Shown piece by piece: positions 1 to 64,000 of a DNA stretch of 64,000 nucleotides. The notes under the pieces were generated by a model, which did no database searches, was not told the origin of the DNA, and worked only from the letters and a program-made list of their open reading frames with translations. Both the position numbers and the translations under genes were made by a program. This stretch comes from Psammoneis japonica (Eukaryota): assembly GCA_008632985.1 (NCBI GenBank), contig QPGO01000006.1, positions 434,001 through 498,000 on the forward strand, written 5' to 3'. Within the stretch, counting starts at the first letter, position 1; the number at the start of each line of letters is the position of its first letter.

Positions 1-1460
1 TATTGCGTCGGTGTCGATGGAATATTACTTCCTGTTGTCGTTGTTGGAGAGCTCGTACTTCCATCTCCGGGCGATGGTGTCAAATTTGTAGGGCTACCTC
101 CTCCTGGTGTCGTTGTCGGGGATGTGGGTGTGCCGTCTACTGTGGTTGGCGCCGATGTACTCGGGCTTCCTCCTTCATGCATAGTTGGTGAACCTGTCCC
201 GTCACCACCGGGAGAAAAAGTTGAAAGAGTTACAGTAGGGGAAGTTGTGGCATCACCGTCACCAGGTGATAAGGTCGGTGTCGATGGAATACTACTTCCT
301 GTTGTCGTTGTTGGAGAGCTCGTACTTCCATCTCCGGGCGATGGTGTCTGAACTTTGGGGCTATCTCCTCCTGGTGTCATTGTCGGGATGTGGGTGTGCC
401 GTCACTGAGGTTGGCGCCGGTGTATTCGGGCTTCCTTCTTTAATTATAGTTGGCGAACCTGTGCCGTCGCCGCCAGGAGACAAAGTTGAAGGAATCACAG
501 TAGGGAAAGTTGTGGCATCACCGCCACCGGGGGCATGCGTCGGTGTCGATGGAATACTGCTTCCTGTTGTCGTGGTTGGAGAGCTCGTACTTCCATCTCC
601 GGGAGATGGTGTCTGATCTGTGGGGCTATCTCCTCCTGGTGTCATTGTCGGAGAGGAAGGTGCGCTGTCTACTGTGGTCGGCGCCGATGTAGTCGGGCTT
701 CCTCCGTCGTTCATGGTTGGTGAAATTGTGCTGTCGCTACCAGGAGACAGAGTAGAAGGAATCATGGTAGGTGAAGTTGTGGCATCACCGCCACCGGGGG
801 AAGCGTCGGTGTCGATGGAATATTACTTCCTGTTGTCGTGGTTGGAGAGCTCGTACTTCCATCTCCAGGCGTCGTTGTCGGAGAGGAGGGTGCGCTGCCC
901 ACTATGGTTGGCGCCAATGTACTCGGGCTTCCTCCATCGTTCATGGTTGGTGAACCTGTGCCGTCACCACCAGGAGACAAAGTTGAAGGAATCACGGTAG
1001 GGAAAGTTGTGGCATCACCGCCACCAGGGGATAAGGTTGGTGTCGATGGAATATTACTTCCTGTTGTCGTGGTTGGAGAGCTCGTACTTCCATCTCCAGG
1101 CGTCGTTGTCGGAGAGGAGGATGTGCTGGCCACTGTGGTTGGCGCCAATGTACTCGGTCTTCCTCCGTCGTTCATGGTTGGTGAAGCTGTGCTATCGCCA
1201 CCTGGAGACAGAGTTGAAGAATCATGGTAGGTGAAGTTGTGGTATCACCGCCACCAGGTGATAAGGTCGGTGTCGATGGACTATTAGTTCCCGTTGTCAT
1301 GGTTGGAGAGCTCGTACTTCCGTCCTGGTGACGGTGTCTGATCTGTAGGGTCATCTCCGCCTGGTGTCGTTGTCGGAGAGGTGGTGCGTTGTCTACTGTG
1401 GTTGGTGCCAATGTACTTGGGCTTCCTCCTCCATTCATGGTTGGTGAAGCCGTGCCGTCG
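1..1460. repeat. Intragenic tandem repeat A, units of about 230-267 bp (…PGDGSTSSPTTTTGSNIPSTPTLSPGGGDATT…)
   Basis: The motif ggtgtcgatgga recurs near 11, 278, 542, 808, 1039 and 1269. Confidence 0.9.
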
Positions 1461-3411
1461 GCATCATGTGTTCCTCAGCAGTCGGAACCATGGTTGACAC
1501 TTCCACGGTTGGAACGAGCGTTGCGTCCGGTGTCGCTTCCAAGGTTGGCTCTGACGTTGGAGCGACTGTTGTAGCCTCTACCGTCGGACCAAAAGTCGAC
1601 TCTTCTAAACTTGGATTAGTAGTAGGAGCCATGGTTGCCTTGGTAGCATCAATGGTTGGAACGAGAGTTCCGTCCTGTGTCGCTTCCAAGGATGGCTGTA
1701 ACGTTGGAGCGACTGCTGTTGCCTCACAGTAGGAGCAAAAGTTGTTTCTCCCAAACTTACCCGGTAGTAGGAGTCATGGTCGTTGTCTTGGTAGCATCAA
1801 TGGTTGGAACGAGCGTTCCGTCCGGTGTCGCTTCCAAGGATGGCTCTAGCGTTGGAGTGTCCGCTGTAGCCTCTGCAGTAGGCGCGAAAGTTGATTCTTG
1901 TAAACTTGGTTCAGTAGTAGGAGTCAATGTTGTTGTCTTTGTAGCATCGATGGTTGGAACGAGTGTTGTGTCCGGTGTCGCTTCCAAGGATGGCTCGAAG
2001 TTGGAGCGACTGTTGTAGCTCTGCAGTCGGAGTTAAGTTGATTCTTGTAAACTTGGTTCGGCAGTAGGAGGTCTTGGTAGCATCAATGGTTGGAACAACG
2101 TTCCGTCCGGTGTTGCTTCAAGGATGGCTCGGACGTTGGAACAACTGTTGTGGCCTTTGCAGCAGTCGGAGCAAAGGTTGATTCTTCAACACTTGGTTCG
2201 GCAGTGGGATTCATGGTCGTTGTCTTTGTAGCATCAATGGTTGGAACGAGTGTTTCGTCCGGTGTTGCTTCCATGATGGCACTGACGTACTAGAAGACTC
2301 GGTAGTTGCCTCTACTGTTGGAGTAAAGTAGACTCTTCCAACGTTGGTTCCGCAGTAGGATTCATAGTCGTTGTCTTGGTAGCGTCAAAAGTTGGAACAA
2401 GAGTTGCGACCGGCGTGGCTTCCAACGATGGCTCAGAGGTAGGTTCTACATGAGGGGTCACTGTGCTTGGGATGGGTGTCGGAGGTGCTGTATTGCCACC
2501 TCCTAATGTCGCAAACGTTGGCGGCAAACTTGGATCGTTTCCATTCACATGGAACTGGGCTGAGACGTGACGGGCGCAAGGGTCGGTGTATTGGTTGGAT
2601 CCATGGTGGCATCAGGCAAATTTCGAATTTCTTGTCGAATCGCCATGAATACGTCTTGCAATTCGGCATGACCCGTCGCTGTAATGTTGCGAACCAAATT
2701 GGAAAGTCTCGTGTCAGCGTCTCCACGACGACATCACTTGGTTTGCGGCGGTGCCGGGGTCTTGTCAAAGATGATTTTGAGTGAAACCTGAAATTCACTT
2801 CCAGATAATGTACCCAATTGACGATGACTCATGTCATTCAAACCGTTATTTACATCCGCCGACGCTTGTGCCATTTGGTACTGACGCCATTCTTGTTTGG
2901 TAGTACGCATTGCGTTTCCTCTCCCGGTTTCAGCAAGGTTACGTCCAAACGCTTCAATCGTCGTTTGGACATTGGTGGAAAACGTCGTTTGCACTTCCTC
3001 CACCGCATTGCGCCTGCCGTAAACCCTATTGAGTTCGGCCAACAAAAAATCGTCAAAGGCCGTCTCGACCAAATCGGCGGCTTGGGTCGAAATACTTCCG
3101 GATGTTTCAAAAATCAACAACAAAAAGGATGGAAGAACCATGGAGGTGCCGTCGTCGGAAAAGGTAAGATCATTGTGATAGTATTGGTTGTCATTGTCGT
3201 CCCTGCCATCGTTTTGAGAACGGCGGGATGGCGCTCTTGCGGGTGGTGGCGCTACGTCTGGAGCTATTCTAACCTCTGCTGCTGCCTTTTTCTTGGCACC
3301 TTTACCAACTTTACCACCGCCTTTACCAACAGGTTGTGATGAAACGAGCCAACAACAACAACATGCTGTTGCGACAATTATTTTTAGAAAGCGTCCCATT
3401 CTGCTCCTCAT
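1..3411 (-). CDS. Secreted/cell-surface mucin-like Pro/Thr/Ser-rich repeat protein; runs off the window start; frameshifted in this assembly
   Basis: ORF 2734-3411 begins with a signal-peptide-like segment (MGRFLKIIVATACCCCWLVSSQP) followed by a globular region. Downstream minus-strand ORF pieces give P/T/S-rich tandem repeats in shifting frames. Confidence 0.75.
1480..2440. repeat. Intragenic tandem repeat B, units of about 150 bp (EATPDGTLVPTIDATKTTTMTPT…)
   Basis: gcttccaaggatggc-like motifs recur near 1535, 1682, 1830, 1980, 2115, 2267 and 2418. Confidence 0.9.
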
Positions 3412-3937
3412 GGTATGTTGTGTGGTTTTTTATGTGGATCCCGACTCCGACTTTGTGAGCGGCATTCGTGGCAAACGCCTATCAATTTATATATGTATAC
3501 GTGTGTGATAAAATCAGTCGGGAACGTTAATCATGGGGCAATATAAACCGTTTATACTGTACTAATTGGTTATGAAAATCGTTGATCCTTTTCAGCGATC
3601 AATCGTCCGGTGCACGATTTACTTATGGAATCAACGGCTAGTGATTTATGTGAGAATTTTATATTGTATTTATAGTTGAAGAATGTTCATGAAATGTCTA
3701 TCCTCAGTATGTGTCGCGTCCGTCCATCTCCCGGCCGCATGCACGGCCCTAACGCGCACGCGGTATTCCTACATAAAGTACCAAGCAACCAACCCGGAGA
3801 AGAACAACATCTTGCACGCTTCAAGGTGTCAGCTGTTTTGGCTGTAGAATTCTACACGAATTCGGTACTCTGACGCATCATTGGCGGCAGAACAGCGACA
3901 ACACACAACATTCTCACTCTTTCAAAATTCTCTTGGT

Positions 3938-4700
3938 ATGACCATGATGAGAATAACGCTCTTTTTGTGTTCCATCACGCTCTTGACTGTATGCCATGGG
4001 TTTGCACCACCACAAACGTCCTTATCACTGCGTAGTACTGCTGCTTCTGCATTGAGAATGTCCGACTTGCCCGAACCACCCACCACATCATCATGGCCAC
4101 CGAGTCCAGAAGACCAACTCGTCATGACGGGAGACGTGGCGGCTCTCTTTGTGTATTCCTTTTTGGATCATTCCTTGAATGAATTATACATCAATCAAGT
4201 ACAAGCAAGTATGATTCTGGTAAAGCCATTGATCCCGTCTGCTCATGGATAACGGCGGCGTTAGTAGCATGCAGCACATGCCGGTATGGTTTGATGCGGT
4301 GCATTCGATTTACTCTCCCGAACGCCTCGAACTCATGCTTGGATTACAGGATGTGAATTATTCGCCCATTCTATCTGCTGCTGGAATAGCATCGGTTGCC
4401 ATTACATCGTGTTGGTTGTTGAGTGGTTGGATGCAGGGTGCGTTTTCGTTTGAAAACACTGTGGATTGTACACAGAGCCGAGCGTTGTCGGTCACGTTTA
4501 AATCGTGGATGGGTGCCAGTGTCTTGATGGTGTCTGTGCTTGACGAGTGATGTGGCGTGGTCCAGTATCGATTCTCTACACGCACCGAGTTTGGGTGGAA
4601 TCACACGAGCCGATGCGGATTATATCTTTGATTCTTGTCCGTGTTGATTACGTGGAGATTTGTGGTGAGCTGGTTGTTGGGGTCTGGAAAGAAGAGGTAG
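3938..4700 (+). CDS. Probable plastid-targeted membrane protein (DUF3054-like); frameshifted in this assembly
   Basis: A signal peptide ends …TVCHG/FAPP (ASAFAP-like) and is followed by a Ser-rich transit peptide, GDVAALFVYSFLDH and hydrophobic segments. The product is pieced from ORFs 3881-4252, 4245-4550 and a final piece ending TAG at 4700. Confidence 0.6.
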
Positions 4701-4902
4701 AAACAAAGAGAGAAACTGTACAGAAAGAAAAGAAAAACGACATCTTCCTGAAGCTACCGGTTGCGCCAAGAAAAAGAAAAACAGGGGATATTACTAGAGA
4801 GAAAATCACACTACCCACCCTAATAGACACACACTCAAAAATCACCAGCGTTGTTCTCTCCCACGAACAAATCGCGGTTTCATTCTCTCTATTATATTTT
4901 TT

Positions 4903-7900
4903 TCATTTTCGACTCCCATTCATTAGTTTGGTACAATGCTCTTGATCCGCCGGGTGTCCCCATCCACCATAGCCAGAGTCGTGCGTGTTGGGGGCATACA
5001 AGAAGGATGGCGAATGAATCAGCTTGGTGCCGTAAAAGGGTCGTGTAGTGGAATGAAAAGATTGTCCTCGAGACGCTCTGTCGCCACGCCGTTTACCACC
5101 GTGCATGCCGTCCTTGGTGCCAATGTGAATGGTTTGTGGAATGGACGGTTGCAACACACGAGCCGGAAGCAACTTGCGGCCCTGCAAATGAACCATGGTC
5201 CAGTCCCTGAAAACGATCAAGAGTGATGTAGATTAGTGAGAAGATTCAACGCAACGCGACAACAACAACCACAATACACATTATTGACGCACCAATTGTA
5301 GTCATCAAACGTGCAATACTCGTTTGCCTGTTGCTGGATTCTCTTGTAAATGTCTCGCGACATGGTCATGGGACCCGTTCGAAACATTTCGCTCGTCCAT
5401 CCCTCACGAGGATAAAACCTAGGCCGTTTAATGAAACCATCGGTTGGGTCCAAACAAACACCAAAGTAATCGTGATGGTGTTCCGACAATTCCTCCAATA
5501 ATCGTAATCCATTCTGTACAGCACTGTAAATGGTGGGAGCGACAATGTAATCTTCCTCCAAAAACAAAAAATGATCATGATTGGCAAATTGATCAAACAC
5601 GGTGCGAAGCATCCAGGTAAAGTGGTGTTTGGCACACGTGATCCACGCGGTGCGCTGGTTGCCGTACGCGTCTCCCTCGTAGTTTTCATTGAGAGATTCG
5701 TCATTGCCGGGAAAAGAATCGGGATGGTCGTGACACGAATACGGATGAATCAGCGTCGTCAACTGGAATTCCGAACGGAGGCTTTCGACGTAGTCGGCCA
5801 TTTCCGGTACGTGGCCGTCCATGGAAATAATCAATGGAATCTGGTCTTGTCAAAGTCGGAATTGCGAAGCGAATCAATGACTTGTTCGAGATAATCAACT
5901 CGTTGGTACACCATAATGACAAAGGGACAATCATTTCGTGGTCATTGACGGGTTCCACGTCCTTTTCGAAATCTGGCTTTTCGCCCAAAACGAGTCCATC
6001 CAGCTCATCAAAGAGCGATTCACCGGGAAGTAAATCGAATTGTCCAACGGGACCGCCATATTCACCAATACTAATATCGACTTGCTCGTCTTCTTCCTCC
6101 AATAAATCTGCTGCATCCTTTCGGCATTGCTCGCCGTATCATACACGTGCTGACCAAACATTTCCAGAGGATGGTTCAATTCATCCCACATTCGACGCAT
6201 ACGGGTGTTGGTTGGAATTCTGTACACCATTGAAATTGTCATAGCCGTCGTTTTCCAGCACAACACGAAGTCGTGTCCGAGTCGGGACATTATCCAACAC
6301 GCCTTGACCCAAACCCCGCGCATCGTCTTGATTCAACCGTCGATCCAACCAAACATCAATCGTCCCATCCAACAGTGATGCTGTACCCTGGCGTGTTCAC
6401 TCAACACTGTCATGCGAAAGGAATCGTCCTGAATCGATGCCAACGTTGGCATGGGAAAGACTTGGCTTTGGATTGGCATGTCGTCACGGAAGCGATGCGT
6501 GTCAAAATTAAACCCATTCAAGTCGGTGTGAAAGACGCCATCGTTTTCAATGTCTCCCTCGAACCGTACCACCCACTCTTCATTGGATGTTTGGAGATTG
6601 GTTTCAAAGACAAAGTCCAGGACCGTGACTGTCGTCTTGTCGTCATTGTTGCCAACGAGATCCAGTGGGACTTGTCGTTCAATGACTCGTCTCTTCCAGT
6701 TTGGGGTAGAAACGACATAGCCTCCACTCGAGACAACAAGATCTTCCGAATAAAACGACGACAACGTACCAGGATGAACAAGTAGGCACCACCCTGATCG
6801 ACATTCCACACCATCCAATGTTCTGCAATGGGATGTGTCATGAGACCCGTTCGTGCATCAAATTGAATACCCGACTTGGATCGGGGCAAGGGTCCCGGCT
6901 TTTCGCACGGCAAGGTTGCCATGGCAGTCTGGTGTCCCTCCACAAGCACACTTCCACACGATTGTGACGTGTTGAACGGATTAAACAAATAAACCTTCTT
7001 GTTCTTGTCATCACGCTTGGACGACGCACACAGGTTTTGACTGAGACCACGAGGAGCATCCGATTTCCAACAAGCTTGAATCGTTGAAACGTCCGTCTCG
7101 CGGCTGCACTTCTGAATGTACTGAATCATGTATTCCTGTACGCTATTGATGGATTTGTGAATCCGTCCCGCATAATCCTCCACCACATGGTTCTTGGCGG
7201 TTCCCGTGACACCATCGTGATGTTGAAAGAGAGACAAGGCACGTCGTGGCTCTTGCATTTCCTCCTTGGTGGCACCCATGGTGGAGGCTGCGTACAAGAC
7301 CCGTTCCAACTTTCGATCGAGCGCCTTGTCAAAGATGCGACTCGTAAAGTATCCACTCCAGTAATCCTCATTGACATCGGCGTAGGTGAAAAAGGATCCC
7401 TTGAGTGTCGGAACGTCGCCGTGAAAGGTTTCCTTGGCCTTTTGAAAGTACTCGGAGAGTGTTCCAAATTGAATAGTGACATCCTCGACATTGGCATTGA
7501 TGTAATCAAACATTTTTTGATAATTCCTGTATTGATTCTCGGCTTCCGCACTGGTTTGGTATCGAAAGTCATCGCCCAAGGGAATCAAGACGACATTGGA
7601 ACGATAGAGTGCCGCTTTCTTTTCGTATTGGTCCAAGAGCAGCATGGCACGTTCCTTGACATTATGGTCTGTCACTTGTTGTGGAGGCTTACCCCACGGA
7701 CACGATGCGGCACGAGCACCGGGCATGGGAGACCGAGCAAAATCAAATTGACAACAAACGGATGGATCTGGACCACACGTATGCGGAACATCATAGGAAA
7801 AGAACGGCATGACGTGTGTAAAGACATCATGTGTACTGTCTTTATCCCACGTTTGTCTCCAATAAAATTCCAAATGCTGTCTAGACGCCAATTCCTTCTT

Positions 7901-9187
7901 GATGGCATAATGTACACGCTGAATCAACATGGCCTTGAATTTGTACTTGTTGAGTAGATAGGCCATGGTTGGTGAGTAACCAAAGGGATCAATGCTCCAA
8001 CCATACTTTGGAATGTACTCGCTCCCAAACGTTGCATTGATCCAATCGTGTCCTTCTTGTAGTTGAATCTCCATGGCGTACAGCTGCGTATTGGCTTCAT
8101 CCGGTTGGACCCATCCGCCCGTGACAAATTCCAATTGACCGCTCTTGAGGAGATTGCGTGTGACTTGCTGAATTTCGGCAGTCTGTTCTCTCCACCACCA
8201 TTCAAAGTAGGAAATTTCCGCCCACACAAACTTGCGTTTTGGATCTTTCTGCAACGCCTGTATCACGGAACTAATAATTTGTTTGGTTTGTTCTTGAAAA
8301 TACGCATCAAACGTTTTGATCCATCCCGGATCGCAATGACTGTGTGGTAGGACAAAGATGTGTAGGGGCCGCTTGTGTGTATTGAAATGTCCCAACCTGT
8401 TTCCACGCCCCGCCATCGGGATTGGTAAAGGGCAAATCGTAATTCAATTGACGCATATCCAATTCTTTGCCGACGTGTTGTATCCCTTGAATAATTCGTT
8501 TTTGGATGACTTGACAGAGTGCTGAAGGTTGGACGGAACACGAATCTTGGGTACATAGTATCCACCCGGACGTTCTTGAAAGAAACGTTGTCGACTCCAA
8601 TCGATATTATTTTTTGAAGCAGTTTCGTCGTCTTGTTGTTGTTGTTGCTCGTGCTTTTTCAGGGCAAGATTGTTACGAAAATCACCACCCCGATCGCCAC
8701 GATGACGAATTTGATGTGGCAATTTTGGTTTTTGAGCATGTTGTTGTTGTTCTCTTACTCCATGTTCCTCCTCGTCGTCTTTTTGATGAGGATGACGTAA
8801 CCGTTCTTGCTTTTGCTTTGCCCACTTGGCCAACAACCCGCCTTTATCGTTGTTTTCTGGAACAAAATGCTGTTTGTGCTTTATAATGTTTTGCTCGGAA
8901 GCTCCGTCACCGTGATGGTTTTGTTTTTCTTTTCGACGAAGCACGGGATGCAACACTTTGGAAAGCACATCTTGATGAGCCTTGCCATTATTGGCGGGTG
9001 TTGACGATTGAAATACATATAACGAGATGGATAACCAAGAGATGAGAAACAAGACAAGCGCAATCAAGAGTGTCTTGTTGTTCTGTTTGCTGCTGGATGA
9101 TCTCTTTTTGCTTTTTCTAGCTGGCCTGCCGTTTGGATGATTTAAAACTGGCTTGGGCGGTGAAGCTGGTGCTGATGCACGACGCAT
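4903..9187 (-). CDS. Golgi alpha-mannosidase II (GH38) with a C-terminal GnT-II/MGAT2 (GT16)-like domain; intron 5207-5292; several frameshifts
   Basis: Type II TM anchor ([20 protein letters not shown]). GH38 motifs: [62 protein letters not shown]2 motifs: FPGND, KHHFTW, FLEEDY, and FDDYNW/DWT joined across a GT-AG intron. Confidence 0.85.
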
Positions 9188-9624
9188 AGTATTAAAACTT
9201 ATATATTCAACAGCAGCAAAACAACAACGGGAGGACAGAGTCACACAAAGGCAGCAGCAGCAACAACAGCAACAATAGGACAGCAAAAGCCAAAAGCACA
9301 CACAATGCTCGATCTTTTTTCGGCGAAAATGCCTCCACTATTTCAATATATCCTCCAGTACGAATAAAACGGCAATATTGGAATTTATTTAGTCTTTAAT
9401 ACTATATAAAATTTCTCGATACAGCATTGTGACGTTGATTTGTCATGAGGGACAAAACGGCAAACTCATCATTGCATTTTATAAGTGTTTGATAAATATC
9501 ATAAAATGCCCCAACGATGTCAAACTGCCATCACATTTTCAGTTTTTGCCGACACAAAAAACAAAAACAACCACAACATACCGCTCTCTCCATTGCTCTT
9601 GGGTATTTTCACTCTCTATTGACG

Positions 9625-11088
9625 ATGAAACTATCCCGCACGCTCCTTACACTTGCTACGTTCGTTTCGAGCATGCGGTTGTTGCAAACAATGTTTTGCT
9701 CGCGCCCATGGAATTGCAAATGGGTTCCATTGGCATCCACGAAAACGAGACTCCGCAAGGTTGCAAGACTTTCTTCAAGACCTCCAAGACCGCACCACGC
9801 ATCACTTGAATAACTTTTTCAAGATCTTTACCATGATTTTGGACAAGGATTACTTTGATCACGTCGAATTGGCATTGGACACGCACGACACGACGACCCA
9901 AGATGTAGTGTCAAGCATTGGAGTTTGGCTACGGTCTATTTTCTGGAGTGGCATTGTTTCACGACTTTCCCTTGCCGCAATACGACTTTTTGGTACAAAT
10001 CTTGACCAATGCCTTTTTGGGCAATGCCTTTGAGGATTACCTTGCCATTCTTCAGCAAACGAATAGTTCCGAATTTCTTCAAGAAATAAACTACATCGAA
10101 ATCAATGTTGAGGACGAGACGGTCGCTGCGGCGCAAGTCACGCCGCTTTCCAAACAACAAGGAGATACAACAACAAATCATGACAGTGGTGATATCGAGG
10201 TATTTGGTGTCAGCATTCCGCTTTTATACATTGTCATTGGTTCGGCGGGTGCTGCGGCATTGTTGGCCATGTTTGTCTTTTGCGTCTGTTATTGTTGCGT
10301 GCGTCGTCGCGCCGAAACACGCAAAACAATAACATTACGTCACTGTCCAACCAAAGCACTACCGATAAGGAAAGTATGAGGGTTCATGCCGATTTGGAAT
10401 TGGCTTCCACCCGTTCACCCTCACCGGAACGGTCCTTGGCGTCCCAAGCATCAAGCAAATTCACGTACAATCCAAAATCCCATGTAGTAATGGAGGGGGG
10501 CGACGACGATATGGACAGCGCCTCCTCCACGTCCTTTTCCAATCTCAATGTCAATACAGTCCATGTAGATTCCTGGAGAAAAAGTAAAAGCATGATGAGT
10601 CCAATCACACCCGCCTTTGATCACGACATTTCTTCGGTGGAAGACAATGACGACGATGGGGTTCTTGATAAGTACACCAACGATTTGAGTTTTATTGATG
10701 AAGAAGGAGAGAGTGAAATGGTAAGAGCTGTACTTGTTATTCTTGTACAGTAATCGCAATGTCGCTTCGCAATACTAACATGGTGTCCCTCGTTTCCTCA
10801 ACTCTCTAGCCTACAAAACAGAGAGCTCGTGCACCACCACCGCCGCGCAACATGTCCAACAAGAAGAAATCATCGAATAAGAAGCAGCGTCGATCTCCAA
10901 AGTCAAGCAAGAAATACAAAAAGGCTGCTGCTCCACCTTCTTCTCCAAACACGTCGTATCTGTCTGAAACGGGTTGGTCGGATTCGGCTGGAAACAGCTT
11001 TATGAGTGATGGAAGTGACGTAATTTCAGATTTGAAAAAGTTGTCGGTCCAAATTAACAAGCACCGGTCAAACCCTCACTCTGGTTAG
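9625..11088 (+). CDS. Single-pass membrane protein of unknown function; probable intron 10721-10809; frameshifted
   Basis: Signal-like start MKLSRTLLTLATFV, a TM helix (YIVIGSAGAAALLAMFVFCVCYCC) and a Ser-rich tail. A gtaaga…ctag intron is present. Confidence 0.6.
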
Positions 11089-11261
11089 AATAATAGTATC
11101 ATACAGGTACATGAGCAATTAGCATGCTAAAAATATGTTACTGTGTAGCTAAAAATGTTAGTTCAAAAAATAGATTCTCTACTTGTAAGAGAGGTGGTGA
11201 GCAAGAACGAGCAGCTGCCTTTTGAATGGACCAATTCTCCCGCGCCCATTGATTCTCCGCC

Positions 11262-12985
11262 GTCGGATTTTCAATCGGGCCGTCGCAGCCAATTTCGGAT
11301 CTTCGACGTAGCCCAATTTCCTCCACCGACACACGCACAATGATGACAGGGTAACTACGAGCATGAAAGAGGGACTCACTGTTGCCTTCCACAGATAAAC
11401 CTCTTTCTCAAGATGACGACATCTGCCAACACCAAATGTCACGATGCTCCCTGACGATGATCCAATGGCATCTGTCATTAATCAGGGGAGGGATCAAGAT
11501 CAAGGGAAGGTTGAGGAAATGGTTGAGCCACAATTGGAACCATTTGAATTGGATCACACCAGGCAAGAAGCAAGCAGCACCATGGAGATGATGGGTGCAA
11601 TGACTGCAGATGGTGATCCAACATGTCTCTCACATTGAGACCCACACAGTCAACAGCACAGTCTTCATTCTTGAGCTGAAGTCCAGAAAAGGCAAACTCC
11701 ACCATCAAACCTTGGTGTGATTGAGCTGCAGTGTGGGTGGAGTCAGGGCAGCCAGGATCTTTGTTTGTTTTCCATGAATGCATGTGGGACAAGCATCCAA
11801 GGGAGAGGTGCCATGAGTGAACATTGGTGCACCATCAACACGTTTGTGATGCAAGTGATGATCACTTGGATGTCCAAGCCATTGGCACCACAGCAGTCAC
11901 TCAGTGTCTGCCTTGAGTGTCTGGACAGGCACCCATTTCTCAATGTCATGAGATTCAAAGGGAACATCATGGTGAACATGAGGAATCAATTTGGGTGCTT
12001 CTTTGAGAACACTTTTGTGGTTTTCCTTGCAAGCATCAATCATGCATGCAATGACAGCATCATGTTCCTTGACAAAAGTTGTGTCATTCACCTTGAGCTC
12101 CAAAATCAATTCATTCAGTGCACACCCAATTCTGGCAGTGTCGGCAGAGGATGGGCAGAGCATTGTCCATTGACCAACTGGCCGTTGACTCAACCACATC
12201 TTTGCTGGGTCCAAAAGGGTGTTTGGCAGTGCCCTTGCAAGTCCTGTTGCTGTGAAATGTCAAAAAACAATCAACTGGTGAGAAGGCACAGAAAATGCAC
12301 TTGTCAACCAAGAAGGCAGGCTGGAGCTGAGGAGGATGACAGTGCGCACAGGTGTGTGGTGACAAGGAGTGCACAAACAACTAAACCCATGGGGAGTGGC
12401 ACCTTCTGCAAGAGCCAGATTGACCTTGAGGGGATGTGGGTTGTTTGGTGCAAATGACTTTGTTGCTGGCATGTGACTCACAGGCACCTGCACCAAGCAG
12501 TGCACAATGTTCATTGGTGCCACACTGTGCAATCGTGCTGATTTTGAAAGCTTTGCATTGAAAGCTTTGCACTGAGCATCAAAGGCAACAGACAGAGAGA
12601 TCCAGGGTGGTGGCACAATGTTTGTTGACATTCAAATGAGTTGAGAGAGTGGCAGCACCAAAGTCATCATGATGATCAGTGCAGTCCAGCTCAAATGGGT
12701 CAAATGGCAGCTCAGCCATTTCCTCAACCCCCCCTGGTCATCAATGGGTGCCATTGGATCATTGTCAGGGAGTGTTGTCATGACAGCAGAGCTCATGTCA
12801 TCTTTTCAAAAAAGTGGTTTGCACTGTGGAAGAAGCCAACAGAGTGGTTCTTGGCCCCCTCTTTCACAGCAGAAGCTGACCCACCACAGTTGCCAGCATG
12901 TGTGTCTCAGCTCAGTGGGGAGAAAATGGGGTGTGCACCAAAGATCATCTGAAGCCAGTTGTGATGGCCCGGTTGAAAAACTGAC
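11262..12985. repeat. Degenerate inverted repeat; arms at about 11262-11560 and 12675-12985 (relic element termini)
   Basis: ctccctgacgatgatccaatggc (11447) matches gccattggatcattgtcagggag (12750) in reverse complement. gtcggattttcaatcgggccgtc (11262) matches gatggcccggttgaaaaactgac (12963). Confidence 0.7.
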
Positions 12986-13298
12986 TGTGAAAAATCTGAT
13001 GCATGCTGTGGTGCAGCCTCTTGCTTCAAGAGCTGGCAGAAATGAGTGTGAAAACCCTTGACACAAGGGCCACTCTTCAGGACAATGGGTCAATCTGCAA
13101 AAAGATGATCACCTGTGCAGACTTAACACAGATGCTTGGTTGCCTCATTTGGCAAACCTTGAGCTCCAAAATGGACACCCCAAGCAAGTTCAGTGCAGGA
13201 AATGGCTGTCATCTTTTGCAGGCATGTCAAGAGCATCAACTTCTTCCTCATGTGGGCTGTCAAAGTGTTGTCTCATGGGGCCAAAGCATTGTCAGAGC

Positions 13299-13532
13299 AG
13301 TCACGACTCAACGTCATTCTGGTCGCATCTCACGACTGCAACCCAGACTCAGATTTTCTCTTCGAAACAATTGGCTCATCACAAAATCGATTCAAACAGA
13401 AGCAACGACATTCGTCATAATTTCCAGACAACGACTTTCAACAAGCGTCTGTTTACCTCTGTCGCCACTCACATTGCCACCAACCTCCGAGGTCTCATCC
13501 ATCCTGCTCAGCTGCAGGACTGTATCTCGACT
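13299..13532 (+). repeat. 5' LTR (AGTC…GACT)
   Basis: Colinear with 20306-20539; 16 transitions and no indels by my manual alignment. Confidence 0.95.
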
Positions 13533-13694
13533 GGTCACAGAGACCAATTTACGCGTTGACGAGAGCTCCTGACCGAGTCATCGTCACGGACGCTTTCGGT
13601 TTTTGATTTTGAAGCAAACCCGGGAAACAGCTGAGTCTCTCTCGCTTCTCTCGTCTTCACTCTAACAAGAACCTCCCACACCACACTCTCTGTC

Positions 13695-16600
13695 ATGGCT
13701 GCCATCGATCCAGATGTTCTGGCGAAGGCGTTTGCCGATGCAATGGCCGCTCACGCCGCGGCGACCGCTCCTCCGGCTCCAACCAAGCCGTCACGTGGTG
13801 GAATTCACCCAACCCACGGGGTTTACATTGGTGGTTCCAAACTCAACAACAACTGCGAACAATCCAACGATAGAACCTGCCGACTCGCCTCTCAGCGCCG
13901 TCATCCCAAGGCTCTCGACTCGATGGAACGATCTCTCCGCGATCAACAAGCTTCCGCAATGACTTCCAAGTTCAACGGTCGACTTGAGATTTCGGACGGT
14001 CCCATCAACGAGCTTGACAAGGACCATTTCGTCAAGACTGTTCGAGATCTAGTAGAAGCCCACGGTCAGCAGACGTTCTACCATGTCAAGGACAGCGACG
14101 ACAAGGTTCAACATGTCTTCGACCATCTTCACGAGTTTGCTGTGACCGATCTCGTGAACGAGCACACGGTTGGGAAAGCAGCTGCCGATGATGCCAAGTA
14201 CGACGAGATCGAGCTCGACGATGTCGGGCTCTCTCAACTTCTCGTTCACTCAAGAATCACCAATGCCTTTCGCGAGAAAATCGAGACCAAGTTCAACCAT
14301 CTTTCGGACTGCCAAGACTGCCCTGGATCTGTTCCATTCATGATGGCTCTCGACACTTGCAATGCTGGCGCTCTAACGGATGTAGAGACGGCTAAGAAGC
14401 AGCTAGAAGACCTCAGTTTGGTCAACTGTCCCGGCGAGGATTGCACGGACTTTGCTGCCGAAGCTCTTCGCATCGTGAAAATTGTGCAGACCGACTGCGC
14501 GCTTCCGGCTAACACAAGCTCCAAGCTGCTCCACAAGATCTCCTCTGCGTCCTCTGAATGCTTCAATCGCCGAGTCTACAACAAGCTCGACGACGTCAAG
14601 GCTATGGAACGCAAGTGCCGTCTCAAGAATCCTGCTGACATCGTGTCCGACAGCGATTGCAAAACGCTCGGACCGGTCGGCATCATTGCGTGGATTCAAG
14701 AGCAACACAACGAACTCGTGAAGGACGGGGAATGGCCTGCATTGGTCGCCAAGCTACCCGAGAGTAATCTTTCGACTGCGGACAACCCTGGGAAGACGAA
14801 GCACTGTTGTGGTTGCGGTCTCGAGGGGTGCACCAAGAAGACGTGTCCAAAGTGCAACGCCAAACCGCCGCGCGACGATCCTCCTCCCAATCCGCCGCCT
14901 GCAGACGACCCTTCCAAGAAGAAGAGGCGACCCATCGCTGCCTGGCGTGCTAAATTTGACGGAGAAACGAAGAAGGATAAGAATGGCAAGGAATGGAAGT
15001 GGTGTGCCACGTGCAAGGCGAAGGGTGCCGACAAACCTGGAATCCACCAGAAGCACTCTACCGCGGAACACACCGACGACCGCAGGCAACCTCCCAAGGA
15101 GACCCCAGCCGGGAATTTGTCTTCCGTTGCTGACCCGGATAGTGGCGTGCCCATGGGTCCGCCCGCTCAGACCACCAAGGCACCAGAGGGAGACGAATCC
15201 GACCCCAACGAGTTAGTTTTCACGAGAATGTGGTGCGCGGCTACGGATCCCGTTGCCGACCCGGATTTCTGTTCCGCCCCTGTCACTGCTGCAATTGTTG
15301 TTACTCCGGCTTCTTCGGCCGAGAGGGAGAGCGATGCAGTCGTCAGCACTGAGGTGGTTTGCATCGAAACGAGCCCACCTGTACTCACCTCAGTCGTGGA
15401 TCCAGTCGTGTCTCCCATCGTGGTTGAGACTGTCACTCCCGAAGACGCCGATGACTTCTACGAATGCTCCGACGCTTTCTCTACCTTTGAAAACGAACCA
15501 CCGGCTATTGAGTTGTTTCCGGCCTCGAAGCTGTACTCTGTCAAGCATCCAGATGAGTTCTTTGACGCTCCCGCACATTTGACAGATGTGCTGTCAGACG
15601 ACACCAAGTTAGATCTCATCCTTGAACACGACATACACTTTGAAGACGCACACTGCGACTTACCTCCGTGTGTTACGTATCGTGGCTTCGATTTCTACGA
15701 TCCAGAGGTCCTGGATACGGATGATTGTCACGAGGACGTCGAAGACGAGCCCACTTCACGTCGCTCACTCTTGGGTCGAGTCAAGCCATTCACATTCTGG
15801 CTCGCCGCCATGTTTTGGGAAACGGTGCTACATCTTTGCTTTGCTCCGATCCCATGTGTCCCTCGAGCTCTACGCCGCCAGCGCAAACTCCCAACTTTGC
15901 ACGGGTTTCCAGCCTCCTGGATGGTCCCATCCGTTGCAGTGATGGCATGGTCAGCAGTTTACGCCGGTCAACAGCCCGAGCATCCATTCTCGAACGTACC
16001 AAGTCGTTTTTCGACCGCTGGCTCTCAAGTCTACCACATTGTGGAAGCGCTAGATGACCGGATAGTGTTAGATTCGGGGTCACTGTTCGAACATCACAGG
16101 ATCAAAGGCACGCAAGTACTCACCGAGTTTGTCGCGCGCCATCCGTCACACGCACTGAGCACTCGTCTCAAGGCCTGCTGGGAGAGCCTAGAAGTAGCTG
16201 AACGGTCTGATGCGATAGACGAATCAGCCTTCTTTGATGCCCATGAGGAACTGGAACCTCTCGACGACCAGAAGTATTTCTTTGACGCTCTTGAGGACTT
16301 CAGCCCGGATTTCTTCCAGTTTGACGAGCTCTGTCTGCCGCATCACATCGTGGACACTACCCATTTTCAAGATCCTGTGGAACCATTGGAGGAAGCAAGT
16401 GTTAGACCAGTCGTCTATGACACCTCCACCATCCAACCACTCACCGGACAATCACAAGCCGACCTCCTTGCATCCGATCCGCAGGCACTCATCGGTCTGT
16501 CGGACGAGGCTCTCACGGTCATCATGGATGCTGGTGCCACGTTAGCTGTTGCCCCCGACAAAGATGATTTTACGGGGCCTGTGACTGTTCCCAAGAAACC

Positions 16601-19600
16601 CTTACAGATCAATGGGATTGCCAACGGCCTTGCCATCCAGGGTGCCGGTCCGGTTGCGTGGGTGTTCACAACGCCGGGTGGGGCTACCATCCAACTGAGC
16701 ACCATGGCATGCTACGTCCCTGGAGCCCGTCAGCGCCTGCTGTCGCCTCAACGCCTCTTCAACGAAGAGAAGGGGGTGCGTGGGAAGTGTGAGGGCGATG
16801 AAACCACTTTCCGTTTACATGTTGACGGGACAGGCAAGTTGGTCGTGCCATGTCATCCATCAAGCCACTCACCTGTTGCGTCGATGACCAAGGGCGTATC
16901 TGCCGCTCCTCAAGTGAACCTTCAGATCCTTAACGAGGAGAATCAAAACCTCACGGCAGGCCAAAAGCTTCTTCTCGAAATGCACGCCCGTTTTGGCCAT
17001 TTGAACTTTGGTCGCGTCCAAGCACTTCTCCGTGCAGTTCCGTTCCTTTCGAACCGTTTCAAGTCCGCAGCGAAGTGTGACCACCCAAGATGCGAGGCAT
17101 GCGAACATGCTAAAGGTCACAGACGCTCTCTTGGATCTACTCACAAGTCGACAGTCCCTGAACGCGACGGGGCCCTTCGAGCTGACCATCTTCGACCGGG
17201 TCAGGCTGTCAGCGTTGATCATTTTGAGTCGCGCCTTCCAGGCCGCACCTTCGACTCTTGTGGCAAAGCCACGTCCAAGCAATTCAAGGGCGGTTGCATC
17301 TTTGTCGACCACGCCTCTGGCTATGTCCAGGTCGAGCACCAACCAGGTTTCTCCGCTGTTGAGACGATGCGCGCGAAGCAAGCGTTTGAGAAACATGCTT
17401 TGGACCACGGGGTCATCGTCCAAGAATTTCTTGCCGACAGTGGCGCTTTCAAGGCCAACGCTTTTGTACAACATGTGCGAGATCATGAACAACGTCTCCG
17501 TTTTTGTGGAACCAACGCCCATCATCAGAACGGCGTCGCAGAGCGGGGTGTCCGCAGCATCTCCAACATGGCGAGAGCGATGTTGCTTCATGCTTCAATG
17601 CACTGGAAGGGGGGAATTGACAGCTCCCTGTGGCCCATGGCAGTTTCTTGTGCCACGTGTGTCTACAATGTCACCCCAAATTCCAAAGGACATTGCCCTG
17701 CGGACATTTTCACCGGTTCGACAGTGCCAAGACATCGGTTGCGCGACATTCACACATGGGGATGTCCAGCGTACGTACTTGACCCGACCCTCGCTTCCGG
17801 GAAGAAGCTCCCGCGTTGGGAGCCTCGCACTCGTCGCGCTTTGTTCGTGGGACTCAGTGCCATCCATTCCAGTGAGGTTCCTTTGGTCCTCAATCTTCAA
17901 ACTGGAAGTGTTGCACCTCAGCATCATGTGGTCTTTGACGATCTCTTCACTGCCGCACCATCAATCGAGAGGGAGACGGATCCACCTGATCACTGGGAAC
18001 ACTCATGCCTCAACCAATCGACATGCATCCCTCTGGAGAAGGATCAGGCAGTTCATTTACACGATGAGTGGCTTGCCCCTCCAGAGCGTCAACGTAAAGA
18101 ACGAGAACTAGCCAGAGCAACACGTGTTCGCGGGCATTTTGAGCCTGCTCCATCGATTGCTGTGCCGGATTCACCCATTTCTTGCGACGACGTTGCCGAT
18201 CGAGTCGCACCTGCGACTCAGCAGCCAACGCCACCAGTCCCACCTGCGACTCAAACTCCTGCAGACTCTGGACTCTACGCCAATTCAGCCACCTGAACCT
18301 CAAGACAGTGACGGACTTCCGCCACCCGAAGCGCCGACGGAACCAACAGCTCCTCCCCCAGTCGAGACACCTCCCATGATGAATCCAGAGGGAGTGCCAG
18401 GGCTGCGACGGTCTTCACGGTCAACCAAGGGACAGTTCAACTCTGCCAAGTTTGTAGATGAGGTCCACTTCAGCTCCGTCGAGGAAACACCGCTGCCGAT
18501 CGGACACGAGGCTCAACTGGCGCATCTGGCGACTCTCGAGACGGATTTGGACAGTGGCACCAACAATGTCGGCGATCCACGAGCCTGCGCAGCTAGCAAG
18601 AAAACCAAGGACCCTGATGTGCCTTCGTTGCACAATGCTCTGAAAGGTCCGGACGCCGACGAATGGATTGGGGCGATGAAAATTGAAGTCAACGCACTCA
18701 CACATCGTCGAGCCTGGAAAGCAGTCGAGCGTCAGCCGCGTGTGAATGTACTTCCAGGCACATGGGCACTAAAGCTCAAGAGACTCCCAGATGGAACCCC
18801 TCTCAAGCACAAGGCCCGATGCTGCGTCCGCGGTGATTTGCAGAAAGAAGGAGTCGACTGCTTCGAAACCTGCACGCCGGTTGTGCAATGGTCCAGCATC
18901 CGACTCATGCTCACTGCGGCATTAAAGGAGGGATGGACTGCACGACAGGTGGACCACACCACAGCCTTTTGCCAAGCTGATGTCGCCGAGGAAGTTTGTG
19001 CAACACCGCCAAAGGGATTTGCGCCAAGGTCGGGACTCAATGTGGTTCTCAAACTTTTGAAAGGACCACACGGCCTAAAACAGTCTCCCAAGGGCTTCTG
19101 CGAGAAGTTACGAGCTGGTTTAACCGAGCGCGGATGGGTGCCTTCAACCATAGATCCCTGTTTGTATTTCAAAGAGGGCATGATGTGTGTGGTGCACGTC
19201 GACGACACCGTTTTTGCTGGAGCTTCAGCTGAAGCTCTAGAAGCCGAAATTCGCAAGTTAGGAGTCTCCGACGACGAACATCGCCACGCATTTGAACTTA
19301 GAGACGAAGGAGAAGTCGGCAACTTTCTCGGTGTCAAGATCGAAAAGCTCTCCGAGGGTCGATTTCTACTCACTCAACCCGGTCTAATTGACAAGGTCCT
19401 GCGTGCCGCACAGATGGAGGATTGCAATGGAGCATCCACTCCAGCTCTACCTGCGGCTGTTGGTGCCGACACGGACGGCCTGCCTTTTGATGAACCCTGC
19501 GATTGTCGCTCAGTTGTTGGAATGTTGATGCACTTGGCAGCGAACAGCCGGCCAGACATTGCACATGCCACACATCAAGTGGCTCGATTCTCGTTTGCGC

Positions 19601-20284
19601 CCCGAGCGTCCCACGCTGCTGCAGTGAAGCGGACACTCCGATGCCTCAAAGCAACTGCCACTGAAGGTCTCATTCTCAAGCCTGCGCAAGATCATCGAGT
19701 TGATTGTTGTGTCGATTCTGACTTCGCGGGGTCATTTGGTGTGGAAGATGGTCAAGACCCAGTTTCTGTCAAGTCCAGGACTGGATGCCTTGTCCACTGC
19801 GCCGGCTGCCCGCTCATCTGGGTGTCCAAGCTGCAGACTCTTGTGGCATTGTCGACCATGGAAGCGGAACATGTCGCACTTTCTCAAGCTGTGCGCGATC
19901 TCATCCCTGTTCGTGAAGTTCTCAAGGAGCTCAACCACCACGCATTCGGAAAGTCTGACCGCCAAAACCCTGTCACGACTCACTCCAAGGCTTTTGAGCT
20001 CGCAACCCAAGGCACCGATGACTCGCCTGTAGAGCAGAATGTCCTGCCTGCGTCCGTTGTGTACGAAGATAACTCCGCGTGCCTCAAGTTCGCACGCATG
20101 CCCAAGTTGTCTCCGCGAACCAAACACATCGGCATCCCGCACCACTGGTTTAGGACTAAAGTCAAAACAATTGGAGATCGACATCCAACCTGTCAGCACT
20201 CTAGAGCAACTGGCCGATCAGTTCACGAAGGGACTACGGACCGATGCGTTCCGCACGGCTAGAAAGGCTCTTGTGGGCTGGCAA
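13695..20284 (+). pseudogene. Copia gag-pol; catalytic and conserved residues mutated; frameshifts near 18270 and 20170
   Basis: Zn knuckle CCGCGLEGCTKKTC; protease MDAGAT; integrase VSVDH…ADSGAF…QNGVAER; RT ARCCVRG, HGLKQS, HVDD; RNase H DSDFAG, EAEH, EDN. Confidence 0.9.
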
Positions 20285-20305
20285 GCTCTCTCGGTTGAGA
20301 GGGAG

Positions 20306-20539
20306 AGTCACGACTCAACGTCATTCTGGTCGCATCTCACAACTGCAACCCAGACTCAGATTTTCTCTTCGAAATAATTAGCTCATCACAAAATCGATTC
20401 AAACAGAAGCAACGACATTCGTCATGATTTCCAGACAACGACTTTCAACAAGCGTCTGTTTGCCTCTGTCGCTGTTCACATTGCTGCCAACCTCCGAGGT
20501 CTCACCCATCCCACTCAGCTGTGGGACTGTGTCTCGACT
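20306..20539 (+). repeat. 3' LTR
   Basis: Direct repeat of 13299-13532, preceded by the polypurine tract. Confidence 0.95.
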
Positions 20540-22502
20540 AGAGTTGGGTCTGGAGGATCACCATCAAGAGTGGGCAGTTCTTCCTCTGTTGACACGCCAT
20601 CAGGAACATGACATCAGCTGTCATTGTGATGTTCTTGTTGGCAACAAGGGCTCCCCATTCAATTGAACAACAGCACATCTGTGCACCAGAAATCAGGCTG
20701 TCAGCCTGGCTGCTGAGGAACATGCTGCTGAGCATCCCCCCACAACTTGCTTCATGGCATGCTTGGATTCATGGGCAGGAGAAACACACTCATTCTTTGC
20801 AGCAATCATTGAGAACTTTGAGTGCATTGCATTCTTGACAAAGACAGTTGTCTCTGGGTTGTCATTCAACACAGTGCATGCAACAGCATCAAAAATGAAA
20901 GCTTGGAGTTGCAAAAAATCCTTTTTGAACAGAGCAAAGCAGTCTGTGATTGACAAATTTCCTTGCTTTGAGTGAGAGGAGTCCACCAAACCCAGTGCTT
21001 CCTTGCAGAATGCCAGATGTGTGCATGGAAAAAATCTGCTTTTGCGCATCTGGCTGTTGCCATGGCAAGAAGCAACAAAGAGCAATGGAGCCTGCTGGTG
21101 TTTTTAAAGAGCATCATGTCATCTTGAGTGGATGTGCATGATGTCATTTCCAATGGTGAGACCCCAATCTCCACCATGGTTGTGTGGAAAGAACCGCTGC
21201 TCACAATGGACAAATGCAGCACTCACAATCAGTGGTTTGCCACTGAAAATTGAGGTGCCACCAGCAGCCAGTTGTGTGGCAAATTGTCATCACACAAGCT
21301 TGGTGTTATGAAGGAAGAAGGCTTTGTAATCTGGTGTTAGATTGACAGTCAAGATGAGGCAGTTGGTGGCATCCAAATGGTGCAGACAGCTGCTGGCATG
21401 AGCGACCATTGGGGCATCACTTTGTTGAGACCCGTGCTGGTTGCAAGTGTCTGACAGCAGTGCATCTGGGCTGAACAGGTGCTTGGATGACAAAGACACA
21501 ACAGGTGCCTTGTCACTCAAAATGCCAGCTGCTGGGTGCATTTTTGATGCATCACAGTTGTTGCTCAGCACATCAATTGAACTGGAGCTGTTGACAGAGC
21601 CTGGCTCAGCAGGTGCCAGTGCCGCTGTGGTCTTGGGGGCATGCTTGGGTGGGAAAGGTGAGTTCAATTGGGGTGCTGCACATCCAGGGCAAAAAACAGA
21701 TGTGTGCTGTGTCAACCACAGTGCAGCTGCTTTGTGGTGCAAGCTTTGACAATGGCAGTTTGGATCTTGCAGCCCCATCCAACATCTTTCATGAGAGATG
21801 AGGCAGAATGTCATCACCCATTTTGCTGTCATTGCCTTGAAGGCAGTGGTGCAACAGATGATGCACATTGGCAGGGTTGCTTGTTTCTGGCAGGACAAGT
21901 TTGTTGAGGATGTGCGCCTTCAACATGTCAACAACACATGACCCTTGGAGATTGTGTGCATGTGTTTGGCATCATCCTCAAAAAACAGATCTGGCTTGAT
22001 GACAATGCCTCTGTAGATTCCACTGAGGCATTCAACAGTTTCAGGGTGATGCAAATGTGGTTGGATCTCTGGGGTGATGCCCTTGAGAGTGTCAACAATG
22101 CCCCTTTTTTGGCAAGCCTTGAGTCACATGATTGGTTGTGAGCAAAACAGTCACAGAGATTCAGCACTGTCCTCACAGCCCAAAAAACATCCGGGGTTTG
22201 CAGCAGCACAGAAGAGTGTGTGCAACACATCACAAGGCCACACCAAAAGAACCTGTCCCACAAAGTGCAGCAGTGGGTGGACAAGATGACAAACACTCAG
22301 GGGCTTCTTGCAAACCAGCAAAAGTGGCATCATGTGCACTGACAAGAAAGAGTGAGAGACAGATCTTAGAGAGATTTGCTTGGCCACCTGAAAGGATGCC
22401 TGGCCACCATCACCCACAAACAGAGTTTTGCATGTGTGCACATGGCCTGTTCCAGCTCCAGGCATCCAAAAAAGGGGCATGATCCATCGCTGGGGCATGT
22501 TT

Positions 22503-22650
22503 TTGCATTTGGCACAATGAACTCTTTCAACTTCGATTGTGAGTGCACACAAAACTTTTGTTTTTTTTTGTGAGCATTTGTTTTTGTGTGTGCTCACCTT
22601 TTGATTTTTGAAATGATCAAAATTGATGGAATTCATTGTGCCAAATGCAA
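22503..22650. mobile_element. Small MITE-like inverted-repeat element (about 150 bp)
   Basis: ttgcatttggcacaatgaa (22503) and ttcattgtgccaaatgcaa (ending 22650) are perfect reverse complements; the match extends imperfectly to about 38 bp. Confidence 0.55.
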
Positions 22651-23742
22651 CCCTCAGCTGGCATCTTGCATGATGGATCACGGATCACCTGGAGCTGTGG
22701 AACAGGCCACATCCGGTCAGCTGACAGCTGTGCATGCACCCACAGCTGAGATTTTGAAATGGGAGGACCAGATGCATGCAGCATGCATTCACACTGAACA
22801 ACTTGCATGGACAAAGCTGTCATCTCTGCTGTTCTGCCATCAGATCAAGAATGGAATGTGCCGGCACACTGCAAAGAACACCGCTGATGACAGGTGTCTT
22901 TTCGGGGTGTGCTTCTCAGAGCAAACAAAGGTCATTTAACACAACAAAGGAGAACCCCCCACCTCCATCTCACTCAGCACTTCCTTTTAATTGATCCGTC
23001 ACTGCACACATGAAAACATCACTCTGTGCTGCTGCCGACAAAGAACACAGCCAAAACAAGGTTTGCCAGACACAGAGGGCAGGGGGGCTGCTCCCAGCCA
23101 ACCTTCTCTTCTCTCTTCTCCAGCCAGTGGCCAGCCCCACTGACAGGGACAGCTAGCCACAGATGGAATGCAGCAACAAAGCAAAACACAGAATTTGTGT
23201 TTAAAATGCTGCCTGCTGCTGCCACACTTCTGCCCTTCCAACTCCGAGAGGGCGTGGCAATGGGCTGCATGCGCCATGCTACACTAAACTAACTGCGGCA
23301 GGCAGGCAGACACACTTTCGGCGCGACGGCTTTTGCAACGGTCTAAATAAACAACTTTAATCCCTAAGATATTTTGAAATCATGTATACCATTATTAAGG
23401 TGTAAATACATTAATGAATAACTTAAGTCTTGGATATCTTTTTTAGTATGGCCGAGATCCCACATAGATTCGTTTGCGATAGCGGAACCTCTATCATAGG
23501 AATATCCTCATTTTGATATACTATTTTATGTTCATTTCTTTGTTTACACGAGTTGCGAGCGATGTGGCAAATCGCAAACACTCACGAAATACAAATCGTT
23601 TGTGATGACCATATCATCGTGTGTTTGTTTGTTTTTACTTTCGTACCACGCATTTTGCTGTCGGAGTCGACTATCCAATATCCGTTCCTTCTTTATTTTG
23701 ACGAGAGTAGCTGAATTCTAAAGGGATAGAATCTGAAGGACA

Positions 23743-26541
23743 ATGGGGAACTCACCGTCCAGGCACGACGACGGTGATGGCTTTCCCGGCTCATCCGTCC
23801 TTGATAGCGTTTGCGGCAATGTGAAGGATGCGGATGATTCCTACGAGCATGACACACAAGAAAAGAAATCGCTTCCGTTGAGATTGTGGGAAACAGCAGA
23901 TGCAATGTGCATCTCATCTCCTATAAGCTCTACGCGCAGTAAGGACGGTTCTTTCTTTTCCGAAACAAACAATTCCATCGTTGCTGATCGTAGGGAAAAG
24001 ATTAATCCATCGTCAGCTCTATTTGCTAGAGCTTTGGTGTCTGAGGTCACCGACAATCCCTATCATATGACCCCAGCTGCCATGGCCGAGCGTGAAAAGC
24101 GTCTTCTCAAAGCACAAGAAGCAGCAAAGAAAGCGCAAAAGGATAAAAATGCTCCGCAGGGTGGACCAAAGCCCGTCGGCGCCCCCGGTATGATTGGAGA
24201 GCCAAGTTTGATGGGTACCCTTGCACACGCTCTAATTGAAGATGATGTAGATGAAAATGCACCTTCCGCTCCTCCTAAGAATCCGTCGGTTCTTCCACCA
24301 AACTCGCTATCGGGACATCGATCGGCAGAGCCTTTGCCCGCACCTGAACCGCTGGGCAAACATGCAGTTACAATTGGACTGAGTCTAAGTCGGAAAAACG
24401 CCAAAGTAGGACATCCGGATACTGTGACTCGTCAGACAGCTTTTGATTTTAACGAATTGCAGGACCGACAGTACAAGTACGTTAGTTCAACTGATTCGAG
24501 TGGATGGCTTGCTGGAGGTGGGGAACGCGGTGGTCCTCCAGACTCGAATGCACCATCTATTGGATATACTGGGAGCGATGAAATCATGCATCCCAAAGGA
24601 ACCCCAGGTGGTAGTCAAAAGGTTGCAGCCCCGGATACAATTCATATTCCGATTATTCACATCAATGCTGCCAGTCCTGGAGCTGTGGATGCAATCGTTT
24701 CGGCATTGAGACGAGGTGAAGTGTTCATTCCTCACATGGCTATCTCGCCCGAGATGTTGAGTGTTAACGGAGCGACACCCCCTGATTTGGAGATCAGATT
24801 TGGCTGCGAACGTAATGACGCCCTGCCGCCGGATCAATGGAACAATTGGTGCTTGGAATTCATGCATAACCAGCTGTACGAGTATTTTCAAAACATGGGA
24901 GCGGTATGGATGAAGAGACCCTTCTCAATCACGTTGGCACGAAAAGTCCGTTGGAAATCAATCAAACACATGAACAAGTACTTTGGTCACGCCGAGCGTG
25001 TCGTTGACGGTTGGCGTGAGAAGGGACCTCAGTACCTGGATCCGCAGTTGTCCTATATTAAAGGTGGTGCCACTACAGAGGAAGTAGCTCGACCCCACGG
25101 AGTCTATCTCATGAAAGACGGCGTGCCAACGAATTATTTTGCACCAAACTTTGATCCTCCTTACAGTACTAAAATGACTCGGGCGTTGCTCACGAACGTG
25201 TTGGGAAAAAGTTGGGACAAGAAGCGGCGTGAGTGGACGTCGGAACCGATACCGCGGCTCATCACACCTTCGGCGGTGGTGGGTGCGATTTGTGGCTGCG
25301 GTGACAACCAAACTGGCTTTATGGCCAATGAGGTGACCAACATGTCCCATCCGATGTCCCCTCCTACCGAGAAATACAAGACCTTGCGGGAAGAGTATGA
25401 TAATCTCAAGATTGTGGAAGCCAACCGGCATCGAGGCGCGTCAAGGAACCGACACGAAGGCATGATGATGCATGATGAGGAGAAGAAAGCAGACAGCAAA
25501 GATGAATACTCTCCTCGTGAAGCAAGTGCATTGACTTCACCCTTTGAGAGCGAATCAGGATCGAATGTACTAAATAAGTTTCCGTCTCCCCGAGCTCCGG
25601 CCAACCGTCGATATGGGTTTTCACCTTCCCCTGAACTACGCCAATTCCGCTCTACGTCCGGTCGCAATGAATCTGTAGAACCAAGTGAAGTTGGGAAGAG
25701 CTCCGTTGCTGCAACTGAGACTACTGTCCAGCACATGAATTCAAACCCAACAAAGCTTATAGAGCGTGAAGCCCAGAGGAGAAAAGAAGTCGAAAGGATC
25801 CGCCGTGAGAAAGAAGAGCGAGATGCAGCCGATGGATGGTTAAAGGAAACATTGGAAGAGGGTTCCGACGAAGAGAACTTTGCTGATAATGATTTGAATG
25901 TGAAGGCTGGGCGTTTTTCCAATCAGTCACAGGTGAGTCCTCCATGTGCGAAAGATTATGTAACTCAAGTTGTGAAGCTTTCTCAAACTGCTTGTTTCCC
26001 CTTGCAGCGAAAAATCAGAAGAAAAGATTCCGCACCACTCAAAAAGATTGACGCAAAGCATCTTCCTGCTGCTGCATTAGATGAAGGTGCGGTTCCTGGT
26101 TCCAAATACTTGGTTGGTTCCGACAAGAAGTCTGGCACTTCAGAACAGCCGGAAGTTCTCAGAACAGATTCGGGTACTTTGTCGCTCGACTATTCTTTGG
26201 ACTCTTCATATCTAGGCGAAAGTTCATTAGTTGGACAGAAGATAGATGCTGACGGTGCGGTATATACCGCCACCTCCCCCAAAGAAGATGGAAAGCACGT
26301 TTCTGGTAAACAGAACGAAGGTGACGACCCCACCGTAGCTGAATCGTATTCCGAATCTGTGTCATCCGAACCCATTCCATCCGATGAGGAGTTATTCAGG
26401 GTTGGATGGGCGAAGGCATTGGACCCCAACACGGGTAGTTACTACTATTTTACTTTGGATCGCTCCAAAACGGTATGGGAGAATCCTCTCAATCCTCAGT
26501 CCGTGCTCAGTGGAGAAACGGAGGCTGTTCAATCAATATAA
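23743..26541 (+). CDS. WW-domain protein; probable in-frame 75-nt intron 25933-26007
   Basis: 932-aa ORF with an N-terminal MGNSPS (possible myristoylation) and a C-terminal WW domain GWAKALDPNTGSYYYFTLDRSKTVWENP. A gtgagt…ttgcag intron is present. Confidence 0.85.
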   Translation: MGNSPSRHDDGDGFPGSSVLDSVCGNVKDADDSYEHDTQEKKSLPLRLWETADAMCISSPISSTRSKDGSFFSETNNSIVADRREKINPSSALFARALVSEVTDNPYHMTPAAMAEREKRLLKAQEAAKKAQKDKNAPQGGPKPVGAPGMIGEPSLMGTLAHALIEDDVDENAPSAPPKNPSVLPPNSLSGHRSAEPLPAPEPLGKHAVTIGLSLSRKNAKVGHPDTVTRQTAFDFNELQDRQYKYVSSTDSSGWLAGGGERGGPPDSNAPSIGYTGSDEIMHPKGTPGGSQKVAAPDTIHIPIIHINAASPGAVDAIVSALRRGEVFIPHMAISPEMLSVNGATPPDLEIRFGCERNDALPPDQWNNWCLEFMHNQLYEYFQNMGAVWMKRPFSITLARKVRWKSIKHMNKYFGHAERVVDGWREKGPQYLDPQLSYIKGGATTEEVARPHGVYLMKDGVPTNYFAPNFDPPYSTKMTRALLTNVLGKSWDKKRREWTSEPIPRLITPSAVVGAICGCGDNQTGFMANEVTNMSHPMSPPTEKYKTLREEYDNLKIVEANRHRGASRNRHEGMMMHDEEKKADSKDEYSPREASALTSPFESESGSNVLNKFPSPRAPANRRYGFSPSPELRQFRSTSGRNESVEPSEVGKSSVAATETTVQHMNSNPTKLIEREAQRRKEVERIRREKEERDAADGWLKETLEEGSDEENFADNDLNVKAGRFSNQSQVSPPCAKDYVTQVVKLSQTACFPLQRKIRRKDSAPLKKIDAKHLPAAALDEGAVPGSKYLVGSDKKSGTSEQPEVLRTDSGTLSLDYSLDSSYLGESSLVGQKIDADGAVYTATSPKEDGKHVSGKQNEGDDPTVAESYSESVSSEPIPSDEELFRVGWAKALDPNTGSYYYFTLDRSKTVWENPLNPQSVLSGETEAVQSI

Positions 26542-27253
26542 AATATTGACCATTTTTCTTATGTGTTAAGTGATGTTCTATAACAACTCATATCCAAGTG
26601 TTTGTCTCTATTGTAGTTAGCGTAATTCTGTACTTAGGAGGTGCTCCAGCTTTTATTCATCATGAGTGCTTCAACGATAATCTGCTTCTTATCAAGTCCT
26701 CTCCCAGCGATCGAATCGTGAGAGAGAGAGAGACAGGGAGTAAACGCATACCAGTAGGATCATCTTCGTCTACGGTGCGCTCTCAAAACTACCACTTCTT
26801 TTCGACGTAAACAAAGGAAAGGTGCTACCGGTATGACCATCGCGTTCATGGGACACTATCTTGCCTTTTTTCTGACGAAAAGAAAAAGTGAGCCCCCGCC
26901 GGTGCGTGACAAGCGCGAGACACTTTAGTATCAATAATAATTGGTTGTAAAGGTATAAGTGACTCAATAAAGCATACCTTGTCAAGGTGAAAAGTCCGCC
27001 ATATTGATTTACGAGGAGTTCTCATATACATGTGTATCTCTAAGTACGCCAGGAACCGTTATATTAAATAATTAATGAATGGTGAATCTTAATAATAGTC
27101 CTGAAAACCTCGCCACTTTTTCGTCAATGTCGCAATCGCAAAAAGCTAAAAAATAGCGAGCCGCATTGATCGTGACAAACAATCACTTCAGCTATAACAA
27201 AGAAAGTAACAGAGCATTGAACTGAGCCAACTTAGTAACAACGGGAGACGAGG

Positions 27254-29835
27254 ATGCCACCGAGCCCCTTGGCTTCTTCTCTGGGTTTACACGAGCTTGA
27301 GTCGCAAGCAGAACGCAGGCAAAAGATGAAGCCGGGAGGATTTGCATCAGAAGACGTGGTGTCCGAAGATTCGGATTGGGTTGATTTTACTGAGACAAGA
27401 TCTATGTCTATTCGAGGTGAAAGCGCCTCATGGATGGGCAATCCGGTTGACAGCGACGCCTCGTGGTTCCCTTTGGCGCCACCAAACCGAACACCAACCC
27501 GAGAAGCACGCTCGGAAGTCGTTTCTAAGTTCCGTTTCTCAGAAGATGAGATGAGAATCGGCGCTCATCTAGAAGCAACTAGCAACGAGCGTCGTAAACA
27601 GCGCAGGCGCTCTTCCCGAGCCGTGAAAGAATCTGAAAACAAACACATAAAAGGCAGGCTTCGTGGAGGGCAGACACCACGAAAGTTGAAACCACCGACC
27701 GCTTCGAGGTCAAAAAGTACCAGTGATGTCCCTCAGAGTGTTGCAACAAATTCATCAACGTCCGATACTGGATCGTTACCCAGTAGGGGGCGTGCAACAA
27801 GGATGCGTTCCACTTCCCCATCTTCGCGAAGAGAAAAACGTTCGACGAACGCCGCCCAACCAACTTCGCGTCGTGGCAGGAGCCGTTCAATCACCCGGCG
27901 TGCGAGGAGTCCGTCAGTCACACGACTTTCCGGTGATAGGGGACGAAACCAAAAGTCCAATAATTCTGATGCCAGTAATTCTTCCACTCGAACTGGCTCG
28001 CGGTTGCGATCCCGGAGCCCTTCGCTCACCAGGTCTGAAAATAGGATCTCTACCCGTACCCCAGTAACCGGGCCACAAGCTACTTCAAGAAGAGAGCTTG
28101 AGAGTAGGCCTCCTCCGACTAGTGCGGGGCGCTCTGGAAGAAGTAGATCTGTCAGTCGAGTTCCTGGTCACAACTCGAGGAGTCGCTCGACCAGCCGGAC
28201 TCCTGTCATTAGGAGAAGTCGTTCGACCAGCCGGACTCCCATCTCTAAGCGATCTAGAAGTCGATCAACGACTAGATCGGCAACGCTCGATAGATACGGA
28301 GTAACTACACCTGTACCCCGGAGCTCCAATAGTATTGGTCCCGGACTTCCACCTCGTCATAAGCAATCTGCTGATGACGCCAGCGCCAGTGTACATACGC
28401 TGGACGAAAGGATCGGGCAAGATATCAGCTTTGGTACAGCCGTAAATACTACGCCGCAAAGGAAGCCATCTAGAGGATCGAGTGGCTCTTCAAAGAGAAA
28501 GGAAGGGGGTCTTATGGAGAGGCTTTTTGGTGACCGTGTGAGCGAATCTGCAAAGCGGTCATACCTTCCTTCGGGTGCTCCTCCATCGCCCGCGGCAAGC
28601 ACGTCAAGTAGCGTACTCTCATCCACGCAACAGCCGGATTGTATACACTCAAGAATGCTACTATCGGCGACCGTTTATCACAATTCTGCCACAAACCTTT
28701 GGATTACTACAATTAACACCAACCAAAAGGGTGTGGCGACCAACCAGGCCTCTGCTTCCAAGCATCTCAAGGCATTTTCTTTCTCTTCCGAACGAGAAGC
28801 TCGAGAGTCAGCGATTGCGAATGCACCTCCAAAGATGCTTCCATTCGGAGACTGCCCAAACTGTTTTGTATGCAATGGAAAGTTTGCAATCTTTCGGCGA
28901 GCAAGCCATTGTCGCAATTGCGGAGTTTGCGTTTGTAACAGCTGCTCTGTTACGTGGTCGGCAAAAATGTTACCCACAACGTACAATCTCAAGAGAGAAT
29001 CGAGTGTCAAGATTTGCAAGAGTTGTCACTTTCTGAGCATGGCGTTCAAGCGGGCGCTTCAGAATGGGGACTATGAAGGCAGTATTGCTCTCTATGGCAC
29101 CGGTAATGTGAACTTGAGGTGCCCATTCCCGAATCCACCGGAGGACAAGAAAGGGGAGACTATGTGAGTTATTTCTAAAGCTTTATCTTTTTGCTTTACC
29201 TCAACGCAATTCTCAACTATTATTTATTGACTCTCTTGTGAAGGTATCCGGTTCATTGCGCCGTGGAAGGCGGCAACTTGAGTCTTGTTCGATGGATCAT
29301 TGACGAGCACTACTGTCCCTTCAAAACGCTGCGTGCTCGCAAAAAGGGAAAGAAGAGTCGTGACGTACCTTTGACAACCTCGACCGGTCGCTCTGTGTTT
29401 AGCATTGCCATGTCGGGTCTCAAGATTGACATTATGCGCTATCTGGTTGTCGAAAAGGGCGTGTCTGTGTACGAAACCAAGGATCTCAAGGCATCCCTTC
29501 GGTCATTGGAAGCCACACTCTTGGCACTCCCCCAGCGCGATGACGAGAATGATCACAGGACAGCCGTGTTTCAGCTGCCTCATGATTTTGACGATGTCTA
29601 TTCACAAGATGATTGCAGCAGTTATGACCAATCCGTATCGTTTGACGACGAAAACGACGGCCGCAAGGAAGATGAAGCCTTGTCGGATGCTTGTATCCTT
29701 TGTTATGAAAACAACATTGATTGTGTGATTTTACCCTGTGGACATCAAATATGCTGCTTGCAATGCAGCGCAAACTTGAATACGTGCCCTGTCTGTAATG
29801 CGGAATGCCAATTCATTCGCATTTTCAAGCCTTGA
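27254..29835 (+). CDS. FYVE zinc-finger / C-terminal RING (C3HC4) protein; intron 29164-29243
   Basis: FYVE-like CFVC…RRASHCRNCGVCVCNSC…ICKSC. RING CILC…VILPCGHQICCLQC…CPVC. Splicing joins ETM-YPVHCAV in frame. Confidence 0.9.
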
Positions 29836-30444
29836 TTTTGAGAGAAGAGACTACCATCTGCGAGAGACGACTACATATTGATTCATAACCGGGAAAAGAA
29901 ACAGTTTATAACCAGCAAAAGATCATTCTCGAAATGCCGTTGTATTTAGTATTGTGCAAGTTGTCCATAGTGTGTTCACAACCGGGAGAAGAATGGCGCC
30001 AGTTACGATGATTCTTCAAATTCCGTACGCAGATTTCATCGAAATTCGCGCGCCGAACTCAATTCAGTTCACATCCGCGCCCGCGCTTATTTTCGCCTCT
30101 ATTAGAAGTAAATGAGCATGGTAAAAACAGCCCGGTAAAAGCAATCCTTGGGTAAAAGAGTGTCTGATGAGGAGTTGGACTTAGAAGTTTATGGTGCAAT
30201 TAGTCACCTGCTACATACGTACCTATTACATTGAACATCACACCATTACCGTACTACCGTGTGTACCGGTACCCCCCCGAAACACGGATGCAGCATCGGT
30301 ACGAAACGCGGGACTCAGCGGAGGCACGTCTCGCCTCATCAAACCAACAGGACATCAATCTCTCTGGCTTTTCACTCTCATCACAAAACGAAGATTGATG
30401 CATCTGTTGTCTTTAACATTGCAAAAGAGATTTCCCCAAATAAT

Positions 30445-31811
30445 ATGTCTGATTCATCACAAACGAATCCTCCTCCTCTTCAGACGCGAGAAGAAAGCGA
30501 TGAAGATTTGTTGGCCATGGCGGCGAATGCCAACGCGCTGGGGCGAACAGGACGGAACGAGGATGGGACACTATCTGATTTTTACACCTGGGCCGCCGCC
30601 CATCCTCAAAGGACTTGGAGGTTGTCGTTCATCAAGGACGGACCGCTTGGAAAAGTGCACAAGAAGAAACCACAACAAAGGAGGACAACCCAATAAGAGA
30701 ACGACTTTCCATTGTCTCTTGGAATTTACTGTCTGATACATGGTATCAAACGTCTCCAGAAGAGTATACTCACGTGACGGAGGACAATCATGGTGACTGG
30801 GAATTTCGATTGAAACGCATGGTAGATTGGTTCGGTACGTTGGATGCCCAGATATTGACCTTGCAAGAAGTCGACTTTGTCTTGTTTGAGTCGCACTTGC
30901 AACCAGCCCTGGCGACATTGGGCTATCAAGGCATGGTACAACGGCCCAAGAAAATGAGTCGGAAACAGCCCTGTGGTTGTGCGACATTTTGGAAATCGAG
31001 TTTGTTTCAATTGGAAGCAAGTGGTGTCTTTTCAAGGTCTCTGGCGACTGTATTGCGTCGAGGTGACGACGGCAAGATCAACAGCAATGTCGTGTGCGTC
31101 GTGAATGTTCACTTGGAAGCCTCTCAGAGTGAAGAGGGTGCCGATCGTCGTGCTCGTCAATTGCGTTCTGCCTTGGAATGGGCCGAACGTCGTCGTCGTC
31201 TTCATTCTTCGAACCAAGCAATGCCTCTCGTGGTGAGCGGGGATTGCAATACCGGTGCGGATGCCGCTCTCTTTACCGTGGTTCGCAACTACTCGTGGCA
31301 TGGCCACGACTTGGCCTCTGTCTATGAACACGCGAGTGCCAACGAGTCCATGCCAGCACGGCATGCGACATTTTGTGTTCCTGATCATCATTACCTGATT
31401 GATCAAATGTGGTATTCACATGAAACACTCCACTTGGAATGTTTGTTGGATCCATTGACGGAAGAGGAGAGAGAAACAGTTTTGAATGCGGGTTTGCCCC
31501 ACGAGATTTGTCCGTCCGATCATGTTCCGATTGGAGCTATATTTAGCGTCGTGGATCCGCCACCTACTGAAACTGCAACAACAGCCCAATCAAAAGAAGA
31601 AGAACAGCTTTCCGACGAACGCAAGGAGGAGTTGCGGGCCAGGTACCAAGAATTCATGGCTAATGCCCCCTCCAACAGTGGAAAACTGTCGGAAGAACAA
31701 AAGGCTGCATTGAAGGAACATGGTGCCACCGTCAAGGCGTGGGCCGAATCACTCTCCGACCCACTGGAACGGAAGTTTGCGGAAGCTCTGCGAAAGAAAA
31801 AAGTAAAGTGA
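30445..31811 (+). CDS. Endonuclease/exonuclease/phosphatase (CCR4/Angel-like EEP) protein; one frameshift near 30680
   Basis: EEP motifs SWNLL, LQEVD, VNVHL, GDCN, IDQMWY, PSDHVP. Confidence 0.85.
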
Positions 31812-32179
31812 CGACACAAGTAATGTTGTTAGCGACCTCCTTACTCATCACACAGAAAATGCCGAGTACCTAGTAGTGTCGGCGTCATGGTGCAGTAGAC
31901 CACGAGAGGAATTTTGAGTTTGGTGCAATAGGCTGCATCCTTCGAATACACTACACGTGCAAGAACGAGAAAAGCGGGAAAGACGAAATTACAAATCAAA
32001 TCTTTTTCTAAAATATTGCATACTCATCTACTCCGTATCTTGTATGTTGGACAGAGGATCTTCTGGAAGGATGGATCTGCCGCGTGCCAGTGAAAGACAA
32101 GAAGGGCTGGTGCATACACTGTCAAAAGATCAATTCGTTACGTTTCACACAACCGCACACTAACACAGTCTTTGGCACA

Positions 32180-33150
32180 TTGCCCACTCTATGTTGGCGA
32201 CCACCTGTCCAATGGTCCCTCGTGCTGATGCTTGGTCCAACGCTCTTCACGACTCGTCATCATTTGTTCTTCTGGCAAATGGGGATGTACGTCCATGCTC
32301 ACTGCACAACCACATTGCCAAATTTGAACGTTCTCCACTCGCAATTGGAAGAGCTGCATGTCATGTCATTCCACGATGCATCACAGCAACACCGGGAGCA
32401 AAGTTGACAAGATTCTTCTTGCCAGTGTCGGGGTCCACAAAGCAAAGGGAAGATCCCATCCATTCTTCGTCGCCATTCGGCAAGTTCAAGTTGATGTTGA
32501 CGAGTGTCAACAATGAGGAAGCATCCAAGTGTTGACAAATGGACTGTTCCTTTCCTGCCTGGCGCTGGATCGAAAATGCAAAGCCCCCGAGTCGTCCGCG
32601 CCTTGAACACATTTGGGAAAGAAGAGACTGCCCAAAGGACGCATGCAGGTGTCCATCAAGTTATGGCAAAAGGTTTGAAACTGAGGGATGGCCATGCACC
32701 CAACGGAACAAGGATCAATCATGAACCCATTGCGGTTCAAAACAATTCCACAACGTGGGTGAGTTGGGATTCTTGCCTTTGATGCCTCACCCAGGTGCAC
32801 TCTTGTGAGAGCAATTTTGAATGGATTGAAGAATTGGCACTGGCAGGCACCGGGCGCAACTTCTTTCCACGGGTCACAAACCAGCTTCTCCTTGCTGGGG
32901 TCCTTTCGTGCTTCTTGAACAGCCTTGTGCAAGTCAGCATCAATGACAGAGTCATCCAGCTTGGGAAGTGATGCACCCTGTGCCCATTCCTCCCATGCTT
33001 GGATGAGCAACTCATCATTTGTTTCCCAAAACTTGGCAACCGACCAACAGGTCATGATGAAGCATCTCCTCACGGGAGGGAAATTTCAACTGATGGGCCT
33101 TTTGAAGGTGGGGCGCTGTGGCAGCAGGAGCAGATTGGAGAGCCATGGTT
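32180..33150 (-). pseudogene. Degenerate 2OG-Fe(II) oxygenase-like gene
   Basis: Fragments DASSLLTLVNINLNL…GSSLCFVD…FAPGVAVMHRG…ALPIASGERSNLAMW lie in shifted frames and are Tyr-depleted. Confidence 0.6.
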
Positions 33151-33797
33151 GAAACTGAAGCAACTTTCTTGAGAAGCATCCTTTAGATGATGAGCCTTTT
33201 AGTTTTGCTCTTGATCAATTTTGTGTGATGAGAAGTTGTGGGGCTGAAAAGTTAAAATCCAACAAAGGAAGCATTCAATGAACCTTCTCCTCTTTCATTG
33301 ACAGTGAAAACTGTCTTGTTTTTTGTGTGGCTCTTTAAAACTCGAACGTCGCGATTTCGGCACCTTTCTGATTAGATTCTTTATGTGTCCTCAGAAACCC
33401 ATGAAAACTTGTGACTTCTCTCCCCAAACAAGTCGAGGAGAGTGTAATTGAGCAGTCGAAACACTTTGTCATGTGAAATGTCCAAGTTTCCATCGTCCTG
33501 GAGAGGGTTCAAGTTGGCGAGCCGACTTTGGCGATTTGTGTAGAAAACACACTAAGCTCCACGTGCGCAGAATCTGGCCGACTTTTTTCCCCTTACCACC
33601 TCAATGTCAAGACAGCATCGTTGATGGCCGACTGAGTGCATGATGGCATGCAAAATGCCCAAATGACATTAAAGTGCACAAAGGAAGAAGTTCCTTCTGC
33701 TTTCATCACAGCAAATGCTGCTCAGAGCTTCCAGTCTAAATGTTGAAAAATGTTTGTCAATGTTTGGAATTGGATCCTGTGTGTCCTTGGCACAGGT

Positions 33798-34048
33798 TCA
33801 TTGTGAGACCCCACAAATGCAAAGGGACCCTCCTGCAGAGCTCCACTCAAATTTTTGCATGTGGTTCTGAAACATGCAGCCTGCATGCACAAAACTGGTG
33901 CAATTTCTGTGACAAAAATCCAAAAAAATGCCCAGTTCGTGAGACAGCTCTGGTGCAAAACCTGCGCAAACAGCCCCCACACATTCACGCAGAACTCTGC
34001 ACATTTCCGGGTTGCGGGTCCCTCTGCATTTGTGGGGTCCCACAATGA
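33798..34048. mobile_element. MITE-like element with TIRs of about 33 bp
   Basis: tcattgtgagaccccacaaatgcaaagggaccc (33798-33830) versus gggtccctctgcatttgtggggtcccacaatga (34016-34048); 2 mismatches in reverse complement. Confidence 0.7.
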
Positions 34049-35727
34049 GGGTGGTGGCAGGTGACTTTCCAACAAAAATCTCTCTTCATCAGGCTGCGGT
34101 CACAGTCCACAGAAATTTGAATGTCATCTGTGAGGCTTTTCTTGACACAATTGCCACGCTGTTTGAAAGAGCCCTCATTGTGCTGAGCAAAACATTTTTC
34201 TAAATTTTTCTTGTTGCTGCCTCTTGCACCCATGTCTTTGAAAATGTGCAGTGTGCCAATGCTGCACCTTGCAATGCAGCACAAAGAATGAAAAGGCTTC
34301 TTGCAGTGCACTGCAAAACAGGGTCAGGACACGTGTCCTTGTCAGCAAAAAAGAAATCACTTGTGCCTTTTGTGTAAAATGACATGGTTGTTGGCCTTGG
34401 TTGTCATGCACGCCAGTTCCTGCAACCATGGAATGAGAACAAAAAGAGTGCATCATTGCTCTCAATGCTCAAGAGAAGGGGGCAAATCCTCTGCATGATG
34501 AGAGTGACAATGTGATGTGAAGTGGCGTGAGTTGTGCGTCATTTTCATTCACTCTGCAATGATTGTGTTTTTGTCATGATGTTGCAGGCAGGCTCAAAAG
34601 TCCACAACAGACAGAAAGTGCAAACACGTGGGCATGATGGAGTGTCAGTGTCCAGTGAAGTTCTCTTGAAGCAAGCACAAGCCTGCAAAACGACATTTGC
34701 GATTTTGGGCACACACACACACAATCCATTTGCCTTGGCACACAAGCTTTGAGACAATGCACACCTTCCAGGTGGCAACAGAAATCAACAAACCCAGTCA
34801 ACACACCACTTGACTTGAGCTGTCAGCTGCATCACCAATTGTGTGTGAAACATGATTTCCAAATTGACACATCCCAAACAAAGGTGGAACCGAGTGCTTC
34901 TAAAATTTGAGTCCAAGTGGCTCTTCCCCTCTGTGCACGTTTTTTCATGTTGGTCCACCATTTGAGACAAAATTGCAAGGTTTCACCTGACATGAACTGA
35001 TTGATTCATTGTGTCAAAGAGGGTTGAAGCGTGGGTCCTTCCAATGATGGTGACAATCATTTGATGTTGTGCACAGGTTGCATCTTGTGTGCCACATGGG
35101 AGCTGCACCTCAAGCATCTCCTTGTGGATGGGGGAGGAGAAATGACATGCTCAGCACAGACACATGGAGCTGAATGGCAGGCAAGTTGTGGGCCATCATG
35201 ACTCAGGATGCAATTCTGTCATTTCATTTGCCAACATTGCCGTGCACCCATTTGTTTGCTCTTTCCATTCTTGGCCCATGACGAAGTAAAGAGCTGAAAC
35301 AACCTGCCATGTTGTGTTGATGCTGGCATGTGCAATCAAGAATTGAATGGTGGAATGGTCTTGTAGAACACAGCATGAGTGCAGTGCTTTGTTGCAGCAC
35401 ACTAAAAGTTGTGGCCCCACTCAAAGGACAACAATTCCACATTTTGCTGCAAAATTTCAAGTTGGACTGGCAGGCAGTGTTCAATGCCAATGGCATGGAT
35501 TGTGTCGAGGTTCTCAGACAGGCAAAGATGAAACACCCCATTGCACCATTCCTGATTTTTTTGTCTCTGTCATTCCAGCATGACATTTGGAGATGTCATG
35601 CCAGAGACAACACAAACACACAACCTCCTCATCTGCACACATCTTCAACGGCACCAGCACAGGAGGGGCCACAACTTCAAACTCACATATCAGCCCCCCC
35701 CCCCCCCCCCCCAAAAAAAAAGCAGTG

Positions 35728-35915
35728 CAATTCATTCACCACATTTTTGGGCCTTGATTGAGTGGCTGCCATCTGCAAGATGTGACTGCGTGCTGATTCA
35801 CAACCAAGAAAAGAAACAACAATTCACAACCAACAAAAGATCATTGCAAAAAATGGTGCTCCACCCAGTGTGGCGCAAGTTGCTCACATGGTGCATTCAC
35901 AGCCATGAGAAGAAA
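35728..35915 (+). pseudogene. Mutated duplicate of the 3' end/3' flank of the FYVE-RING gene (29809-29990)
   Basis: Colinear similarity: caattcattc…gccttgatt…ccatctgc…gattca.aacc…gaaaagaaaca…aaaagatcatt…gcaagttg…gagaagaa. Confidence 0.8.
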
Positions 35916-36992
35916 AAGTTTGTGGCCAACAAAAGTCACAATGAATTGCTGTGGCATTTGGCGTGGTGCACAGCATGTTCACACAGTGTGACAAGAGCAC
36001 AAGAAGACTGAAGTGCCTGGCACAGCCATTGCCACTTGCAATGGCTGCTGCTTGCTTGCACCCGGCTCAAGCAGCTGGGTGCCTCAGAGGTGCCATCTCT
36101 GCCTGTTTTAGAGTTGCTGCAGGAAATTGGGGCTGCCAAGATCTCCATTTTTTGGCTCAGCTCGGTTTTTCATCTTTCCATGTTGTGCTTTTCACACCAA
36201 CAAGAAAGAGAGCTTGGGAGAGAGAGAGAGTGAGAACTGGTGGCTCCACCCGAGCTGCTCTTGTTCTTTGTTTGTCACATTTGATGGAAAATCGGCTGTG
36301 CCGATTTTGTCGTTCGTTCGAGAGAAAGAGAGAAAGTGTTCTTGGCATGGCTTTCCTTTGTCTGATGCTGCCGCTCTCACCTCGTTTCTCTGCCACATCG
36401 CCCAGTGCATTGCTCAATGCCAGTTGGGGTGCACTTTCTGTGATGGGCTGGCACCAGCTGAAGTGGACCTCAACCTCCCGTGCCACTCTTGCCATGCAGG
36501 AGTACACACAGTGTCGCTGTGACGCATCATCTCAGTGCTGACGTGGAGACACGCCTGTTCCATCGTCCGCCTGGGCGGGATGGGCCCGCCTCTTGTCCCT
36601 CGAATAAACTGATCATCTATGTATCATCTGAAGATTTCAAATGCAGTGTTTGAAGTGATTTGCGCGACCAACAATATCCTACATGAATGAACATGAAGAT
36701 GAATTTTGAGTCGGGGCAAAAAAGTTCCCCGAAAATTTGTACTCCAAACGCAATACTAAAATTCTTCTACATAAGACTCAATCATAAAATACATATGCTC
36801 CTGAAGAAACTAAATACAATTTGAAATAAATCAAATTTCTTCCGTTCCGATCTTCCGTTGTGACGTGGATTATAGCCCACAAATTTGTCAACAGACAGGC
36901 TGGGGTGCAAGTCACGGGTTGGAGCTGAGCGAAGGTCTATTCGATACAAAACACTGCACTCATTTCTTCTTTGTTGTGATCCATCAACCACC

Positions 36993-37574
36993 ATGTCATC
37001 GTACGCTCGCTCCCGCAGCAATGAGGCCGAGGCTCCTCTGTTGCTGAATGCTCATGTCGATATGATTAGCGAAAGTACCAACACTACTCCTGCTCTTTCC
37101 AAAAAGGACTTTGGCAACATTCTTTCCACCGGTTCCATGTTGGGCTGTGTGTTGGGTCTGGTGGCTCCCTTTTGCGCACTCGCCACGTCCTTTGGTGTCG
37201 GTTTTCTCTTTGCCAAGGTGCGATTCTTCCAAGTGGATCAACCCGTTGCCGTGTGTTCCATTGTATGGGGCGTTTTGGTCACGGCGGTTGTGTTTTACGT
37301 TCAAACGCTCCTGTACAAGGCCCTCGCCAAGCGATACCACGAATTGCCCGAGGATCGTCAGGAATTAATCAAGTTGCGAGTGTCGCTCGGAACGCTCACG
37401 GGAGTGCTCGTGGCATGGGCCATTACCTGTGTACTGTTGGGATTTGGCTTTTGGGACCGAATCGTGATTGCATCGGCCGTCTTGACGGCGGTTTTGTGGT
37501 ACTGTGAACAGTTTGTAGTTCAACGAGGAGATGCAGCAAGTTCGGAACAAGACCAACACGATGAAATGGCATGA
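36993..37574 (+). CDS. Multi-pass membrane protein of unknown function
   Basis: 193-aa ORF from MSSYARSRS with about 4 hydrophobic helices and normal codon content. Confidence 0.7.
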   Translation: MSSYARSRSNEAEAPLLLNAHVDMISESTNTTPALSKKDFGNILSTGSMLGCVLGLVAPFCALATSFGVGFLFAKVRFFQVDQPVAVCSIVWGVLVTAVVFYVQTLLYKALAKRYHELPEDRQELIKLRVSLGTLTGVLVAWAITCVLLGFGFWDRIVIASAVLTAVLWYCEQFVVQRGDAASSEQDQHDEMA

Positions 37575-38367
37575 GCATATTGTACATTCTATTCATGTCG
37601 CATGCGTTATGGAGTGAATGAGGTTGATTGCGTATGGGCAACTCCTCTACACAAACGGTACTGCAATTATGAAAAAGATACTTTCTGCCCTCTGCCCTAA
37701 TTGTTTAGTCTTCTATATTTTCATCATTTTGTTTCTTCCTGAGCTACTCTGTGCTTGATTTTGAGCCGGAGGGTCGTGTTCTCGACGTGAGTGGCTTGTC
37801 TCGTGAGCGACACAGTCGTTTGTATAGCTTGCAGCAGAACATTCTTTCTTCTACTTTTTGGTTTCGTTCTGTTGACTACTGTCGATACCTGTCGATGCAC
37901 TGTTTCCATCGATTTCTAACTACATGCCTTAGACGGTAGACTAGGCAGCTTACCAATAAGCTGTTTATTAGCGGACAAGCGTATGGCTTAGCGATCTTTG
38001 AATATACTCATCAGAGACAGCCGATGGAATTTGATGAAAGAATTCTTTTCTCTGAAAATTGAAAATGGGTTCTTCTGATTGCGCGCGCATCTCCTCCGAG
38101 CCGCGAAACTACAAACGCCGGCATTTCATTGTGGAGAGGCTTGCTACCTCCACAGTATGGCGGGCGAACAGAGTGCCGATACTTTCCTCTAGCTTTCAAA
38201 CTATCTAGCTATCTCCCTATCTACAGGTGCATGGCTTCTTTTCTCTTGAAACGCAAAAGATACTCCCATCCAAAACTTCAATCCCCTCGAGCAAACAAAA
38301 CACTGTCCGCACTAATTCTCCACTCGGCACACAATTAATTCGTCGTCAATGGATTCTCTACGACCTC

Positions 38368-40406
38368 ATGACGCTGTTTCCACCAACCGTGGTGGGCATT
38401 TACGGTGTCTCGGGGTGTGGCAAGAGTACACTCTTGTCCAAACTGACCAAATCCCGGCCCGAATGGCGCTGCCTGGAAGGGAGCCACGTCATTCAGCAGT
38501 TTCTTGGCTGCAGCCGCTCCATGAAGGACTTTGAAAGCATGAGCGAGACTGAAAAACAAGACATTCGCAACCAAGCCATTGGTTGGATTCAAAGCCAAAG
38601 CGGCTTGACTCTAGTGGCGGGGCACTGTTCCTTTCCAACAAACAATGGACTCTTCAATGACGTGTTTACCCGTGGCGATGCCAAGACGTACAAGGCAATC
38701 TTGTACATGGACAAGGACCCAAACGATATTGTTGCACAACGTGACGCTGACACGGAGAGCTCAAAACGCATTCGACCCGTCCTGTCTGCGGATGCCATCG
38801 CCAAGTGGATGGATCATGAAAAGGAGCTACTCCGCCGTGAATGCAAGGAGCACGGTATCCACTTTGCCATTCTGGATCCCGACGACGTGGAAGCGCATGT
38901 CATTGAGCACATTTTGGGTCCTCTGGTATCGTTGGTCAAGAATGACTCTGAAAAGGCGTTACTGGCTTCCCTGGAAGAGTTGCCACGCAAGGATATTTAC
39001 TTGCTAGTCGACGGAGATCGAACGCTGTGCCGCGAGGACACGAGTGCATTCTTTATCGACAAGGCCAAATCGATTAGTAACGTTGAACTGGCTGACGACC
39101 CCCTCAAACAAATCTTCAAGCGCTACCCGACTTATACTTTTCAAGCATTTGTGGAGGTAGCATTGCTCTACAGCACACTTGTCGACGAAAATGACTATCA
39201 GCAAATCTCCAAGAGTATTGGCAACGTATCGATATACAGCGAGTGGGTCTCCTTCCTTTCCAACCTGCCCACAAACGTCCATGCTGTTCTGGTGACGTCT
39301 GGAAACCGAGAGATTTGGCAGGCCGCGTTGGAGAAGCACGGACTGTCAAACACAATCAGTCTTGTTGCAGGGAACCACGCTTCTCTTCATGCCTACATTG
39401 TCACCGACAGGGCAAAGGCTTTGGTGGCACACGAGCTACGCAAGCTCTCAGTAGGATGTCGCATTATAAGCTTTGGCGACTCTTGTAAGTCGTAAACGGA
39501 CTCATTCTTGTTGTAAGGCCTTGCGATACCTTTCCCCTCTAACATCAGCGTGTTGATCGTTCTTGCTATTCAGCGGTAGACATTCCCATGATCAAGGCCT
39601 CCGATAGGGGATACATTGTAGCTGATGAAAAACGCAATCGTTCCATGAAGGACTTTATCCAAGACGAAGCTGCGTCTGGCAATCCCAACATTTTTCAGCT
39701 TTGTCTCGACCAGTCGCCGGGCAAAGGAGTCTGCTCTCACAATGGGATAAAGGTGGGGTCACTTTTGGCTCTACAAGAGGAGATTGTCTCTGGAGTCATT
39801 CACCGCGTGTTTCACTACACTAGGAACCCGGCTTCCGCGGTTCTAGCGACAAAGTCCCGAAGGTCCGACGTGTCTGGTCCAGCTCTGCAGCACGTTCACT
39901 ATGAGATTGGAGTATTCTTGGCAGACAAGCTATTACAAGAGTTTGGTCGGTTCCAAAACAACAGTCTCGTCCAAGAGACGACTTGTCCTCATGTGCAAGG
40001 GCGCACCTTCACCGGTTTGACCACTTCGGGAGAGTCCATTGTGATTTTACCCCTCATGAGAGGAGGCGAACCCATGTCACGGGGAGTCTACGAGCGCTTT
40101 CCATCTGCGAGGCTAGTTCACTGGACTGATGGTTGCCAAACTAACGGCATCATTACAGCCAAGGACACGGTTATCGTGGTGGACTCGGTCGTGAATCGAG
40201 GCGACAGCGTCCGTGGTGTCATCACTCAGCTGCAATCCCATTGTGGCATGATCTACGTGCTGACGGGCGTGATGCAAAAGGAGGCTTCCACGTCCTTGCC
40301 TGTTGAATTCCCTCGGGTTCGTTTTCTTGCTTTGAGGGTGTCCGACAACAAGTATACCGGAAGGGGCGGCACCGACACGGGCAACCGCTTGTTTGGGACG
40401 ATTTGA
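38368..40406 (+). CDS. P-loop kinase + HAD-like + uracil phosphoribosyltransferase-like fusion; intron 39485-39573
   Basis: Walker A GVSGCGKST. HAD motifs LVDGDRTL, VTSG and FGDS/SVDIPM across the intron. PRT motifs ILPLMRGGEPM, IVVDSVVNRG and GTDTGNRLFGT. Confidence 0.85.
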
Positions 40407-40783
40407 CTTGTGTTCAAACCGACCCCCATGGTGAAAAACTCGTCAACTATAGGATTAGATGTTTAAGGTAGGCCCTAGCACACAACTTTGCAGTATTTGT
40501 TGCATAGAACAATGTCCGTCCGCAACAAAATTCTCATGGCGTTTGCCAAAGCTGTGTCCTCGAGTTTCACCGTATTTTTAAAAAGAAGTAGAGCTGGGTT
40601 GTTTTTGCATTCAAAAATTTGAACGAGACATGGGCTTCTGTTTTGCATAATCTTCATCACAGAAGAGACCGCGCAAAACTCCGCCACTGGCATTTCCATC
40701 ATTGTCAATTAAGAGAATGATTCAAGCGAGTCGACAACCAACCAAAAAAAACCTAGACAATTGCACGACCACCAGTTGTTTTT

Positions 40784-42848
40784 TTACCACGTTGGATTAC
40801 TCAAACTGGGTGAGGGTGTTCGTGGTCGTGGCAAGGTGGACGACGACGCATTACCGCGTGGCGTTCGCCGAACCGACGAAATGCCTCGTGTTTCACTCAT
40901 GAGCCGTACTTCACTACTCCGTCCCAAGTTTCGTCGTGATGCGTGCGTATGAGCACTGGCCAAGGCCAAGTGTCCGGAAAAACCGGTACGAAAATCCACG
41001 GCACCCGTGGGAGAATGATTTGCATTGACATTGCTGTTTCCTTGACTACTACTCGGCGATCCCGGTGTGCTGCGTGTAATGCGTTCCTGTGATGGTCGAC
41101 AAGCAAACTGTTCATGGAAACTACCACAAAACAAGAGTGGAGCAAAGGCGGTGGAACCCGGGGACGGTGGTGCTTCGGTAAAACCATCCAACATGTAATC
41201 TTGCATGGAGGATGGCATGGCCATTGTCTTTTCATCCAATTTGGAAAATTCCACATGACGACTACTACTACTACCACGGCGTGGTTCACTTGCCGGTGTT
41301 GCTGTCCTCGATGCATTGCGATTGTCTGGCGTGGACATGGCGTACGCTGTCGACGACAAGGACACGGGCGTCGTGGGTGGTGGCGGTGATTCTTGGGCAC
41401 CGCGTTTGGGTGTCGATGGTGATGCAGTATCTTCTCGGTTATGCTTTGCTTCAGCATGGCCTTCATCCGTCAAGGCCAAACCCGCCACACCCGTGACAAT
41501 GGCAAAGGGATCGGCTGGATTGTCTTCCATGGCTTGTGCCAAGTCTTGTGTGAGATTGTATTCCGTCATTTCCAACTTGTGCAGCTCTTGGACAAGACTC
41601 CGTTTCTTGACGCGGAGTGCCGTCAACATGCCCTCGAGTTTGCTTGCCTTGTCGACCGAGTCGCCGACTAGAAAAATAGAGAAAGACCAAACCGTTAGAA
41701 ATATAAACCGTAATACAACTTTTTTCTTTCATTTCTTGCAAGATACGTTTTCTCTTACCCTTGACAAGCTGTGTCGAACTCGCCATGAGATATCCTCGTC
41801 CCTGCGATAGCTTGGCAATACCATTGGAAAATTGAATAATTTGAACCGTTTGTCCATACGCAACTCTCATGAGGGGCGGTGGCATGTGCAGCTGCTGTTG
41901 CTGTTGCTGCGGACTATTGACGGGTGTCACTTTACGAAAGGCGGACTCTTCAGCCACCTGAAGAACCGGTTCCTCCTTTGCATTCAGCTGCACCTCTTCT
42001 CCTTCTTGAGATAGCACGCTCGTGTTCATGGCATTGCTTGATTCTTCGTCTTGATTGGTGGTATTATTCATGACTTCCGTAGTATCGTCATCGCCGTCAT
42101 CGTCATGTTGAATAATTCCAAGAGTATCGACCGAAGCTCTCTTTTCATTCATGACACCATCATTCATCATTCCGCTCTGCCCTTCATAATCTTCATCATC
42201 ATCATCGTCATCGCTACTGACAGAATAGGAAATTTCCAAGGGACTCGATCGTCCAAATTGACTTGTTTCCGCATCCATGTGCGACAGATTACCCAAATCA
42301 TCACTACTTTTCATTGCGGGTGTTTTGCCATCGATATTCAAGTGATTGGGATAGACCAGGAGCCCCGCACGTTCTCGCACCACATAGGTCCCATAGCCAC
42401 TCGTCAAGAGCTCCATGCCCTGCAAAACTTGATCGTCATCGTCACCACTCTCATAATCCTTGTCTTCATCGTCATGCTCCAAAACCGAATGTTGTGATGC
42501 TTCCATGAGTGACATTAATACCAAATTCTTAGCCACGGGCAAAGCAATTGGTTCAGGCGATGATGAGAATGTGGGTGGTGGTGTCGGAGAATACCGAGGA
42601 GACGGAAAGCGCATTCCCGATGCACGTGTTCCCGTCGTTAAATGAGGTGTTTTCAATGCCTGTGGTGCCCGTGGTGGTGGCAAGTAAAAGAGAGGTTCGC
42701 GACACTCCATGCATTTCTTGAGGCGTTTGCTGCATGGCAAACAAACATAAGTATGTCCACATGGCAACACCACGGGAGGACGATCGTTTAAATCGAACGC
42801 ATCAAAGCATATAATGCAATGCAAAGAGAACGGGGCTCTTGTCATCAT
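40784..42848 (-). CDS. N-terminal RING-finger protein; intron 41668-41758
   Basis: CIICFD…VLPCGHTYVCLPC…CMEC. The gtaaga…ctag intron joins ORF 41463-42848 to ORF 40784-41629 in frame. Confidence 0.85.
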
Positions 42849-45800
42849 GTATTGTCGTATAGTGTAACTGCTGCCGTTCGTCTTTTGTTGGTATTGTTGT
42901 TGGCTGTTGCTGCAAGTAATGTGTATTGAAGTCTACAAGCATTGACATTGGGGTTGAAGAAGAGGCTCATCGACGCATTCACCTCCTGAGAAATCTCCAA
43001 ATCGTTCTCTCTGGAACACGGGACAAAATTTTTGAAAAAATGGGATTGTGCCGCCTCGCGCGCCTTTTTCGACTTAGACATTTAATAACGGTAATTGATG
43101 TGTCACTTATGAAACTGAATTCATAAATTTAATAAAATTATATAAAATGAATAATAATATAAGAAGGAATTCATAGACTTGAATTTATGCTGTGTACATT
43201 TTATGTATAAGTTTTTGGATTGAAACGTGGTAGTTGTGAAATTTAATCAATAAGAACTGTAGACATTGATAAAGGATAAAAAATGGCGCGAAAGCCGTAT
43301 TGGCCAATGTAGCTTTCCACGTACACGCACCTTGTACTGTTGGCACACGGGGGAGAGTTGGTCGCGCGATGAAACGTGGGCTCGATGCGCAACAACTGCA
43401 GGAGAAGCAGTGGGAACAATGGCGGGGGATTCCAATCCGCCTGTCCGATAGAAACATTGCCCATTGCGTGCCATGTAAGTGCATTTAACTTCACAAGAAG
43501 AGATTGGACCACAAAAAATCGGGGTGGATCATTTGTCAGAATCTGCTGTGCTTTTCAATGTGCTGTGTGTGAAGCTGCGTGCTGCGTGGCTGGCATGGTT
43601 GATCACTCGCACTTTGCTCTTGTTGCCATCATCAACAACGAGATTCAGAAGATGATGGGCATCTTTTCAGGAAGAAACTGTGAATGACAAAGGTGCACAG
43701 CATTGCACACACCAGCCCCCCTTTTGGTCAACTTCCTCTGATGACGTTGACAATGTGGCGCGCGGCTTTGATCGCTCTCAATGGAGACCCATCATTTGCA
43801 GCCCCACGTCGAGAACTTCAGAAGCTGTGGGAACAGTCTTTGATCTGTTCCAGTTCTGTGGCAATGGAGGTGCAAATCAACTTTTGATGCTGCAATTTCA
43901 ACATGGAGCTGTTTGCCAAACTGAGCAAAAAATTGCAGCAGGTTTTTGCACAGTGCTCATTGCCTCTCCCTCATGAAATGGAGCACCAGGCCACCATGGA
44001 AGAGTGGCCAGGGGGAGTGTTTCCAGAGAAGCCAGCACCAACAGATGCAGATTGTCTCCCCGACTTCAAATCACTTTGCAAAACAGAAGCTCATCAGCAT
44101 GGTGATCTCATCCTTGGTGCACTCTAAGACCTTCTCAGCACAAACCGGGAATGCTCAAAGTTGGCAAAAAACAACCAAATCTTTGCCCAGGTCCTTGGCA
44201 GCCAAAGAAGAGTTCACATTGTTGCTGCAAAGGGCACAAAAGATGGCGATGAGTCCAACCTTAATGCACTTAAAATGGCTGACTTTTTGGTGACTCAAGA
44301 GGTCAAGAGGGTTGCGACTCGTCATTTGTGCAGCTCAGCTGTTGCTTTGAAGAAAGCAATTTTGCCAAGGGAGCGAAAAGTGCTGGGGTTCATTTCTTGT
44401 GCACTGTTGGCAATGAGCAGAGTCAATGCTTTGCAACAGCTGTGGCTTCCCAAACACCCAAAATGAGGTCATGTGTGTGCCATGCTGTTCTTTGTCCAGC
44501 ATGCCATGATCCCCACTGTGCACAAGATGACCTTGCCTCTCAACTGCCATCAAATGCTGCATGGCATGATGTTGAAGAAACAGCTGTTGCTGAGAAAGTT
44601 TAGAAAGATTCAGAAGTGCTTGCCCACAAGGTTGACTGCCAACCACCAGCCAGATGCAAGAATCAGGAAGTTGCTTTCAAACTGTGACACGGCCAGTGCT
44701 GCAGCAAAGTTGAAGGCTCAAAACAAAGCAGCATTTTGTCCATGCAAGAAGATTCTTGGTCTCTCTTTTCCACGCTGCAGTGTTGCTCATGCAAAATTTT
44801 CAGGCTGCATGGCATTGCATCACCAGTCATGCAAAAAGAAGTTTTGTGGGTGCTGTCACATTGGCTTTGAAACTTTGTGACAACTGCACAAGCATGTCTG
44901 ACACACAGTGCTTGATGAACAAAACAAGAAATGCAAGTTGCTGCACCATGGATGAAAAATTCAAGAATGCCCAGCAATGTTGTCAAACAAAGAAATTCAA
45001 GCAATTCTCATCCATGGGTTCAAAAAGGAAGTGCAGAATGCCACCATCATTGAGCTGCAAAGTGACCTGGAGAACCTCAACATTGACCACCATGCTGTGC
45101 TCTTTGAATTTGGGAATCTGCAAGATGAGCTTGAGCTGCTGAACATTTGTCACTTTGGTGCTCTGAAAAAATTGCAGGGCTGTTGCTGGTGGGGCATGGA
45201 GAGAGTGCTTTTGAGTTTTCCCTTGCTCTTCTTTGTTGTCTGGATGTGATGTTGTGTTCTTTTTCTTTGGATGTCTTGTTGTCAGCAGAAATGTTTTGGG
45301 TGGATGTGCTTGACAAAACTTTTGCTGGTTCATTGTTTTGTTTGTTGCTCACTGTCTCATTGCACAGTTGTGAAGAATTCCTTGGGGTTCCCTGCCACTG
45401 CCTGAGTGAATCAGCACCTCAATGACATCCCACAGTGATCTGCAGCTCTGGATCCAGAAGCGCAGCATCTTCTTGGAAGCATTTTGCCATGCAGCAGCAG
45501 GCAGCAAATGTGGCAGCACCAGCAGCAGGAGCCTGGAGAGCAAGCTGTCTTGGGGGATCTCTCAGTCTGCAGCAGCAGCAGCAAAGCCCACCCCACAGGT
45601 GCAGCAGCACACCTGGCACTGTGTGAGAAAACAGCCATGCTCCAGAGAGACAAAAAACCAGAAGCAAGCATGGCATGAATTCTCCCAAAACAGGAAAAAT
45701 GTGTGGCACAATCCAAGTGGCAGGCCAGGCCAGGGATCTCCATCTTTGGCACAAACAAAGTGCAAAATGACACACAGTCACAGACAACCTCCTGCAAAGT

Positions 45801-48800
45801 TGCCAGGGCATCTTGAATTGCTGCCATGGGCAAAGCACACTGACAACACAAGCAAGGATGACTTGCTTTGCAGTGATTTGAGTGCCATGTGCAGCACAGG
45901 AGCACGTGTGCTCAACAACATGGCACCAGCCAGCATGAGCTGTTGCAAGTGCCCAAACACTGCTGTGCCTGGCACTTTCCCCATTCTTGGTCATCATTTG
46001 CACACATGTGTGCAATGCTTGCATTGCCACAGAGCCCTGTGCATGCTTTGTGCCAGGTGGCAAAAAGGTGTGGGAAATGCCCTGCTCAGGTGGTGCTCAG
46101 GCCAATGACAAACAATGAGCTGATGCCCATTTCATGAGCTGCCACATTTGTTGTGATTGTGTTTGCAGTCAACAGCAAGGACAAAAATGGACAAATGAAC
46201 AGAGGTGTGCTCCTTGCTCCATTGACAACCATTTCACTTTTCAGGAAGAAATTGTGGTGGGTGACAAAGTGCACAGCATTGCAGCAGCAGCATCTTTCCA
46301 TTGATTTTTGCTGACAATGTTGACATGATGAGTTTGATCATTCTCAAAAGTTGGGAGATGTCTCCAGCCAGCTGCCGGCTGAAAAATCTTGACCAGAATG
46401 ATTTGCACTGAAAGAGTCTGTCAATCAGCCTGTTTTTTTTTTGCCAGATTTGGCAAGTGCCAGACACAGACCAGAGTGGCTGCTGGGTAAAAATGTGTTG
46501 GCAAATCCAATCAAATGCACTGATGGCAGATTTTTCCAGCCAGCAGCTGGCTGGAGAAGTCCCCTGCCAATGCCTCATTTGCAGCCAGCCCCAAGTTGTG
46601 GAGCTGTGGGAGCTTGGAACAGTCTTTGTCGTGAGGCTGTGCCAGCGGTTTTGCAAATTAACTTGTGCTGCTGCAATCATTTCCATGCAGAGGAGCAACA
46701 CCAAGCCATTCCCACAGCCGCCAAAGGTGACTTTGGCAGTTTTCAAGACAGCATTCATGACTGTTGCGAGTCAAAAGGGGGCATGTGTGGAGAAGGATCC
46801 ATTGCAGAATGCAAATGATCTGGGCAAATTGCCACAGCTTGTCAAGCACCAGCCAGTGGCAGCAGAAGGAAACAATGGCATTGAAGCCATCCGAGCACCA
46901 ATGTGTGGCACACTCAGGGGTGGATTTGACCAAGAGAAGGGGCTGCACACAAGCCTTTTGCACATGGGAAGCAACACTCCACAACAATCTTGCACTCTTC
47001 AACAATGGCACATGCACCTTTCTGCTCTTGTCAAACAAGAGACATGAGGAGACTCATTTGCCAAATTGCAGCAAAAGCTTTGAAAGGGATTTCAACTTCA
47101 AATGGTGTTGGTGAAGGGCCAACCTGCAGTTTGCCCCTGCATCAGGTGCAAGACCACAGCCACAAAGGGACAAATTAAGGTTTGAGCATGGCTCTGCCAT
47201 CCAATTTGGTGGTCTTCTTAGTGCCTCCAATGGAGCAAGGAAGTCTGTGCATCAGCAGGCAGAATTGTCCAGTCCGTCATCTGTGCAGCAGCAGAAAATG
47301 ATTGGTGGCAAAGAAGAAGAAGAAGCAGCAGCGTCCATTTGATTTTGAAATGCATGGTGCTTTTTGAACCACACACAGTCAATTGCCAGCCAAAACTTCC
47401 AGAGTTGCATGATGCCCTTTTCCACAATGAGTGCTGGGTGCTTCATGGCAAAGCTCAGCAAGTTGTTGTTGTTGGTTGTTGTTGTTGGTTGAGTGACATG
47501 CTCAAAATCCACCAGAGAGGAAAGTTCCCTCTCCCACTGTTGCAAACATCTGTTTTCTTGGAATCCACCCATCTTGTTTAAAAAAAAGCCATTTGATGCT
47601 GCTGCAATTCACAATGTCAGGCACATGTCCAGTCATGTGCTCCAAGTTCATGAAACAATGGAAGAGGAAAAGGAGAAGGAGGGGGGGGATGAGGTCTGAG
47701 CCCAATGTGCACCCACGTCATCCAGATGACTGATGCACCTCAGGTGTCAGGTGGTGGCCGGGGGGCCTCAACACAAAAACAACAATGGCAGCAGCAACAG
47801 CTGCTGCTTGACATTGTTGCCAAGGTCAAACCTTTTTCCCAAAAAAAAGGAATGCATGGCATTCTGTGTTTTTTTCTGATGAGTGCATCAACTGAAAGAG
47901 AGGTGAGACAAAATCCAAAAATGGATGAAAACTCTCTTCTGTTGACATTTCTGCTGGCAGTGCTTCAGTCTCACAACTTGCTGCTCATTTCAACTTTGCT
48001 TCACACTGGACAGATTGAACAGCATGGAACCTCTGTTTGTAGAGACCAACCACACTAACTCCTTCTGAAAGTGCAAAAACGAAACCCTTGTGAGTGCCGT
48101 TGTTTCATGTTGCTGCCACTGCCACACACCATGCCATCATCTGCAAGACTGGCATTGCTTGATGCAGTCCACATTTTGAGGCAGTGTTGTGGTCAGCAAA
48201 CAACTCTTTGAAGTGACCTTCAGGGGTTGTTGGAATTGGTCAGCATGGCGGTGCCCCACTCCAGCACTGTTGAAACATGCAGCAATCTACAATCCACCAT
48301 TTTTGGCTGGAAAAGTGCACGTGCAAGTGGCAGACAAGGTTGCCCTTGTCTCTAAAAATCATGCGCAACTGCTGAGGTTGCTGGCTGCAGCAACACCTCA
48401 GTGATTTTTTGCAACAATGTTCATGTGGCCTGGGATGCCAGTGCCTCCCCCCCCCCCCCCCCACCTCTGAATGTTGAGATGGCCAATGAGAGCCAAAGGG
48501 TTGCTCCCTTGTGAGGTGTCAACTGGCACTTCCAAGGATGGGAGTGCTTTCAACTGCTGCAGGAGACTCAAAATCTCTGTTTGATGGGGTTCACCTGCCC
48601 TCAAAGGTGGTTTGGATTGTTGAAATTTTGCAGCTGGGTGGCACAGGGAGCAGGTGGTGCTGGAGCATCCATGTGCTGCATGGGAGTTGGCTTGTTGCAG
48701 GAGTCGGCAGCAACATCAAGGTCATTGACACTCATCAGAGCACATGACACAGTGGTCAAGGTGCCGCCTTTCTCACGGCAGTTTTTCACCTTTTTGCAGG

Positions 48801-49385
48801 TGACAAATGTGTGCCACAATGGGACACTGGTTGTGCACATGGTGACAACATGTTGGCTGTTGCAGATGTTTCTTTTTTGCCATGGGGTCTCTCCCCCTGC
48901 CTCCTGTGAGGAAAACATGTTTCACTGTGAAACAGCCACCCATTTTCCCTGTGAGAGTGCACACCCTCTGTCTCCACAAAGCTTGCAAATTGAAACCATG
49001 TGCATTTCAAACATTTTGTTTGTTGCTTGCATTTAATTGAATGATGCTGACCAAGACAACACCATGATGCCCAAGGCTTGCCGGCCAGAAACACAAGCCC
49101 AGCGCCCAGCAGAGATGCTGCCAACAGCACTCCAGTCTACATTGGCATGGGAGTTGAGTGGCATTGCTGCCCTGCTTCCCTTCTTGCCACCATCAAAGAG
49201 TGGCTGGCAAGAAGCTTCCCAACAAGACCCGGACATCAAACCATGCATCAATGCATTGAAAGCAGAGGTGCTGCTCTCAACAAGTCAAAGCTGTTGAGCA
49301 CTGAATTTGGCAAAGCATTCCCCAGCATGGAAGACTTGGGACCAAAGAAGGCATCCAGTGCTGGTGCAAAGGGAAGAAGCAAAGC

Positions 49386-50230
49386 TTGTTGAGTCAAATC
49401 TGGACAAGAGCAGCGCCAAAAAGACACAGGCAAACCATCTTCTCCACCCTGCACATCTCAGCATGTGCAGGACATTCAAGCCATGAGGAAAAGACACACT
49501 GGAAGATTGCCACAAGGTTCTGGTGGCTGGCAATGGCTGCAAATGTGAGGAAATGGACATTGGGGTGCACAATGTGCCAAGCAGTCAACATCACCAGCCA
49601 CAAAGTGCAGCACATCCTGAAGACCATCAAAGCCAGTGCACCATTGACGTCATGGTTGTGGATGTGTGGTCACCTGGAGAGTTGGCAGCAAGCAAGAATG
49701 CGGTCAATGCACTGGGCTGCCTGGACTCAACAACAGGATTTGAAAGCATCACATTTCTTGCCTCTTGTGCCTCAGAAGATGCAGCAAGAGCTGCGTTCCA
49801 TGTGCTCTTCATCCCCCACCATCTGCCAAGACTTGTGCCACCAGTGGATGCAGGTCGACAGTTTGCTGGGCTGGTGCTGCAACTGTGTGGCCTGTTGGGC
49901 ACACAAGCCTGCCCAAGCAGTGACAAGAGAAAACCACAAGGCTGTTTTGTGTGAGAGGTTTTTTTGACATCTGAGCAAGACAGAAAATCCTTGCAAGAAT
50001 GGATGCTTGGAGCTGCGTTCATGACCCATGCATGGAACAGTGTGCCTGCAGAAGACACGGACATTGTGAGAAGCAGAGAGCAGCAAATGGGGCATGACTT
50101 CCCTTTTCCTGTTGACACTTGCCAAGAAGCAACAGTTCTGTGGGAGAGCACCAATCATGGAGAGCAAGTCTTGGAACATGTGCATGCCACAGAACAACTG
50201 GCTGTGCAAATCTGGGAAGCATGAGAACAA
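49386..50230 (+). mobile_element. Relic Ty3/Gypsy-type integrase (H2C2 zinc finger + core)
   Basis: H…GHSSHEEKTHWKIATRFWWLAMAANVRKWTLGCTMCQ, then VVDVWSPG, DAGRQF and ENHKAVLCER in shifted frames. Confidence 0.65.
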
Positions 50231-50689
50231 TTAAAAATGAGGTTGGGTTTTGTGTGCACGAGGTGAGCCACACATGTGCAAGGGACACACGCATGTGAGT
50301 GGGGAGAACAAAGTGGGGACCAAGCTCAAAATGCATTTGATTGGAGTTTGCATCAGAAAAGCTGTTGAGACATCAGATGAAATGCACAAAACATGTGCAT
50401 TTTGTTTGGTGCTGTTGCCGACATTTTTCAAATTCAACTTGTCAACAATTTGGACAGTGCACATTAAAAAAATGTGCAATGGAAAGTGGAGACCACTGCA
50501 TTGCACCCTCTCACATTGCGGTGTTTTGTTTGAACAAGTGCAAGCTTGTCCAGTTGCCTTTGTTGCTTGCCGCAAGGTGGCAGCATTGGCAGCACAATCT
50601 GCAAACTTGCCGGCACTGTTCACATCTGGTCTTGAAACAGTTGCCTTCAATGGAGCCATTGGCTCATTGAGGTTGGTGGTTGGAGCAGT

Positions 50690-51350
50690 GAGTGAGGCAG
50701 CATGGGGCAGCCGGTGGTGCAAGAGCAGCCACTTGGCACAGGGAGTTGGCAGCAATGGAGCAGACACACAGCCTGGGAGTTGGCAGTGTTGGAGCAGCCA
50801 GGTGGGTGGGAGTTGGCAGTGTTGGTGCAGCAAGCCAGGTGGCGCGGCAGTTGGCGGTGCTGCAGTGGCCAGTTGGCACAGGGAATGGGTGGTGTTGGAG
50901 CAGCCATGTGGTGGTGTGGGAGCTTGCAGTGTTGGAGCATGGCCAGGCAGCATGGGAATTGGTTGTGTTGGAGCAGCCATGCAGCGCAAGAGTTGGCAGC
51001 ATTGGAGTGTGGCTGGGTGGCATGGGATGAGTCGGCAGCACTGGAGCAGCTGGTTGGCACAAAGAGTTGGCGGCATTTGAGCAGCTGTGCAGCATGGGAG
51101 CATGTTGCATTTGAGCAGCAAGGCGGTGTGGGTCAGCTGTGATGGAGTGGTGGGAGCAGCAAGGTGGCATGGGAGTCAGTCAGTGGCACTGGAGCAGCCA
51201 TTTGGCACAGGGAGTGGGAGGCATTTGAGCAGGTGTGTGGCGTGGGAACCGGCAGCATTCTTTGAGTGGGTGGGTGGCATGGGAGCAGCTGGCAGGCAGT
51301 GTGGGAGTCGGTGGTGGAGGTGTTGAAGTGGGCAGCATTGGAGCGGCACA
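50690..51350. repeat. Degenerate G-rich tandem repeat (ttggagcagcc / gggagttggcag units)
   Basis: The motifs recur many times at spacings of about 30-120 bp. Confidence 0.7.
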
Positions 51351-52011
51351 TGCTGCATCAGCAGTGATGACTGTCCTCTGCTCCAACTGTGTTGAATGGC
51401 AATGGACGACTGCCTTGCTCAAACATTGCCGTTTGATGACGTTGCGATTCATTCACAATGTCAAAATCGTGTGAGCACATGGTTGGAGGCGAAAAGCCTC
51501 TGAGCCAACAACAACAAAGAGCCGACAAAAGATCAAGGCATTGCACACAGCTCCAGTTTGCTTGCGAGAGGATGCCATCAAGTCAGTTGTGACCTCTGCC
51601 AGCTGGAGCAGAGGATTCACTCTTAACTCTCAGCCCTGTAATTTGTTCTCTAAAATGTCCCAACTTTACTCATGTGCCAATCAGTTGCCACTGCGACATT
51701 CCTTTGGGTTGGCTTTTCCCTTCGCTCGCTAAAACACTGCCTTTTCTGTGAAATGGCAGAAGGCATCACTCCTTGATGCAACCAACGTTTTCTAAATGAA
51801 CACTCCAGTGAAACATGCATTTGTCATTTGTGTCCATCACATGTAAATCACATGCACCCTCCTCTTTGCTTGCTTGAAGATTCATGTAGAACCAGCTGTC
51901 CCCAACAGCCATGACAGTCCTTGTGAGGCAATCCGTCATCCAAGTTGATGCTGGCTACATGTTTTTGAGTGGCAAGGTCGTGGATCTGAACTGTGTGGCT
52001 CTTCATTGTTG

Positions 52012-54093
52012 TCAGTTGCCCCTTGTGAACCAAACTCCTTGCAGGGATGCGTGCGTTGTACCAGCAGCATGTCGCCAGCTGATGATGCGGCTAGGTTCAA
52101 CATGCGACATGTTGAAAAGAGGCTCGATGCCATCGACGTCAATGCGGTGCAAGCCAAAGCCGTCACAGTTGTGCCGATGTCCACAGAGGTAGATTTGAAG
52201 AGGGACAACAAGAACCTTTGACCTCCGTAGGTGGCGAAAGGCAAGATGGTTCCTCTGTGCATCACTGTGCGAATGAGGAGCATCCACTTTGTGTCGCTGC
52301 ACCAAACTCGGAGCAGTCAGATCAGAAACGTTGAACAAACTCACGAGAAAACCAGTGGTTCGACCGGTGTCTTCGTTCGCGTCCTGTCCGATTCCGATGA
52401 GCATGTTGTCGTCGACGGGGTGCAGACAGTTGGAGAAGCCCATCATCTTCAACTCGCCCTTGACTTCAGGGTTGGCAGGATCTTTCAAATCTGCTGCACA
52501 CAGTGGATCAACCTGCCAAAAAGTCACGACAAATGCCTTGTCGTCCAAGAATCGGACGGCATGCATCCATTCTCCCTTGCCAAGACCCTCCACAAACCCA
52601 ATGCGTTTGCCAAAGTTTTTTGAATCTCCTGATGGCTTGTTGAAGTCAAGAATGGATGTCTGACTTGAAGAGTCACTGATGGTCATCCACCTGCAGGGGA
52701 GAGTTGTTTCGGCACAAGTGGCTGGTGGGAGACAGCTCCATTGAGCACGGTTTGTCGCAGCCACTCGTAGATGCCCGTCATGGAAATCCATGGAGAGCTG
52801 ATTCAGAACACATCTGGCAACCTCCGCACCGCCCACTCCCTTGGCAGCACTTCCATCATCTTGCAATTCAAATGCATGCAGGTGAGTGCGTTCTTTCCAG
52901 TTGCGCCAGTCATTGAACCACTGCCGCCAGCCTCGTCCAGCCACGACGAGAACATCTTGTGATGCGCACACATCCACCGAGCTCGTCGGGAGAAAAGCAT
53001 TCATTGACGAAAGAGTGATTCTGTTGTCATCAAAGTCTTCATCTATGTCGAAGCTTGTGACTTTGGTCAGAGTTGTCAGCATGTCAACGTTGTGGTAAAA
53101 GCCGGGTGCCTTGTCCTCGGCAGTGCTGCCAGTCATCAAGGACAACATCTTCGCAAAGTTGCGGCAGTTTCCGCCGAAACCCAGCTCTTCTTCAAGTCGT
53201 TTGATGACGGTGGGGATGAGGGCAGTCGCTTTTGCCTTTGCAGCTCTTCGGCACATCTCTGCGTCCATTCCTTGATGATCTTCTGCACATCTTTGAAGAT
53301 GCTGAGAGCAATGCTGAAACCAGTTGAAATTGGACATTGTGGCAATGTGTCCAACAGCGGAGATGGACCGGGAGGCAATGCATCGCCCTTGCAAGTCTTG
53401 GTGTGCAAGCAACTTCATCTCTGGAACACCGGTCTTGTCAACAATGCTTGGTTTCGTTTCAGACATGTCACAAACACGCAGCTGCAGCTTCTCTCGTCCT
53501 GCTGGAATCCTTGGGTTTGTGGAACCGCAGCGGCAACAGCTCTGGTGCCAACCGACAACCACTGCCAATCGATTTTCGTGAAGAAGTGGCGCCTTGATCC
53601 GAGGCTTGGAAGTGCGTGGCAGGTGGACGACCCTCAGCTCACGCCCAGCAGGGATGGTGGTCATGGCAGTGCGAGTCAGCACCTTTCCTGTTTTGGCATC
53701 CCATTGACATGGGATGTCACCATGCACTGCACAAACAACTTCACTGTTGGACTTGACAATGTCTCCCTCATCCACACCCGCTTCTTGGTTGTTCGTTTCA
53801 AAACTGTCCTCTGGTTCTGCATTGCTTTTTGCAGTGGATTCCACTGCGGCAGGGGCTGGACCTTGACTTCTGAGATGTGTTTCGGGACAGCAGTTGTCGT
53901 GCTTTCCATCAAAGATTGTGAAGTTCGCAAGCGATTTCAAAGCATCTGTGACATCCATTCTTAGAGCATTGCAGCTCTCGCATCCCTTGGCGTCTGATGC
54001 ACTGAACGGTCGACGCTCTACGATGAACGGATCGGATCCTGATTCATCAACGCCTCCTGATTCCCAACGTTTGCATCGAACTTGTTTTGGCAT
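52012..54093 (-). pseudogene. Beta-propeller domain protein (Beta_propel family-like), hypermutated but with an open frame
   Basis: Motifs TNNQEAGVDEGDIVKS, LNQLSMDFHDGHLRVA, VVTFWQVDPL, GELKMMGFSNCLHP and LIGIGQ. Only 2 Tyr in 693 aa. Confidence 0.75.
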
Positions 54094-54212
54094 CTGTTTT
54101 CACAGTTGCTTCTCTTTTCACCACTCGGTTTGTTCTTGGCACACCAGGTGAAGCACCTCTCAATCTTCTTTTCCCTTCCTGCTGCCAAGTTCCTCTTCGC
54201 CAAAGGTTGAAG

Positions 54213-54602
54213 GACGCGTTCCAGGTCTAGGTGGGACCTCGCACTACTGAACTGTGACATCGACAGTTTTTTGAATCACGTCGTATGTCGCGCACGTAGA
54301 TTTCTACGTGATTTTTTCGATATTTTGTGTCATTTTACGGTACACTTATTGAGCGATCCGTCCAACAACTTTTGACATTTTTTGTTACAGCGCGATTCTA
54401 TAATGTCTTAAGAATCGCGTAGGGCAGGCGCATTTGCAAAAACGTCGAGTGGCAAGAGGCATAATTGTACCACAAACTTGGCCGTTTATTTGATGTTGAA
54501 GATAAATATATCCATTAATTAAATTCTCGTACTACGGAGCTCGCACGTAGAATTCTACGGGCCCAATGTCACACGGAGTCCCACCTAGGGCTGGAACGCG
54601 TC
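54213..54602. repeat. 25-bp inverted repeat pair around an AT-rich core
   Basis: gacgcgttccaggtctaggtgggac (54213-54237) versus gtcccacctagggctggaacgcgtc (54578-54602); 23/25 match. Confidence 0.75.
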
Positions 54603-56490
54603 GAAGATCTTCCAAACGATTGGATCTGGTTCTCAACAACCCATTGGACCTGCGCCCTGAATGCAGTTCTTTTTGTTTCTCCTCTGCAAGACACAAGAAG
54701 CTCGTGTGGTGAACGCCAAGCAAGTCCCGAACGCTGCAACATGCCAGAGCGGTCAAGAAGAACATGACTCCAAAGGAACGCTGCATGATTTCGGTTTCAA
54801 ATTGTGTCAAAAGCAGTGATTTAGATTGTTCTTTCTTCAACAGAAAAGCACGATCTGCGTGGCAAATGAGGACAAGCCTGTGTCTGTGTTATTGTCTCTT
54901 AACTTCGACTGCCTTTCTTTGCGCATTTGCTTTGGATTGCTCTTTTTCGTGTGTTTTGTGAGATGTTGTACACTGCTGCAGTACAGCACGCTCTAGAGGG
55001 GAATCTACCATACCGTACACTACACAAGAAAGCAAAACGCGACTTCTATATACATATACTTTTTTCGCGTTAAATAATGCAATTAGTAATTAGGGCCCTA
55101 AGAGAAATTGTTCCACGAACGTGTTTTCTTTATGACTATCAATGACTTATGATCAATAAGTACTACATATGAGTAGGGTAGAACGACTTTTGTGCGTTTT
55201 AAATGATAGAAGTAATTATGAGGTGTTTGTTTAACGGAACCAGATGTCATTATGACTGTTGATTTCTATCACACCGATTTACTGTAGGGCCCTACTGTAA
55301 CCAACCTTATGTACTGTACATGCAGTATCTAATCGATGATCACCATGATGTTGTGATTGTTTCCGCTTGCGGTCGGACAATTGTTACTCGCAGCATTTTC
55401 TTGCTCTTTTGAAGGTGTGAAGGCGGCGCGTCTCAAAGCACAAAACCTAAATGGCTCGAGGAGTCAATGGATCGCGAAACGGTCCAGAAAATGCATGCAT
55501 CGGGTATCGGGGAAAGAACGCCGCCACATGAAGAATGTTCAAGCGGAACGCGGAACGAGACACCTGTTGGTCTGCTCAAGAAGCACCGCCAGAGGACGAT
55601 ACGAGAACAATTTCTCTCTTGATGTTGAGTTCGATACCTCTATGTCGTTTGCATTCGCAAAGATTCAAAGTAGGAATGCGGACACGTGATTCGCGCTGCC
55701 AATGAATACTTTTGTTCAACACCATGGTGGTGAATGGACCTAGCTCCCGTCTCGTCATATAATGTGGCTGGATTCTGGATCAAGCTCATTCCTCAAGTTC
55801 AGACGTGACTCTTTTCTCTATTGGCCAAGTAGTTTCCAGCTTCCAGAACTTTTCTCCGATAAGGACCTGGTGGTAGACGTTTGTACCTTTTCAAATACGG
55901 GAAACGCACAGAAATTCATAACGAAAGTGGTTGTCTTAGCTTTACAATTGCTATGAGAGGATACTACGAGGGCGGCGGTACTTGACATGCCGTGAGACGA
56001 ATATGCGTTTGAATGGTGATTGAGTTCGTGTGTTTAGAACGACGAGAACAAATGCATTGTGCCGACATGAGCAATTCTCTCTTCTCACTCTCACCTCGCC
56101 CACAGCAGCCTGTCTGTCACGGCGAAACAGACAAAGACAAAGGAGATACAGTACTGCCAGAGGATAGAGACTACACTACGATTCAGAATGCTCGGCGTTG
56201 TGGAGATGAGTAAATACCATGCGACGACTCGTACGAGTGGTTGGCGAGCGATTCGTATCTGATACACAGAATGCTTGTGACACCTTGGTCTATCGAGAGC
56301 TACTGGTATGTAGTGGGATGTATCCAGCAAATTTGACCTAGCACTACGGGCTCGAAAATTTTCGTACGAAAATTTCGGAGCCCGTAGGAACAAATACTAG
56401 CTGACGTTTGTTGAACTAAAGCTAGGACGCGATCTTTAGGCAAACGTACAAGCTGACGAATTCGTTGAATCTTCTCATTCTTTGAGAAGG

Positions 56491-58620
56491 ATGAACTTTT
56501 CGAATAAAAAGACAAGCTTGATCACGATCTTATCGTCGGAACATGGAAGGCTCCGCCGCGAGCAACGTGATATTGACAAGCGGGATCTCAAAAAGGCACT
56601 CAAGTACGGCAAATACGAGCGAGCGTGGGGACAGCGATGGATGGTCGAATATGATGGTATAACTTTCATTACTGACAATGCAATGAGAAGAGAGGTAACG
56701 GCGTATCCTTCTCCCCTCCCTGATATGCCGATCGATACCAAGACGCGAAACGATGTTGTGAATGCGAAACTACTTCTTTCCGCAAAACCTGAACTCTCGA
56801 CCTCTCACACTGTGGCAGTTATTGACAACAGCGGCTCCATGCTTGGTAAGAAAAACAATGTTCACCTTTATCGTGACAGCCAGAATGCTGCGTTTAGCAT
56901 GGTTGCTCTCGAGTTTGTGGCAGAGCAGCTCTTCAATGCTACCGCCGTGAATTCTGACTTGATATCTTTGGTCAAGTTTGCCGAAAGGGCGTCTGTCGAG
57001 ATTGAAAGAGAGCCGATCGGGTGGCCGGTGTACAACAAGCTCTTGTCTCATCGTAACACGGATAAGTTTGTCGATCGCAGGGATTGTCCTTGGCGTGACG
57101 AAACGTTTTCTCAGAGCAATTTCCTGCCAGCCCTTGAAAAGGCCAATGAGCTGCTGGAAAATGGTTACCACGACAAGTGCGCTCTATCCTTGTTCTTCTT
57201 CTCCGACGGAGGCTCTACAGACAGCACAGCCTCGAGGATTGACAGTGTTGAGGCAAATCAACGCATCTGTGACAAGATTTCTAGCATGGCCTCTCGCTTT
57301 GGCGCTGCGTTCTCTGTCACAACGGTCGGCCTAGGGAACCCGCAAGATGACTTTTCTATCCTCCAAAACATGGCCAGTGCGGCGTCGAGCGCTGGTGGAA
57401 AAGGCACCTTTGAGTTTTGCAACAAGACTGCAAACACAATAGCATCTGCCATCTCCAGCATGGTTAGCAGCACGATGGAGACAAGAACCGCATTGCAAGA
57501 AGGTCGCCGTCGGGGATACACTGTGAGAGAAGATTTGATATCTGAAGGAGATGCTACTTTCCAATATGACTGGCAGTACTTTTTCATCATTAATCACTTC
57601 TTGTACGATTCTGGTTCCAGGCAATTTCGTCCGACCCCATCACTTCCCCTTGCAGCAGCTGAAGCCTCCCCTCAGCAGGCAATTGACAGGGAGAGTAGCC
57701 CACCCCGTTACCTGGCGATCAATCGCAACTATGTCGGGACTCTGGGGGCGGAGCGCGTTGCCTATCGCTGCCGACTTTCCGACAAGCCAGGAGTTGACGG
57801 GTTCGTGTTCGATACTATGGTTGCAAAGGAAACGAAAAATGTTGAACGAATGAAGGAGAAGATTGAATTTCATTCAGTATTCAATGAAACCCAAGATCTT
57901 TCAAACCATCTGGCTGGGAAGTTCAATGAGCACTTGCGTGGACTGCCAGACTTCGATGCTCGAAGGACACCTAAGCTTGTGTTTCTGAGTTGCTCTGTTC
58001 TCCTACTCGAAGACCCGAGTCGCCCGAGTGGATCTCGAGGAGTCCTGGTTGAGAAGATGCTTGATACGGGCCGTTTCCCATGGACAAAGTGGAACAATAA
58101 CAACGGCATGGTTGATGGAAAGCACAAGCATATCCCACTTGACGTGGACTTTGAGCTCAAGCAGCTACACAAGGAGCAACACCATGGTCTGGGTGCCATC
58201 ACCGAGGAAGATGAGTTATCTGACGACGAGCATAGTGTCTCAGATGTTGAATCAGAAAAAGGAGAAGTAGACATGACAGATTCTATGTTCGGGGGCGGAA
58301 TCAACCCTTCCGATTACCTCCAAGCTTTTACTCACTTCACCTACCGCTACACGAATAAAAAGGTCATGGTTTGTGATCTTCAAGGAGTCTTCAACACTGA
58401 CATGTCCCCTCCCACCTTTGAATTGACCGACCCTGCTATCCACTACGCTTCAACCAATGGTCGTCGGATGGTGTTTGGTCGAACAGATAAGGGAAAATCT
58501 GGCATGAATAACTTCTTTCGGACTCACAAGTGCACCAAGATATGCAAGTTTTTGGAGCTTTCAGCAAAGAACAAAAAGTGGAAACGCCAGTGGCGACGCG
58601 AAAGTGCAGGTCAGACTTGA
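56491..58620 (+). CDS. vWA-domain alpha-kinase (eEF2K/MHCK family)
   Basis: MIDAS-like VIDNSGSM and FFSDG. Alpha-kinase motifs LQAFTHFTY, VCDLQG, LTDPAIH, FGRTDKG and HKCTKIC. Confidence 0.9.
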   Translation: MNFSNKKTSLITILSSEHGRLRREQRDIDKRDLKKALKYGKYERAWGQRWMVEYDGITFITDNAMRREVTAYPSPLPDMPIDTKTRNDVVNAKLLLSAKPELSTSHTVAVIDNSGSMLGKKNNVHLYRDSQNAAFSMVALEFVAEQLFNATAVNSDLISLVKFAERASVEIEREPIGWPVYNKLLSHRNTDKFVDRRDCPWRDETFSQSNFLPALEKANELLENGYHDKCALSLFFFSDGGSTDSTASRIDSVEANQRICDKISSMASRFGAAFSVTTVGLGNPQDDFSILQNMASAASSAGGKGTFEFCNKTANTIASAISSMVSSTMETRTALQEGRRRGYTVREDLISEGDATFQYDWQYFFIINHFLYDSGSRQFRPTPSLPLAAAEASPQQAIDRESSPPRYLAINRNYVGTLGAERVAYRCRLSDKPGVDGFVFDTMVAKETKNVERMKEKIEFHSVFNETQDLSNHLAGKFNEHLRGLPDFDARRTPKLVFLSCSVLLLEDPSRPSGSRGVLVEKMLDTGRFPWTKWNNNNGMVDGKHKHIPLDVDFELKQLHKEQHHGLGAITEEDELSDDEHSVSDVESEKGEVDMTDSMFGGGINPSDYLQAFTHFTYRYTNKKVMVCDLQGVFNTDMSPPTFELTDPAIHYASTNGRRMVFGRTDKGKSGMNNFFRTHKCTKICKFLELSAKNKKWKRQWRRESAGQT

Positions 58621-58872
58621 GAAAAGTGGAAGACAGCACAGTCATGAATCCAGGCGTTGACAGCGCCTCTTGAGAGGATCCAAGTTGTGTGGTAGTAACA
58701 ACGCGTAATAGATGTCCAAAATCCAAAATGTGGGGTCTGTTGTGGTCTGTCTAAATGTGTGTGAGTGTGTGTCGCCTGTGCGTGCAGCACCACCACTGAA
58801 AATAGGGGGGGTACAGACGGAAGAAGAGGGGGGGAGAGGGGGAGCGAAGCGACCCCGTTGTTGCTGCTTTAA

Positions 58873-59266
58873 GGCGGGTCATCCCCCACTTTTTTTAGCT
58901 CGAATTTGGCCGAATAGCTCGTGATTTGCATGATTTTTCTTGAATTTCACCGTGCTTCACCGTGGTGAAAACATCAAGCCATAAGTCTGTGACGGAGGTG
59001 GGCCGTGCGTCAACTTTCATTTATTTTGTGCTTGTTGTGTATCTGGGGTCACACATGCATCAAATGTTTGCGCACGGACCACTGCGTTTTGGACTCATGT
59101 CGATGTTGCCGTCATCGTCGTGCTTCGATCACGGTGCCTGATGTTCTCGTTTTCGTGCGTGATCGGGGGTGAATGTAAATAATTTTTGCATTCAAAAATA
59201 AACACTGTGAGTGTCCTTGTTCAAATGCCACGATAATTTCCAGGACAAACGCGGGGATGACCCGCC
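58873..59266. mobile_element. 394-bp MITE with perfect 14-bp TIRs and TTAA (or TA) target duplication
   Basis: ttaa-ggcgggtcatcccc…ggggatgacccgcc-ttaa. The empty site gctgctttaacaagag is present in the second unit at about 62351-62366. Confidence 0.92.
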
Positions 59267-59410
59267 TTAACAAGAGAGAAGGAAGGAAGAGAGCAAACGG
59301 AAGCAGCAAGGAAAGAAGTGAGACGACCGTGCGATGTGTTGTTGCGTTTTTGCGGAGTTGAAGATAGAGCGCATGAGCCTGACGCGCACAAAAGATTTCC
59401 ACGGCAGATT

Positions 59411-62173
59411 TTACATGTGCGCTGTCGCCCCCCATTTCCCGTCTTCTATCTTGGTCCCAATTTGAGATGGAACGTTGGCTAGAATCACAGTGCAAATGAT
59501 GAATCTACATTTACAGGCTAACTTGGACGAACAATGTTCATCATGCGGTGCTCTTCCTCGAGCAGCCACCCCCAACAAGTTTGTTTTTGAAAGATGAAAA
59601 TCCCTGGCTCGGAAGCAACAGAATTTTTTGGTCAGATCCGATTGCAGATTCGGCACCAGATGCAACGGCGGCAAACATGTTGGCAAACTGGTCCAAAATG
59701 GAGCAATGGCAATCGGCACACAGCATGGCACAGGGCATGGTGCAACAGGGATGGGTGGTGCACGTCTCGGCGCTGCCTTGTCTTGAGAACACGAGGACTT
59801 GGTTTTTTTCGCGCTCGGCCCCTCAGCACACGTCGGCGTCGGCTGTTGTGACTCGCGGTTCCTTTTGCATGGGTTCACCACAGTTGATGCAGGATTAGAT
59901 CGAGTTGCATGTGGGTTTCTTGTCCCACACTTGCTGCACATGCATCTGTCAGGGTCGTTGTTGCTGCTCGCAGCTGCTGCGCCAAATTTTGCTTTTCTCG
60001 CTTCGAGTTCCTCGTCCACGCTTTCTGGTTGTTTCGGGCATGCTGAAAAATGCCGCTCACCATTGTCTGCTTTCAATTCTTCGACATTTTCATGCACAGG
60101 ATGACCGACTCCCACTTTCTCCGCCAACTTGTTGTTGCAGTCGAGCCTGCTGTGGTTGAGAAACGTCGGCACCCCACGAAAGGCGTGCGGAATCTTGGCG
60201 CACTCGTCCGCCGTCATCTCGTCCATTCGAAGACGCTGGCGTGTCGCAATGTTGCATTCACATGTTCCAGCAAGGCACAGTGCATCTATGAAGGTGCTCC
60301 TGGAACCGGTGTTTCCAAAATGCTTGACGATGTGATGAAACTTCTCAAGCTTGGATTTGGTGCCGGTGGTGGTGACGTGCGTGTCAAGCTTGCACTTCGA
60401 CCATTTTGAAGGCTTGACGACTCTGTGCAAGTCTCCACGTTGTAAAGGCTCATCGAGTCCACGAGCTGTCACCTTTGCATTTTCCACCGCTGGCTCAGTG
60501 TCTTCCGTGAAGAGAGGCCTGCCAGAATCTGGATCATGCCGTCCGCCGGCGTCTGCCGCTCCAGGAGACGCAGAGCACTTGCACCGATTAAACCACGCTT
60601 CAAGATTGCTGTTGCATGTTGCAAGAGGGTAAGTCCACCTTCGTGTGTGCTTCTGGCAGTTTTTCCATTTCTTGCTCTTCTTGATCTCTTGAATTTCTTC
60701 GCTTGCATGTGTCTTGCCGCCGAGCCTTCCAAACATTGGCGCATCGATCACCCGCGCCTCGTTGGATTCATCATTGCACCAAACGCAATCTTTCAAGTCA
60801 CGAACGGCACGACAGCAATCAATGTGCGTGCCTTGCAAGGTGCGAATGATTTGGTTAGTCCAGTGCCAAAGACCAAGCCGACACACTGTGTCCTGACCAA
60901 AAATTTCTTTCCAAAACTCTTCCTTGTTCGGCCATGCATCAGAACAGTGAACTTGGGGGTTCACATTTGGACGTCTGGCGAATTGCTCAGCAGCATGGGC
61001 AAAATCCTTGGTTTCCAGTGATGGCACCACTGCCGCCACCCCAATTTCCCCCGTCTCAACAGCCATGGTGAAAAGTCCTTTTCCGTCATTGTCTTTGTAA
61101 TTTTTCAATTGGTCGAAGGTGTGGTCGGAAGCAATGCTCACACAACAACCGACTGATTGGATCTCTCTTGTGTGTCGCATGTTGTCGCTTGTGCCAGTGT
61201 TGGCATGTTTCGAATCGGCAACTGCATCAAACATGTCGCGCACATTCTGACCTGTTGGTCCATGTCGACCCAACCACTTCTCAAAAGTTGACAACACTGG
61301 TGTGGGCGTCATGGAACTTTTCGCCGCTTCGATCCACCTCAAATGACATCGCTCCTCCACATCAAGGTAAGCTTGGCCATGTTGTTGATGCAGGCACGCC
61401 GACATGGCATCACCGTTGCTGCTTTCCTTCAATTCGTGCTCAGTGATGGTGGCAGCAGCAGCACCGGTGGCAGCAGTGACGGGCGTGGTGTCGGCAGCAT
61501 CATTCAACGAGTCGGTCGTTGCAGATGGCTCACTGTTCTTTGAAGCCCTGGTGTGAATGCGGAACAGGTCCTCCATGCCTTCCTCAGTTAGACGCTGAAA
61601 ACCCTGTGCTTTTTTTGCGTTCTTTCTTGCGTCACTAGTCACAAAGCGGTGGACAGCCGCGTTTCGCTCGGTGCTCATGTTCTTTCCATAACACATGGAT
61701 TTTGGGCAGCTGGGATCATGGCCCTTTTTGCAGGTGGGTCCTTGTTTGCATCTCTTGCACTCAACAACCTTTTCTTGAGTGGCGCGACTGTTTGACAGAG
61801 TCAGAATTTGCGATTCTGCCTCCGCCGCCGGTGATGTTGTAAACCGAGGCGCATTTTTTCCCGACAACTTTGCGATTCCAGAAAAAGCTCGCTCCTTTGC
61901 TTTTTTCGTGGCTGCCTTTCGAGTCTGAGACTGAACACCCATGGTGCTGGGAAGCTTGCGGGAGTGATGCTTCTCCATTCTGCTGCAATTCCTTCTCTCA
62001 GAACTCTCTTGCACAGGTGGGTCGGCACTGATGATGAGTGAGATGAAAAAAGACCGGAGGAGTTTGAATTTTGTGTGTGGTGGCTTTGTCCGAGCGCCAG
62101 TGCTCAGACTGTGGCGCGTCCGTCTGAGATGGACGAACCGAGGTGGCAGTGTCTGTGTTGCATTGATCGTCAA
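59411..62173 (-). pseudogene. Element-encoded protein, possibly transposase-like; Tyr-depleted
   Basis: 920-aa ORF with SDHTFD, HCSDAWP, RLGLWHW, LEKFHH and Cys/His clusters; 4 Tyr in total. The family is not confidently assigned. Confidence 0.5.
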
Positions 62174-62286
62174 CTGATGATGATGCGCATTCTTTCAGAA
62201 AGCCCAAGCATTGCAACGTGTGTTCTTGAAATGAAGCGTTCTGATTGGTCCAATCTTCCATCGGTGGGGGGCCTGTCACGACTCCA

Positions 62287-64000
62287 AAAATGGGGGGGGT
62301 GCAGACGGAAGAAGAGGGGGGGAGAGGGGGAGCGAAGCGACCCCGTTGTTGCTGCTTTAACAAGAGAGAAGGAAGGAAGAGAGCAAACGGAAGCAGCAAG
62401 GAAAGAAGTGAGACGACCGTGCAATGTGTTGTTGCGTTTTTGCGGAGTTGAAGATAGAGCGCATGAGCCTGATGCGCACAAAAGATTTCTGTGGTAGATT
62501 TCACACATGCGCTGTCGCCCCCCATTTCCCATCTTCTATCTTGGTCCCAATTTGAGATGGAACGTTGGCTAGAATCACAGTGCAAATGATGAATCTACAT
62601 TTGCAGGCTGCTTGGATGAACAATGTTCATCATGCGGCACTCTTCCTCAAGCAGCCACCCCCAACAAGTTTGTTTTTGAAAGATGAAAATCCCTGGCTCG
62701 GAAGCAACAGAATTTTTTGGTCAGATCCGATTGCAGATTCGGCGCCAGATGCAACGGCAGCAAATGTGTTGGCAAACTAGTCCAAAATGGAGCAACAGCA
62801 ATTGGCACACAGCATGGCACAGGGCATGGTGCAACAGGGATGGGTGGTGCGCGTCTCGGCGCTGCCTTGTCTTGAGAACACGAGGACTTGGTTTTTTTCG
62901 CGCTCGGCCCCTCAGCACACGTCGGCGTCGGCTGTTGTGACTCGCAGTTCCTTTTGCATGGGTTCACCACAGTTGAAGCAGGATTAGATCGAGTTGCACA
63001 TGGGTTTCTTGTCCCACACTTGCTGCACATGCATCTGTCAGGGTCGTTGTTGCTGCTCGCAGCTGCTGCGCCAAATTTTGCTTTTCTCGCTTCGAGTTCC
63101 TCGCCCGCGCTTTCCAGTTGTTTCGGGCATGCTGAAAAATGCCGCTCACCATTGTCTGCTTTCAATTCTTCGACATTTTCATGCACAGGATGACCGACTC
63201 CCGCTTTCTCCGCCAACTTGTTGTTGTGGTCGAGCCTGCTGTGGTTGAGAAACGTCGGCACCCCACGAAAGGCGTGCGGAATCTTGGCGCGCTCGTCCGC
63301 CGTCATCTCGTCCATTCGAAGACGCTGGCGTGTCGCAATGTTGCATTCACACGTTCCAGCAAGGCACAGTGCATCTATGAAGGTGCTCCTGGAACCGGTG
63401 TTTCCAAAATGCTTGACGATGTGATGAAACTTCTCAAGCTTGGATTCGGTGCCGGTGGTGGTGACGTGCGTGTCAAGCTTGCACTTCGACCATTTTGAAG
63501 GCTTGATGACTCTGTGCAAGTCTCCACGTTGCAAAGGCTCATCGAGTCCACGAGCTGTCACCTTTGCATTTTCCACCGCTGGCTTGGCATCTTCCGTGAA
63601 GAGAGGCCTGCCAGAATCTGGATCATGCCGTCCGCCGGCGTCTGCCGCTCCAGGAGATGCAGAGCACTTGTGCCGATCAAACCACACTTCAAGATTGCTG
63701 TTGCGTGTTGCGAGAGGGTGAGTCCACCTTCGCACACACTTCTGGCAGTTTTTCCATTTCTTGCTCTTCTTGATCTCTTGAATTTCTTTGCTTGCACGTG
63801 TCTTGCCGCAGAGCCTTCCAAACATTAGCGCATTGATCACCCGCGCCTCGTTGGATTCATCATTGTGCCGAATGCAATCTTTCAAGTCACGAACGGCACG
63901 ACAGCAATCAATGTGCGTGCCTCGCAAGGTGCGAATGATTTGGTTAGTCCAGTGCCAAAGACCAAGCCGACACACTGTGTCCTGACCAAAAATTTCTTTC
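62287..64000 (-). mobile_element. Unit 2 of the tandem element (truncated by the window end)
   Basis: Near-identical to unit 1; the differences are overwhelmingly transitions at TA/TG/CA/CG dinucleotides. Confidence 0.85.

Follow-up and report, generated by a model that had tools for sequence, protein, structure and literature searches.

Why have long blocks of a diatom genome lost most of their TA dinucleotides while the genes between them keep theirs? The window analysed here, the whole stretch of 64 kb, poses this question. A preliminary description had read the blocks as the work of an undescribed mutator that turns TpA into TpG or CpA. Such a process is no longer undescribed: TpA-only hypermutation has already been measured in the chlorarachniophyte Bigelowiella natans, where Mettrop et al. 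(2026) report it for integrated giant-virus and virophage DNA (bioRxiv 10.64898/2026.01.13.699255).

TpA is lost from sharply bounded blocks

TpA depletion in the window is real and far beyond chance. We computed observed/expected (o/e) ratios of TpA, CpG, TG and CA along the 64 kb in 127 windows of 1 kb, at a step of 500 bases. TpA lies below 0.15 in 41 of them, and stretches at 0.00–0.15 occupy 11.5–13.3, 20.5–22.5, 32.3–36.3, 43.5–51, 52–53.5 and 59.5–64 kb. The body of a Copia element (13.3–20.5 kb) has 0.14–0.46, and the genes between the blocks have 0.42–0.80. Inside the blocks TG and CA are raised, reaching 1.5–2.9, at a G+C of 0.45–0.57. Block edges are sharp, to 100 bases or better: the final TA ahead of blocks falls at 11479 and 43486, and TA is back from 23280 and 54228. 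The four TA-poor, TG/CA-rich domains first described, with normal genes between them, are thus borne out. The explanation then given for their dense spurious ORFs, loss of TAA and TAG, fits the stop counts: these two codons together drop from 15.9 per kb per strand to 2.5, while TGA stays at 19–25.

Mobile or apparently multi-copy DNA makes up the identifiable targets

Every identifiable target is mobile or apparently multi-copy DNA (Table 1). The Copia element, which also has weak gag_pre-integrs and SH3_retrovirus matches, keeps its CpG (o/e 0.84–1.12). The relic that it splits has TpA at 0.02–0.14 and CpG at 0.07–0.24 on the left, up to 13 kb, and 0.03–0.07 and 0.07–0.16 on the right, at 20.5–22.5 kb; positions 11,501–13,250 hold 2 TA and 6 CG in all. 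No Pfam family was found in the five ORFs tested in the left relic or the 11 tested in the block that starts at 32250. Word depth over 43.0–46.3 kb equals that of single-copy genes, yet this stretch is fully depleted.

Host-type genes had also been counted among the targets, a claim that the sequence does not bear out. The hypermutated beta-propeller ORF (TpA o/e 0.05–0.09, CpG 0.63–0.74) looks intact, and its summed word depth is 383–433 against ~60 for neighbouring genes, or 6–7 times as much. The 927-aa ORF of the tandem duplication has 689 homologues, and among language-model clusters DUF6729 lies nearest, followed by Mutator and KDZ; a transposase-like identity is a lead only. Repetition alone is probably not the trigger, since a MITE-like element whose word depth is very high (54213–54602), 230–265-nt tandem arrays at 4–2434 and the 29.8-kb copy of a short repeat are unmutated.

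Table 1. Features of the window, by position
Feature	Position	Strand	Match, ratio or detail
Left part of old relic, nearly TA- and CpG-free, split by Copia	11480..13298	.	
Copia-type LTR retrotransposon, partly TpA-depleted, CpG kept	13299..20539	+	RVT_2 8.6e-33
Copia LTRs	13299-13532 and 20306-20539		
Copia ORFs	13695-18296 and 18124-20262		
Right part of old TA/CpG-free relic split by Copia	20540..23250	.	
Short 190-nt repeat, unmutated copy amid normal genes	29809..29993	+	
TA- and CpG-depleted block	32250..36450	.	TpA o/e 0.03-0.16, CpG 0.14-0.47
Other copy of 190-nt repeat, inside depleted block	35728-35914		
Largest TA/CpG-free block	43490..51600	.	TpA o/e 0.00-0.07, CpG 0.03-0.31
Retroelement integrase relic in largest block	49305-49964	+	Integrase_H2C2 1.8e-11
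Diverged tandem array in largest block	~50648-51369		Self-matches
Beta-propeller domain ORF, intact-looking, hypermutated	52012..54093	-	Beta_propel PF09826 9.4e-73
Tandem duplication, TpA-depleted, CpG kept	59264..64000	-	Copies 59264-60911 and 62354-64000 (runs off window)
Putative transposase-like ORFs in tandem duplication	59414-62194 and 62650-63999	-	

Paired copies record mutation in place

The DNA was mutated where it now lies, from TpA to TpG or CpA, and other positions and neighbouring genes were spared. The two Copia LTRs are 93.2% identical, and 99.15% identical once every YpR step is collapsed into a single symbol; YpR steps hold 14 of their 16 differing columns. The same collapse takes the tandem copies from 95.7% to 99.64%, where YpR steps account for 65 of the 71 columns that differ and other changes for only 6. 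Because the members of each pair became different only once integrated or duplicated, editing at the stage of an RNA intermediate is excluded, and the process acts on DNA, as the preliminary description had argued. Its further claims of TpA specificity, confinement to blocks and action on both strands hold as well.

Rates can be gauged roughly from the tandem pair. Its sites comprise 27 with CG against TG or CA, 15 with CA against TG and 8 with TA against TG or CA, and 84 CG are shared by both copies against the 27 that differ. If double hits yielded equal and different products equally often, at least 60% of identifiable TpA copies would have changed, along with some 14% of CpG and 0.18% of other bases per copy. 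TpA would then have mutated roughly 500 times, and CpG 80 times, as often as other positions.

The 190-nt repeat shows from within the window which way the change ran. All ten aligned TA at 29.8 kb read TG (5) or CA (5) at 35.7 kb, and all six aligned CG read CA (4) or TG (2). The unmutated copy therefore keeps TA and CG exactly where the depleted copy reads TG or CA; for TA this is the direction first proposed.

Proteins record the change as lost tyrosine

ORFs within the blocks encode 0–0.5% Tyr (1.1% in Copia ORF1, the exception), against 0.9–5.8% in ORFs outside. We read the direction of change from conserved Tyr columns in alignments of three block ORFs to their homologues. Together the 57 columns retain 3 Tyr and hold 21 Cys and 19 His: the beta-propeller ORF has 0 Tyr, 8 Cys and 7 His (n = 18), the Copia RT ORF 1 Tyr, 8 His and 8 Cys (n = 21), and the 927-aa ORF 2 Tyr, 5 Cys and 4 His (n = 18). 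Columns of Phe, His, Trp and Cys are mostly preserved in these alignments, and T precedes in six of nine Ile-to-Val replacements. Conversion of Tyr to both Cys and His inside single ORFs, and hence change on both strands, is as originally noticed. At positions where the window encodes Cys or His, homologues have Tyr.

These alignments bear on the idea that the composition is ancestral or selected, either in foreign or viral DNA that avoids TA and CpG or through A-to-I editing of RNA before retrotransposition. TA and CpG are under-represented in many viruses, RNA viruses avoid UpA and CpG, and some blocks have no recognisable origin. Yet Tyr gave way to Cys and His in three unrelated ORFs, with both strands affected within one ORF; the LTRs, like the tandem copies, became different at these sites only once integrated; the 190-nt repeat survives in one unmutated copy; and a search for relatives of two block ORFs in viral contigs found none. 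Ancestral composition or editing before integration is hardly credible, and is refuted wherever an element allowed a test.

Sites are mutated one at a time

Each site was mutated singly, and both strands were hit about equally. TG and CA form no runs in any block (z −1.75 to +0.84), and in the tandem pair the 50 sites that differ are free of runs and of patch-like clustering. The strand on which A is followed by a pyrimidine was picked 29 times against 11 (p = 0.006). ATAN/NTAT sites are down to 0–0.08 of their normal density and ATAG/CTAT to 0.27; CTAG stands at 0.86 and CTAA at 0.70. Given this preference for adenine followed by a pyrimidine, R-T-A-Y goes first and Y-T-A-R last.

The depleted sequence is very probably genuine

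The preliminary description had asked for a check against artefact, in which modified DNA whose true sequence has TA and CG is misread in sequencing, basecalling or polishing. Near-total depletion and sharp edges would suit such an error, and the sole run containing the sequence, X1, comes from one sample (S1, shared with other runs) and may be the assembly's own source data. An 11,225-nt k-mer contig of that run (word depth ~60) nevertheless crosses from normal DNA into a block, spanning 43001–47455 with the block edge included. Over this interval it differs from the window at 2 positions, both TG in the window and CG in the run, with no gaps. A misread two-strand modification, moreover, would give all-TG and all-CA reads by strand and not the fixed random interleaving seen here.

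The same blocks recur elsewhere. In metagenomes, 10 of 78 loci coding relatives of the 927-aa ORF have 1-kb windows with TpA below 0.15 and TG/CA at 1.1–2.0 (37 depleted windows of 1697). Between a normal locus, L072, and a depleted one, L064, 57 aligned TA correspond to 8 TA, 28 TG, 20 CA and 1 CG. These depleted blocks are present in SPAdes and JGI contigs (Illumina-type) of another organism, and two assemblies, L065 and L066, share one depleted 1-kb stretch at 100% identity. Public protein sets already contain Tyr-free relatives. Agreement with the X1 contig, together with the Illumina-type metagenome contigs, makes a basecalling artefact very unlikely, and the artefact reading is largely refuted. 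The B. natans process, for its part, was seen directly in Illumina-sequenced mutation-accumulation lines (bioRxiv 10.64898/2026.01.13.699255).

CpG is lost more slowly from the same blocks

Change of CpG to TpG or CpA is a second, slower process, found only inside the blocks and complete only in the oldest. Core blocks are nearly CpG-free too (o/e 0.03–0.3). Among the 41 1-kb windows with TpA below 0.15, CpG is below 0.4 in 27 and at least 0.7 in 11, and none of the 127 combines TpA of at least 0.4 with CpG below 0.7. CpG loss lags far behind TpA loss in the Copia element, in the beta-propeller ORF and in the tandem pair. Decay of 5mC very probably accounts for the CpG part of the pattern. The CpG loss did not figure in the preliminary description.

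The lead of TpA loss in these three elements makes it independent of CpG damage, which bears on a repair mechanism suggested at the outset. Pol eta-type error-prone repair at methylated or heterochromatic DNA, for example after a 5mC-derived T:G, would place G opposite T at WA. Pol eta does produce A>G at WA, with TA favoured, and CpG deamination does occur in the same blocks. But the ApA>ApG changes expected of it are absent on the small scale of the two pairs, where non-YpR columns make up just 6 of 71 (tandem pair) and 2 of 16 (LTR pair), and the 50 tandem-pair sites lack patch-like clustering. With ApA steps unaffected, Pol eta is a misfit, and we judge it distinctly improbable.

The absence of strand-coordinated runs is a counterpoint to a processive single-strand deaminase, and slow decay of a symmetric mark fits it equally. 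TpA would then be modified on both strands, as N6-methyladenine or 5-hydroxymethyl-/5-formyluracil, and would mispair or deaminate like 5-methyl-CpG. Sites are independent and strands equal, as in CpG decay, which itself runs in these blocks and nowhere else in the window. The top site class, R-T-A-Y, is palindromic, as for recognition of a symmetric methyltransferase type, and the palindromic TpA step cannot reveal whether T or A was damaged. Against this, no TpA-directed DNA modification is known to us in diatoms, and the entries listed by one literature search for diatom 6mA showed none; nor are bacterial Dam sites, which carry 6mA, strong hotspots of mutation. The B. natans process was active in just 11 of 15 lines (bioRxiv 10.64898/2026.01.13.699255), which looks more like a switched enzyme than steady decay. 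Mark decay is an unlikely source of the TpA loss.

A candidate defence based on adenine deamination

Transposons, relics and other apparently multi-copy DNA of this diatom were probably mutated in situ from TpA to TpG or CpA by a defence of the B. natans type, acting through adenine deamination. We infer that the process is the same as the TpA-only hypermutation of B. natans. Within the blocks the change reads as A to G beside a 5′ T, on one strand or the other. Such a defence would cripple mobile DNA by removing tyrosines, including that of the reverse transcriptase YxDD box; it would also alter Ile, Leu and Val codons and strip TA-rich signals, all without making stop codons or AT-rich DNA. 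The candidate chemistry is enzymatic: in silenced DNA a deaminase, TadA/ADAT2-like or of another kind, would convert adenine to hypoxanthine. Adenine deamination is the leading guess and the weakest step. The accompanying CpG loss would stem from deamination of 5-methylcytosine in methylated transposons.

A broader proposal is conceivable, though we doubt it: one old chromatin-targeted defence may be common to diatoms, chlorarachniophytes and mat eukaryotes, with an enzyme acting on double-stranded DNA to deaminate adenine at T-A-Y on either strand, and perhaps cytosine at CpG as well. As a dual A/C deaminase, that one enzyme would lie behind both TpA and CpG losses. If true, a widespread eukaryotic 'reverse RIP' would exist, invisible to ordinary RIP and GC-content scans, and its enzyme would be a natural DNA adenine deaminase, an activity that to our knowledge has so far come only from laboratory evolution of TadA.

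Implications

If the diatom and Bigelowiella share one process, its occurrence in two SAR branches and in environmental contigs would point to a general algal genome defence and not a one-strain curiosity. Ecologically, diatoms are a dominant group, and some can be manipulated genetically; should model species show the footprint, knockouts could be used to hunt for the enzyme. A natural deaminase of adenine next to T in double-stranded DNA would be new biochemistry, useful for base editing. Hypermutated elements retain long ORFs, Tyr-free and Cys/His-rich, which already sit in public sets as 'proteins'. Repeat finders miss such elements, as YpR changes alone lower copy identity from >99% to 93–96%. 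The footprint itself, low TpA with high TpG+CpA, offers a genome-wide screen.

Comparison with known systems

Fungal RIP in ascomycetes is likewise a DNA-level, dinucleotide-context, sharp-edged hypermutation that inactivates mobile or duplicated DNA. Its direction is the opposite: RIP changes C to T at CpA and creates TpA, stops and AT-rich DNA, whereas the diatom blocks have TpA o/e of 0.00–0.15 and a G+C of 0.45–0.57 that is not lowered. Short or high-copy repeats of the diatom window, unlike the repeats hit by RIP, are untouched. RIP was rejected on direction.

Methyl-CpG decay also turns CpG into TpG or CpA site by site, with strands equal and in transposon blocks only, and diatom transposons are methylated by DNMT5a (PMC9998398). 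It cannot remove TpA, however, and TpA loss precedes CpG loss in every young element of the window.

APOBEC3 and ADAR likewise mutate selfish elements by deamination, and ADAR prefers a 5′ U. They act on single-stranded DNA or RNA before integration and leave strand-coordinated runs, whereas the diatom changes are post-integration, on both strands and free of runs. Editing by APOBEC or ADAR before integration was rejected: the LTRs diverged later, runs are absent, and Cys and His occur in one ORF.

TadA, ADAT2-ADAT3 and the A-to-I mRNA editing of the fungal sexual stage share A-to-I chemistry and an obligatory 5′ U/T. Bacterial TadA acts on U-A-C-G, matching the T-A-Y preference of the diatom blocks, whereas fungal mRNA editing prefers UAG, the context least affected here. 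These are known as RNA enzymes; the diatom changes are in DNA.

The closest parallel is B. natans. In its mutation-accumulation lines, A>G/T>C accounted for 230 of the 231 mutations found in two viral regions, all at TpA, at ~6e-7 per site per generation, about 1000 times background; its TpA-depleted CDS are enriched in reverse transcriptase and DDE domains (bioRxiv 10.64898/2026.01.13.699255). An ADAT2-like adenine deaminase is proposed there as the candidate enzyme, and DNA activity is cited in that preprint as reported only for amphioxus and trypanosome ADAT2.

Differences between the two cases lie in host, target and extent. B. natans is a rhizarian and the host here a pennate diatom, a stramenopile. 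Integrated viruses are hit in the former; LTR retrotransposons, a putatively transposase-like gene and a beta-propeller ORF in the latter. Depletion is near saturation in the diatom (o/e 0.00–0.1) against 0.45 in the B. natans virus region. CpG is also lost in older diatom blocks, and the available preprint text is silent on CpG; the two processes may therefore differ. Compared with that text, the 3′ pyrimidine preference and site independence are reported for the diatom window only. The diatom case is known from its footprint alone, that of B. natans from measured mutations.

In both, TpA goes to TpG or CpA on both strands, in blocks of foreign or mobile DNA within a normal nuclear genome, and leaves a lasting footprint of low TpA with high CpA+TpG. 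Changes in the diatom consist almost entirely of A>G/T>C at TpA, plus CpG to TpG or CpA, and are confined to blocks with normal flanking genes (the Copia element, the integrase relic, the candidate transposase-like ORF and two blocks of no recognised origin). By this likeness, we file the diatom footprint as a further case of B. natans-type TpA hypermutation, a process otherwise reported only in one 2026 preprint.

Results

Composition separates the TpA-poor blocks (11.5-23.3, 32.3-36.5, 43.5-54.2 and 59.3-64 kb) sharply from the genes between them. We scored observed/expected (o/e) ratios of TpA, CpG, TG and CA in 127 windows of 1 kb, spaced every 500 bases. Genes at 2.6-11.4, 23.3-32.2, 36.5-43.4 and 54.3-59.2 kb had TpA o/e mostly of 0.42-0.80 (0.32-0.40 in four windows) and CpG o/e of 0.74-1.29. 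In the blocks TpA o/e was 0.00-0.15 (0.14-0.46 in the Copia element body), with TG and CA o/e up to 1.5-2.9, and 41 of the 127 windows fell below 0.15 for TpA. Block edges are abrupt: the final TA before a block lies at 11479 and 43486, and TA returns at 23280 and 54228. The ratios and edges together confirm the TA-poor, TG/CA-rich domains among normal genes that the preliminary description reported. To it we add a near-absence of CpG from block cores (o/e 0.03-0.3 at 11.5-13.3, 20.5-22.5, 33.5-36 and 43.5-51 kb). CpG is retained in the Copia element, the beta-propeller ORF and the 59.3-64 kb block, and within the window it was lost only where TpA was already depleted.

Loss of TpA reshapes the reading frames. 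Block ORFs contain 0-0.5% Tyr (1.1% in Copia ORF1) and 7-16% Cys plus His. TAA plus TAG drop from 15.9 to 2.5 per kb per strand, TGA is unchanged, and stop-free runs of at least 100 aa rise from 2.6 to 3.9 per kb. Stop counts and open-run counts thus agree that the dense spurious ORFs are, as proposed earlier, a mechanical consequence of TAA/TAG removal. The largest block also holds a diverged tandem array (75-77% identity) visible only after YpR collapse, in which the YpR steps TA, TG, CA and CG are rewritten to one symbol. There CA o/e is 2.4-2.9 and GC skew 0.2; nowhere else do CA and TG clearly differ in frequency.

Sequence features in and around the TpA-poor blocks (window coordinates)
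Feature	Position	Strand	Detail
Three tandem arrays	4-2434		periods 265, 230 and 151 nt, 76-89% matches
GH38 mannosidase ORF	6518-8416		
Older relic	11.5-13.3 and 20.5-23.25 kb		Copia element inserted into it
Copia-type element			RVT_2 8.6e-33
Copia LTRs	13299-13532; 20306-20539		
Copia RT ORF	18124-20262		
190-nt repeat	29809-29993; 35728-35914		first copy among normal genes, second in block
Retroelement integrase relic			in largest block; Integrase_H2C2 1.8e-11
Adjacent same-strand ORFs	38227-40406		AAA_17/HAD and UPRTase domains
Diverged tandem array	50648-51369		
Beta-propeller domain ORF	52012-54093	-	
MITE-like element	54213-54602		~390 nt; 25-nt terminal inverted repeats, 92% complementary
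Tandem copies	59264-60911; 62354-64000		
927-aa ORF (tandemly duplicated gene)	59414-62194	-	protein family n=689

Duplicated sequences within the blocks show that the changes arose in DNA and in place. Copia LTRs are identical at integration, so the differences between them arose afterwards. The two LTRs differ in 16 columns, 14 of them in YpR steps (CA versus TG at 4 sites, TA versus TG/CA at 5, CG versus CA at 1), and the tandem copies in 71 columns, 65 in YpR steps (CG versus TG/CA at 27 sites, CA versus TG at 15, TA versus TG/CA at 8). YpR collapse raises identity from 93.2 to 99.15% for the LTRs and from 95.7 to 99.64% for the tandem copies. Divergence confined almost wholly to YpR steps excludes both editing of an RNA intermediate and an ancestrally TA-poor composition, and bears out the earlier claim of a DNA-level process. 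APOBEC- or ADAR-type editing before integration is likewise rejected, because the LTRs diverged after integration and strand runs are absent.

The tandem pair also allows rough rates. Within both pairs CpG change is the only other frequent change, and it is slower than that of TpA. CpG counts account for only about 1 of the 15 CA versus TG sites in the tandem pair, so the rest would be TpA changed on different strands in each copy. By a rough estimate from this pair, at least 60% of identifiable TpA, about 14% of CpG and about 0.18% of other bases have changed per copy, which would place TpA roughly 500-fold and CpG roughly 80-fold ahead of other positions.

Homologues and a repeat with one copy in block and one in gene DNA point to TA as the ancestral state at changed sites. 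We compared three block ORFs with homologues elsewhere (2.5-5.9% Tyr), scoring columns with Tyr in at least 60% of homologues. The beta-propeller ORF kept Tyr at 0 of 18 such columns (8 now Cys, 7 His), the Copia RT ORF at 1 of 21 (8 His, 8 Cys) and the 927-aa ORF, which is transposase-like, at 2 of 18 (5 Cys, 4 His). Phe, Trp, His and Cys columns were mostly kept in the first two; in the 927-aa ORF, Phe persisted at only 8 of 15 columns and Trp at 3 of 5. Ile>Val (preceded by T in 6 of 9 cases), Ile>Met, Ile>Thr, Val>Ala, Leu>Pro and Leu>Ser were also frequent, as expected from TA at other codon positions. In the 190-nt repeat, each of the 10 aligned TA of the gene-side copy corresponds to TG (5) or CA (5) in the block copy, and its 6 aligned CG correspond to CA (4) or TG (2).

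Several lines of evidence support the TA-free blocks as real sequence. Three runs of one sample, X1, X2 and X3, contained 0.77, 0.06 and 0.02 of the words sampled from 52001-62000; the runs listed for that stretch included none of RNA. A k-mer contig of 11,225 nt from X1, at word depth ~60, spans 43001-47455 with two other letters and no gap, and so links normal DNA, through the block boundary, to 4 kb of block sequence that lacks TA and CpG. This comparison covered 43001-63000, with a sample that may be the assembly source and a library type not on record; it took in 24 of the 40 contig matches listed (there are 1440 more), leaving out 16 at 55594-55872, in normal DNA and from a diverged contig. 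At the only two differences from the near-identical contig, 43033 and 45964, the window has TG where the run has CG; located inside and beside the block, these may reflect alleles or CpG changes of recent date. An artefact in which a modified base is misread and the true sequence is TA is very unlikely: were a base modified on both strands misread, reads would be all TG from one strand and all CA from the other, whereas the blocks carry a fixed random mix. Tyr-poor relatives among JGI/ENA metagenome proteins, and metagenome contigs with depleted windows beside normal DNA, speak against it independently of run X1.

Strand choice is even and neighbouring sites change independently. Runs tests of TG versus CA gave z of -1.75 to +0.84 across the seven depleted blocks, and the 50 YpR sites at which the tandem copies differ showed free alternation. 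Strand-coordinated runs were absent from both sets with the sole exception of one (TA)3 run, where one tandem copy has TGTGTG and its partner CACACA (~60644-60650 versus 63733-63739), as though each had been changed in a single step but on a different strand, the only hint of very short-range coordination.

Flanking bases influence which TpA is changed. In partly depleted elements, survival relative to the density in genes was 0-0.08 for ATAA/ATAC/ATAT, 0.22 for GTAC, 0.27 for ATAG/CTAT, 0.42 for CTAC, 0.70 for CTAA and 0.86 for CTAG; in fully depleted blocks, TTAA or CTAA/TTAG make up 32 of 50 leftover TA. We polarised events from Tyr codons, the 190-nt repeat, the LTR and tandem pairs and a pair of metagenome loci, L072 and L064. 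At sites where the strands differ, change favoured the strand with A before a pyrimidine, in 29 cases to 11 (binomial p = 0.006). A simple rule, with 5'-T-A-Y-3' as the preferred target, fits both survival and strand choice.

The targets comprise the Copia-type element, the older relic around it, the block with the integrase relic, the tandemly duplicated transposase-like gene and the beta-propeller ORF. Pfam was run on 59 of the 66 stop-to-stop block ORFs of at least 110 aa, plus one shorter frame; the integrase relic gave the only above-threshold match in that set. T3SS_NleG (E 0.0018) and IBR_1 (E 0.0044) fell under curated cut-offs and were taken as chance. By Pfam on their ORFs, the sequences at 11.5-13.3 plus 20.5-23.25 kb and at 32.25-36.45 kb had no recognisable origin. 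Eight homologues of the 927-aa ORF gave no Pfam match; language-model clusters place its family nearest to DUF6729, then to Mutator and KDZ transposases, which we treat only as a lead. IMG/VR contigs held no relative of this ORF or of the beta-propeller ORF, and scanning the window for Rfam families and tRNAs gave no match.

Host-type genes had been listed among the targets, a claim that apparent copy number leaves unestablished. X1 word depth, summed across contigs of at least 80% likeness, is mostly 383-433 over the beta-propeller ORF, falling to 262 at that ORF's 3' end, and 417-593 at 59.7-61.7 kb, versus ~60 in neighbouring genes, which suggests several related copies. Among genes outside the blocks, the GH38 ORF is 57-67% identical to Seminavis and Cylindrotheca proteins, 60-71% to shorter Fragilaria and Pseudo-nitzschia proteins and at most 54% to the animal and plant proteins listed, which places the host among the pennate diatoms. 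The two adjacent ORFs at 38-40 kb, normal in composition, may together form a single uridine kinase/UPRT-type gene, interrupted by a short intron or frame change.

Repetition alone is probably no trigger, since three kinds of repeat are unmutated. The MITE-like element sits directly against a depleted block, at that block's right edge, but many of its TA and CpG persist; its summed X1 word depth is 57,000-96,000 versus ~60 in genes, and a diverged contig lacking it runs straight from 54177 to 54603. The tandem arrays at the window's start have strong GC skew (0.16-0.18) and AT skew, and with normal TpA and CpG are not hypermutation targets. TpA and CpG are also normal in the 190-nt copy at 29.8 kb.

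Environmental sequences carry the same signature. Among 150 homologues of the 927-aa ORF, several from JGI and ENA metagenomes have 0-1% Tyr and 9-12% Cys plus His; the Tyr-poor public proteins P0353, P0376, P0414, P0413 and P0404 are probably hypermutated dead transposase-like copies whose frames are still open. Scanning metagenomes by alignment of the ORF's relatives gave 78 loci, 10 of which have 1-kb windows with TpA below 0.15, TG/CA of 1.1-2.0 and CpG of 0.17-0.8 adjoining normal DNA (37 of 1697 windows; two of the ten loci nearly duplicate other members of the set). L065 and L066, from two assemblies, share one depleted kilobase at 100% identity. Normal L072 and depleted L064 share 74% identity across 2.3 kb; 57 aligned TA of L072 read TA (8), TG (28), CA (20) and CG (1) in L064, and in the reverse direction a CA of L072 reads TA in L064 only once. 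With proteins 29-39% identical to the window ORF and G+C of 45-49%, the depleted contigs probably come from another organism. Genes beside their blocks are ordinary eukaryotic ones (CBF/Mak21, C2, LRR and guanylate cyclase by Pfam). Six of 866 metagenome windows, such as L041:1-1500 and L001:13001-14000, have CpG o/e below 0.4 with TpA at or above 0.4, so in those loci, in contrast to the window, CpG can be lost while TpA persists.

Discussion

The process acts on DNA after integration, is specific to TpA, uses both strands with sites changing independently and T-A-Y preferred, and is confined to blocks. We read it as a putative defence, and its chemistry would be adenine deamination, a reading to which we give about half of our confidence. 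Bacterial TadA targets U-A-C-G and fungal mRNA editing prefers UAG; the T-A-Y preference of the window resembles the former, unlike the latter. Slow decay of a symmetric TpA mark, a modified A or an oxidised T, is an unlikely source, though the independence of sites fits it as well as deamination, and because TpA is palindromic, damage to A and damage to T leave identical traces in the sequence. The remaining probability is divided among artefact, repair synthesis and unknown causes. The Pol eta-type WA mutagenesis put forward earlier fails, as ApA is spared in the window.

CpG loss may have a familiar origin. DNMT5a methylates diatom transposons, and a RID-like DNMT4 of unassigned function occurs in many diatoms, according to PMC9998398. 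The CpG part would therefore be most simply explained as decay of methylated CpG.

Known systems include one close counterpart. RIP makes TpA from CpA, the opposite of the window, and is rejected. Full-text searches gave no description of TpA loss in diatoms, but a preprint on Bigelowiella natans (bioRxiv 10.64898/2026.01.13.699255) reports TpA-only hypermutation of integrated viral DNA. There, 231 of 302 nuclear mutations in 15 mutation-accumulation lines fell in 186-kb giant-virus and 25-kb virophage regions, at a rate of ~6e-7 per site per generation, 1000-fold that elsewhere in the genome. A>G or T>C accounted for 230 of these 231, each at TpA, and only 11 of 15 lines were affected. It also describes 324 TpA-depleted CDS enriched in reverse transcriptase and DDE domains and 124 clusters of low-TpA, high-CpA+TpG windows, and proposes an ADAT2-like protein as the deaminase; its text makes no mention of CpG, diatoms or flanking bases. 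The preliminary interpretation was right in substance; its word "undescribed" is outdated, and its host-gene claim is open. By analogy, the window carries the long-term footprint of a process very probably of the same kind, itself only very recently described. Whereas integrated viruses are hit in B. natans, transposons are the targets here, in a second, distant lineage and to saturation; to the kind of process the window adds these targets, a diatom host, saturation, coupled CpG loss, a flanking-base preference, independent neighbouring sites and occurrence in environmental contigs.

Follow-up and report, generated by a model that had tools for sequence, protein, structure and literature searches.

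TpA-directed, post-insertion mutation of LTR retrotransposons in the diatom Psammoneis japonica

RIP of ascomycetes is a dinucleotide-specific transition hypermutation of chromosomal repeats, which inactivates transposons and produces TpA from CpA. It also causes LTR ages to be overestimated (PMC4522978). Host-driven hypermutation by APOBEC enzymes likewise distorts age estimates of vertebrate LTR retroelements, through strand-biased G>A changes made during retrotransposition, and editing during reverse transcription alters new retroelement copies (PMC4866542). Engineered TadA editors (ABE3.1 and ABE8e-YA) change A>G in DNA with a preference for a 3' pyrimidine (YAY > YAR), and accept CA as well as TA (PMC12528748). 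The closest described case is the rhizarian alga Bigelowiella natans, where integrated NCLDV and virophage DNA undergoes TpA hypermutation (Mettrop et al., bioRxiv 10.64898/2026.01.13.699255). The main text of that preprint proposes an ADAT-type deaminase, gives a rate of about 1000-fold per generation with activity in some lines only, and describes an enrichment of reverse transcriptase and DDE domains among coding sequences poor in TpA. Literature searches, in which subscription journals were thinly covered, found no diatom or LTR report; only the Bigelowiella preprint was relevant.

Here we describe a comparable process in the diatom (stramenopile) Psammoneis japonica, centred on a 64,000 nt stretch of DNA (the window; GCA_008632985.1, contig QPGO01000006.1, positions 434,001-498,000, forward strand). 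As in Bigelowiella, TpA>TpG/CpA transitions occur in nuclear DNA on both strands and are restricted to regions of foreign origin, the changes being almost solely T/A>C/G transitions at TpA and the target chromosomally integrated. Unlike the mutation-accumulation lines and single-copy viral inserts of that study, our evidence comes from LTR pairs, target-site duplications (TSDs) and retrotransposon junctions; old blocks here have lost nearly all TA, and a TAY rule, a halo of weaker changes, a zonal load and an effect on dating are absent from the preprint's main text, in which the words diatom, LTR and context do not occur. The process also differs from RIP in direction, removing TpA rather than showing C>T at CpA, and its load is zonal even in fully repeated elements instead of following the extent of duplication. 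In contrast to APOBEC editing, the changes are A>G, strand-symmetric and post-integration, and they reach host bases, whereas the difference from TadA editors is that CA is the least used 5' context.

The element, its flanks and the direction of change

The element at 13294-20544 is a Ty1/copia LTR retrotransposon, as indicated by an LTR pair, a TSD, a polypurine tract and an integrase before an RVT_2 reverse transcriptase (Table 1). The integrase-side Pfam matches (GAG-pre-integrase and SH3-like) were both below cut-off, and a PDB search with the reverse transcriptase frame returned no relevant match. Only one close homolog carries a species name; it comes from the diatom Fragilaria crotonensis and shares 60% identity. 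We take the element to belong, at the level of type, with the diatom CoDi-type Ty1/copia elements, which it resembles in its integrase region before RVT_2 and its 5-bp TSD, but nearly every copy has AGT...ACT as its LTR termini in place of TG...CA.

Table 1. Features of the window element and the host block into which it is inserted
Feature	Positions in window	Strand	Remarks
Left TSD copy AGAGC	13294..13298	+	Last base C adjoins first A of LTR; right copy has T
5' LTR, 234 bp	13299..13532	+	3/14 TA-class sites kept
Putative primer-binding region adjoining 5' LTR	13533..13550	+	Role suggested by position; CA/TG/TA swaps between copies
Stop-free frame, 1553 aa, first ATG 13695	13635..18296	+	Gag-like, then integrase region; Tyr 1.1%
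Second frame, 716 aa, offset from first	18112..20262	+	Copia reverse transcriptase RVT_2, E 9e-33; Tyr 0.3%
Polypurine tract before 3' LTR	20297..20305	+	Sequence identical across family copies compared
3' LTR, 234 bp	20306..20539	+	2/14 TA-class sites kept
Right TSD copy AGAGT	20540..20544	+	TA formed with last LTR T persists, slow CTAG context
Older host block around insertion, left part	11500..13293		TA o/e 0-0.07; CG o/e 0-0.14; 2 TA remain, both YTAA
Older host block around insertion, right part	20545..23250		TA o/e 0-0.20; CG o/e 0-0.29; 8 TA remain up to 23000, 7/8 NTAR

Within the window, TA o/e was 0.34-0.60 in seven host-type frames, 0.23-0.30 in the element and near 0 in the old blocks, with two exceptions to the contrast between host and element (52015-54099 and 59414-62194). 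Apart from these exceptions, hypermutation is confined to foreign or repeat regions, including a 557-bp local duplication, and most host genes are spared.

The two LTRs of the window copy are 93% identical and align without gaps. An earlier note, made from the letters alone, had counted 16 differences by hand, all transitions with no indels; a script lists exactly these and reproduces their breakdown into one TA/CA, four TA/TG, four CA/TG doubles (8 nt), one CG/CA and two other C/T changes, as well as the mismatch between the TSD copies. TA-class sites make up 28 of the 234 LTR columns, and 13 of the 16 differences fall there (binomial p 4e-10, which is generous because the sites themselves were picked out from this family's alignment).

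Could the differences be a sequencing or consensus artefact at modified bases? Among public sequencing runs, one DNA run (X1) and no RNA run was matched, and X1 is possibly the genome's own source, a point in favour of an artefact, as it then checks the assembly without adding an independent sample. Nonetheless, an X1 contig spanning 11500-13324 agrees with the assembly at 1822 of 1825 letters across the depleted flank and the junction, and has no other letter at 13298, so that the C of the left TSD is present in a second assembly too. The load is, moreover, graded by copy and zone, and a pair of LTRs from another family shows no differences at all and has its TA intact. We therefore give an artefact next to no credence.

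Comparison across copies supports TA>CA/TG, and not the reverse, as the direction of change. At the five sites where the window pair retains a TA, this step is present in 9-25 of 35 family LTRs, and four of the sites show TA, CA and TG together. At the CA/TG doubles, which had been left as derivable from either TA or CG, TA is found in 7-16 of the 35 LTRs and CG in 0-1, which settles the ancestral state as TA. Internally, 126 sites among 15 copies show all three states, and a further 115 have CA and TG but lack both TA and CG. The same spectrum recurs in other pairs: of the 174 differences in 15 pairs of this family, 142 are TA-type, as are 330 of the 397 found in 33 pairs from seven other LTR groups (leaving out L098 and L112, which at 68-69% identity are not LTR pairs, and L104, which belongs to the window element's family). 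Both checks that the note had set for its reading, on the ancestral state at the five TA sites and on the spectra of other pairs, left it standing. All LTR groups examined carry mutations, and the youngest pairs have the highest TA content.

Conserved Tyr codons give the same direction. Of the 13 columns in which 70% or more of homologs have Tyr, 12 are Cys or His in the window reverse transcriptase frame; over the 15 copies these columns hold Cys 88 times, His 84, Tyr 7 and Trp 15 (one column), with one gap, and the 114 homologs scored show at most two such changes each. As 11 of the 13 columns contain both Cys and His, the copies were mutated independently. Shared descent of the mutated states was also considered but found no support: pairwise sharing at 151 saturated sites lies within binomial variation, and singletons account for 197 of the 246 variable columns outside pyrimidine-purine steps. 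Under the genetic code, TA>CA/TG is unable to make a new stop codon, and long stop-free frames persist despite the loss of Tyr. Hence, dead copies retain long open frames and are liable to be annotated as intact.

Timing, sequence context and candidate enzymes

The earlier note had taken the LTR differences as proof that the changes arose in chromosomal DNA. The conclusion stands, but these differences alone are insufficient, because reverse-transcription editing also alters new copies. The decisive evidence comes from TA steps made only by insertion, which were mutated in 7 of 14 cases, whereas none of 14 other junctions had changed (Fisher p 0.006; L041, with no matching TSD, was omitted), indicating a chromosomal, post-insertion change. 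Reading the C of the left TSD as TA>CA after insertion, as was proposed, fits this series, and TSD bases of the host are mutated too. RNA or cDNA editing during retrotransposition (ADAR- or APOBEC-like), or the classical RIP direction of CA/TG>TA, is thus exceedingly improbable. Families do differ reproducibly in which LTR is spared, as reverse-transcription gradients could yield (e.g., in family F2 the 5' LTR keeps more TA in 7/7). However, junction-created TA arise only after integration, every copy carries both TG and CA outcomes (111 TG and 89 CA in the window copy), and three-state sites and Tyr columns fix the direction; together these refute such editing or reversal as the main source, and the TA richness of the youngest pairs also opposes it.

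Rates derived from standing copies are relative only, and place mutated cells at 73% for 293 TA-class sites vs 5% for 501 CpG sites. Non-CpG G>A was 0-0.15%, and transversions at TA-bearing sites amounted to 17 of ~4450 cells (about 0.4%). The hazard per adenine was 1.1-2.0 for TAT, 0.7-1.6 for TAC and 0.2-0.7 for TAA/TAG, pointing to T[A>G]Y as the target, with the two strands affected to a similar degree; an A before the T raises mutation further. A halo of weak A>G at non-T adenines obeys the same 3'-pyrimidine rule (93/16879 before C/T vs 24/19570 before A/G, odds ratio 4.5, omitting the most diverged copy, L043). Below T, the 5' base order for A>G was A (0.49%), G (0.30%) and C (0.19%), which differs from the YA preference of TadA-derived editors.

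Neither the one-strand bias expected of APOBEC or ADAR editing nor strand runs were found. TG and CA outcomes accounted for 40% and 33% of cells at TA-class sites, a gap mostly explained by flanking context. Four tests of strand coordination were all null; neighbouring mutations within 50 bp lay on the same strand in 314 of 617 cases (null 0.50), giving no sign of long single-stranded tracts. Mutations clustered at short range, up to 50 bp (r 0.16-0.18), and the double change TA>CG was rare (16/3413 mutated cells).

On the evidence of direction, timing, context, zonality and Tyr loss, we regard it as virtually certain that a host process turns TpA to TpG/CpA in integrated transposon DNA. As to mechanism, silenced (CpG-methylated) chromatin forming on part of an element probably sets the target, where a TadA/ADAT-fold deaminase acting on DNA adenine would convert A to inosine in short, transiently opened patches. 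Deamination would be repeated over many rounds and inosine copied as G, while within those domains CpG would be lost at a far lower rate through ordinary 5-methylcytosine decay. The outcome would be permanently inactivated copies and old blocks without TA and without CG. We lean towards this whole chain, deaminase included, by a modest degree of belief.

Genome profile searches yielded 9 matches to PF00383, 5 to PF14437, 4 to PF02137, 27 to PF00145 and 6 to PF00817; genes were searched exon-wise, so counts are lower bounds, and Pfam scans covered 24 frames. Candidate deaminases comprised dCMP deaminase-like genes, one TadA-like gene, one ADAT2-like gene and two A_deamin loci (again lower bounds), together with one gene that joins a deaminase to a 2OG-Fe(II) oxygenase. 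Genes of the ADAT2-like and TadA-like types would be expected anyway for tRNA editing, and no dedicated, expanded or chromatin-binding-fused deaminase was found in the frames scanned.

Error-prone repair at silenced repeats by a Y-family polymerase (eta- or iota-like), placing G opposite template T mainly at TA, would account for the short-range clustering, and the 5' order of T >> A > G > C resembles the WA motif, which belongs to polymerase eta. Five Y-family loci are present, one with an eta/Rev1 HhH domain, but these polymerase genes look like an ordinary set. A resynthesis patch also predicts same-strand clusters, of which there were none, and polymerase eta is far less selective than a pattern in which TA is ~73% mutated, AA>G reaches 0.5% and transversions are this scarce. 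We consider this explanation unlikely. A further rival is another base modifier, for example a DNMT4/RID-related methyltransferase fold or a T- or A-modifying enzyme, that would mark TpA so that the base miscodes or is converted, as a mirror of RIP. The change is indeed the exact reverse of CpA>TpA, and the genome has six or more C5-methyltransferase loci whose TA content is normal, one adjoined by a weak chromodomain match. To our knowledge, however, no enzyme converts T to C in DNA, and a deaminase pocket fits the 3'-pyrimidine rule without extra assumptions. Even with the reported grouping of diatom DNMT4 with fungal RID (PMC9998398), such a modifier seems quite improbable to us.

Zonal load, targeting and LTR dating

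TA load followed CpG loss, a proxy for methylation or silencing, with rho 0.66 (77 bins, five families; L042, L043, L092, all of family F3 and single pairs were left out), while the relationship was flat in family G4 (rho -0.02). Family F1 is repeated over its whole 6.6 kb at high identity, yet its load is zonal: four of its seven copies are 64-100% mutated in the first third, against mostly 0-26% in the last third (29-44% in two bins of one copy). In family G5 an internal zone is spared. Targeting by repeat pairing as in fungal RIP, with whichever enzyme, would agree with the mutation of all LTR groups examined and of the window duplication. Such pairing is nonetheless very unlikely given the zonality of F1, the spared zone of G5 and mutations reaching host TSD bases. 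Zonal load that tracks CpG loss instead points to silenced chromatin, and diatom transposons are reported to be CG-methylated by DNMT5 (PMC9998398). Silenced (CpG-methylated) chromatin thus probably guides targeting.

The number of TA kept per LTR was overdispersed (variance 14.6 vs 2.6) and followed the TA content of the adjoining 300 bp (rho 0.72 with n=30; 0.62 with n=13 inside elements, omitting L039 and L041; 0.41 with n=34 in other pairs). Two confounders weigh on this correlation, family-specific 5'/3' asymmetry and outward spreading. The within-element test against CpG content of the distal flank, also without L039 and L041, was not significant (rho 0.33, p 0.26); internal TA load did not correlate with flank TA content (rho 0.17), nor TA load overall with CpG density (rho 0.14). 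A correlation of TA load with GC (rho 0.50) is confounded because mutation itself raises GC.

The suggestion that LTR-divergence dating is inflated in this genome holds, as divergence falls from 5.0% to 1.0% once TA sites are masked. LTR ages read about 5 times too old, or about 10 times if CpG is masked as well. TA-driven divergence also saturates near 6% and depends on LTR location, so that LTR divergence is no clock here, beyond mere inflation. A recent diatom survey derives LTR ages from identity and a Phaeodactylum rate, leaving TpA unmentioned (10.1101/2025.10.24.684338).

These results extend a process so far reported in one preprint, for rhizarian viral inserts, to diatom retrotransposons. 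New beside that study are the junction proof of post-insertion action, the sequence motif, and the mutated and spared internal zones, which make the targeting signal directly testable. If confirmed, a natural DNA adenine deaminase would be of value for base editing. We tentatively raise, with more doubt than conviction, a dedicated adenine-editing genome defence of diatoms, a mirror image of RIP that would start in element-specific silenced zones, advance with age and cross into host DNA. If homologous to the Bigelowiella process, it would represent an ancient system shared across SAR, with a natural deaminase of DNA adenines at its core.

The element and its LTR differences

The window contains a 7.24 kb LTR retrotransposon with two long frames, in which integrase-side matches (below the Pfam cut-off) are followed by RVT_2. 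A repeat search and base-by-base comparison reproduced what an earlier note had read from the sequence alone, namely unequal target-site duplications (TSDs) and 16 differing positions between the LTRs, all transitions (one TA/CA, four TA/TG, four CA/TG doubles, one CG/CA, and two others). A contig from X1, a public sequencing run, spans the left flank and junction and differs from the window at 3 of 1,825 letters, none at the TSD, with the qualification that X1 may be the genome's own source. These differences, at 11539, 12348, and 12675, may be allelic: a transversion, a CA/CG change, and an A>G with T following it. The host was taken to be a diatom because the assembly (91.4 Mb, 597 contigs) holds 24 silicon transporter family matches and the sole species-named close homolog of the window reverse transcriptase is from Fragilaria crotonensis. 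Three silicon-transporter domains lie in tandem within one 1511-aa frame (G000:C38:226311-230342, genome contig 38).

Features of the window and of its retrotransposon
Feature	Position	Strand	Properties
5' LTR	13299-13532		234 nt, 93% identity to 3' LTR
3' LTR	20306-20539		234 nt, 93% identity to 5' LTR
Polypurine tract	20297-20305		
TSD copies			AGAGC left, AGAGT right
Depleted blocks	11500-13293; 20545-23250; 33000-36000; 44001-51500		Near-total TA and CG loss; boundaries near 11500 and 23250 fairly sharp; remaining TA mostly TTAA, CTAA, TTAG
Degraded inverted repeat in left depleted block	11447-11553 / 12685-12772		Arms ~80% complementary, 1.1-1.2 kb apart; possibly an old DNA transposon
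695-aa frame	52015-54099	-	Strong beta-propeller match (PF09826, E 1e-72); TA observed/expected (o/e) 0.07, Tyr 0.3%, CpG largely retained; adjoins depleted block; apparently a host-type gene caught by the mutator
Local direct repeats	59264-59821 / 62354-62910; 58799-58872 / 62287-62360		~3.1-3.5 kb apart; transitions only; TA and CA/TG pattern recurs, with larger CpG-loss share
927-aa frame	59414-62194	-	Tyr 0.4%; no Pfam match
Tandem repeats	1-2460		Periods ~230-265 and 147-150 bp; TA and CG content normal, unlike transposon repeats

The window LTR has at least 41 matches in the genome; 18 regions plus the window yielded 35 LTRs, which include 15 pairs; TSDs match in 14 of these. Other families were sampled from 36 regions, picked among the copia and gypsy hits that scored best and had long frames, a choice that favors young elements; leaving out two regions without a true pair and one from the window's family gave 33 pairs in seven groups. 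The spectrum recurs in both samples. TA-type changes (TpA to TpG or CpA) make up 142 of the 174 differing nucleotides in the family pairs (34 TA/CA, 54 TA/TG, 27 CA/TG doubles, 19 CpG transitions, 12 other transitions, and one transversion) and 330 of 397 differences in the others. A tandem extra LTR at the 5' end of one element, and a right flank common to two copies in each of two copy pairs (regions L039; L045/L046; L041/L047), point to recombination or segmental duplication.

Direction and timing of change

A CA or TG can derive by a single transition from either TA or CG, and the earlier note had allowed both origins for the doubles. Alignment of the family LTRs favors TA: at the window's four doubles, TA occurs in 9, 8, 16, and 7 of the 35 LTRs and CG in 0, 1, 0, and 0. 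In the internal region, TA, CA, and TG were all seen at 126 sites, and CA and TG alone at 115, for which CpG is no possible source because CG persists in 95% of cells at true CpG sites. The protein supplies independent evidence. At 13 columns where at least 70% of 120 homologs have Tyr, the window copy encodes Cys (6), His (6), or Trp (1), with other conserved columns intact (Asp 17/17, Gly 19/19, Arg 17/17); across 15 copies, these columns hold Cys 88, His 84, and Tyr 7 times, with Cys and His together in 11 of 13. The three-state sites and mixed Cys/His columns thus indicate that copies began with TA and were each hit separately, and the direction first proposed, TA to CA or TG, agrees with the multi-state sites, CpG retention, and Tyr columns alike. 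None of 114 scored homologs had more than two such Tyr-column changes, hence close relatives of the element do not generally carry the signature.

Across 293 TA-class sites, 73% of cells are mutated (TG 40%, CA 33%). Transversions at TA sites number 17 in ~4450 cells. Per adenine, TAT and TAC mutate ~3 times as fast as TAA and TAG, an A 5' of the T adds ~1.5-2 fold, and the TA left in old blocks is mostly NTAR. CpG transitions reach 2.4% per G versus 0-0.15% at other G, as expected from the CG methylation of diatom transposons described in PMC9998398. At adenines not in TA, A>G change is enriched 4.5-fold before a pyrimidine (93/16879) relative to a purine (24/19570), with 5' order A > G > C; we interpret it as the same agent acting off target, with a possible contribution from shared polymorphism.

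A chromosomal, post-insertion origin had been argued from the LTR differences, which are insufficient by themselves, as reverse transcription can in principle produce them (PMC4866542). The junctions do support it. When a TSD has T as its last base or A as its first, insertion creates a TA with the LTR terminal base, and 7 of 14 such TA were mutated (left 4/6, right 3/8), compared with none of the remaining 14 junctions (P = 0.006); at all seven, the base next to the other TSD copy shows that the site held no TA before insertion. Every one of the 11 TSD or terminal bases that differ is TA-type, one TG/CA double included. Junction changes, unlike LTR differences, cannot arise in reverse transcription, with the caveat that junction bases are briefly single-stranded at integration.

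Spatial pattern of the mutation load

The strongest spatial result is the zonal load in other families, which is reproducible within each. Among F1 copia copies (L085-L090, L119), four of seven carry a heavy load over the first third (64-100% mutated) but mostly just 0-26% over the last, and this 5'-to-3' front reaches further in more mutated copies. The 5' LTR is spared in 7/7 F2 copies (L091-L097), an internal zone at 3.2-4.0 kb in G5 gypsy (L110-L116), and the last 0.9 kb, at the 3' end, in G4 (L105-L109). Since load is zonal while the whole element is repeated, repeat status is not sufficient, and a chromatin domain would be the simplest targeting signal. Over 77 bins, TA load follows CpG loss (rho 0.66), a relation that is weak or flat in 3/5 families taken singly, and does not track CpG density.

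Within the window's family, TA retention is correlated to 50 bp only (r 0.16-0.18, copy and site effects removed), and strand coordination of neighboring hits was absent in every test, including 14 lightly mutated other-family copies (314/617 within 50 bp). LTRs keep 0 to 13 of 14 TA, and the number kept rises with TA content in the neighboring 300 bp (rho 0.72; rho 0.62, P = 0.025, when compared within elements; rho 0.41, P = 0.017, for 34 other pairs), a correlation that outward spread of mutation may also produce. When flanks outside old blocks are pooled, TA o/e is 0.25 over the first 100 bp versus 0.55 beyond 500 bp, based on only 22 TA.

Candidate mutators and the dating of insertions

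We lean, somewhat cautiously, toward a chromatin-guided DNA adenine deaminase: chromatin would direct the enzyme to the element, where it would act on short patches in many successive rounds and convert the A of TAY to inosine. Engineered TadA, as described in PMC12528748, agrees with the family signature in its 3'-pyrimidine rule, but the avoidance of CA seen here does not fit. No special enzyme was found among the deaminase, methyltransferase, and Y-family polymerase genes of the genome. An error-prone polymerase as the mutator is unlikely, and another base-modifying enzyme in place of the deaminase less likely still. Classical RIP, editing during retrotransposition, and artefact are each excluded or nearly so.

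In region L055:313-1785 (minus strand), a DIOX_N/2OG-Fe(II) oxygenase is joined to a zinc deaminase domain; this fusion would more likely serve base salvage than be a DNA mutator. Several C5-methyltransferase-like copies (regions L074, L075, and L076) lie within TA-erased DNA (TA o/e 0.02-0.07, Tyr almost absent), which suggests that they are methyltransferase genes carried by repeats or mobile elements and that these have been hypermutated in turn.

A literature search found no diatom report of TpA hypermutation. The same dinucleotide signature is described for Bigelowiella natans in a preprint (bioRxiv 10.64898/2026.01.13.699255), there in integrated viral DNA and mutation-accumulation lines, whereas here it appears in diatom retrotransposons, through LTR pairs and junctions. 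TpA hypermutation of the window element is a real feature, similar in kind to this recently described process.

Masking TA-class columns lowers the divergence of the 15 family pairs from 5.0% (174/3513) to 1.0% (31/3093), and to 0.48% (13/2704) with CpG also masked; for the window pair the same steps give 16/234, 3/206, and 2/180, and 34 other pairs drop from 4.2% to 0.77% with TA masked. With 14 TA sites per LTR, the TA contribution plateaus near 14 differences (6%). Overestimated LTR ages under hypermutation are also noted for RIP (PMC4522978). Within F1, internal TA content is highest in the two youngest pairs, whose LTRs show 0 and 1 difference, so the process accumulates after insertion and F1 has moved recently. 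Dating by LTR divergence is thus inflated, as the earlier note had proposed.

Follow-up and report, generated by a model that had tools for sequence, protein, structure and literature searches.

In animals, APOBEC3 and ADAR enzymes act in a single pass, biased to one strand, on RNA or on single-stranded cDNA as it is made. Fungal RIP hits both members of a duplication and depends on RID/DIM-2 and a sexual cycle. In the rhizarian alga Bigelowiella natans, integrated DNA of NCLDVs and virophages has been reported to undergo TpA-specific hypermutation (Mettrop et al., bioRxiv 10.64898/2026.01.13.699255). According to the accessible text of that preprint, some, but not all, mutation-accumulation lines acquired the signature de novo, at a rate about 1000-fold over background; adenine deamination was proposed as the cause, and reverse transcriptase and DDE domains were over-represented among the TpA-poor coding sequences. 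In diatoms, Copia-like elements (CoDi) are described, in the available part of the study, as silenced by DNMT5 CG methylation (PMC9998398). Our literature search on diatom TpA loss, RIP and transposable element hypermutation, with most subscription papers outside its scope, returned no diatom description among the papers listed, and a 2025 diatom transposon preprint was without any mention of the relevant terms.

The window analyzed here (the whole stretch of 64,000 nt) contains a complete Copia LTR retrotransposon at 13299-20539. The features of the element and its surroundings are as follows:

11500-13293, no strand: older flanking block, depleted in TA and CG (end-state depletion)
13294-13298, forward strand: 5-bp target-site duplication, left-hand copy, whose last base, at a junction TA step made by the insertion, does not match the right-hand copy
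13299-13532, forward strand: 5' LTR, 234 nt, 93% identity with the 3' LTR
13533-13546, forward strand: putative primer-binding-site position, named by position only
13635-18296, forward strand: ORF1, 1553 aa stop to stop, with gag-like region, protease and integrase
16527-16535, forward strand: aspartic protease motif D-A-G (GAT GCT GGT)
16980-17942, forward strand: GAG-pre-integrase, integrase core and SH3-like domain
18112-20262, forward strand: ORF2, 716 aa, reverse transcriptase (RVT_2) and RNase H
19192-19206, forward strand: reverse transcriptase catalytic motif V-H-V-D-D
20279-20284, forward strand: terminal Trp codon, then CAA; a stop in 13 of 24 copies (TAA in 4, TGA in 9)
20292-20305, forward strand: purine-rich tract 5' of the 3' LTR, unchanged in 23 of 26 copies
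20306-20539, forward strand: 3' LTR, 234 nt
20540-20544, forward strand: right copy of the target-site duplication
20545-23200, no strand: right part of the TA- and CG-poor flanking block, giving way abruptly to normal DNA near 23200
52015-54099, reverse strand: copy of a beta-propeller gene (PF09826) that underwent the TA change, TA O/E 0.07

The element is a Ty1/Copia LTR retrotransposon by its RVT_2 domain, domain order, LTRs and 5-bp duplication. The RVT_2 match (PF07727, about 18712-19449) has an E value of 8.7e-33 and 114 bits against a cut-off of 31.6, and the integrase lies upstream of RT-RNase H, as in Ty1/Copia. The GAG-pre-integrase (PF13976, E 2e-4) and SH3-like (PF25597, E 2e-5) matches are both below the curated cut-off, and the D/D/E motifs of the integrase core were recognized by eye. 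Canonical Ty1/Copia elements have LTRs that begin with TG and close with CA, together with a primer site complementary to a tRNA; as delimited here, the LTRs start with AG and end with CT in most copies, and the putative primer-binding-site position has at least eight variants in 26 copies, mostly differing at TA/TG/CA steps. The two LTRs of the window copy differ at 16 bases, which fall into five single TA/TG or TA/CA changes, four CA/TG doubles, one CG/CA and two others.

The original prediction held that the enzymes of this element had been disabled by missense changes at TA steps, without nonsense mutations, while the element still looked intact to ORF-based annotation. The altered motifs that it named are all present: DAG at 16527, HVDD with CAC at 19195, TGG CAA with the CAA at 20282, and PHGLKQ, KHKAR, DCFETC, EAEH and CRS...MHL in the RT/RNase H frame. 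That frame does contain only two tyrosines (with 34 His and 23 Cys), but it spans 716 aa from stop to stop and not 712. The proposal of single TA>TG or TA>CA events is borne out by the sister copies, in which the same TA step was resolved both ways; among 24 copies, codon 18859 is Cys in 14 and His in 10, and the protease motif reads GATGCT (D-A) in 13 and GACACT (D-T) in 11. For nonsense mutations, the idea is correct for the TA change itself, since none of 1,244 enumerated TA>TG/CA changes gives a stop; CG decay would give 61 in 1,488 and a RIP-type CA>TA change 122 in 744. Of the copies as they stand, 15 of 24 have in-frame stops; 26 of these 30 stops are at CGA columns, and the stops come nearly all from CpG decay, so that the look of intactness holds only in part. 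For the window copy it is unsupported, because of two private frameshifts, one near 18269, just past which ORF1 ends, and one near 20164 in ORF2. Across the family, a stop-free frame of ~2,200 aa is kept by only 3 of 26 copies, and frame-changing indels occur in 14 of 24. The objection that HVDD may be natural in this family is not sustained. His is present in 24 of 24 copies, but the motif sits on a doubled TA step, whose neighboring step was converted as well in no fewer than 23 of the 24, and 113 of 120 homologues have YVDD and none has HVDD.

The window copy was aligned with 120 homologous RT/RH proteins, and columns with at least 70% Tyr were taken as conserved. The tyrosine losses are no product of chance. 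At the 13 columns so defined, the window copy has Cys (6), His (6) or Trp (1) and no Tyr, while the other conserved columns are intact (D 15/15, K 16/16, R 16/16, G 21/21, C 6/6) and the catalytic Asp/Glu motifs remain. Tyrosine amounts to 0.4% of its residues, compared with a homologue median of 3.6% and a lowest value of 2.5%. At 12 conserved tyrosine sites, the 24 copies together show 142 His, 137 Cys, 8 Tyr and one gap. The proteins lose tyrosines and the open frames collect other missense changes because tyrosine alone among the amino acids has codons starting with TA, and because the change may abolish a stop but never makes one. None of 70 metagenomic relatives carries the TA-loss signature, their tyrosines and TA steps being kept, and no relative was found in viral contigs.

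The family comprises at least ~40 Copia copies in the genome. The search scored 40 of 102 candidates, and an unmutated copy may exist among the rest. With six short matches unfetched, 35 loci were fetched, and nine without two full LTRs were dropped to give 26 copies; the 24-copy alignment omits the two most divergent. A 5-bp target-site duplication was found for 22 of the 26 two-LTR copies, and the other four are left out of the junction count. Per copy, 63-90% of the TA sites are converted. Of 185 alignment columns with TA in any copy, 147 show TA, TG and CA, and 7 also show CG. TA per kb declines as the LTRs diverge (rho -0.50, p 0.009, n=26), and the fitted TA dose follows CpG decay (r 0.89, n=24). 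The LTR pairs of the 26 copies are never identical (minimum 6 differences), and their differences consist of 138 TA/TG or TA/CA singles, 65 CA/TG doubles, 55 CG-type changes, 32 further transitions (other types or unclassed) and 9 transversions; the LTR distance is 12.3 within a copy versus 13.8 between copies. TA steps created by the insertion junctions were changed in 8 of 16 cases, compared with none of the 28 LTR bases at junction ends that lie outside TA. Pairwise agreement of copies at converted sites gave z values with an sd of 1.08 and a maximum of 2.5, and none of the four most frequent subfamily splits was matched by more than 8 of 94 TA columns. The TA>TG/CA change thus struck each copy after insertion, independently, and more with insertion age; converted steps persist, TG and CA being a sink. 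The RIP direction (CpA>TpA) was considered and ruled out, the observed direction being TA>CA/TG.

The change is highly specific. At 306 TA-type columns, 79% of 7,256 cells are converted, against 9% at 486 CG columns, which belong to a separate and slower CpG class. A>G singletons after A, C or G amount to 1.3-2.5 per 1,000 cells. The historical TA contrast of at least several hundred-fold and the 5'-T strictness of >300-fold are both approximate, as the TA-type columns were chosen by variation and the background rates come from singletons only. Palindromic contexts contain 559 TG and 583 CA, that is, both strands are equal, and strand-coordinated (processive single-strand) runs were not found in five distance bins (z at most 1.45). 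The share hit varies with the 3' base, from 0.52 and 0.48 for C and T to 0.26 and 0.24 for A and G, and the preferred target on the A's strand is T-A-pyrimidine. LTR-divergence dating, "intact" ORF calls and gene annotation are misled in such genomes, because one site class mutates hundreds-fold faster and frames stay open. Separately, the surviving TA steps showed an apparent clustering at 10-30 bp (z 6.5), which weakens to r 0.13-0.17 and is attributable in part to inherited subfamily alleles.

The TA change ends at the element's edge and is confined to inserted DNA, as seen in 15 TA-normal flanks with TA O/E of 0.50-0.57 within 100 bp of the LTR. Eight host-type ORFs in the window have TA O/E of 0.34-0.60. 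Next to the window copy, positions 11500-13324 contain 2 TA, 8 CG, 212 TG and 225 CA; the TA dose did not differ between copies in depleted (7) and normal (16) neighborhoods (p 0.41). The beta-propeller copy, which adjoins a transposon block, has 2 Tyr in 695 aa, and seven other fetched beta-propeller loci (five paralogous places) have TA O/E of 0.56-0.64. Compared with paralogue L151, 72 sites are TA in L151 only and 0 in the reverse. The copy is an internal control for direction and locus-specific targeting, although this control is one gene family, in which selection could have removed mutated working paralogues. We are nearly certain of the descriptive account, in which a post-insertion, both-strand, copy-independent TA>TG/CA change is confined to inserted DNA.

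Our main reading is that this post-insertion change reflects host defence by adenine deamination in DNA, and we put the whole chain at a probability of about 55%. In each insertion, A:T became G:C at 5'-TA-3', giving TA>TG, read as TA>CA from the other strand. The copies were probably inactivated by their lost tyrosines and motifs (0 of 24 keep YVDD), and the damaged states were not transmitted by transposition. The host genome-defence mutator would be guided by locus state, through silenced chromatin or RNA guidance, and not by homologous-repeat pairing; "defence" is an interpretation, and the change may instead be a by-product of silenced chromatin. Least certain is the chemistry, for which our best guess is a candidate targeted DNA adenine deaminase, a TpA-strict member of the TadA/ADAT superfamily that would deaminate adenine hydrolytically to hypoxanthine. 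The source genome has TadA-like, ADAT2-like and ADAT1/ADAR-domain genes, as well as one APOBEC-like gene, which lies on the minus strand at C2:247032-247994 and is a member of a cytidine-deaminase family; family searches gave no Tudor-deaminase fusion. The TadA/ADAT-like genes look like ordinary tRNA or nucleotide deaminases, and an ADAT2-like gene is expected in any eukaryote. A 5'-T strictness of >300-fold exceeds that known for TadA-derived editors or ADAR, and it fits a two-step mark-then-decay route equally well; A>G and T>C chemistry look alike in sequence.

An unlikely but serious alternative, with targeting as in the main reading, is a lesion on thymine, in which a TET/JBP-like or other enzyme would mark the T of TpA in silenced DNA and the resulting 5-hydroxymethyl- or 5-formyl-uracil would miscode or be mis-repaired to C, like 5mCpG to TpG. 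The strict dinucleotide specificity and the clock-like coupling to CpG decay agree with it, and in dinoflagellates a TET/JBP enzyme places 5hmU on transposons, with a TA/TC preference reported in the accessible portions of older work. However, one genome-wide 5hmU map gives no sequence preference in its available text, the 5hmU literature passages at hand contain no T>C hypermutation, and a PF12851 (Tet_JBP) profile search of the source genome gave 0 candidates, though divergent enzymes could escape it. Error-prone, polymerase-eta-like repair synthesis (WA>WG) around T:G mismatches left when 5mC is deaminated in methylated transposons appears improbable. TA loss and CG loss do co-vary between copies (rho 0.87), and the source genome has 29 C5-methyltransferase matches. 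Yet the motif of such synthesis is WA, and AA>AG reaches 2.5 per 1,000 cells versus about 790 for TA; in the window copy, TA conversion (0.71) is far ahead of the triggering CpG events (0.027), strand-coordinated patches are missing, and the CG-poor metagenomic relatives L125, L131 and L147 (CG O/E 0.0-0.03) keep TA (O/E 0.51-0.79).

ADAR-like editing of element RNA or cDNA during retrotransposition, before insertion, would suit the ADAT1/ADAR-domain genes at two loci and the 5'-U preference described for ADAR in the source passages available. We hold it very improbable, as the LTRs of one copy differ about as much as those of different copies, junction-created TA steps and a non-retro gene copy are also changed, and the edits, equal on both strands, are neither one-strand-biased nor LTR-shared. 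An assembly artefact from long-read base-calling errors at modified bases deserves equally little credence. In its favor, run X1 may be the assembly's own sample. The X1 contigs agree with the TA-poor unique flanks (3 differences over 1825 nt and another 3 over 1367 nt), and these six single or double differences have no clear TA pattern. Against the element, 33 differences listed from 40 of 127 difference rows include 14 TG<->CA, 7 with window TA and run TG/CA, 3 with run TA and window TG/CA, and 9 others, in shares that parallel those of the assembled copies (rho 0.55). One contig came from run X2 and none from run X3. Errors of base calling would not become more frequent as LTRs grow older. 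Hardly credible, finally, is a naturally Tyr-poor active family with a functional HVDD, or a fungal-type RIP read backwards (CA>TA). The uniform His of the RT motif favors it, but this His lies on a doubled TA step while other sites split His/Cys randomly, TA decreases with age, and no LTR pair is identical.

Returning to adenine deamination, a broader proposal is that a TpA-strict double-stranded-DNA adenine-editor defence is common to diatoms and chlorarachniophytes, through shared ancestry or convergence, as an "inverse RIP" that chromatin or small RNA would recruit to newly silenced insertions, that would be edge-limited, and that would have driven the family extinct via tyrosine loss; we offer it tentatively, at somewhat less than even odds. 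If true, an enzyme found in nature that edits adenine in double-stranded chromosomal DNA, or a thymine mark there that causes mutation, would add a new class of genome defence, and either would interest base-editing tool development.

The signature, so far limited to one preprint on one rhizarian alga, is now also documented in a diatom, where it affects ordinary LTR retrotransposons. As in B. natans, judging from the accessible text, the change is TpA>TpG/CpA on both strands, restricted to foreign or mobile nuclear DNA, and genes are spared, with one exception here, the beta-propeller copy beside a transposon block. Unlike that rhizarian, the host is a diatom-type stramenopile, and the target is a multi-copy LTR retrotransposon family near saturation, on top of slower CpG decay. 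The B. natans measurements concern de novo changes in two viral regions, of which the larger is single-copy, and the available parts of the preprint give no flanking-base rule. Relative to those parts, the post-insertion timing, strand behavior, T-A-pyrimidine preference, sharp borders and protein effect are new, and they constitute a fingerprint for an enzyme search. Like RIP in Neurospora and other fungi, as covered in the source text available (PMC7296669), the process would inactivate transposons after insertion by dinucleotide-specific transitions; RIP, however, turns C into T, creating TA steps and stop codons, whereas the diatom process removes TA and can make no stops. Also unlike RIP, one beta-propeller copy was changed and its 81-90% identical paralogues were not, in one family where selection is possible. 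The CoDi elements, in the accessible part of their description (PMC9998398), are of the same superfamily, with the PR-IN-RT-RH order and CpG decay in older copies, but methylation accounts only for CG>TG/CA, and the 70 metagenomic relatives keep TA. With APOBEC3/ADAR the process shares context-specific base editing of mobile nucleic acids, and it differs in that the diatom change falls on integrated double-stranded DNA, on both strands and cumulatively.

The altered motifs belong to a Copia LTR retrotransposon, one member of a multi-copy family in this genome:

13299-20539: complete Copia element; LTRs of 234 nt, target-site duplication of 5 bp

All motif readings of the original prediction (HVDD, DAG and the others) were found in this copy at the positions given there. 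Its RVT_2 domain lies downstream of integrase, and the tyrosine scarcity claimed for the RT/RNase H frame was confirmed (2 Tyr in 716 aa). In a comparison with the best 120 of 504 homologue matches, 13 alignment columns were at least 70% Tyr, where the window copy carries 6 Cys, 6 His, 1 Trp and no Tyr; at columns conserved as Asp, Lys, Arg, Gly or Cys it is unaltered. The LTR ends (13299-13302 and 20536-20539) form a short inverted repeat, starting AGTC and ending GACT, unlike the usual TG...CA.

A DNA search of the genome gave at least 42 family matches, with 40 of 102 candidates scored. Thirty-five loci were fetched; 26 copies, including the window copy, have two LTRs, and 24 were aligned, the two most divergent being omitted. 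Across 12 conserved tyrosine sites, these 24 copies show 142 His, 137 Cys, 8 Tyr and one gap, with at most two tyrosines retained per copy. The RT motif has His in all 24. Its Tyr site lies in a doubled TA step whose adjoining step has likewise been converted in no fewer than 23 of the 24 copies; the uniform His is thus not a natural variant, a possibility raised at the outset and spoken against also by the homologues, of which 113 of 120 carry YVDD and none HVDD. At the protease motif, one TA step was resolved in two ways (D-A in 13 copies, D-T in 11). In three copies (L032, L052 and L055) the right end departs from the usual form in the same way, flank included, and there is no target-site duplication, which suggests a variant or nested composite element.

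Contigs of sequencing run X1 match TA-poor unique flanks at ~99.8%. Within the element they alternate between TG and CA, with shares that track those of the assembled copies. X1 may be the sample from which the assembly was made, and the comparison therefore serves as a technical check and not as independent biology.

The change runs from TA as source to TG/CA as sink, because 147 of the 185 columns containing TA in any copy hold all three states and only 7 also hold CG. Furthermore, TA density declines with rising LTR divergence (rho -0.50, p 0.009). The two LTRs of a copy are identical at insertion; the differences that now separate the 26 pairs comprise 138 TA-type singles, 65 CA/TG doubles, 55 CG-type changes, 9 transversions and a further 32 transitions of other or unclassed type. 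LTR distance within copies, at 12.3, comes close to the 13.8 between copies. The cleanest test of post-insertion change is at the junctions: the first LTR base is A and the last is T, and some insertions therefore gave rise, together with the target site, to a TA step that had not existed before. The 22 copies examined have 16 of these, and eight are now TG or CA, one of them in the window copy, against 0 of 28 control junction-end bases outside TA. The copies were converted independently of each other: how far two copies agree at converted sites varies as expected by chance (z sd 1.08), and no single subfamily split accounts for more than 8 of the 94 intermediate TA columns. Damaged copies therefore did not seed new ones.

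At 306 TA-type columns, 79% of cells are converted, versus 9% at 486 CG columns, and A>G singletons after G, C or A number 1.3-2.5 per 1,000 cells, a several-hundred-fold contrast that is only approximate since these classes were ascertained differently. In the window copy, TA conversion is 0.71 and CG conversion 0.027, with 9 private changes in ~3,600 other columns. Both strands are affected equally (559 TG versus 583 CA, in palindromic contexts), and no strand-coordinated runs were found in the family copies. Seen from the strand of the A, the share converted is twice as high with a 3' pyrimidine and lower with a G preceding the T. The fitted TA dose per copy correlates with CpG decay (r 0.89), with a positive intercept of 0.44 +/- 0.10, which fits an ongoing process that may have had a head start early on.

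The loss of TA cannot be put down to CpG decay, since some metagenomic Copia relatives (L125, L131 and L147) have almost no CG and normal TA. None of 70 related metagenomic loci had the signature (TA observed/expected, O/E, 0.40-0.92 in the matched region; tyrosines retained), in a set for which one of two search patterns included a Tyr and in which short-read assembly tends to recover collapsed young copies. This shows that the process is not universal; uniqueness to this genome does not follow.

Among 52 flanks of copies, 28 were already TA-poor and 20 normal. Fifteen normal flanks keep a TA O/E of 0.50-0.57 within 100 bp of the element and of 0.46-0.75 at greater distance, so no spread beyond the element is visible, and dose inside copies is independent of neighbourhood (p 0.41). 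Eight host-type ORFs in the window have TA O/E of 0.34-0.60. One gene copy adjoining a transposon block provides a control:

52015-54099, minus strand: beta-propeller (PF09826) gene copy, TA O/E 0.07, 2 Tyr in 695 aa

Compared with its paralogue L151, 72 TA were lost and none the other way, and paralogues at 81-90% identity keep normal TA. This contrast favours a locus-state signal over homology pairing, within one family where selection may contribute, and shows collateral pseudogenisation of a host-type gene.

Near-TA-free blocks span 11500-13293, 20545-23200, ~32300-36500, 43500-54200 and 59600-64000, with borders to gene DNA sharp to ~100-200 bp; in the older blocks CG is lacking as well. 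The stretch at 49305-49964 is a remnant of Integrase_H2C2. A 927-aa frame at 59411-62194 (minus strand; 4 Tyr, 42 His, 43 Cys) has no Pfam match and is probably a DNA transposon; its family has 63 matches in the genome, and TA O/E is 0.09-0.24 in every one of 11 further loci fetched. A decayed deaminase-like fragment in TA-poor DNA (L075:1315-1773, minus strand) is apparently a further gene copy struck by the process.

Enumeration over the genetic code gives 805 missense, 439 silent and no stop outcomes for TA>TG/CA, which bears out the predicted missense change without nonsense; TAA or TAG can even become sense codons, and CG decay and RIP-type (repeat-induced point mutation) changes do produce stops. 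At the likely terminal stop, the 24 copies include 4 TAA, 9 TGA and 10 CAA. The expectation that the element looks intact while inactivated holds only in part: TA conversion makes no stops, but in the window copy the frame is broken at two places private to it (near 18269 and near 20164), and across the family a stop-free frame of ~2,200 aa is kept in only 3 of 26 copies, whereas 15 of 24 carry in-frame stops (26 of 30 stops at CGA columns). The catalytic Asp/Glu motifs are still present, so we infer inactivation of the copies from other signs: cumulative damage (~140 residue changes in the window copy, a rough estimate), alterations at the primer-site position, the lack of identical LTR pairs among the 26 copies (minimum 6 differences) and the lack of inherited damaged states.

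As to mechanism, we favour, at a probability of roughly 0.55, a host adenine deaminase that would act on 5'-TA-3' in silenced, inserted DNA. A mutagenic thymine mark, the main rival, would leave an indistinguishable sequence signal; we regard this rival as rather unlikely. TadA-like, ADAT2-like and ADAT1/ADAR-domain genes are present in the genome, as are 29 C5-methyltransferase matches; none of them is tied to the process, and no Tet_JBP match was found. Two other routes, polymerase-eta-type repair and RNA editing before insertion, run counter to the data on context, strand and junctions. A further deaminase likewise has no tie to the process:

L176:1057-2019, minus strand (G000:C2:247032-247994): AID/APOBEC-like deaminase, intact 320-aa frame

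It matches PF18750 (E 1e-12), PF18778 and PF08210, retains HxE and PCxxC, and is single-copy in this genome; it belongs to a small family, with 10 relatives found at an E of no more than 1e-10. Elsewhere, L070:313-1785 (minus strand) joins a deaminase domain and a 2OG-Fe(II) dioxygenase in one open frame, which may be a fusion or an intron artefact. The silicon-transporter family has 24 matches in the genome (best E 2e-208), which supports its assignment to a diatom, short of proof, and G000:C38:226311-230342 holds three such domains in one 1511-aa open frame.

The process differs from fungal RIP in the tests that define the latter. No description of TA>TG/CA hypermutation in a diatom was found in the literature searched. 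In Bigelowiella natans, de novo TpA>TpG/CpA hypermutation occurs in integrated viral DNA, and an A-deaminase was proposed (Mettrop et al., bioRxiv 10.64898/2026.01.13.699255). The Psammoneis japonica Copia family shows that recently reported signature. To this, the present locus adds a family-wide protein outcome, a junction test and a paralogue control.

Follow-up and report, generated by a model that had tools for sequence, protein, structure and literature searches.

The window analyzed here, a stretch of 64,000 nucleotides from the diatom Psammoneis japonica, carries the end of one gene twice, and every TA of the first version reads TG or CA in the second. This raises the questions of which version has changed, by what process, and why only one of the two was hit. 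An earlier note had proposed that the unmutated parent polarises the change as TA>TG/CA, and that only the copy inside a repeat domain is hit, unlike in RIP. The change proved to be real and correctly polarised; the process is in print once, and it has here a new target, namely host gene sequence of which a duplicate has come to lie in a presumably silenced place.

The parent gene, its copy and the surrounding block

The duplicated end belongs to a FYVE-ankyrin-RING gene, the last exon of which has 79 homologues, the named ones being from diatoms. The region comprises the following features.

27239..29167, + strand: upstream exon of the FYVE-ankyrin-RING gene, in a stop-to-stop frame of the ORF list (FYVE finger PF01363, E 9e-10)
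29242..29835, + strand: last exon of the same gene (ankyrin and C3HC4 RING; PF13920, E 9e-11), ending ...QFIRIFKP-stop
29809..29993, + strand: parent, consisting of a 27-bp coding end including the stop codon and 158 bp of 3' flank, with 10 TA and 7 CG
30579..31811, + strand: endonuclease/exonuclease/phosphatase (EEP-family) gene between parent and copy (PF03372), with a normal TA profile
32044..36604, no strand: TA- and CG-poor block containing the copy, with sharp edges (TA positions and profile)
33321..33604, no strand: dispersed repeat within the block, with tens of genomic matches at 80-93%
33797..34054, no strand: second dispersed repeat within the block, with short inverted ends
35728..35914, + strand: mutated copy of the gene end, with 0 TA; the old frame reads QFIHHIFGP-stop
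36234..36336, no strand: 100 bp remaining from the terminus of a repeat family that has 45 other matches, almost all of them located in TA-poor DNA

The copy is a direct repeat located 5.9 kb downstream of the parent, past the EEP-family gene. Comparison of the window against itself by blastn aligned 29809-29993 to 35728-35914 with 69.6% identity across 194 columns (E 1e-12), and a transition-tolerant alignment of the pair scored 155, compared to 25±3 and a maximum of 37 for 200 dinucleotide shuffles. The reading of this segment as a mutated duplicate of a host gene end is thus borne out by formal alignment, and all five of the parent/copy blocks quoted in the earlier note are found in the sequence. 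The second-best match of the copy within the 264 kb around the window scored 37. Only the first 27 bp of the pair are coding, and all of the TA sites fall within the 3' flank. The surrounding block holds 27 TA in 4.56 kb, with nine in its final 2.87 kb, and its GC content of 0.45-0.49 resembles that of the flanks. At the TA density of neighbouring intergenic DNA, the chance of finding 0 TA in 187 bp is 3e-5. Independently assembled contigs (X1), which may derive from the same sample, match positions 35727-36282 with 0 differences. Against the unique parts of the block, the X1 contigs show two single-letter differences, at 32664 and 35031, both of CG versus TG/CA, hinting at either a still ongoing loss of CG or an allelic difference.

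All 10 TA of the parent are changed in the copy (five to TG and five to CA), compared to 15/52 of the other A/T-only steps (AA, AT and TT; Fisher p=3e-5), and the parent keeps them; within the focal pair the hit is one-sided, just as had been claimed. The seven CG of the parent are all lost as well, four to CA, two to TG and one to AA, so that six of seven became TG/CA. The background in the pair amounts to transitions at 13/89 other A/T sites and 5/55 other G/C sites, and transversions at 8/178 sites. Two clusters of non-TA transitions, at 35747-35752 and ~35862-35868 (CAA to TGG and TTTA to CCCA), are unexplained by a pure TA rule and may represent minor AA targets following long exposure.

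Genome searches with the parent, the copy and the block returned no further copy of the fragment, in a DNA search insensitive at 70% identity that missed even the parent-copy link itself; the description of the fragment as captured, in the sense of capture by a transposon, therefore found no support. A purine/pyrimidine-seeded scan of 264 kb for pairs of normal and depleted sequences yielded 12 short matches including the focal pair, and no other host fragment in the block.

Direction of the change

The pair alone is compatible with either direction. If the parent had instead acquired its TA from a TA-free ancestral state, through C>T changes of the ordinary or RIP type, the G of TG or the C of CA would have changed at 14/44 sites, compared to 7/30 for other G/C (p=0.6), so the rates of the pair permit this reading. 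However, the homologues agree with the parent. Among the 79 homologues, the 65 with a parsable RING tail were used and the 14 without one were dropped; where the copy has H, these C-termini have R/K/Q at 41/23/1, and where it has G, they have R/K at 35/30. Because the 65 tails match the parent, they establish it as ancestral, but only across the coding 27 bp. A gene flank devoid of TA would, moreover, be improbable at the local TA density (3e-5 for 187 bp), which also speaks for the parent. Moreover, the reverse reading would additionally require six gains of CG in the parent, and the polarised controls described below run the opposite way, which together make it extremely unlikely. Among the genomes searched, there was no DNA outgroup over the focal TA sites, and the five RING/ankyrin paralogue loci within the genome gave no DNA match to either parent or copy (scores 21-30).

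The proposed direction is thus upheld through the homologues and larger controls, and not through the pair by which it had been argued. Taken alone, the 185-bp pair is a modest example, and most of the weight rests on the controls. A beta-propeller gene family and a series of mobile-element copies, both of which run TA>TG/CA, establish this direction for the process itself.

A beta-propeller gene copy with erased TA

The first control lies in the same window, where a whole gene copy and an element inserted in it were identified.

52015..54099, - strand: beta-propeller (PF09826) gene copy, TA erased; the erased zone continues to ~54940
54213..54599, no strand: MITE-like element inserted in the beta-propeller copy, with 27 TA versus 29 and 30 in two sisters

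Four TA-normal paralogues elsewhere in the genome, 81-90% alike in DNA over >2 kb, served as outgroups. The window copy has lost 42 of the 50 TA common to all four (CA 21, TG 21), in addition to 10/56 CG, with other A/T transitions at 10/498. Correspondingly, 26 shared Tyr residues have become 13 Cys and 11 His, with 2 Tyr remaining. The four paralogues themselves show TG/CA at only 3/56, 2/52, 6/65 and 1/52 shared TA. The C16 paralogue has the same neighbouring TA-poor repeat DNA, but its erased zone ends at the gene, whereas the zone in the window crosses the gene to ~54940. The frame of the window copy is still open across 695 codons. As the homologues outside this genome are largely bacterial, the family may have been acquired horizontally and then expanded here.

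The MITE-like element, TA-rich and 390 bp long, has inverted ends and is apparently flanked by a target duplication of 4 bp. Its three copies, at 54213-54599, at 65964-66352 and ~59.5 kb upstream of the window, are 97-98% alike, and each lies at, or close to, the boundary of a TA-poor block. As the inserted copy keeps 27 TA, compared to 29 and 30 in the sisters, most of the erasure had probably taken place before this copy inserted.

A young mobile element hit copy by copy

The second control is a 4.8-kb mobile element, found ~37 kb upstream of the window (L008:2870-7637). At least 13 copies are 99-100% alike and are flanked by short target duplications of variable length; the element has no long terminal repeats and no Pfam family above the cut-off. 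Several of its insertion flanks are strikingly CTAG-rich. From 52 matches, 20 stretches chosen across identity bands were fetched; the 14 at >=96.7% were used, and six older copies (79-96%) were excluded from the spectrum on account of subfamily divergence. Copies were classed as hit or unhit by outcome. Of ~190 TA, 5-125 are hit in six of these 14 copies (96.7-99.8% alike), compared to 0-1 in the other eight.

The spectrum of the six hit copies is almost confined to TA. Sorted by the 5' base, A>G occurred at 363/2224 sites after T, 7/4366 after A, 3/4134 after C and 0/4015 after G, the last three summing to 10/12515. CG transitions numbered 30/2691, and those at other G/C 3/10452. The per-site ratio of TA to non-CG G/C transitions is therefore ~570 (363/2224 versus 3/10452), a relative value derived from copies that were selected as hit.

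The DNA on either side is TA-normal for three of the hit copies, and one unhit copy adjoins a TA-poor flank. Because near-identical copies differ in their hits and hit copies occur in TA-normal flanks, the rule is neither repetition nor adjacency to an erased block, and the switch is copy-specific. The earlier statement that hits fall inside the repeat domain is accordingly too narrow. Inheritance of hits from one element copy to another was rejected: at shared hit sites the direction agrees in only ~55-85%, as for mostly independent events at favoured sites. An old fragment of the element lies in a TA-poor block of the window at 48284-48610, where, compared to the intact element, TA has fallen from 10 to 2 and CG from 18 to 2.

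Sequence signature and tempo

TG and CA products are interleaved in the six hit element copies and in the beta-propeller copy, with non-significant runs tests throughout, and they are evenly balanced in the focal pair (5/5) and at the shared TA of the beta-propeller copy (21/21). Since the products interleave without runs, the changes arise at the DNA level, in both strands and through many events; processive bursts along a single strand were rejected. The only hint of an artefact, or of RNA-level editing fixed by reverse transcription, is a mild A>G excess on the ORF strand of the element (96 versus 62 at symmetric sites, p=0.008, with sites reused across copies). Such an origin is scarcely credible, as TG and CA are mixed inside single copies, the beta-propeller copy has no strand excess (33:32), and the X1 contigs reproduce the focal copy.

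The base 3' of TA also matters. The hit fraction is.24 for C,.21 for T,.10 for A and.08 for G (site-level p=7e-11), so TAY is hit 2-3 times as frequently as TAA or TAG. Among the ten minor hits outside TA, nine have a 3' pyrimidine. Of the contexts in which TA is left in depleted DNA, TTAA is overrepresented 4.7x and CTAA 3.5x. The TAY rule is non-significant in the focal pair (4/6) and in the beta-propeller copy (20/30, p=0.10). Altogether, both strands are hit, TAY is preferred, the switch is copy-specific, and the targets include host-derived sequence.

Which base is attacked can be read in two ways, because A>G on one strand and T>C on the other mirror each other in sequence data. Read from the opposite strand, A>G in TAY is T>C in RTA, so all the counts fit the latter equally. 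The same targeting might hence operate through thymine chemistry, with the T in RTA oxidised or hypermodified (5hmU, 5fU) and then read or repaired as C, a minority reading that we consider unlikely. The genome has no match to Tet_JBP (PF12851), a null result made uninformative by control genomes that likewise have none. Adenine deamination, which we favor as the chemistry of the fast step, stands at roughly an even chance.

CG is lost at 0.04-0.11 of the rate of TA, and the two losses rise together across a series of increasing age, from lightly hit elements, through the beta-propeller copy (TA 84%, CG 18%), to the focal fragment (both 100%, with 4.5% transversions). This parallel climb, together with the TAA>TGG and TTTA>CCCA clusters in the focal copy, would suit an error-prone repair in which a polymerase of the eta type, placing G opposite T, acts at T:G mismatches left by 5mC deamination and so gives A>G. 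However, the signature of polymerase eta is WA, from which the observed 7/4366 for AA versus 363/2224 for TA is far removed, and TA hits exceed the supposed CG triggers by ~12:1. Such a repair origin is very improbable.

Comparison with RIP

RIP is a C>T change in a CpA context. It makes TA and has an AT-rich outcome, whereas here TA is removed and GC stays at 0.45-0.49. The two processes are alike in the dense, dinucleotide-specific transitions in repeat-rich blocks, the sharp contrast to genes and the spill-over into unique neighbours, as described for Neurospora and other ascomycetes. RIP is also premeiotic and depends on RID/DNMT4 or DIM-2; the present genome has 27 matches to PF00145. The available account of RIP gives a minimum duplicate of ~400 bp and a leak into neighbouring unique DNA (bioRxiv 10.1101/2022.11.30.518637), whereas the focal duplicate measures 185 bp. 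Since RIP needs ~400 bp and leaks, a fragment of 185 bp among repeats could look one-sided under RIP too. Consequently, the claim of a process unlike RIP stands for the chemistry and, owing to the larger controls, probably for the targeting, and the one-copy argument that had been drawn from the pair falls away. RIP mutates both copies, whereas here the parent, four paralogues and eight element copies are spared, to which selection or timing could contribute. Better evidence than the pair against a both-copies rule comes from the paralogues and element copies that were spared, yet selection, outcrossing or timing could hide a trigger by pairing.

Such a trigger would combine a homology-based, RIP-like recognition with an inverted chemistry: repeats pair, the reaction leaks into the unique fragment, and the partners survive by selection, outcrossing or youth. 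Nearly all erased blocks contain repeats, and the tandem duplication at 59264-64534 is TA-poor in both copies. In the published accounts, RIP leaks into flanks and its DIM-2 route hits single-copy DNA between repeats (bioRxiv 10.1101/2022.11.30.518637; PMC12543289), and diatoms possess DNMT4, a relative of RID (PMC9998398). Against these points, eight of the 14 copies of the 4.8-kb element, >99.5% alike, carry 0-1 hits, whereas equally young copies carry up to 125; four beta-propeller paralogues, 81-90% alike over >2 kb, are spared; and the hypermutable NCLDV region reported in Bigelowiella natans is single-copy (bioRxiv 10.64898/2026.01.13.699255). We therefore judge a pairing trigger to be improbable.

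Comparison with TpA hypermutation in Bigelowiella natans and with base deamination

In a literature search that covered few subscription papers, the only printed case of TpA hypermutation found was that in the rhizarian B. natans, and none was described in diatoms. According to the preprint (Mettrop et al., bioRxiv 10.64898/2026.01.13.699255), hypermutation there affects integrated NCLDV and virophage DNA, at a rate hundreds to a thousand times the background. In both organisms, as far as that preprint describes its case, TpA changes to TpG/CpA on both strands, the change is regionally confined and on or off by case, and a second copy is not required. In addition, ADAT2 is proposed there as a candidate, and an ADAT2-like candidate gene is present here.

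The differences lie in the target, the extent and the accompanying changes. Compared to the viral inserts of B. natans, the targets in this diatom are transposons and duplicates of host genes, and the erasure is near completion. A viral or foreign origin does not describe them: one is the end of a RING gene, and another is a paralogue of an intact family, albeit one with largely bacterial homologues outside. The loss of CG accompanies that of TA here, and the main text of the preprint contains neither 'CpG' nor 'diatom'; a TAY preference, which is measurable here, likewise sets this case apart from the preprint. The rates in B. natans were measured de novo, whereas ours are inferred from copies, and the on/off switching described there across lines has here only an analogue, with six of 14 element copies hit and eight unhit.

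Methylation of CG by DNMT5 is reported for diatom transposons (PMC9998398), and with subsequent 5mC deamination it could account for the CG>TG/CA part and provide a plausible silencing mark. The expected excess is present (6/7 focal CG; 30/2691 versus 3/10452 at other G/C). However, 5mC deamination cannot yield TA>TG/CA, and the CG clock runs at only 0.04-0.11 of the TA clock.

A closer chemical parallel is found in TadA/ADAT enzymes, which perform A>G editing with a strong 5' U/T preference; in the report concerned, bacterial TadA reads UACG and TadA-8e prefers UA (PMC12296453). Unlike here, their natural substrate is tRNA, and the full UACG motif is absent from our spectrum, as a G two bases after the A is not favored (TACG 0.20 < TACC 0.31); their action on chromosomal DNA is putative. 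Candidate genes are present in the genome, comprising an ADAT2-like gene (C26) with HAE, PCxxC and GCxN motifs, a TadA-like gene of the organelle type and two distinct A_deamin (PF02137) loci, L144 (C40) and L145 (C79), one of which may be ADAT1. To our knowledge, ADAT2 is a universal tRNA enzyme, so the presence of the ADAT2-like gene says little on its involvement.

A model of one-sided erasure

We propose as the probable explanation that the duplicate was rewritten by a fast process at TA and a slow loss of CG in a silenced locus, with TadA/ADAT-type deamination as the likeliest fast step, and with active chromatin sparing the parent. The 185-bp piece, comprising the gene end and its 3' flank, was duplicated 5.9 kb downstream, as the alignment itself demonstrates. 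The most likely routes would be templated filler at a break or a local duplication that decayed, either of which seems more economical than capture by a transposon. The loss of CG and the neighbouring repeats suggest that the copy landed in a locus that became silenced. The fast process seen in the counts above converts TA to TG/CA on either strand, favoring TAY, copy by copy and whatever the origin of the DNA. The slow process, seen as CG>TG/CA and ~10-25 times slower, would reflect methylation and 5mC deamination. In the fast step, a TadA/ADAT-type enzyme that is drawn to silenced chromatin would deaminate the A of TAY, giving inosine. The parent would have stayed intact through its active chromatin, and not for want of a partner.

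The B. natans case is framed, in the preprint, as a defence against foreign, viral DNA (bioRxiv 10.64898/2026.01.13.699255). Here the hits fall on the end of a host gene and on an entire host-type gene copy, and their partners are spared, which suggests that the mutator also acts on host gene copies, each individually, and shifts the question from foreignness to the silencing of the locus. It also offers a rule for the fate of diatom gene duplicates. The TAY motif, together with the on/off series of near-identical copies, provides a handle for finding the enzyme; if it is indeed a natural DNA adenine deaminase, it would be a new source of base-editing chemistry. More broadly, it is conceivable, though we would not quite expect it, that diatoms possess a DNA adenosine deaminase guided by chromatin, which recognises TAY and is switched on at individual silenced loci, regardless of homology or viral origin. 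It would destroy transposons and pseudogenise redundant copies of host genes (Tyr to Cys/His, with TAA/TAG stops erased). This would make it a second genome-defence mutator, with a chemistry opposite to that of RIP; a rhizarian would share it, and it may be widespread across SAR.

Other repeated sequences in and around the window

The tandem duplication at 59264-65956, which spans the window end and the next stretch, has copies 95-96% alike, both TA-poor with CG nearly normal, and contains a 927-codon ORF with no Pfam match. Two arrays of diverged tandem repeats (77-83% alike) at 1-2443 of the window have normal TA, and are thus repeated DNA yet unhit. A Copia-type element at 13299-20539 (RVT_2, gag pre-integrase) has terminal repeats 93% alike, and its TA are partly erased.
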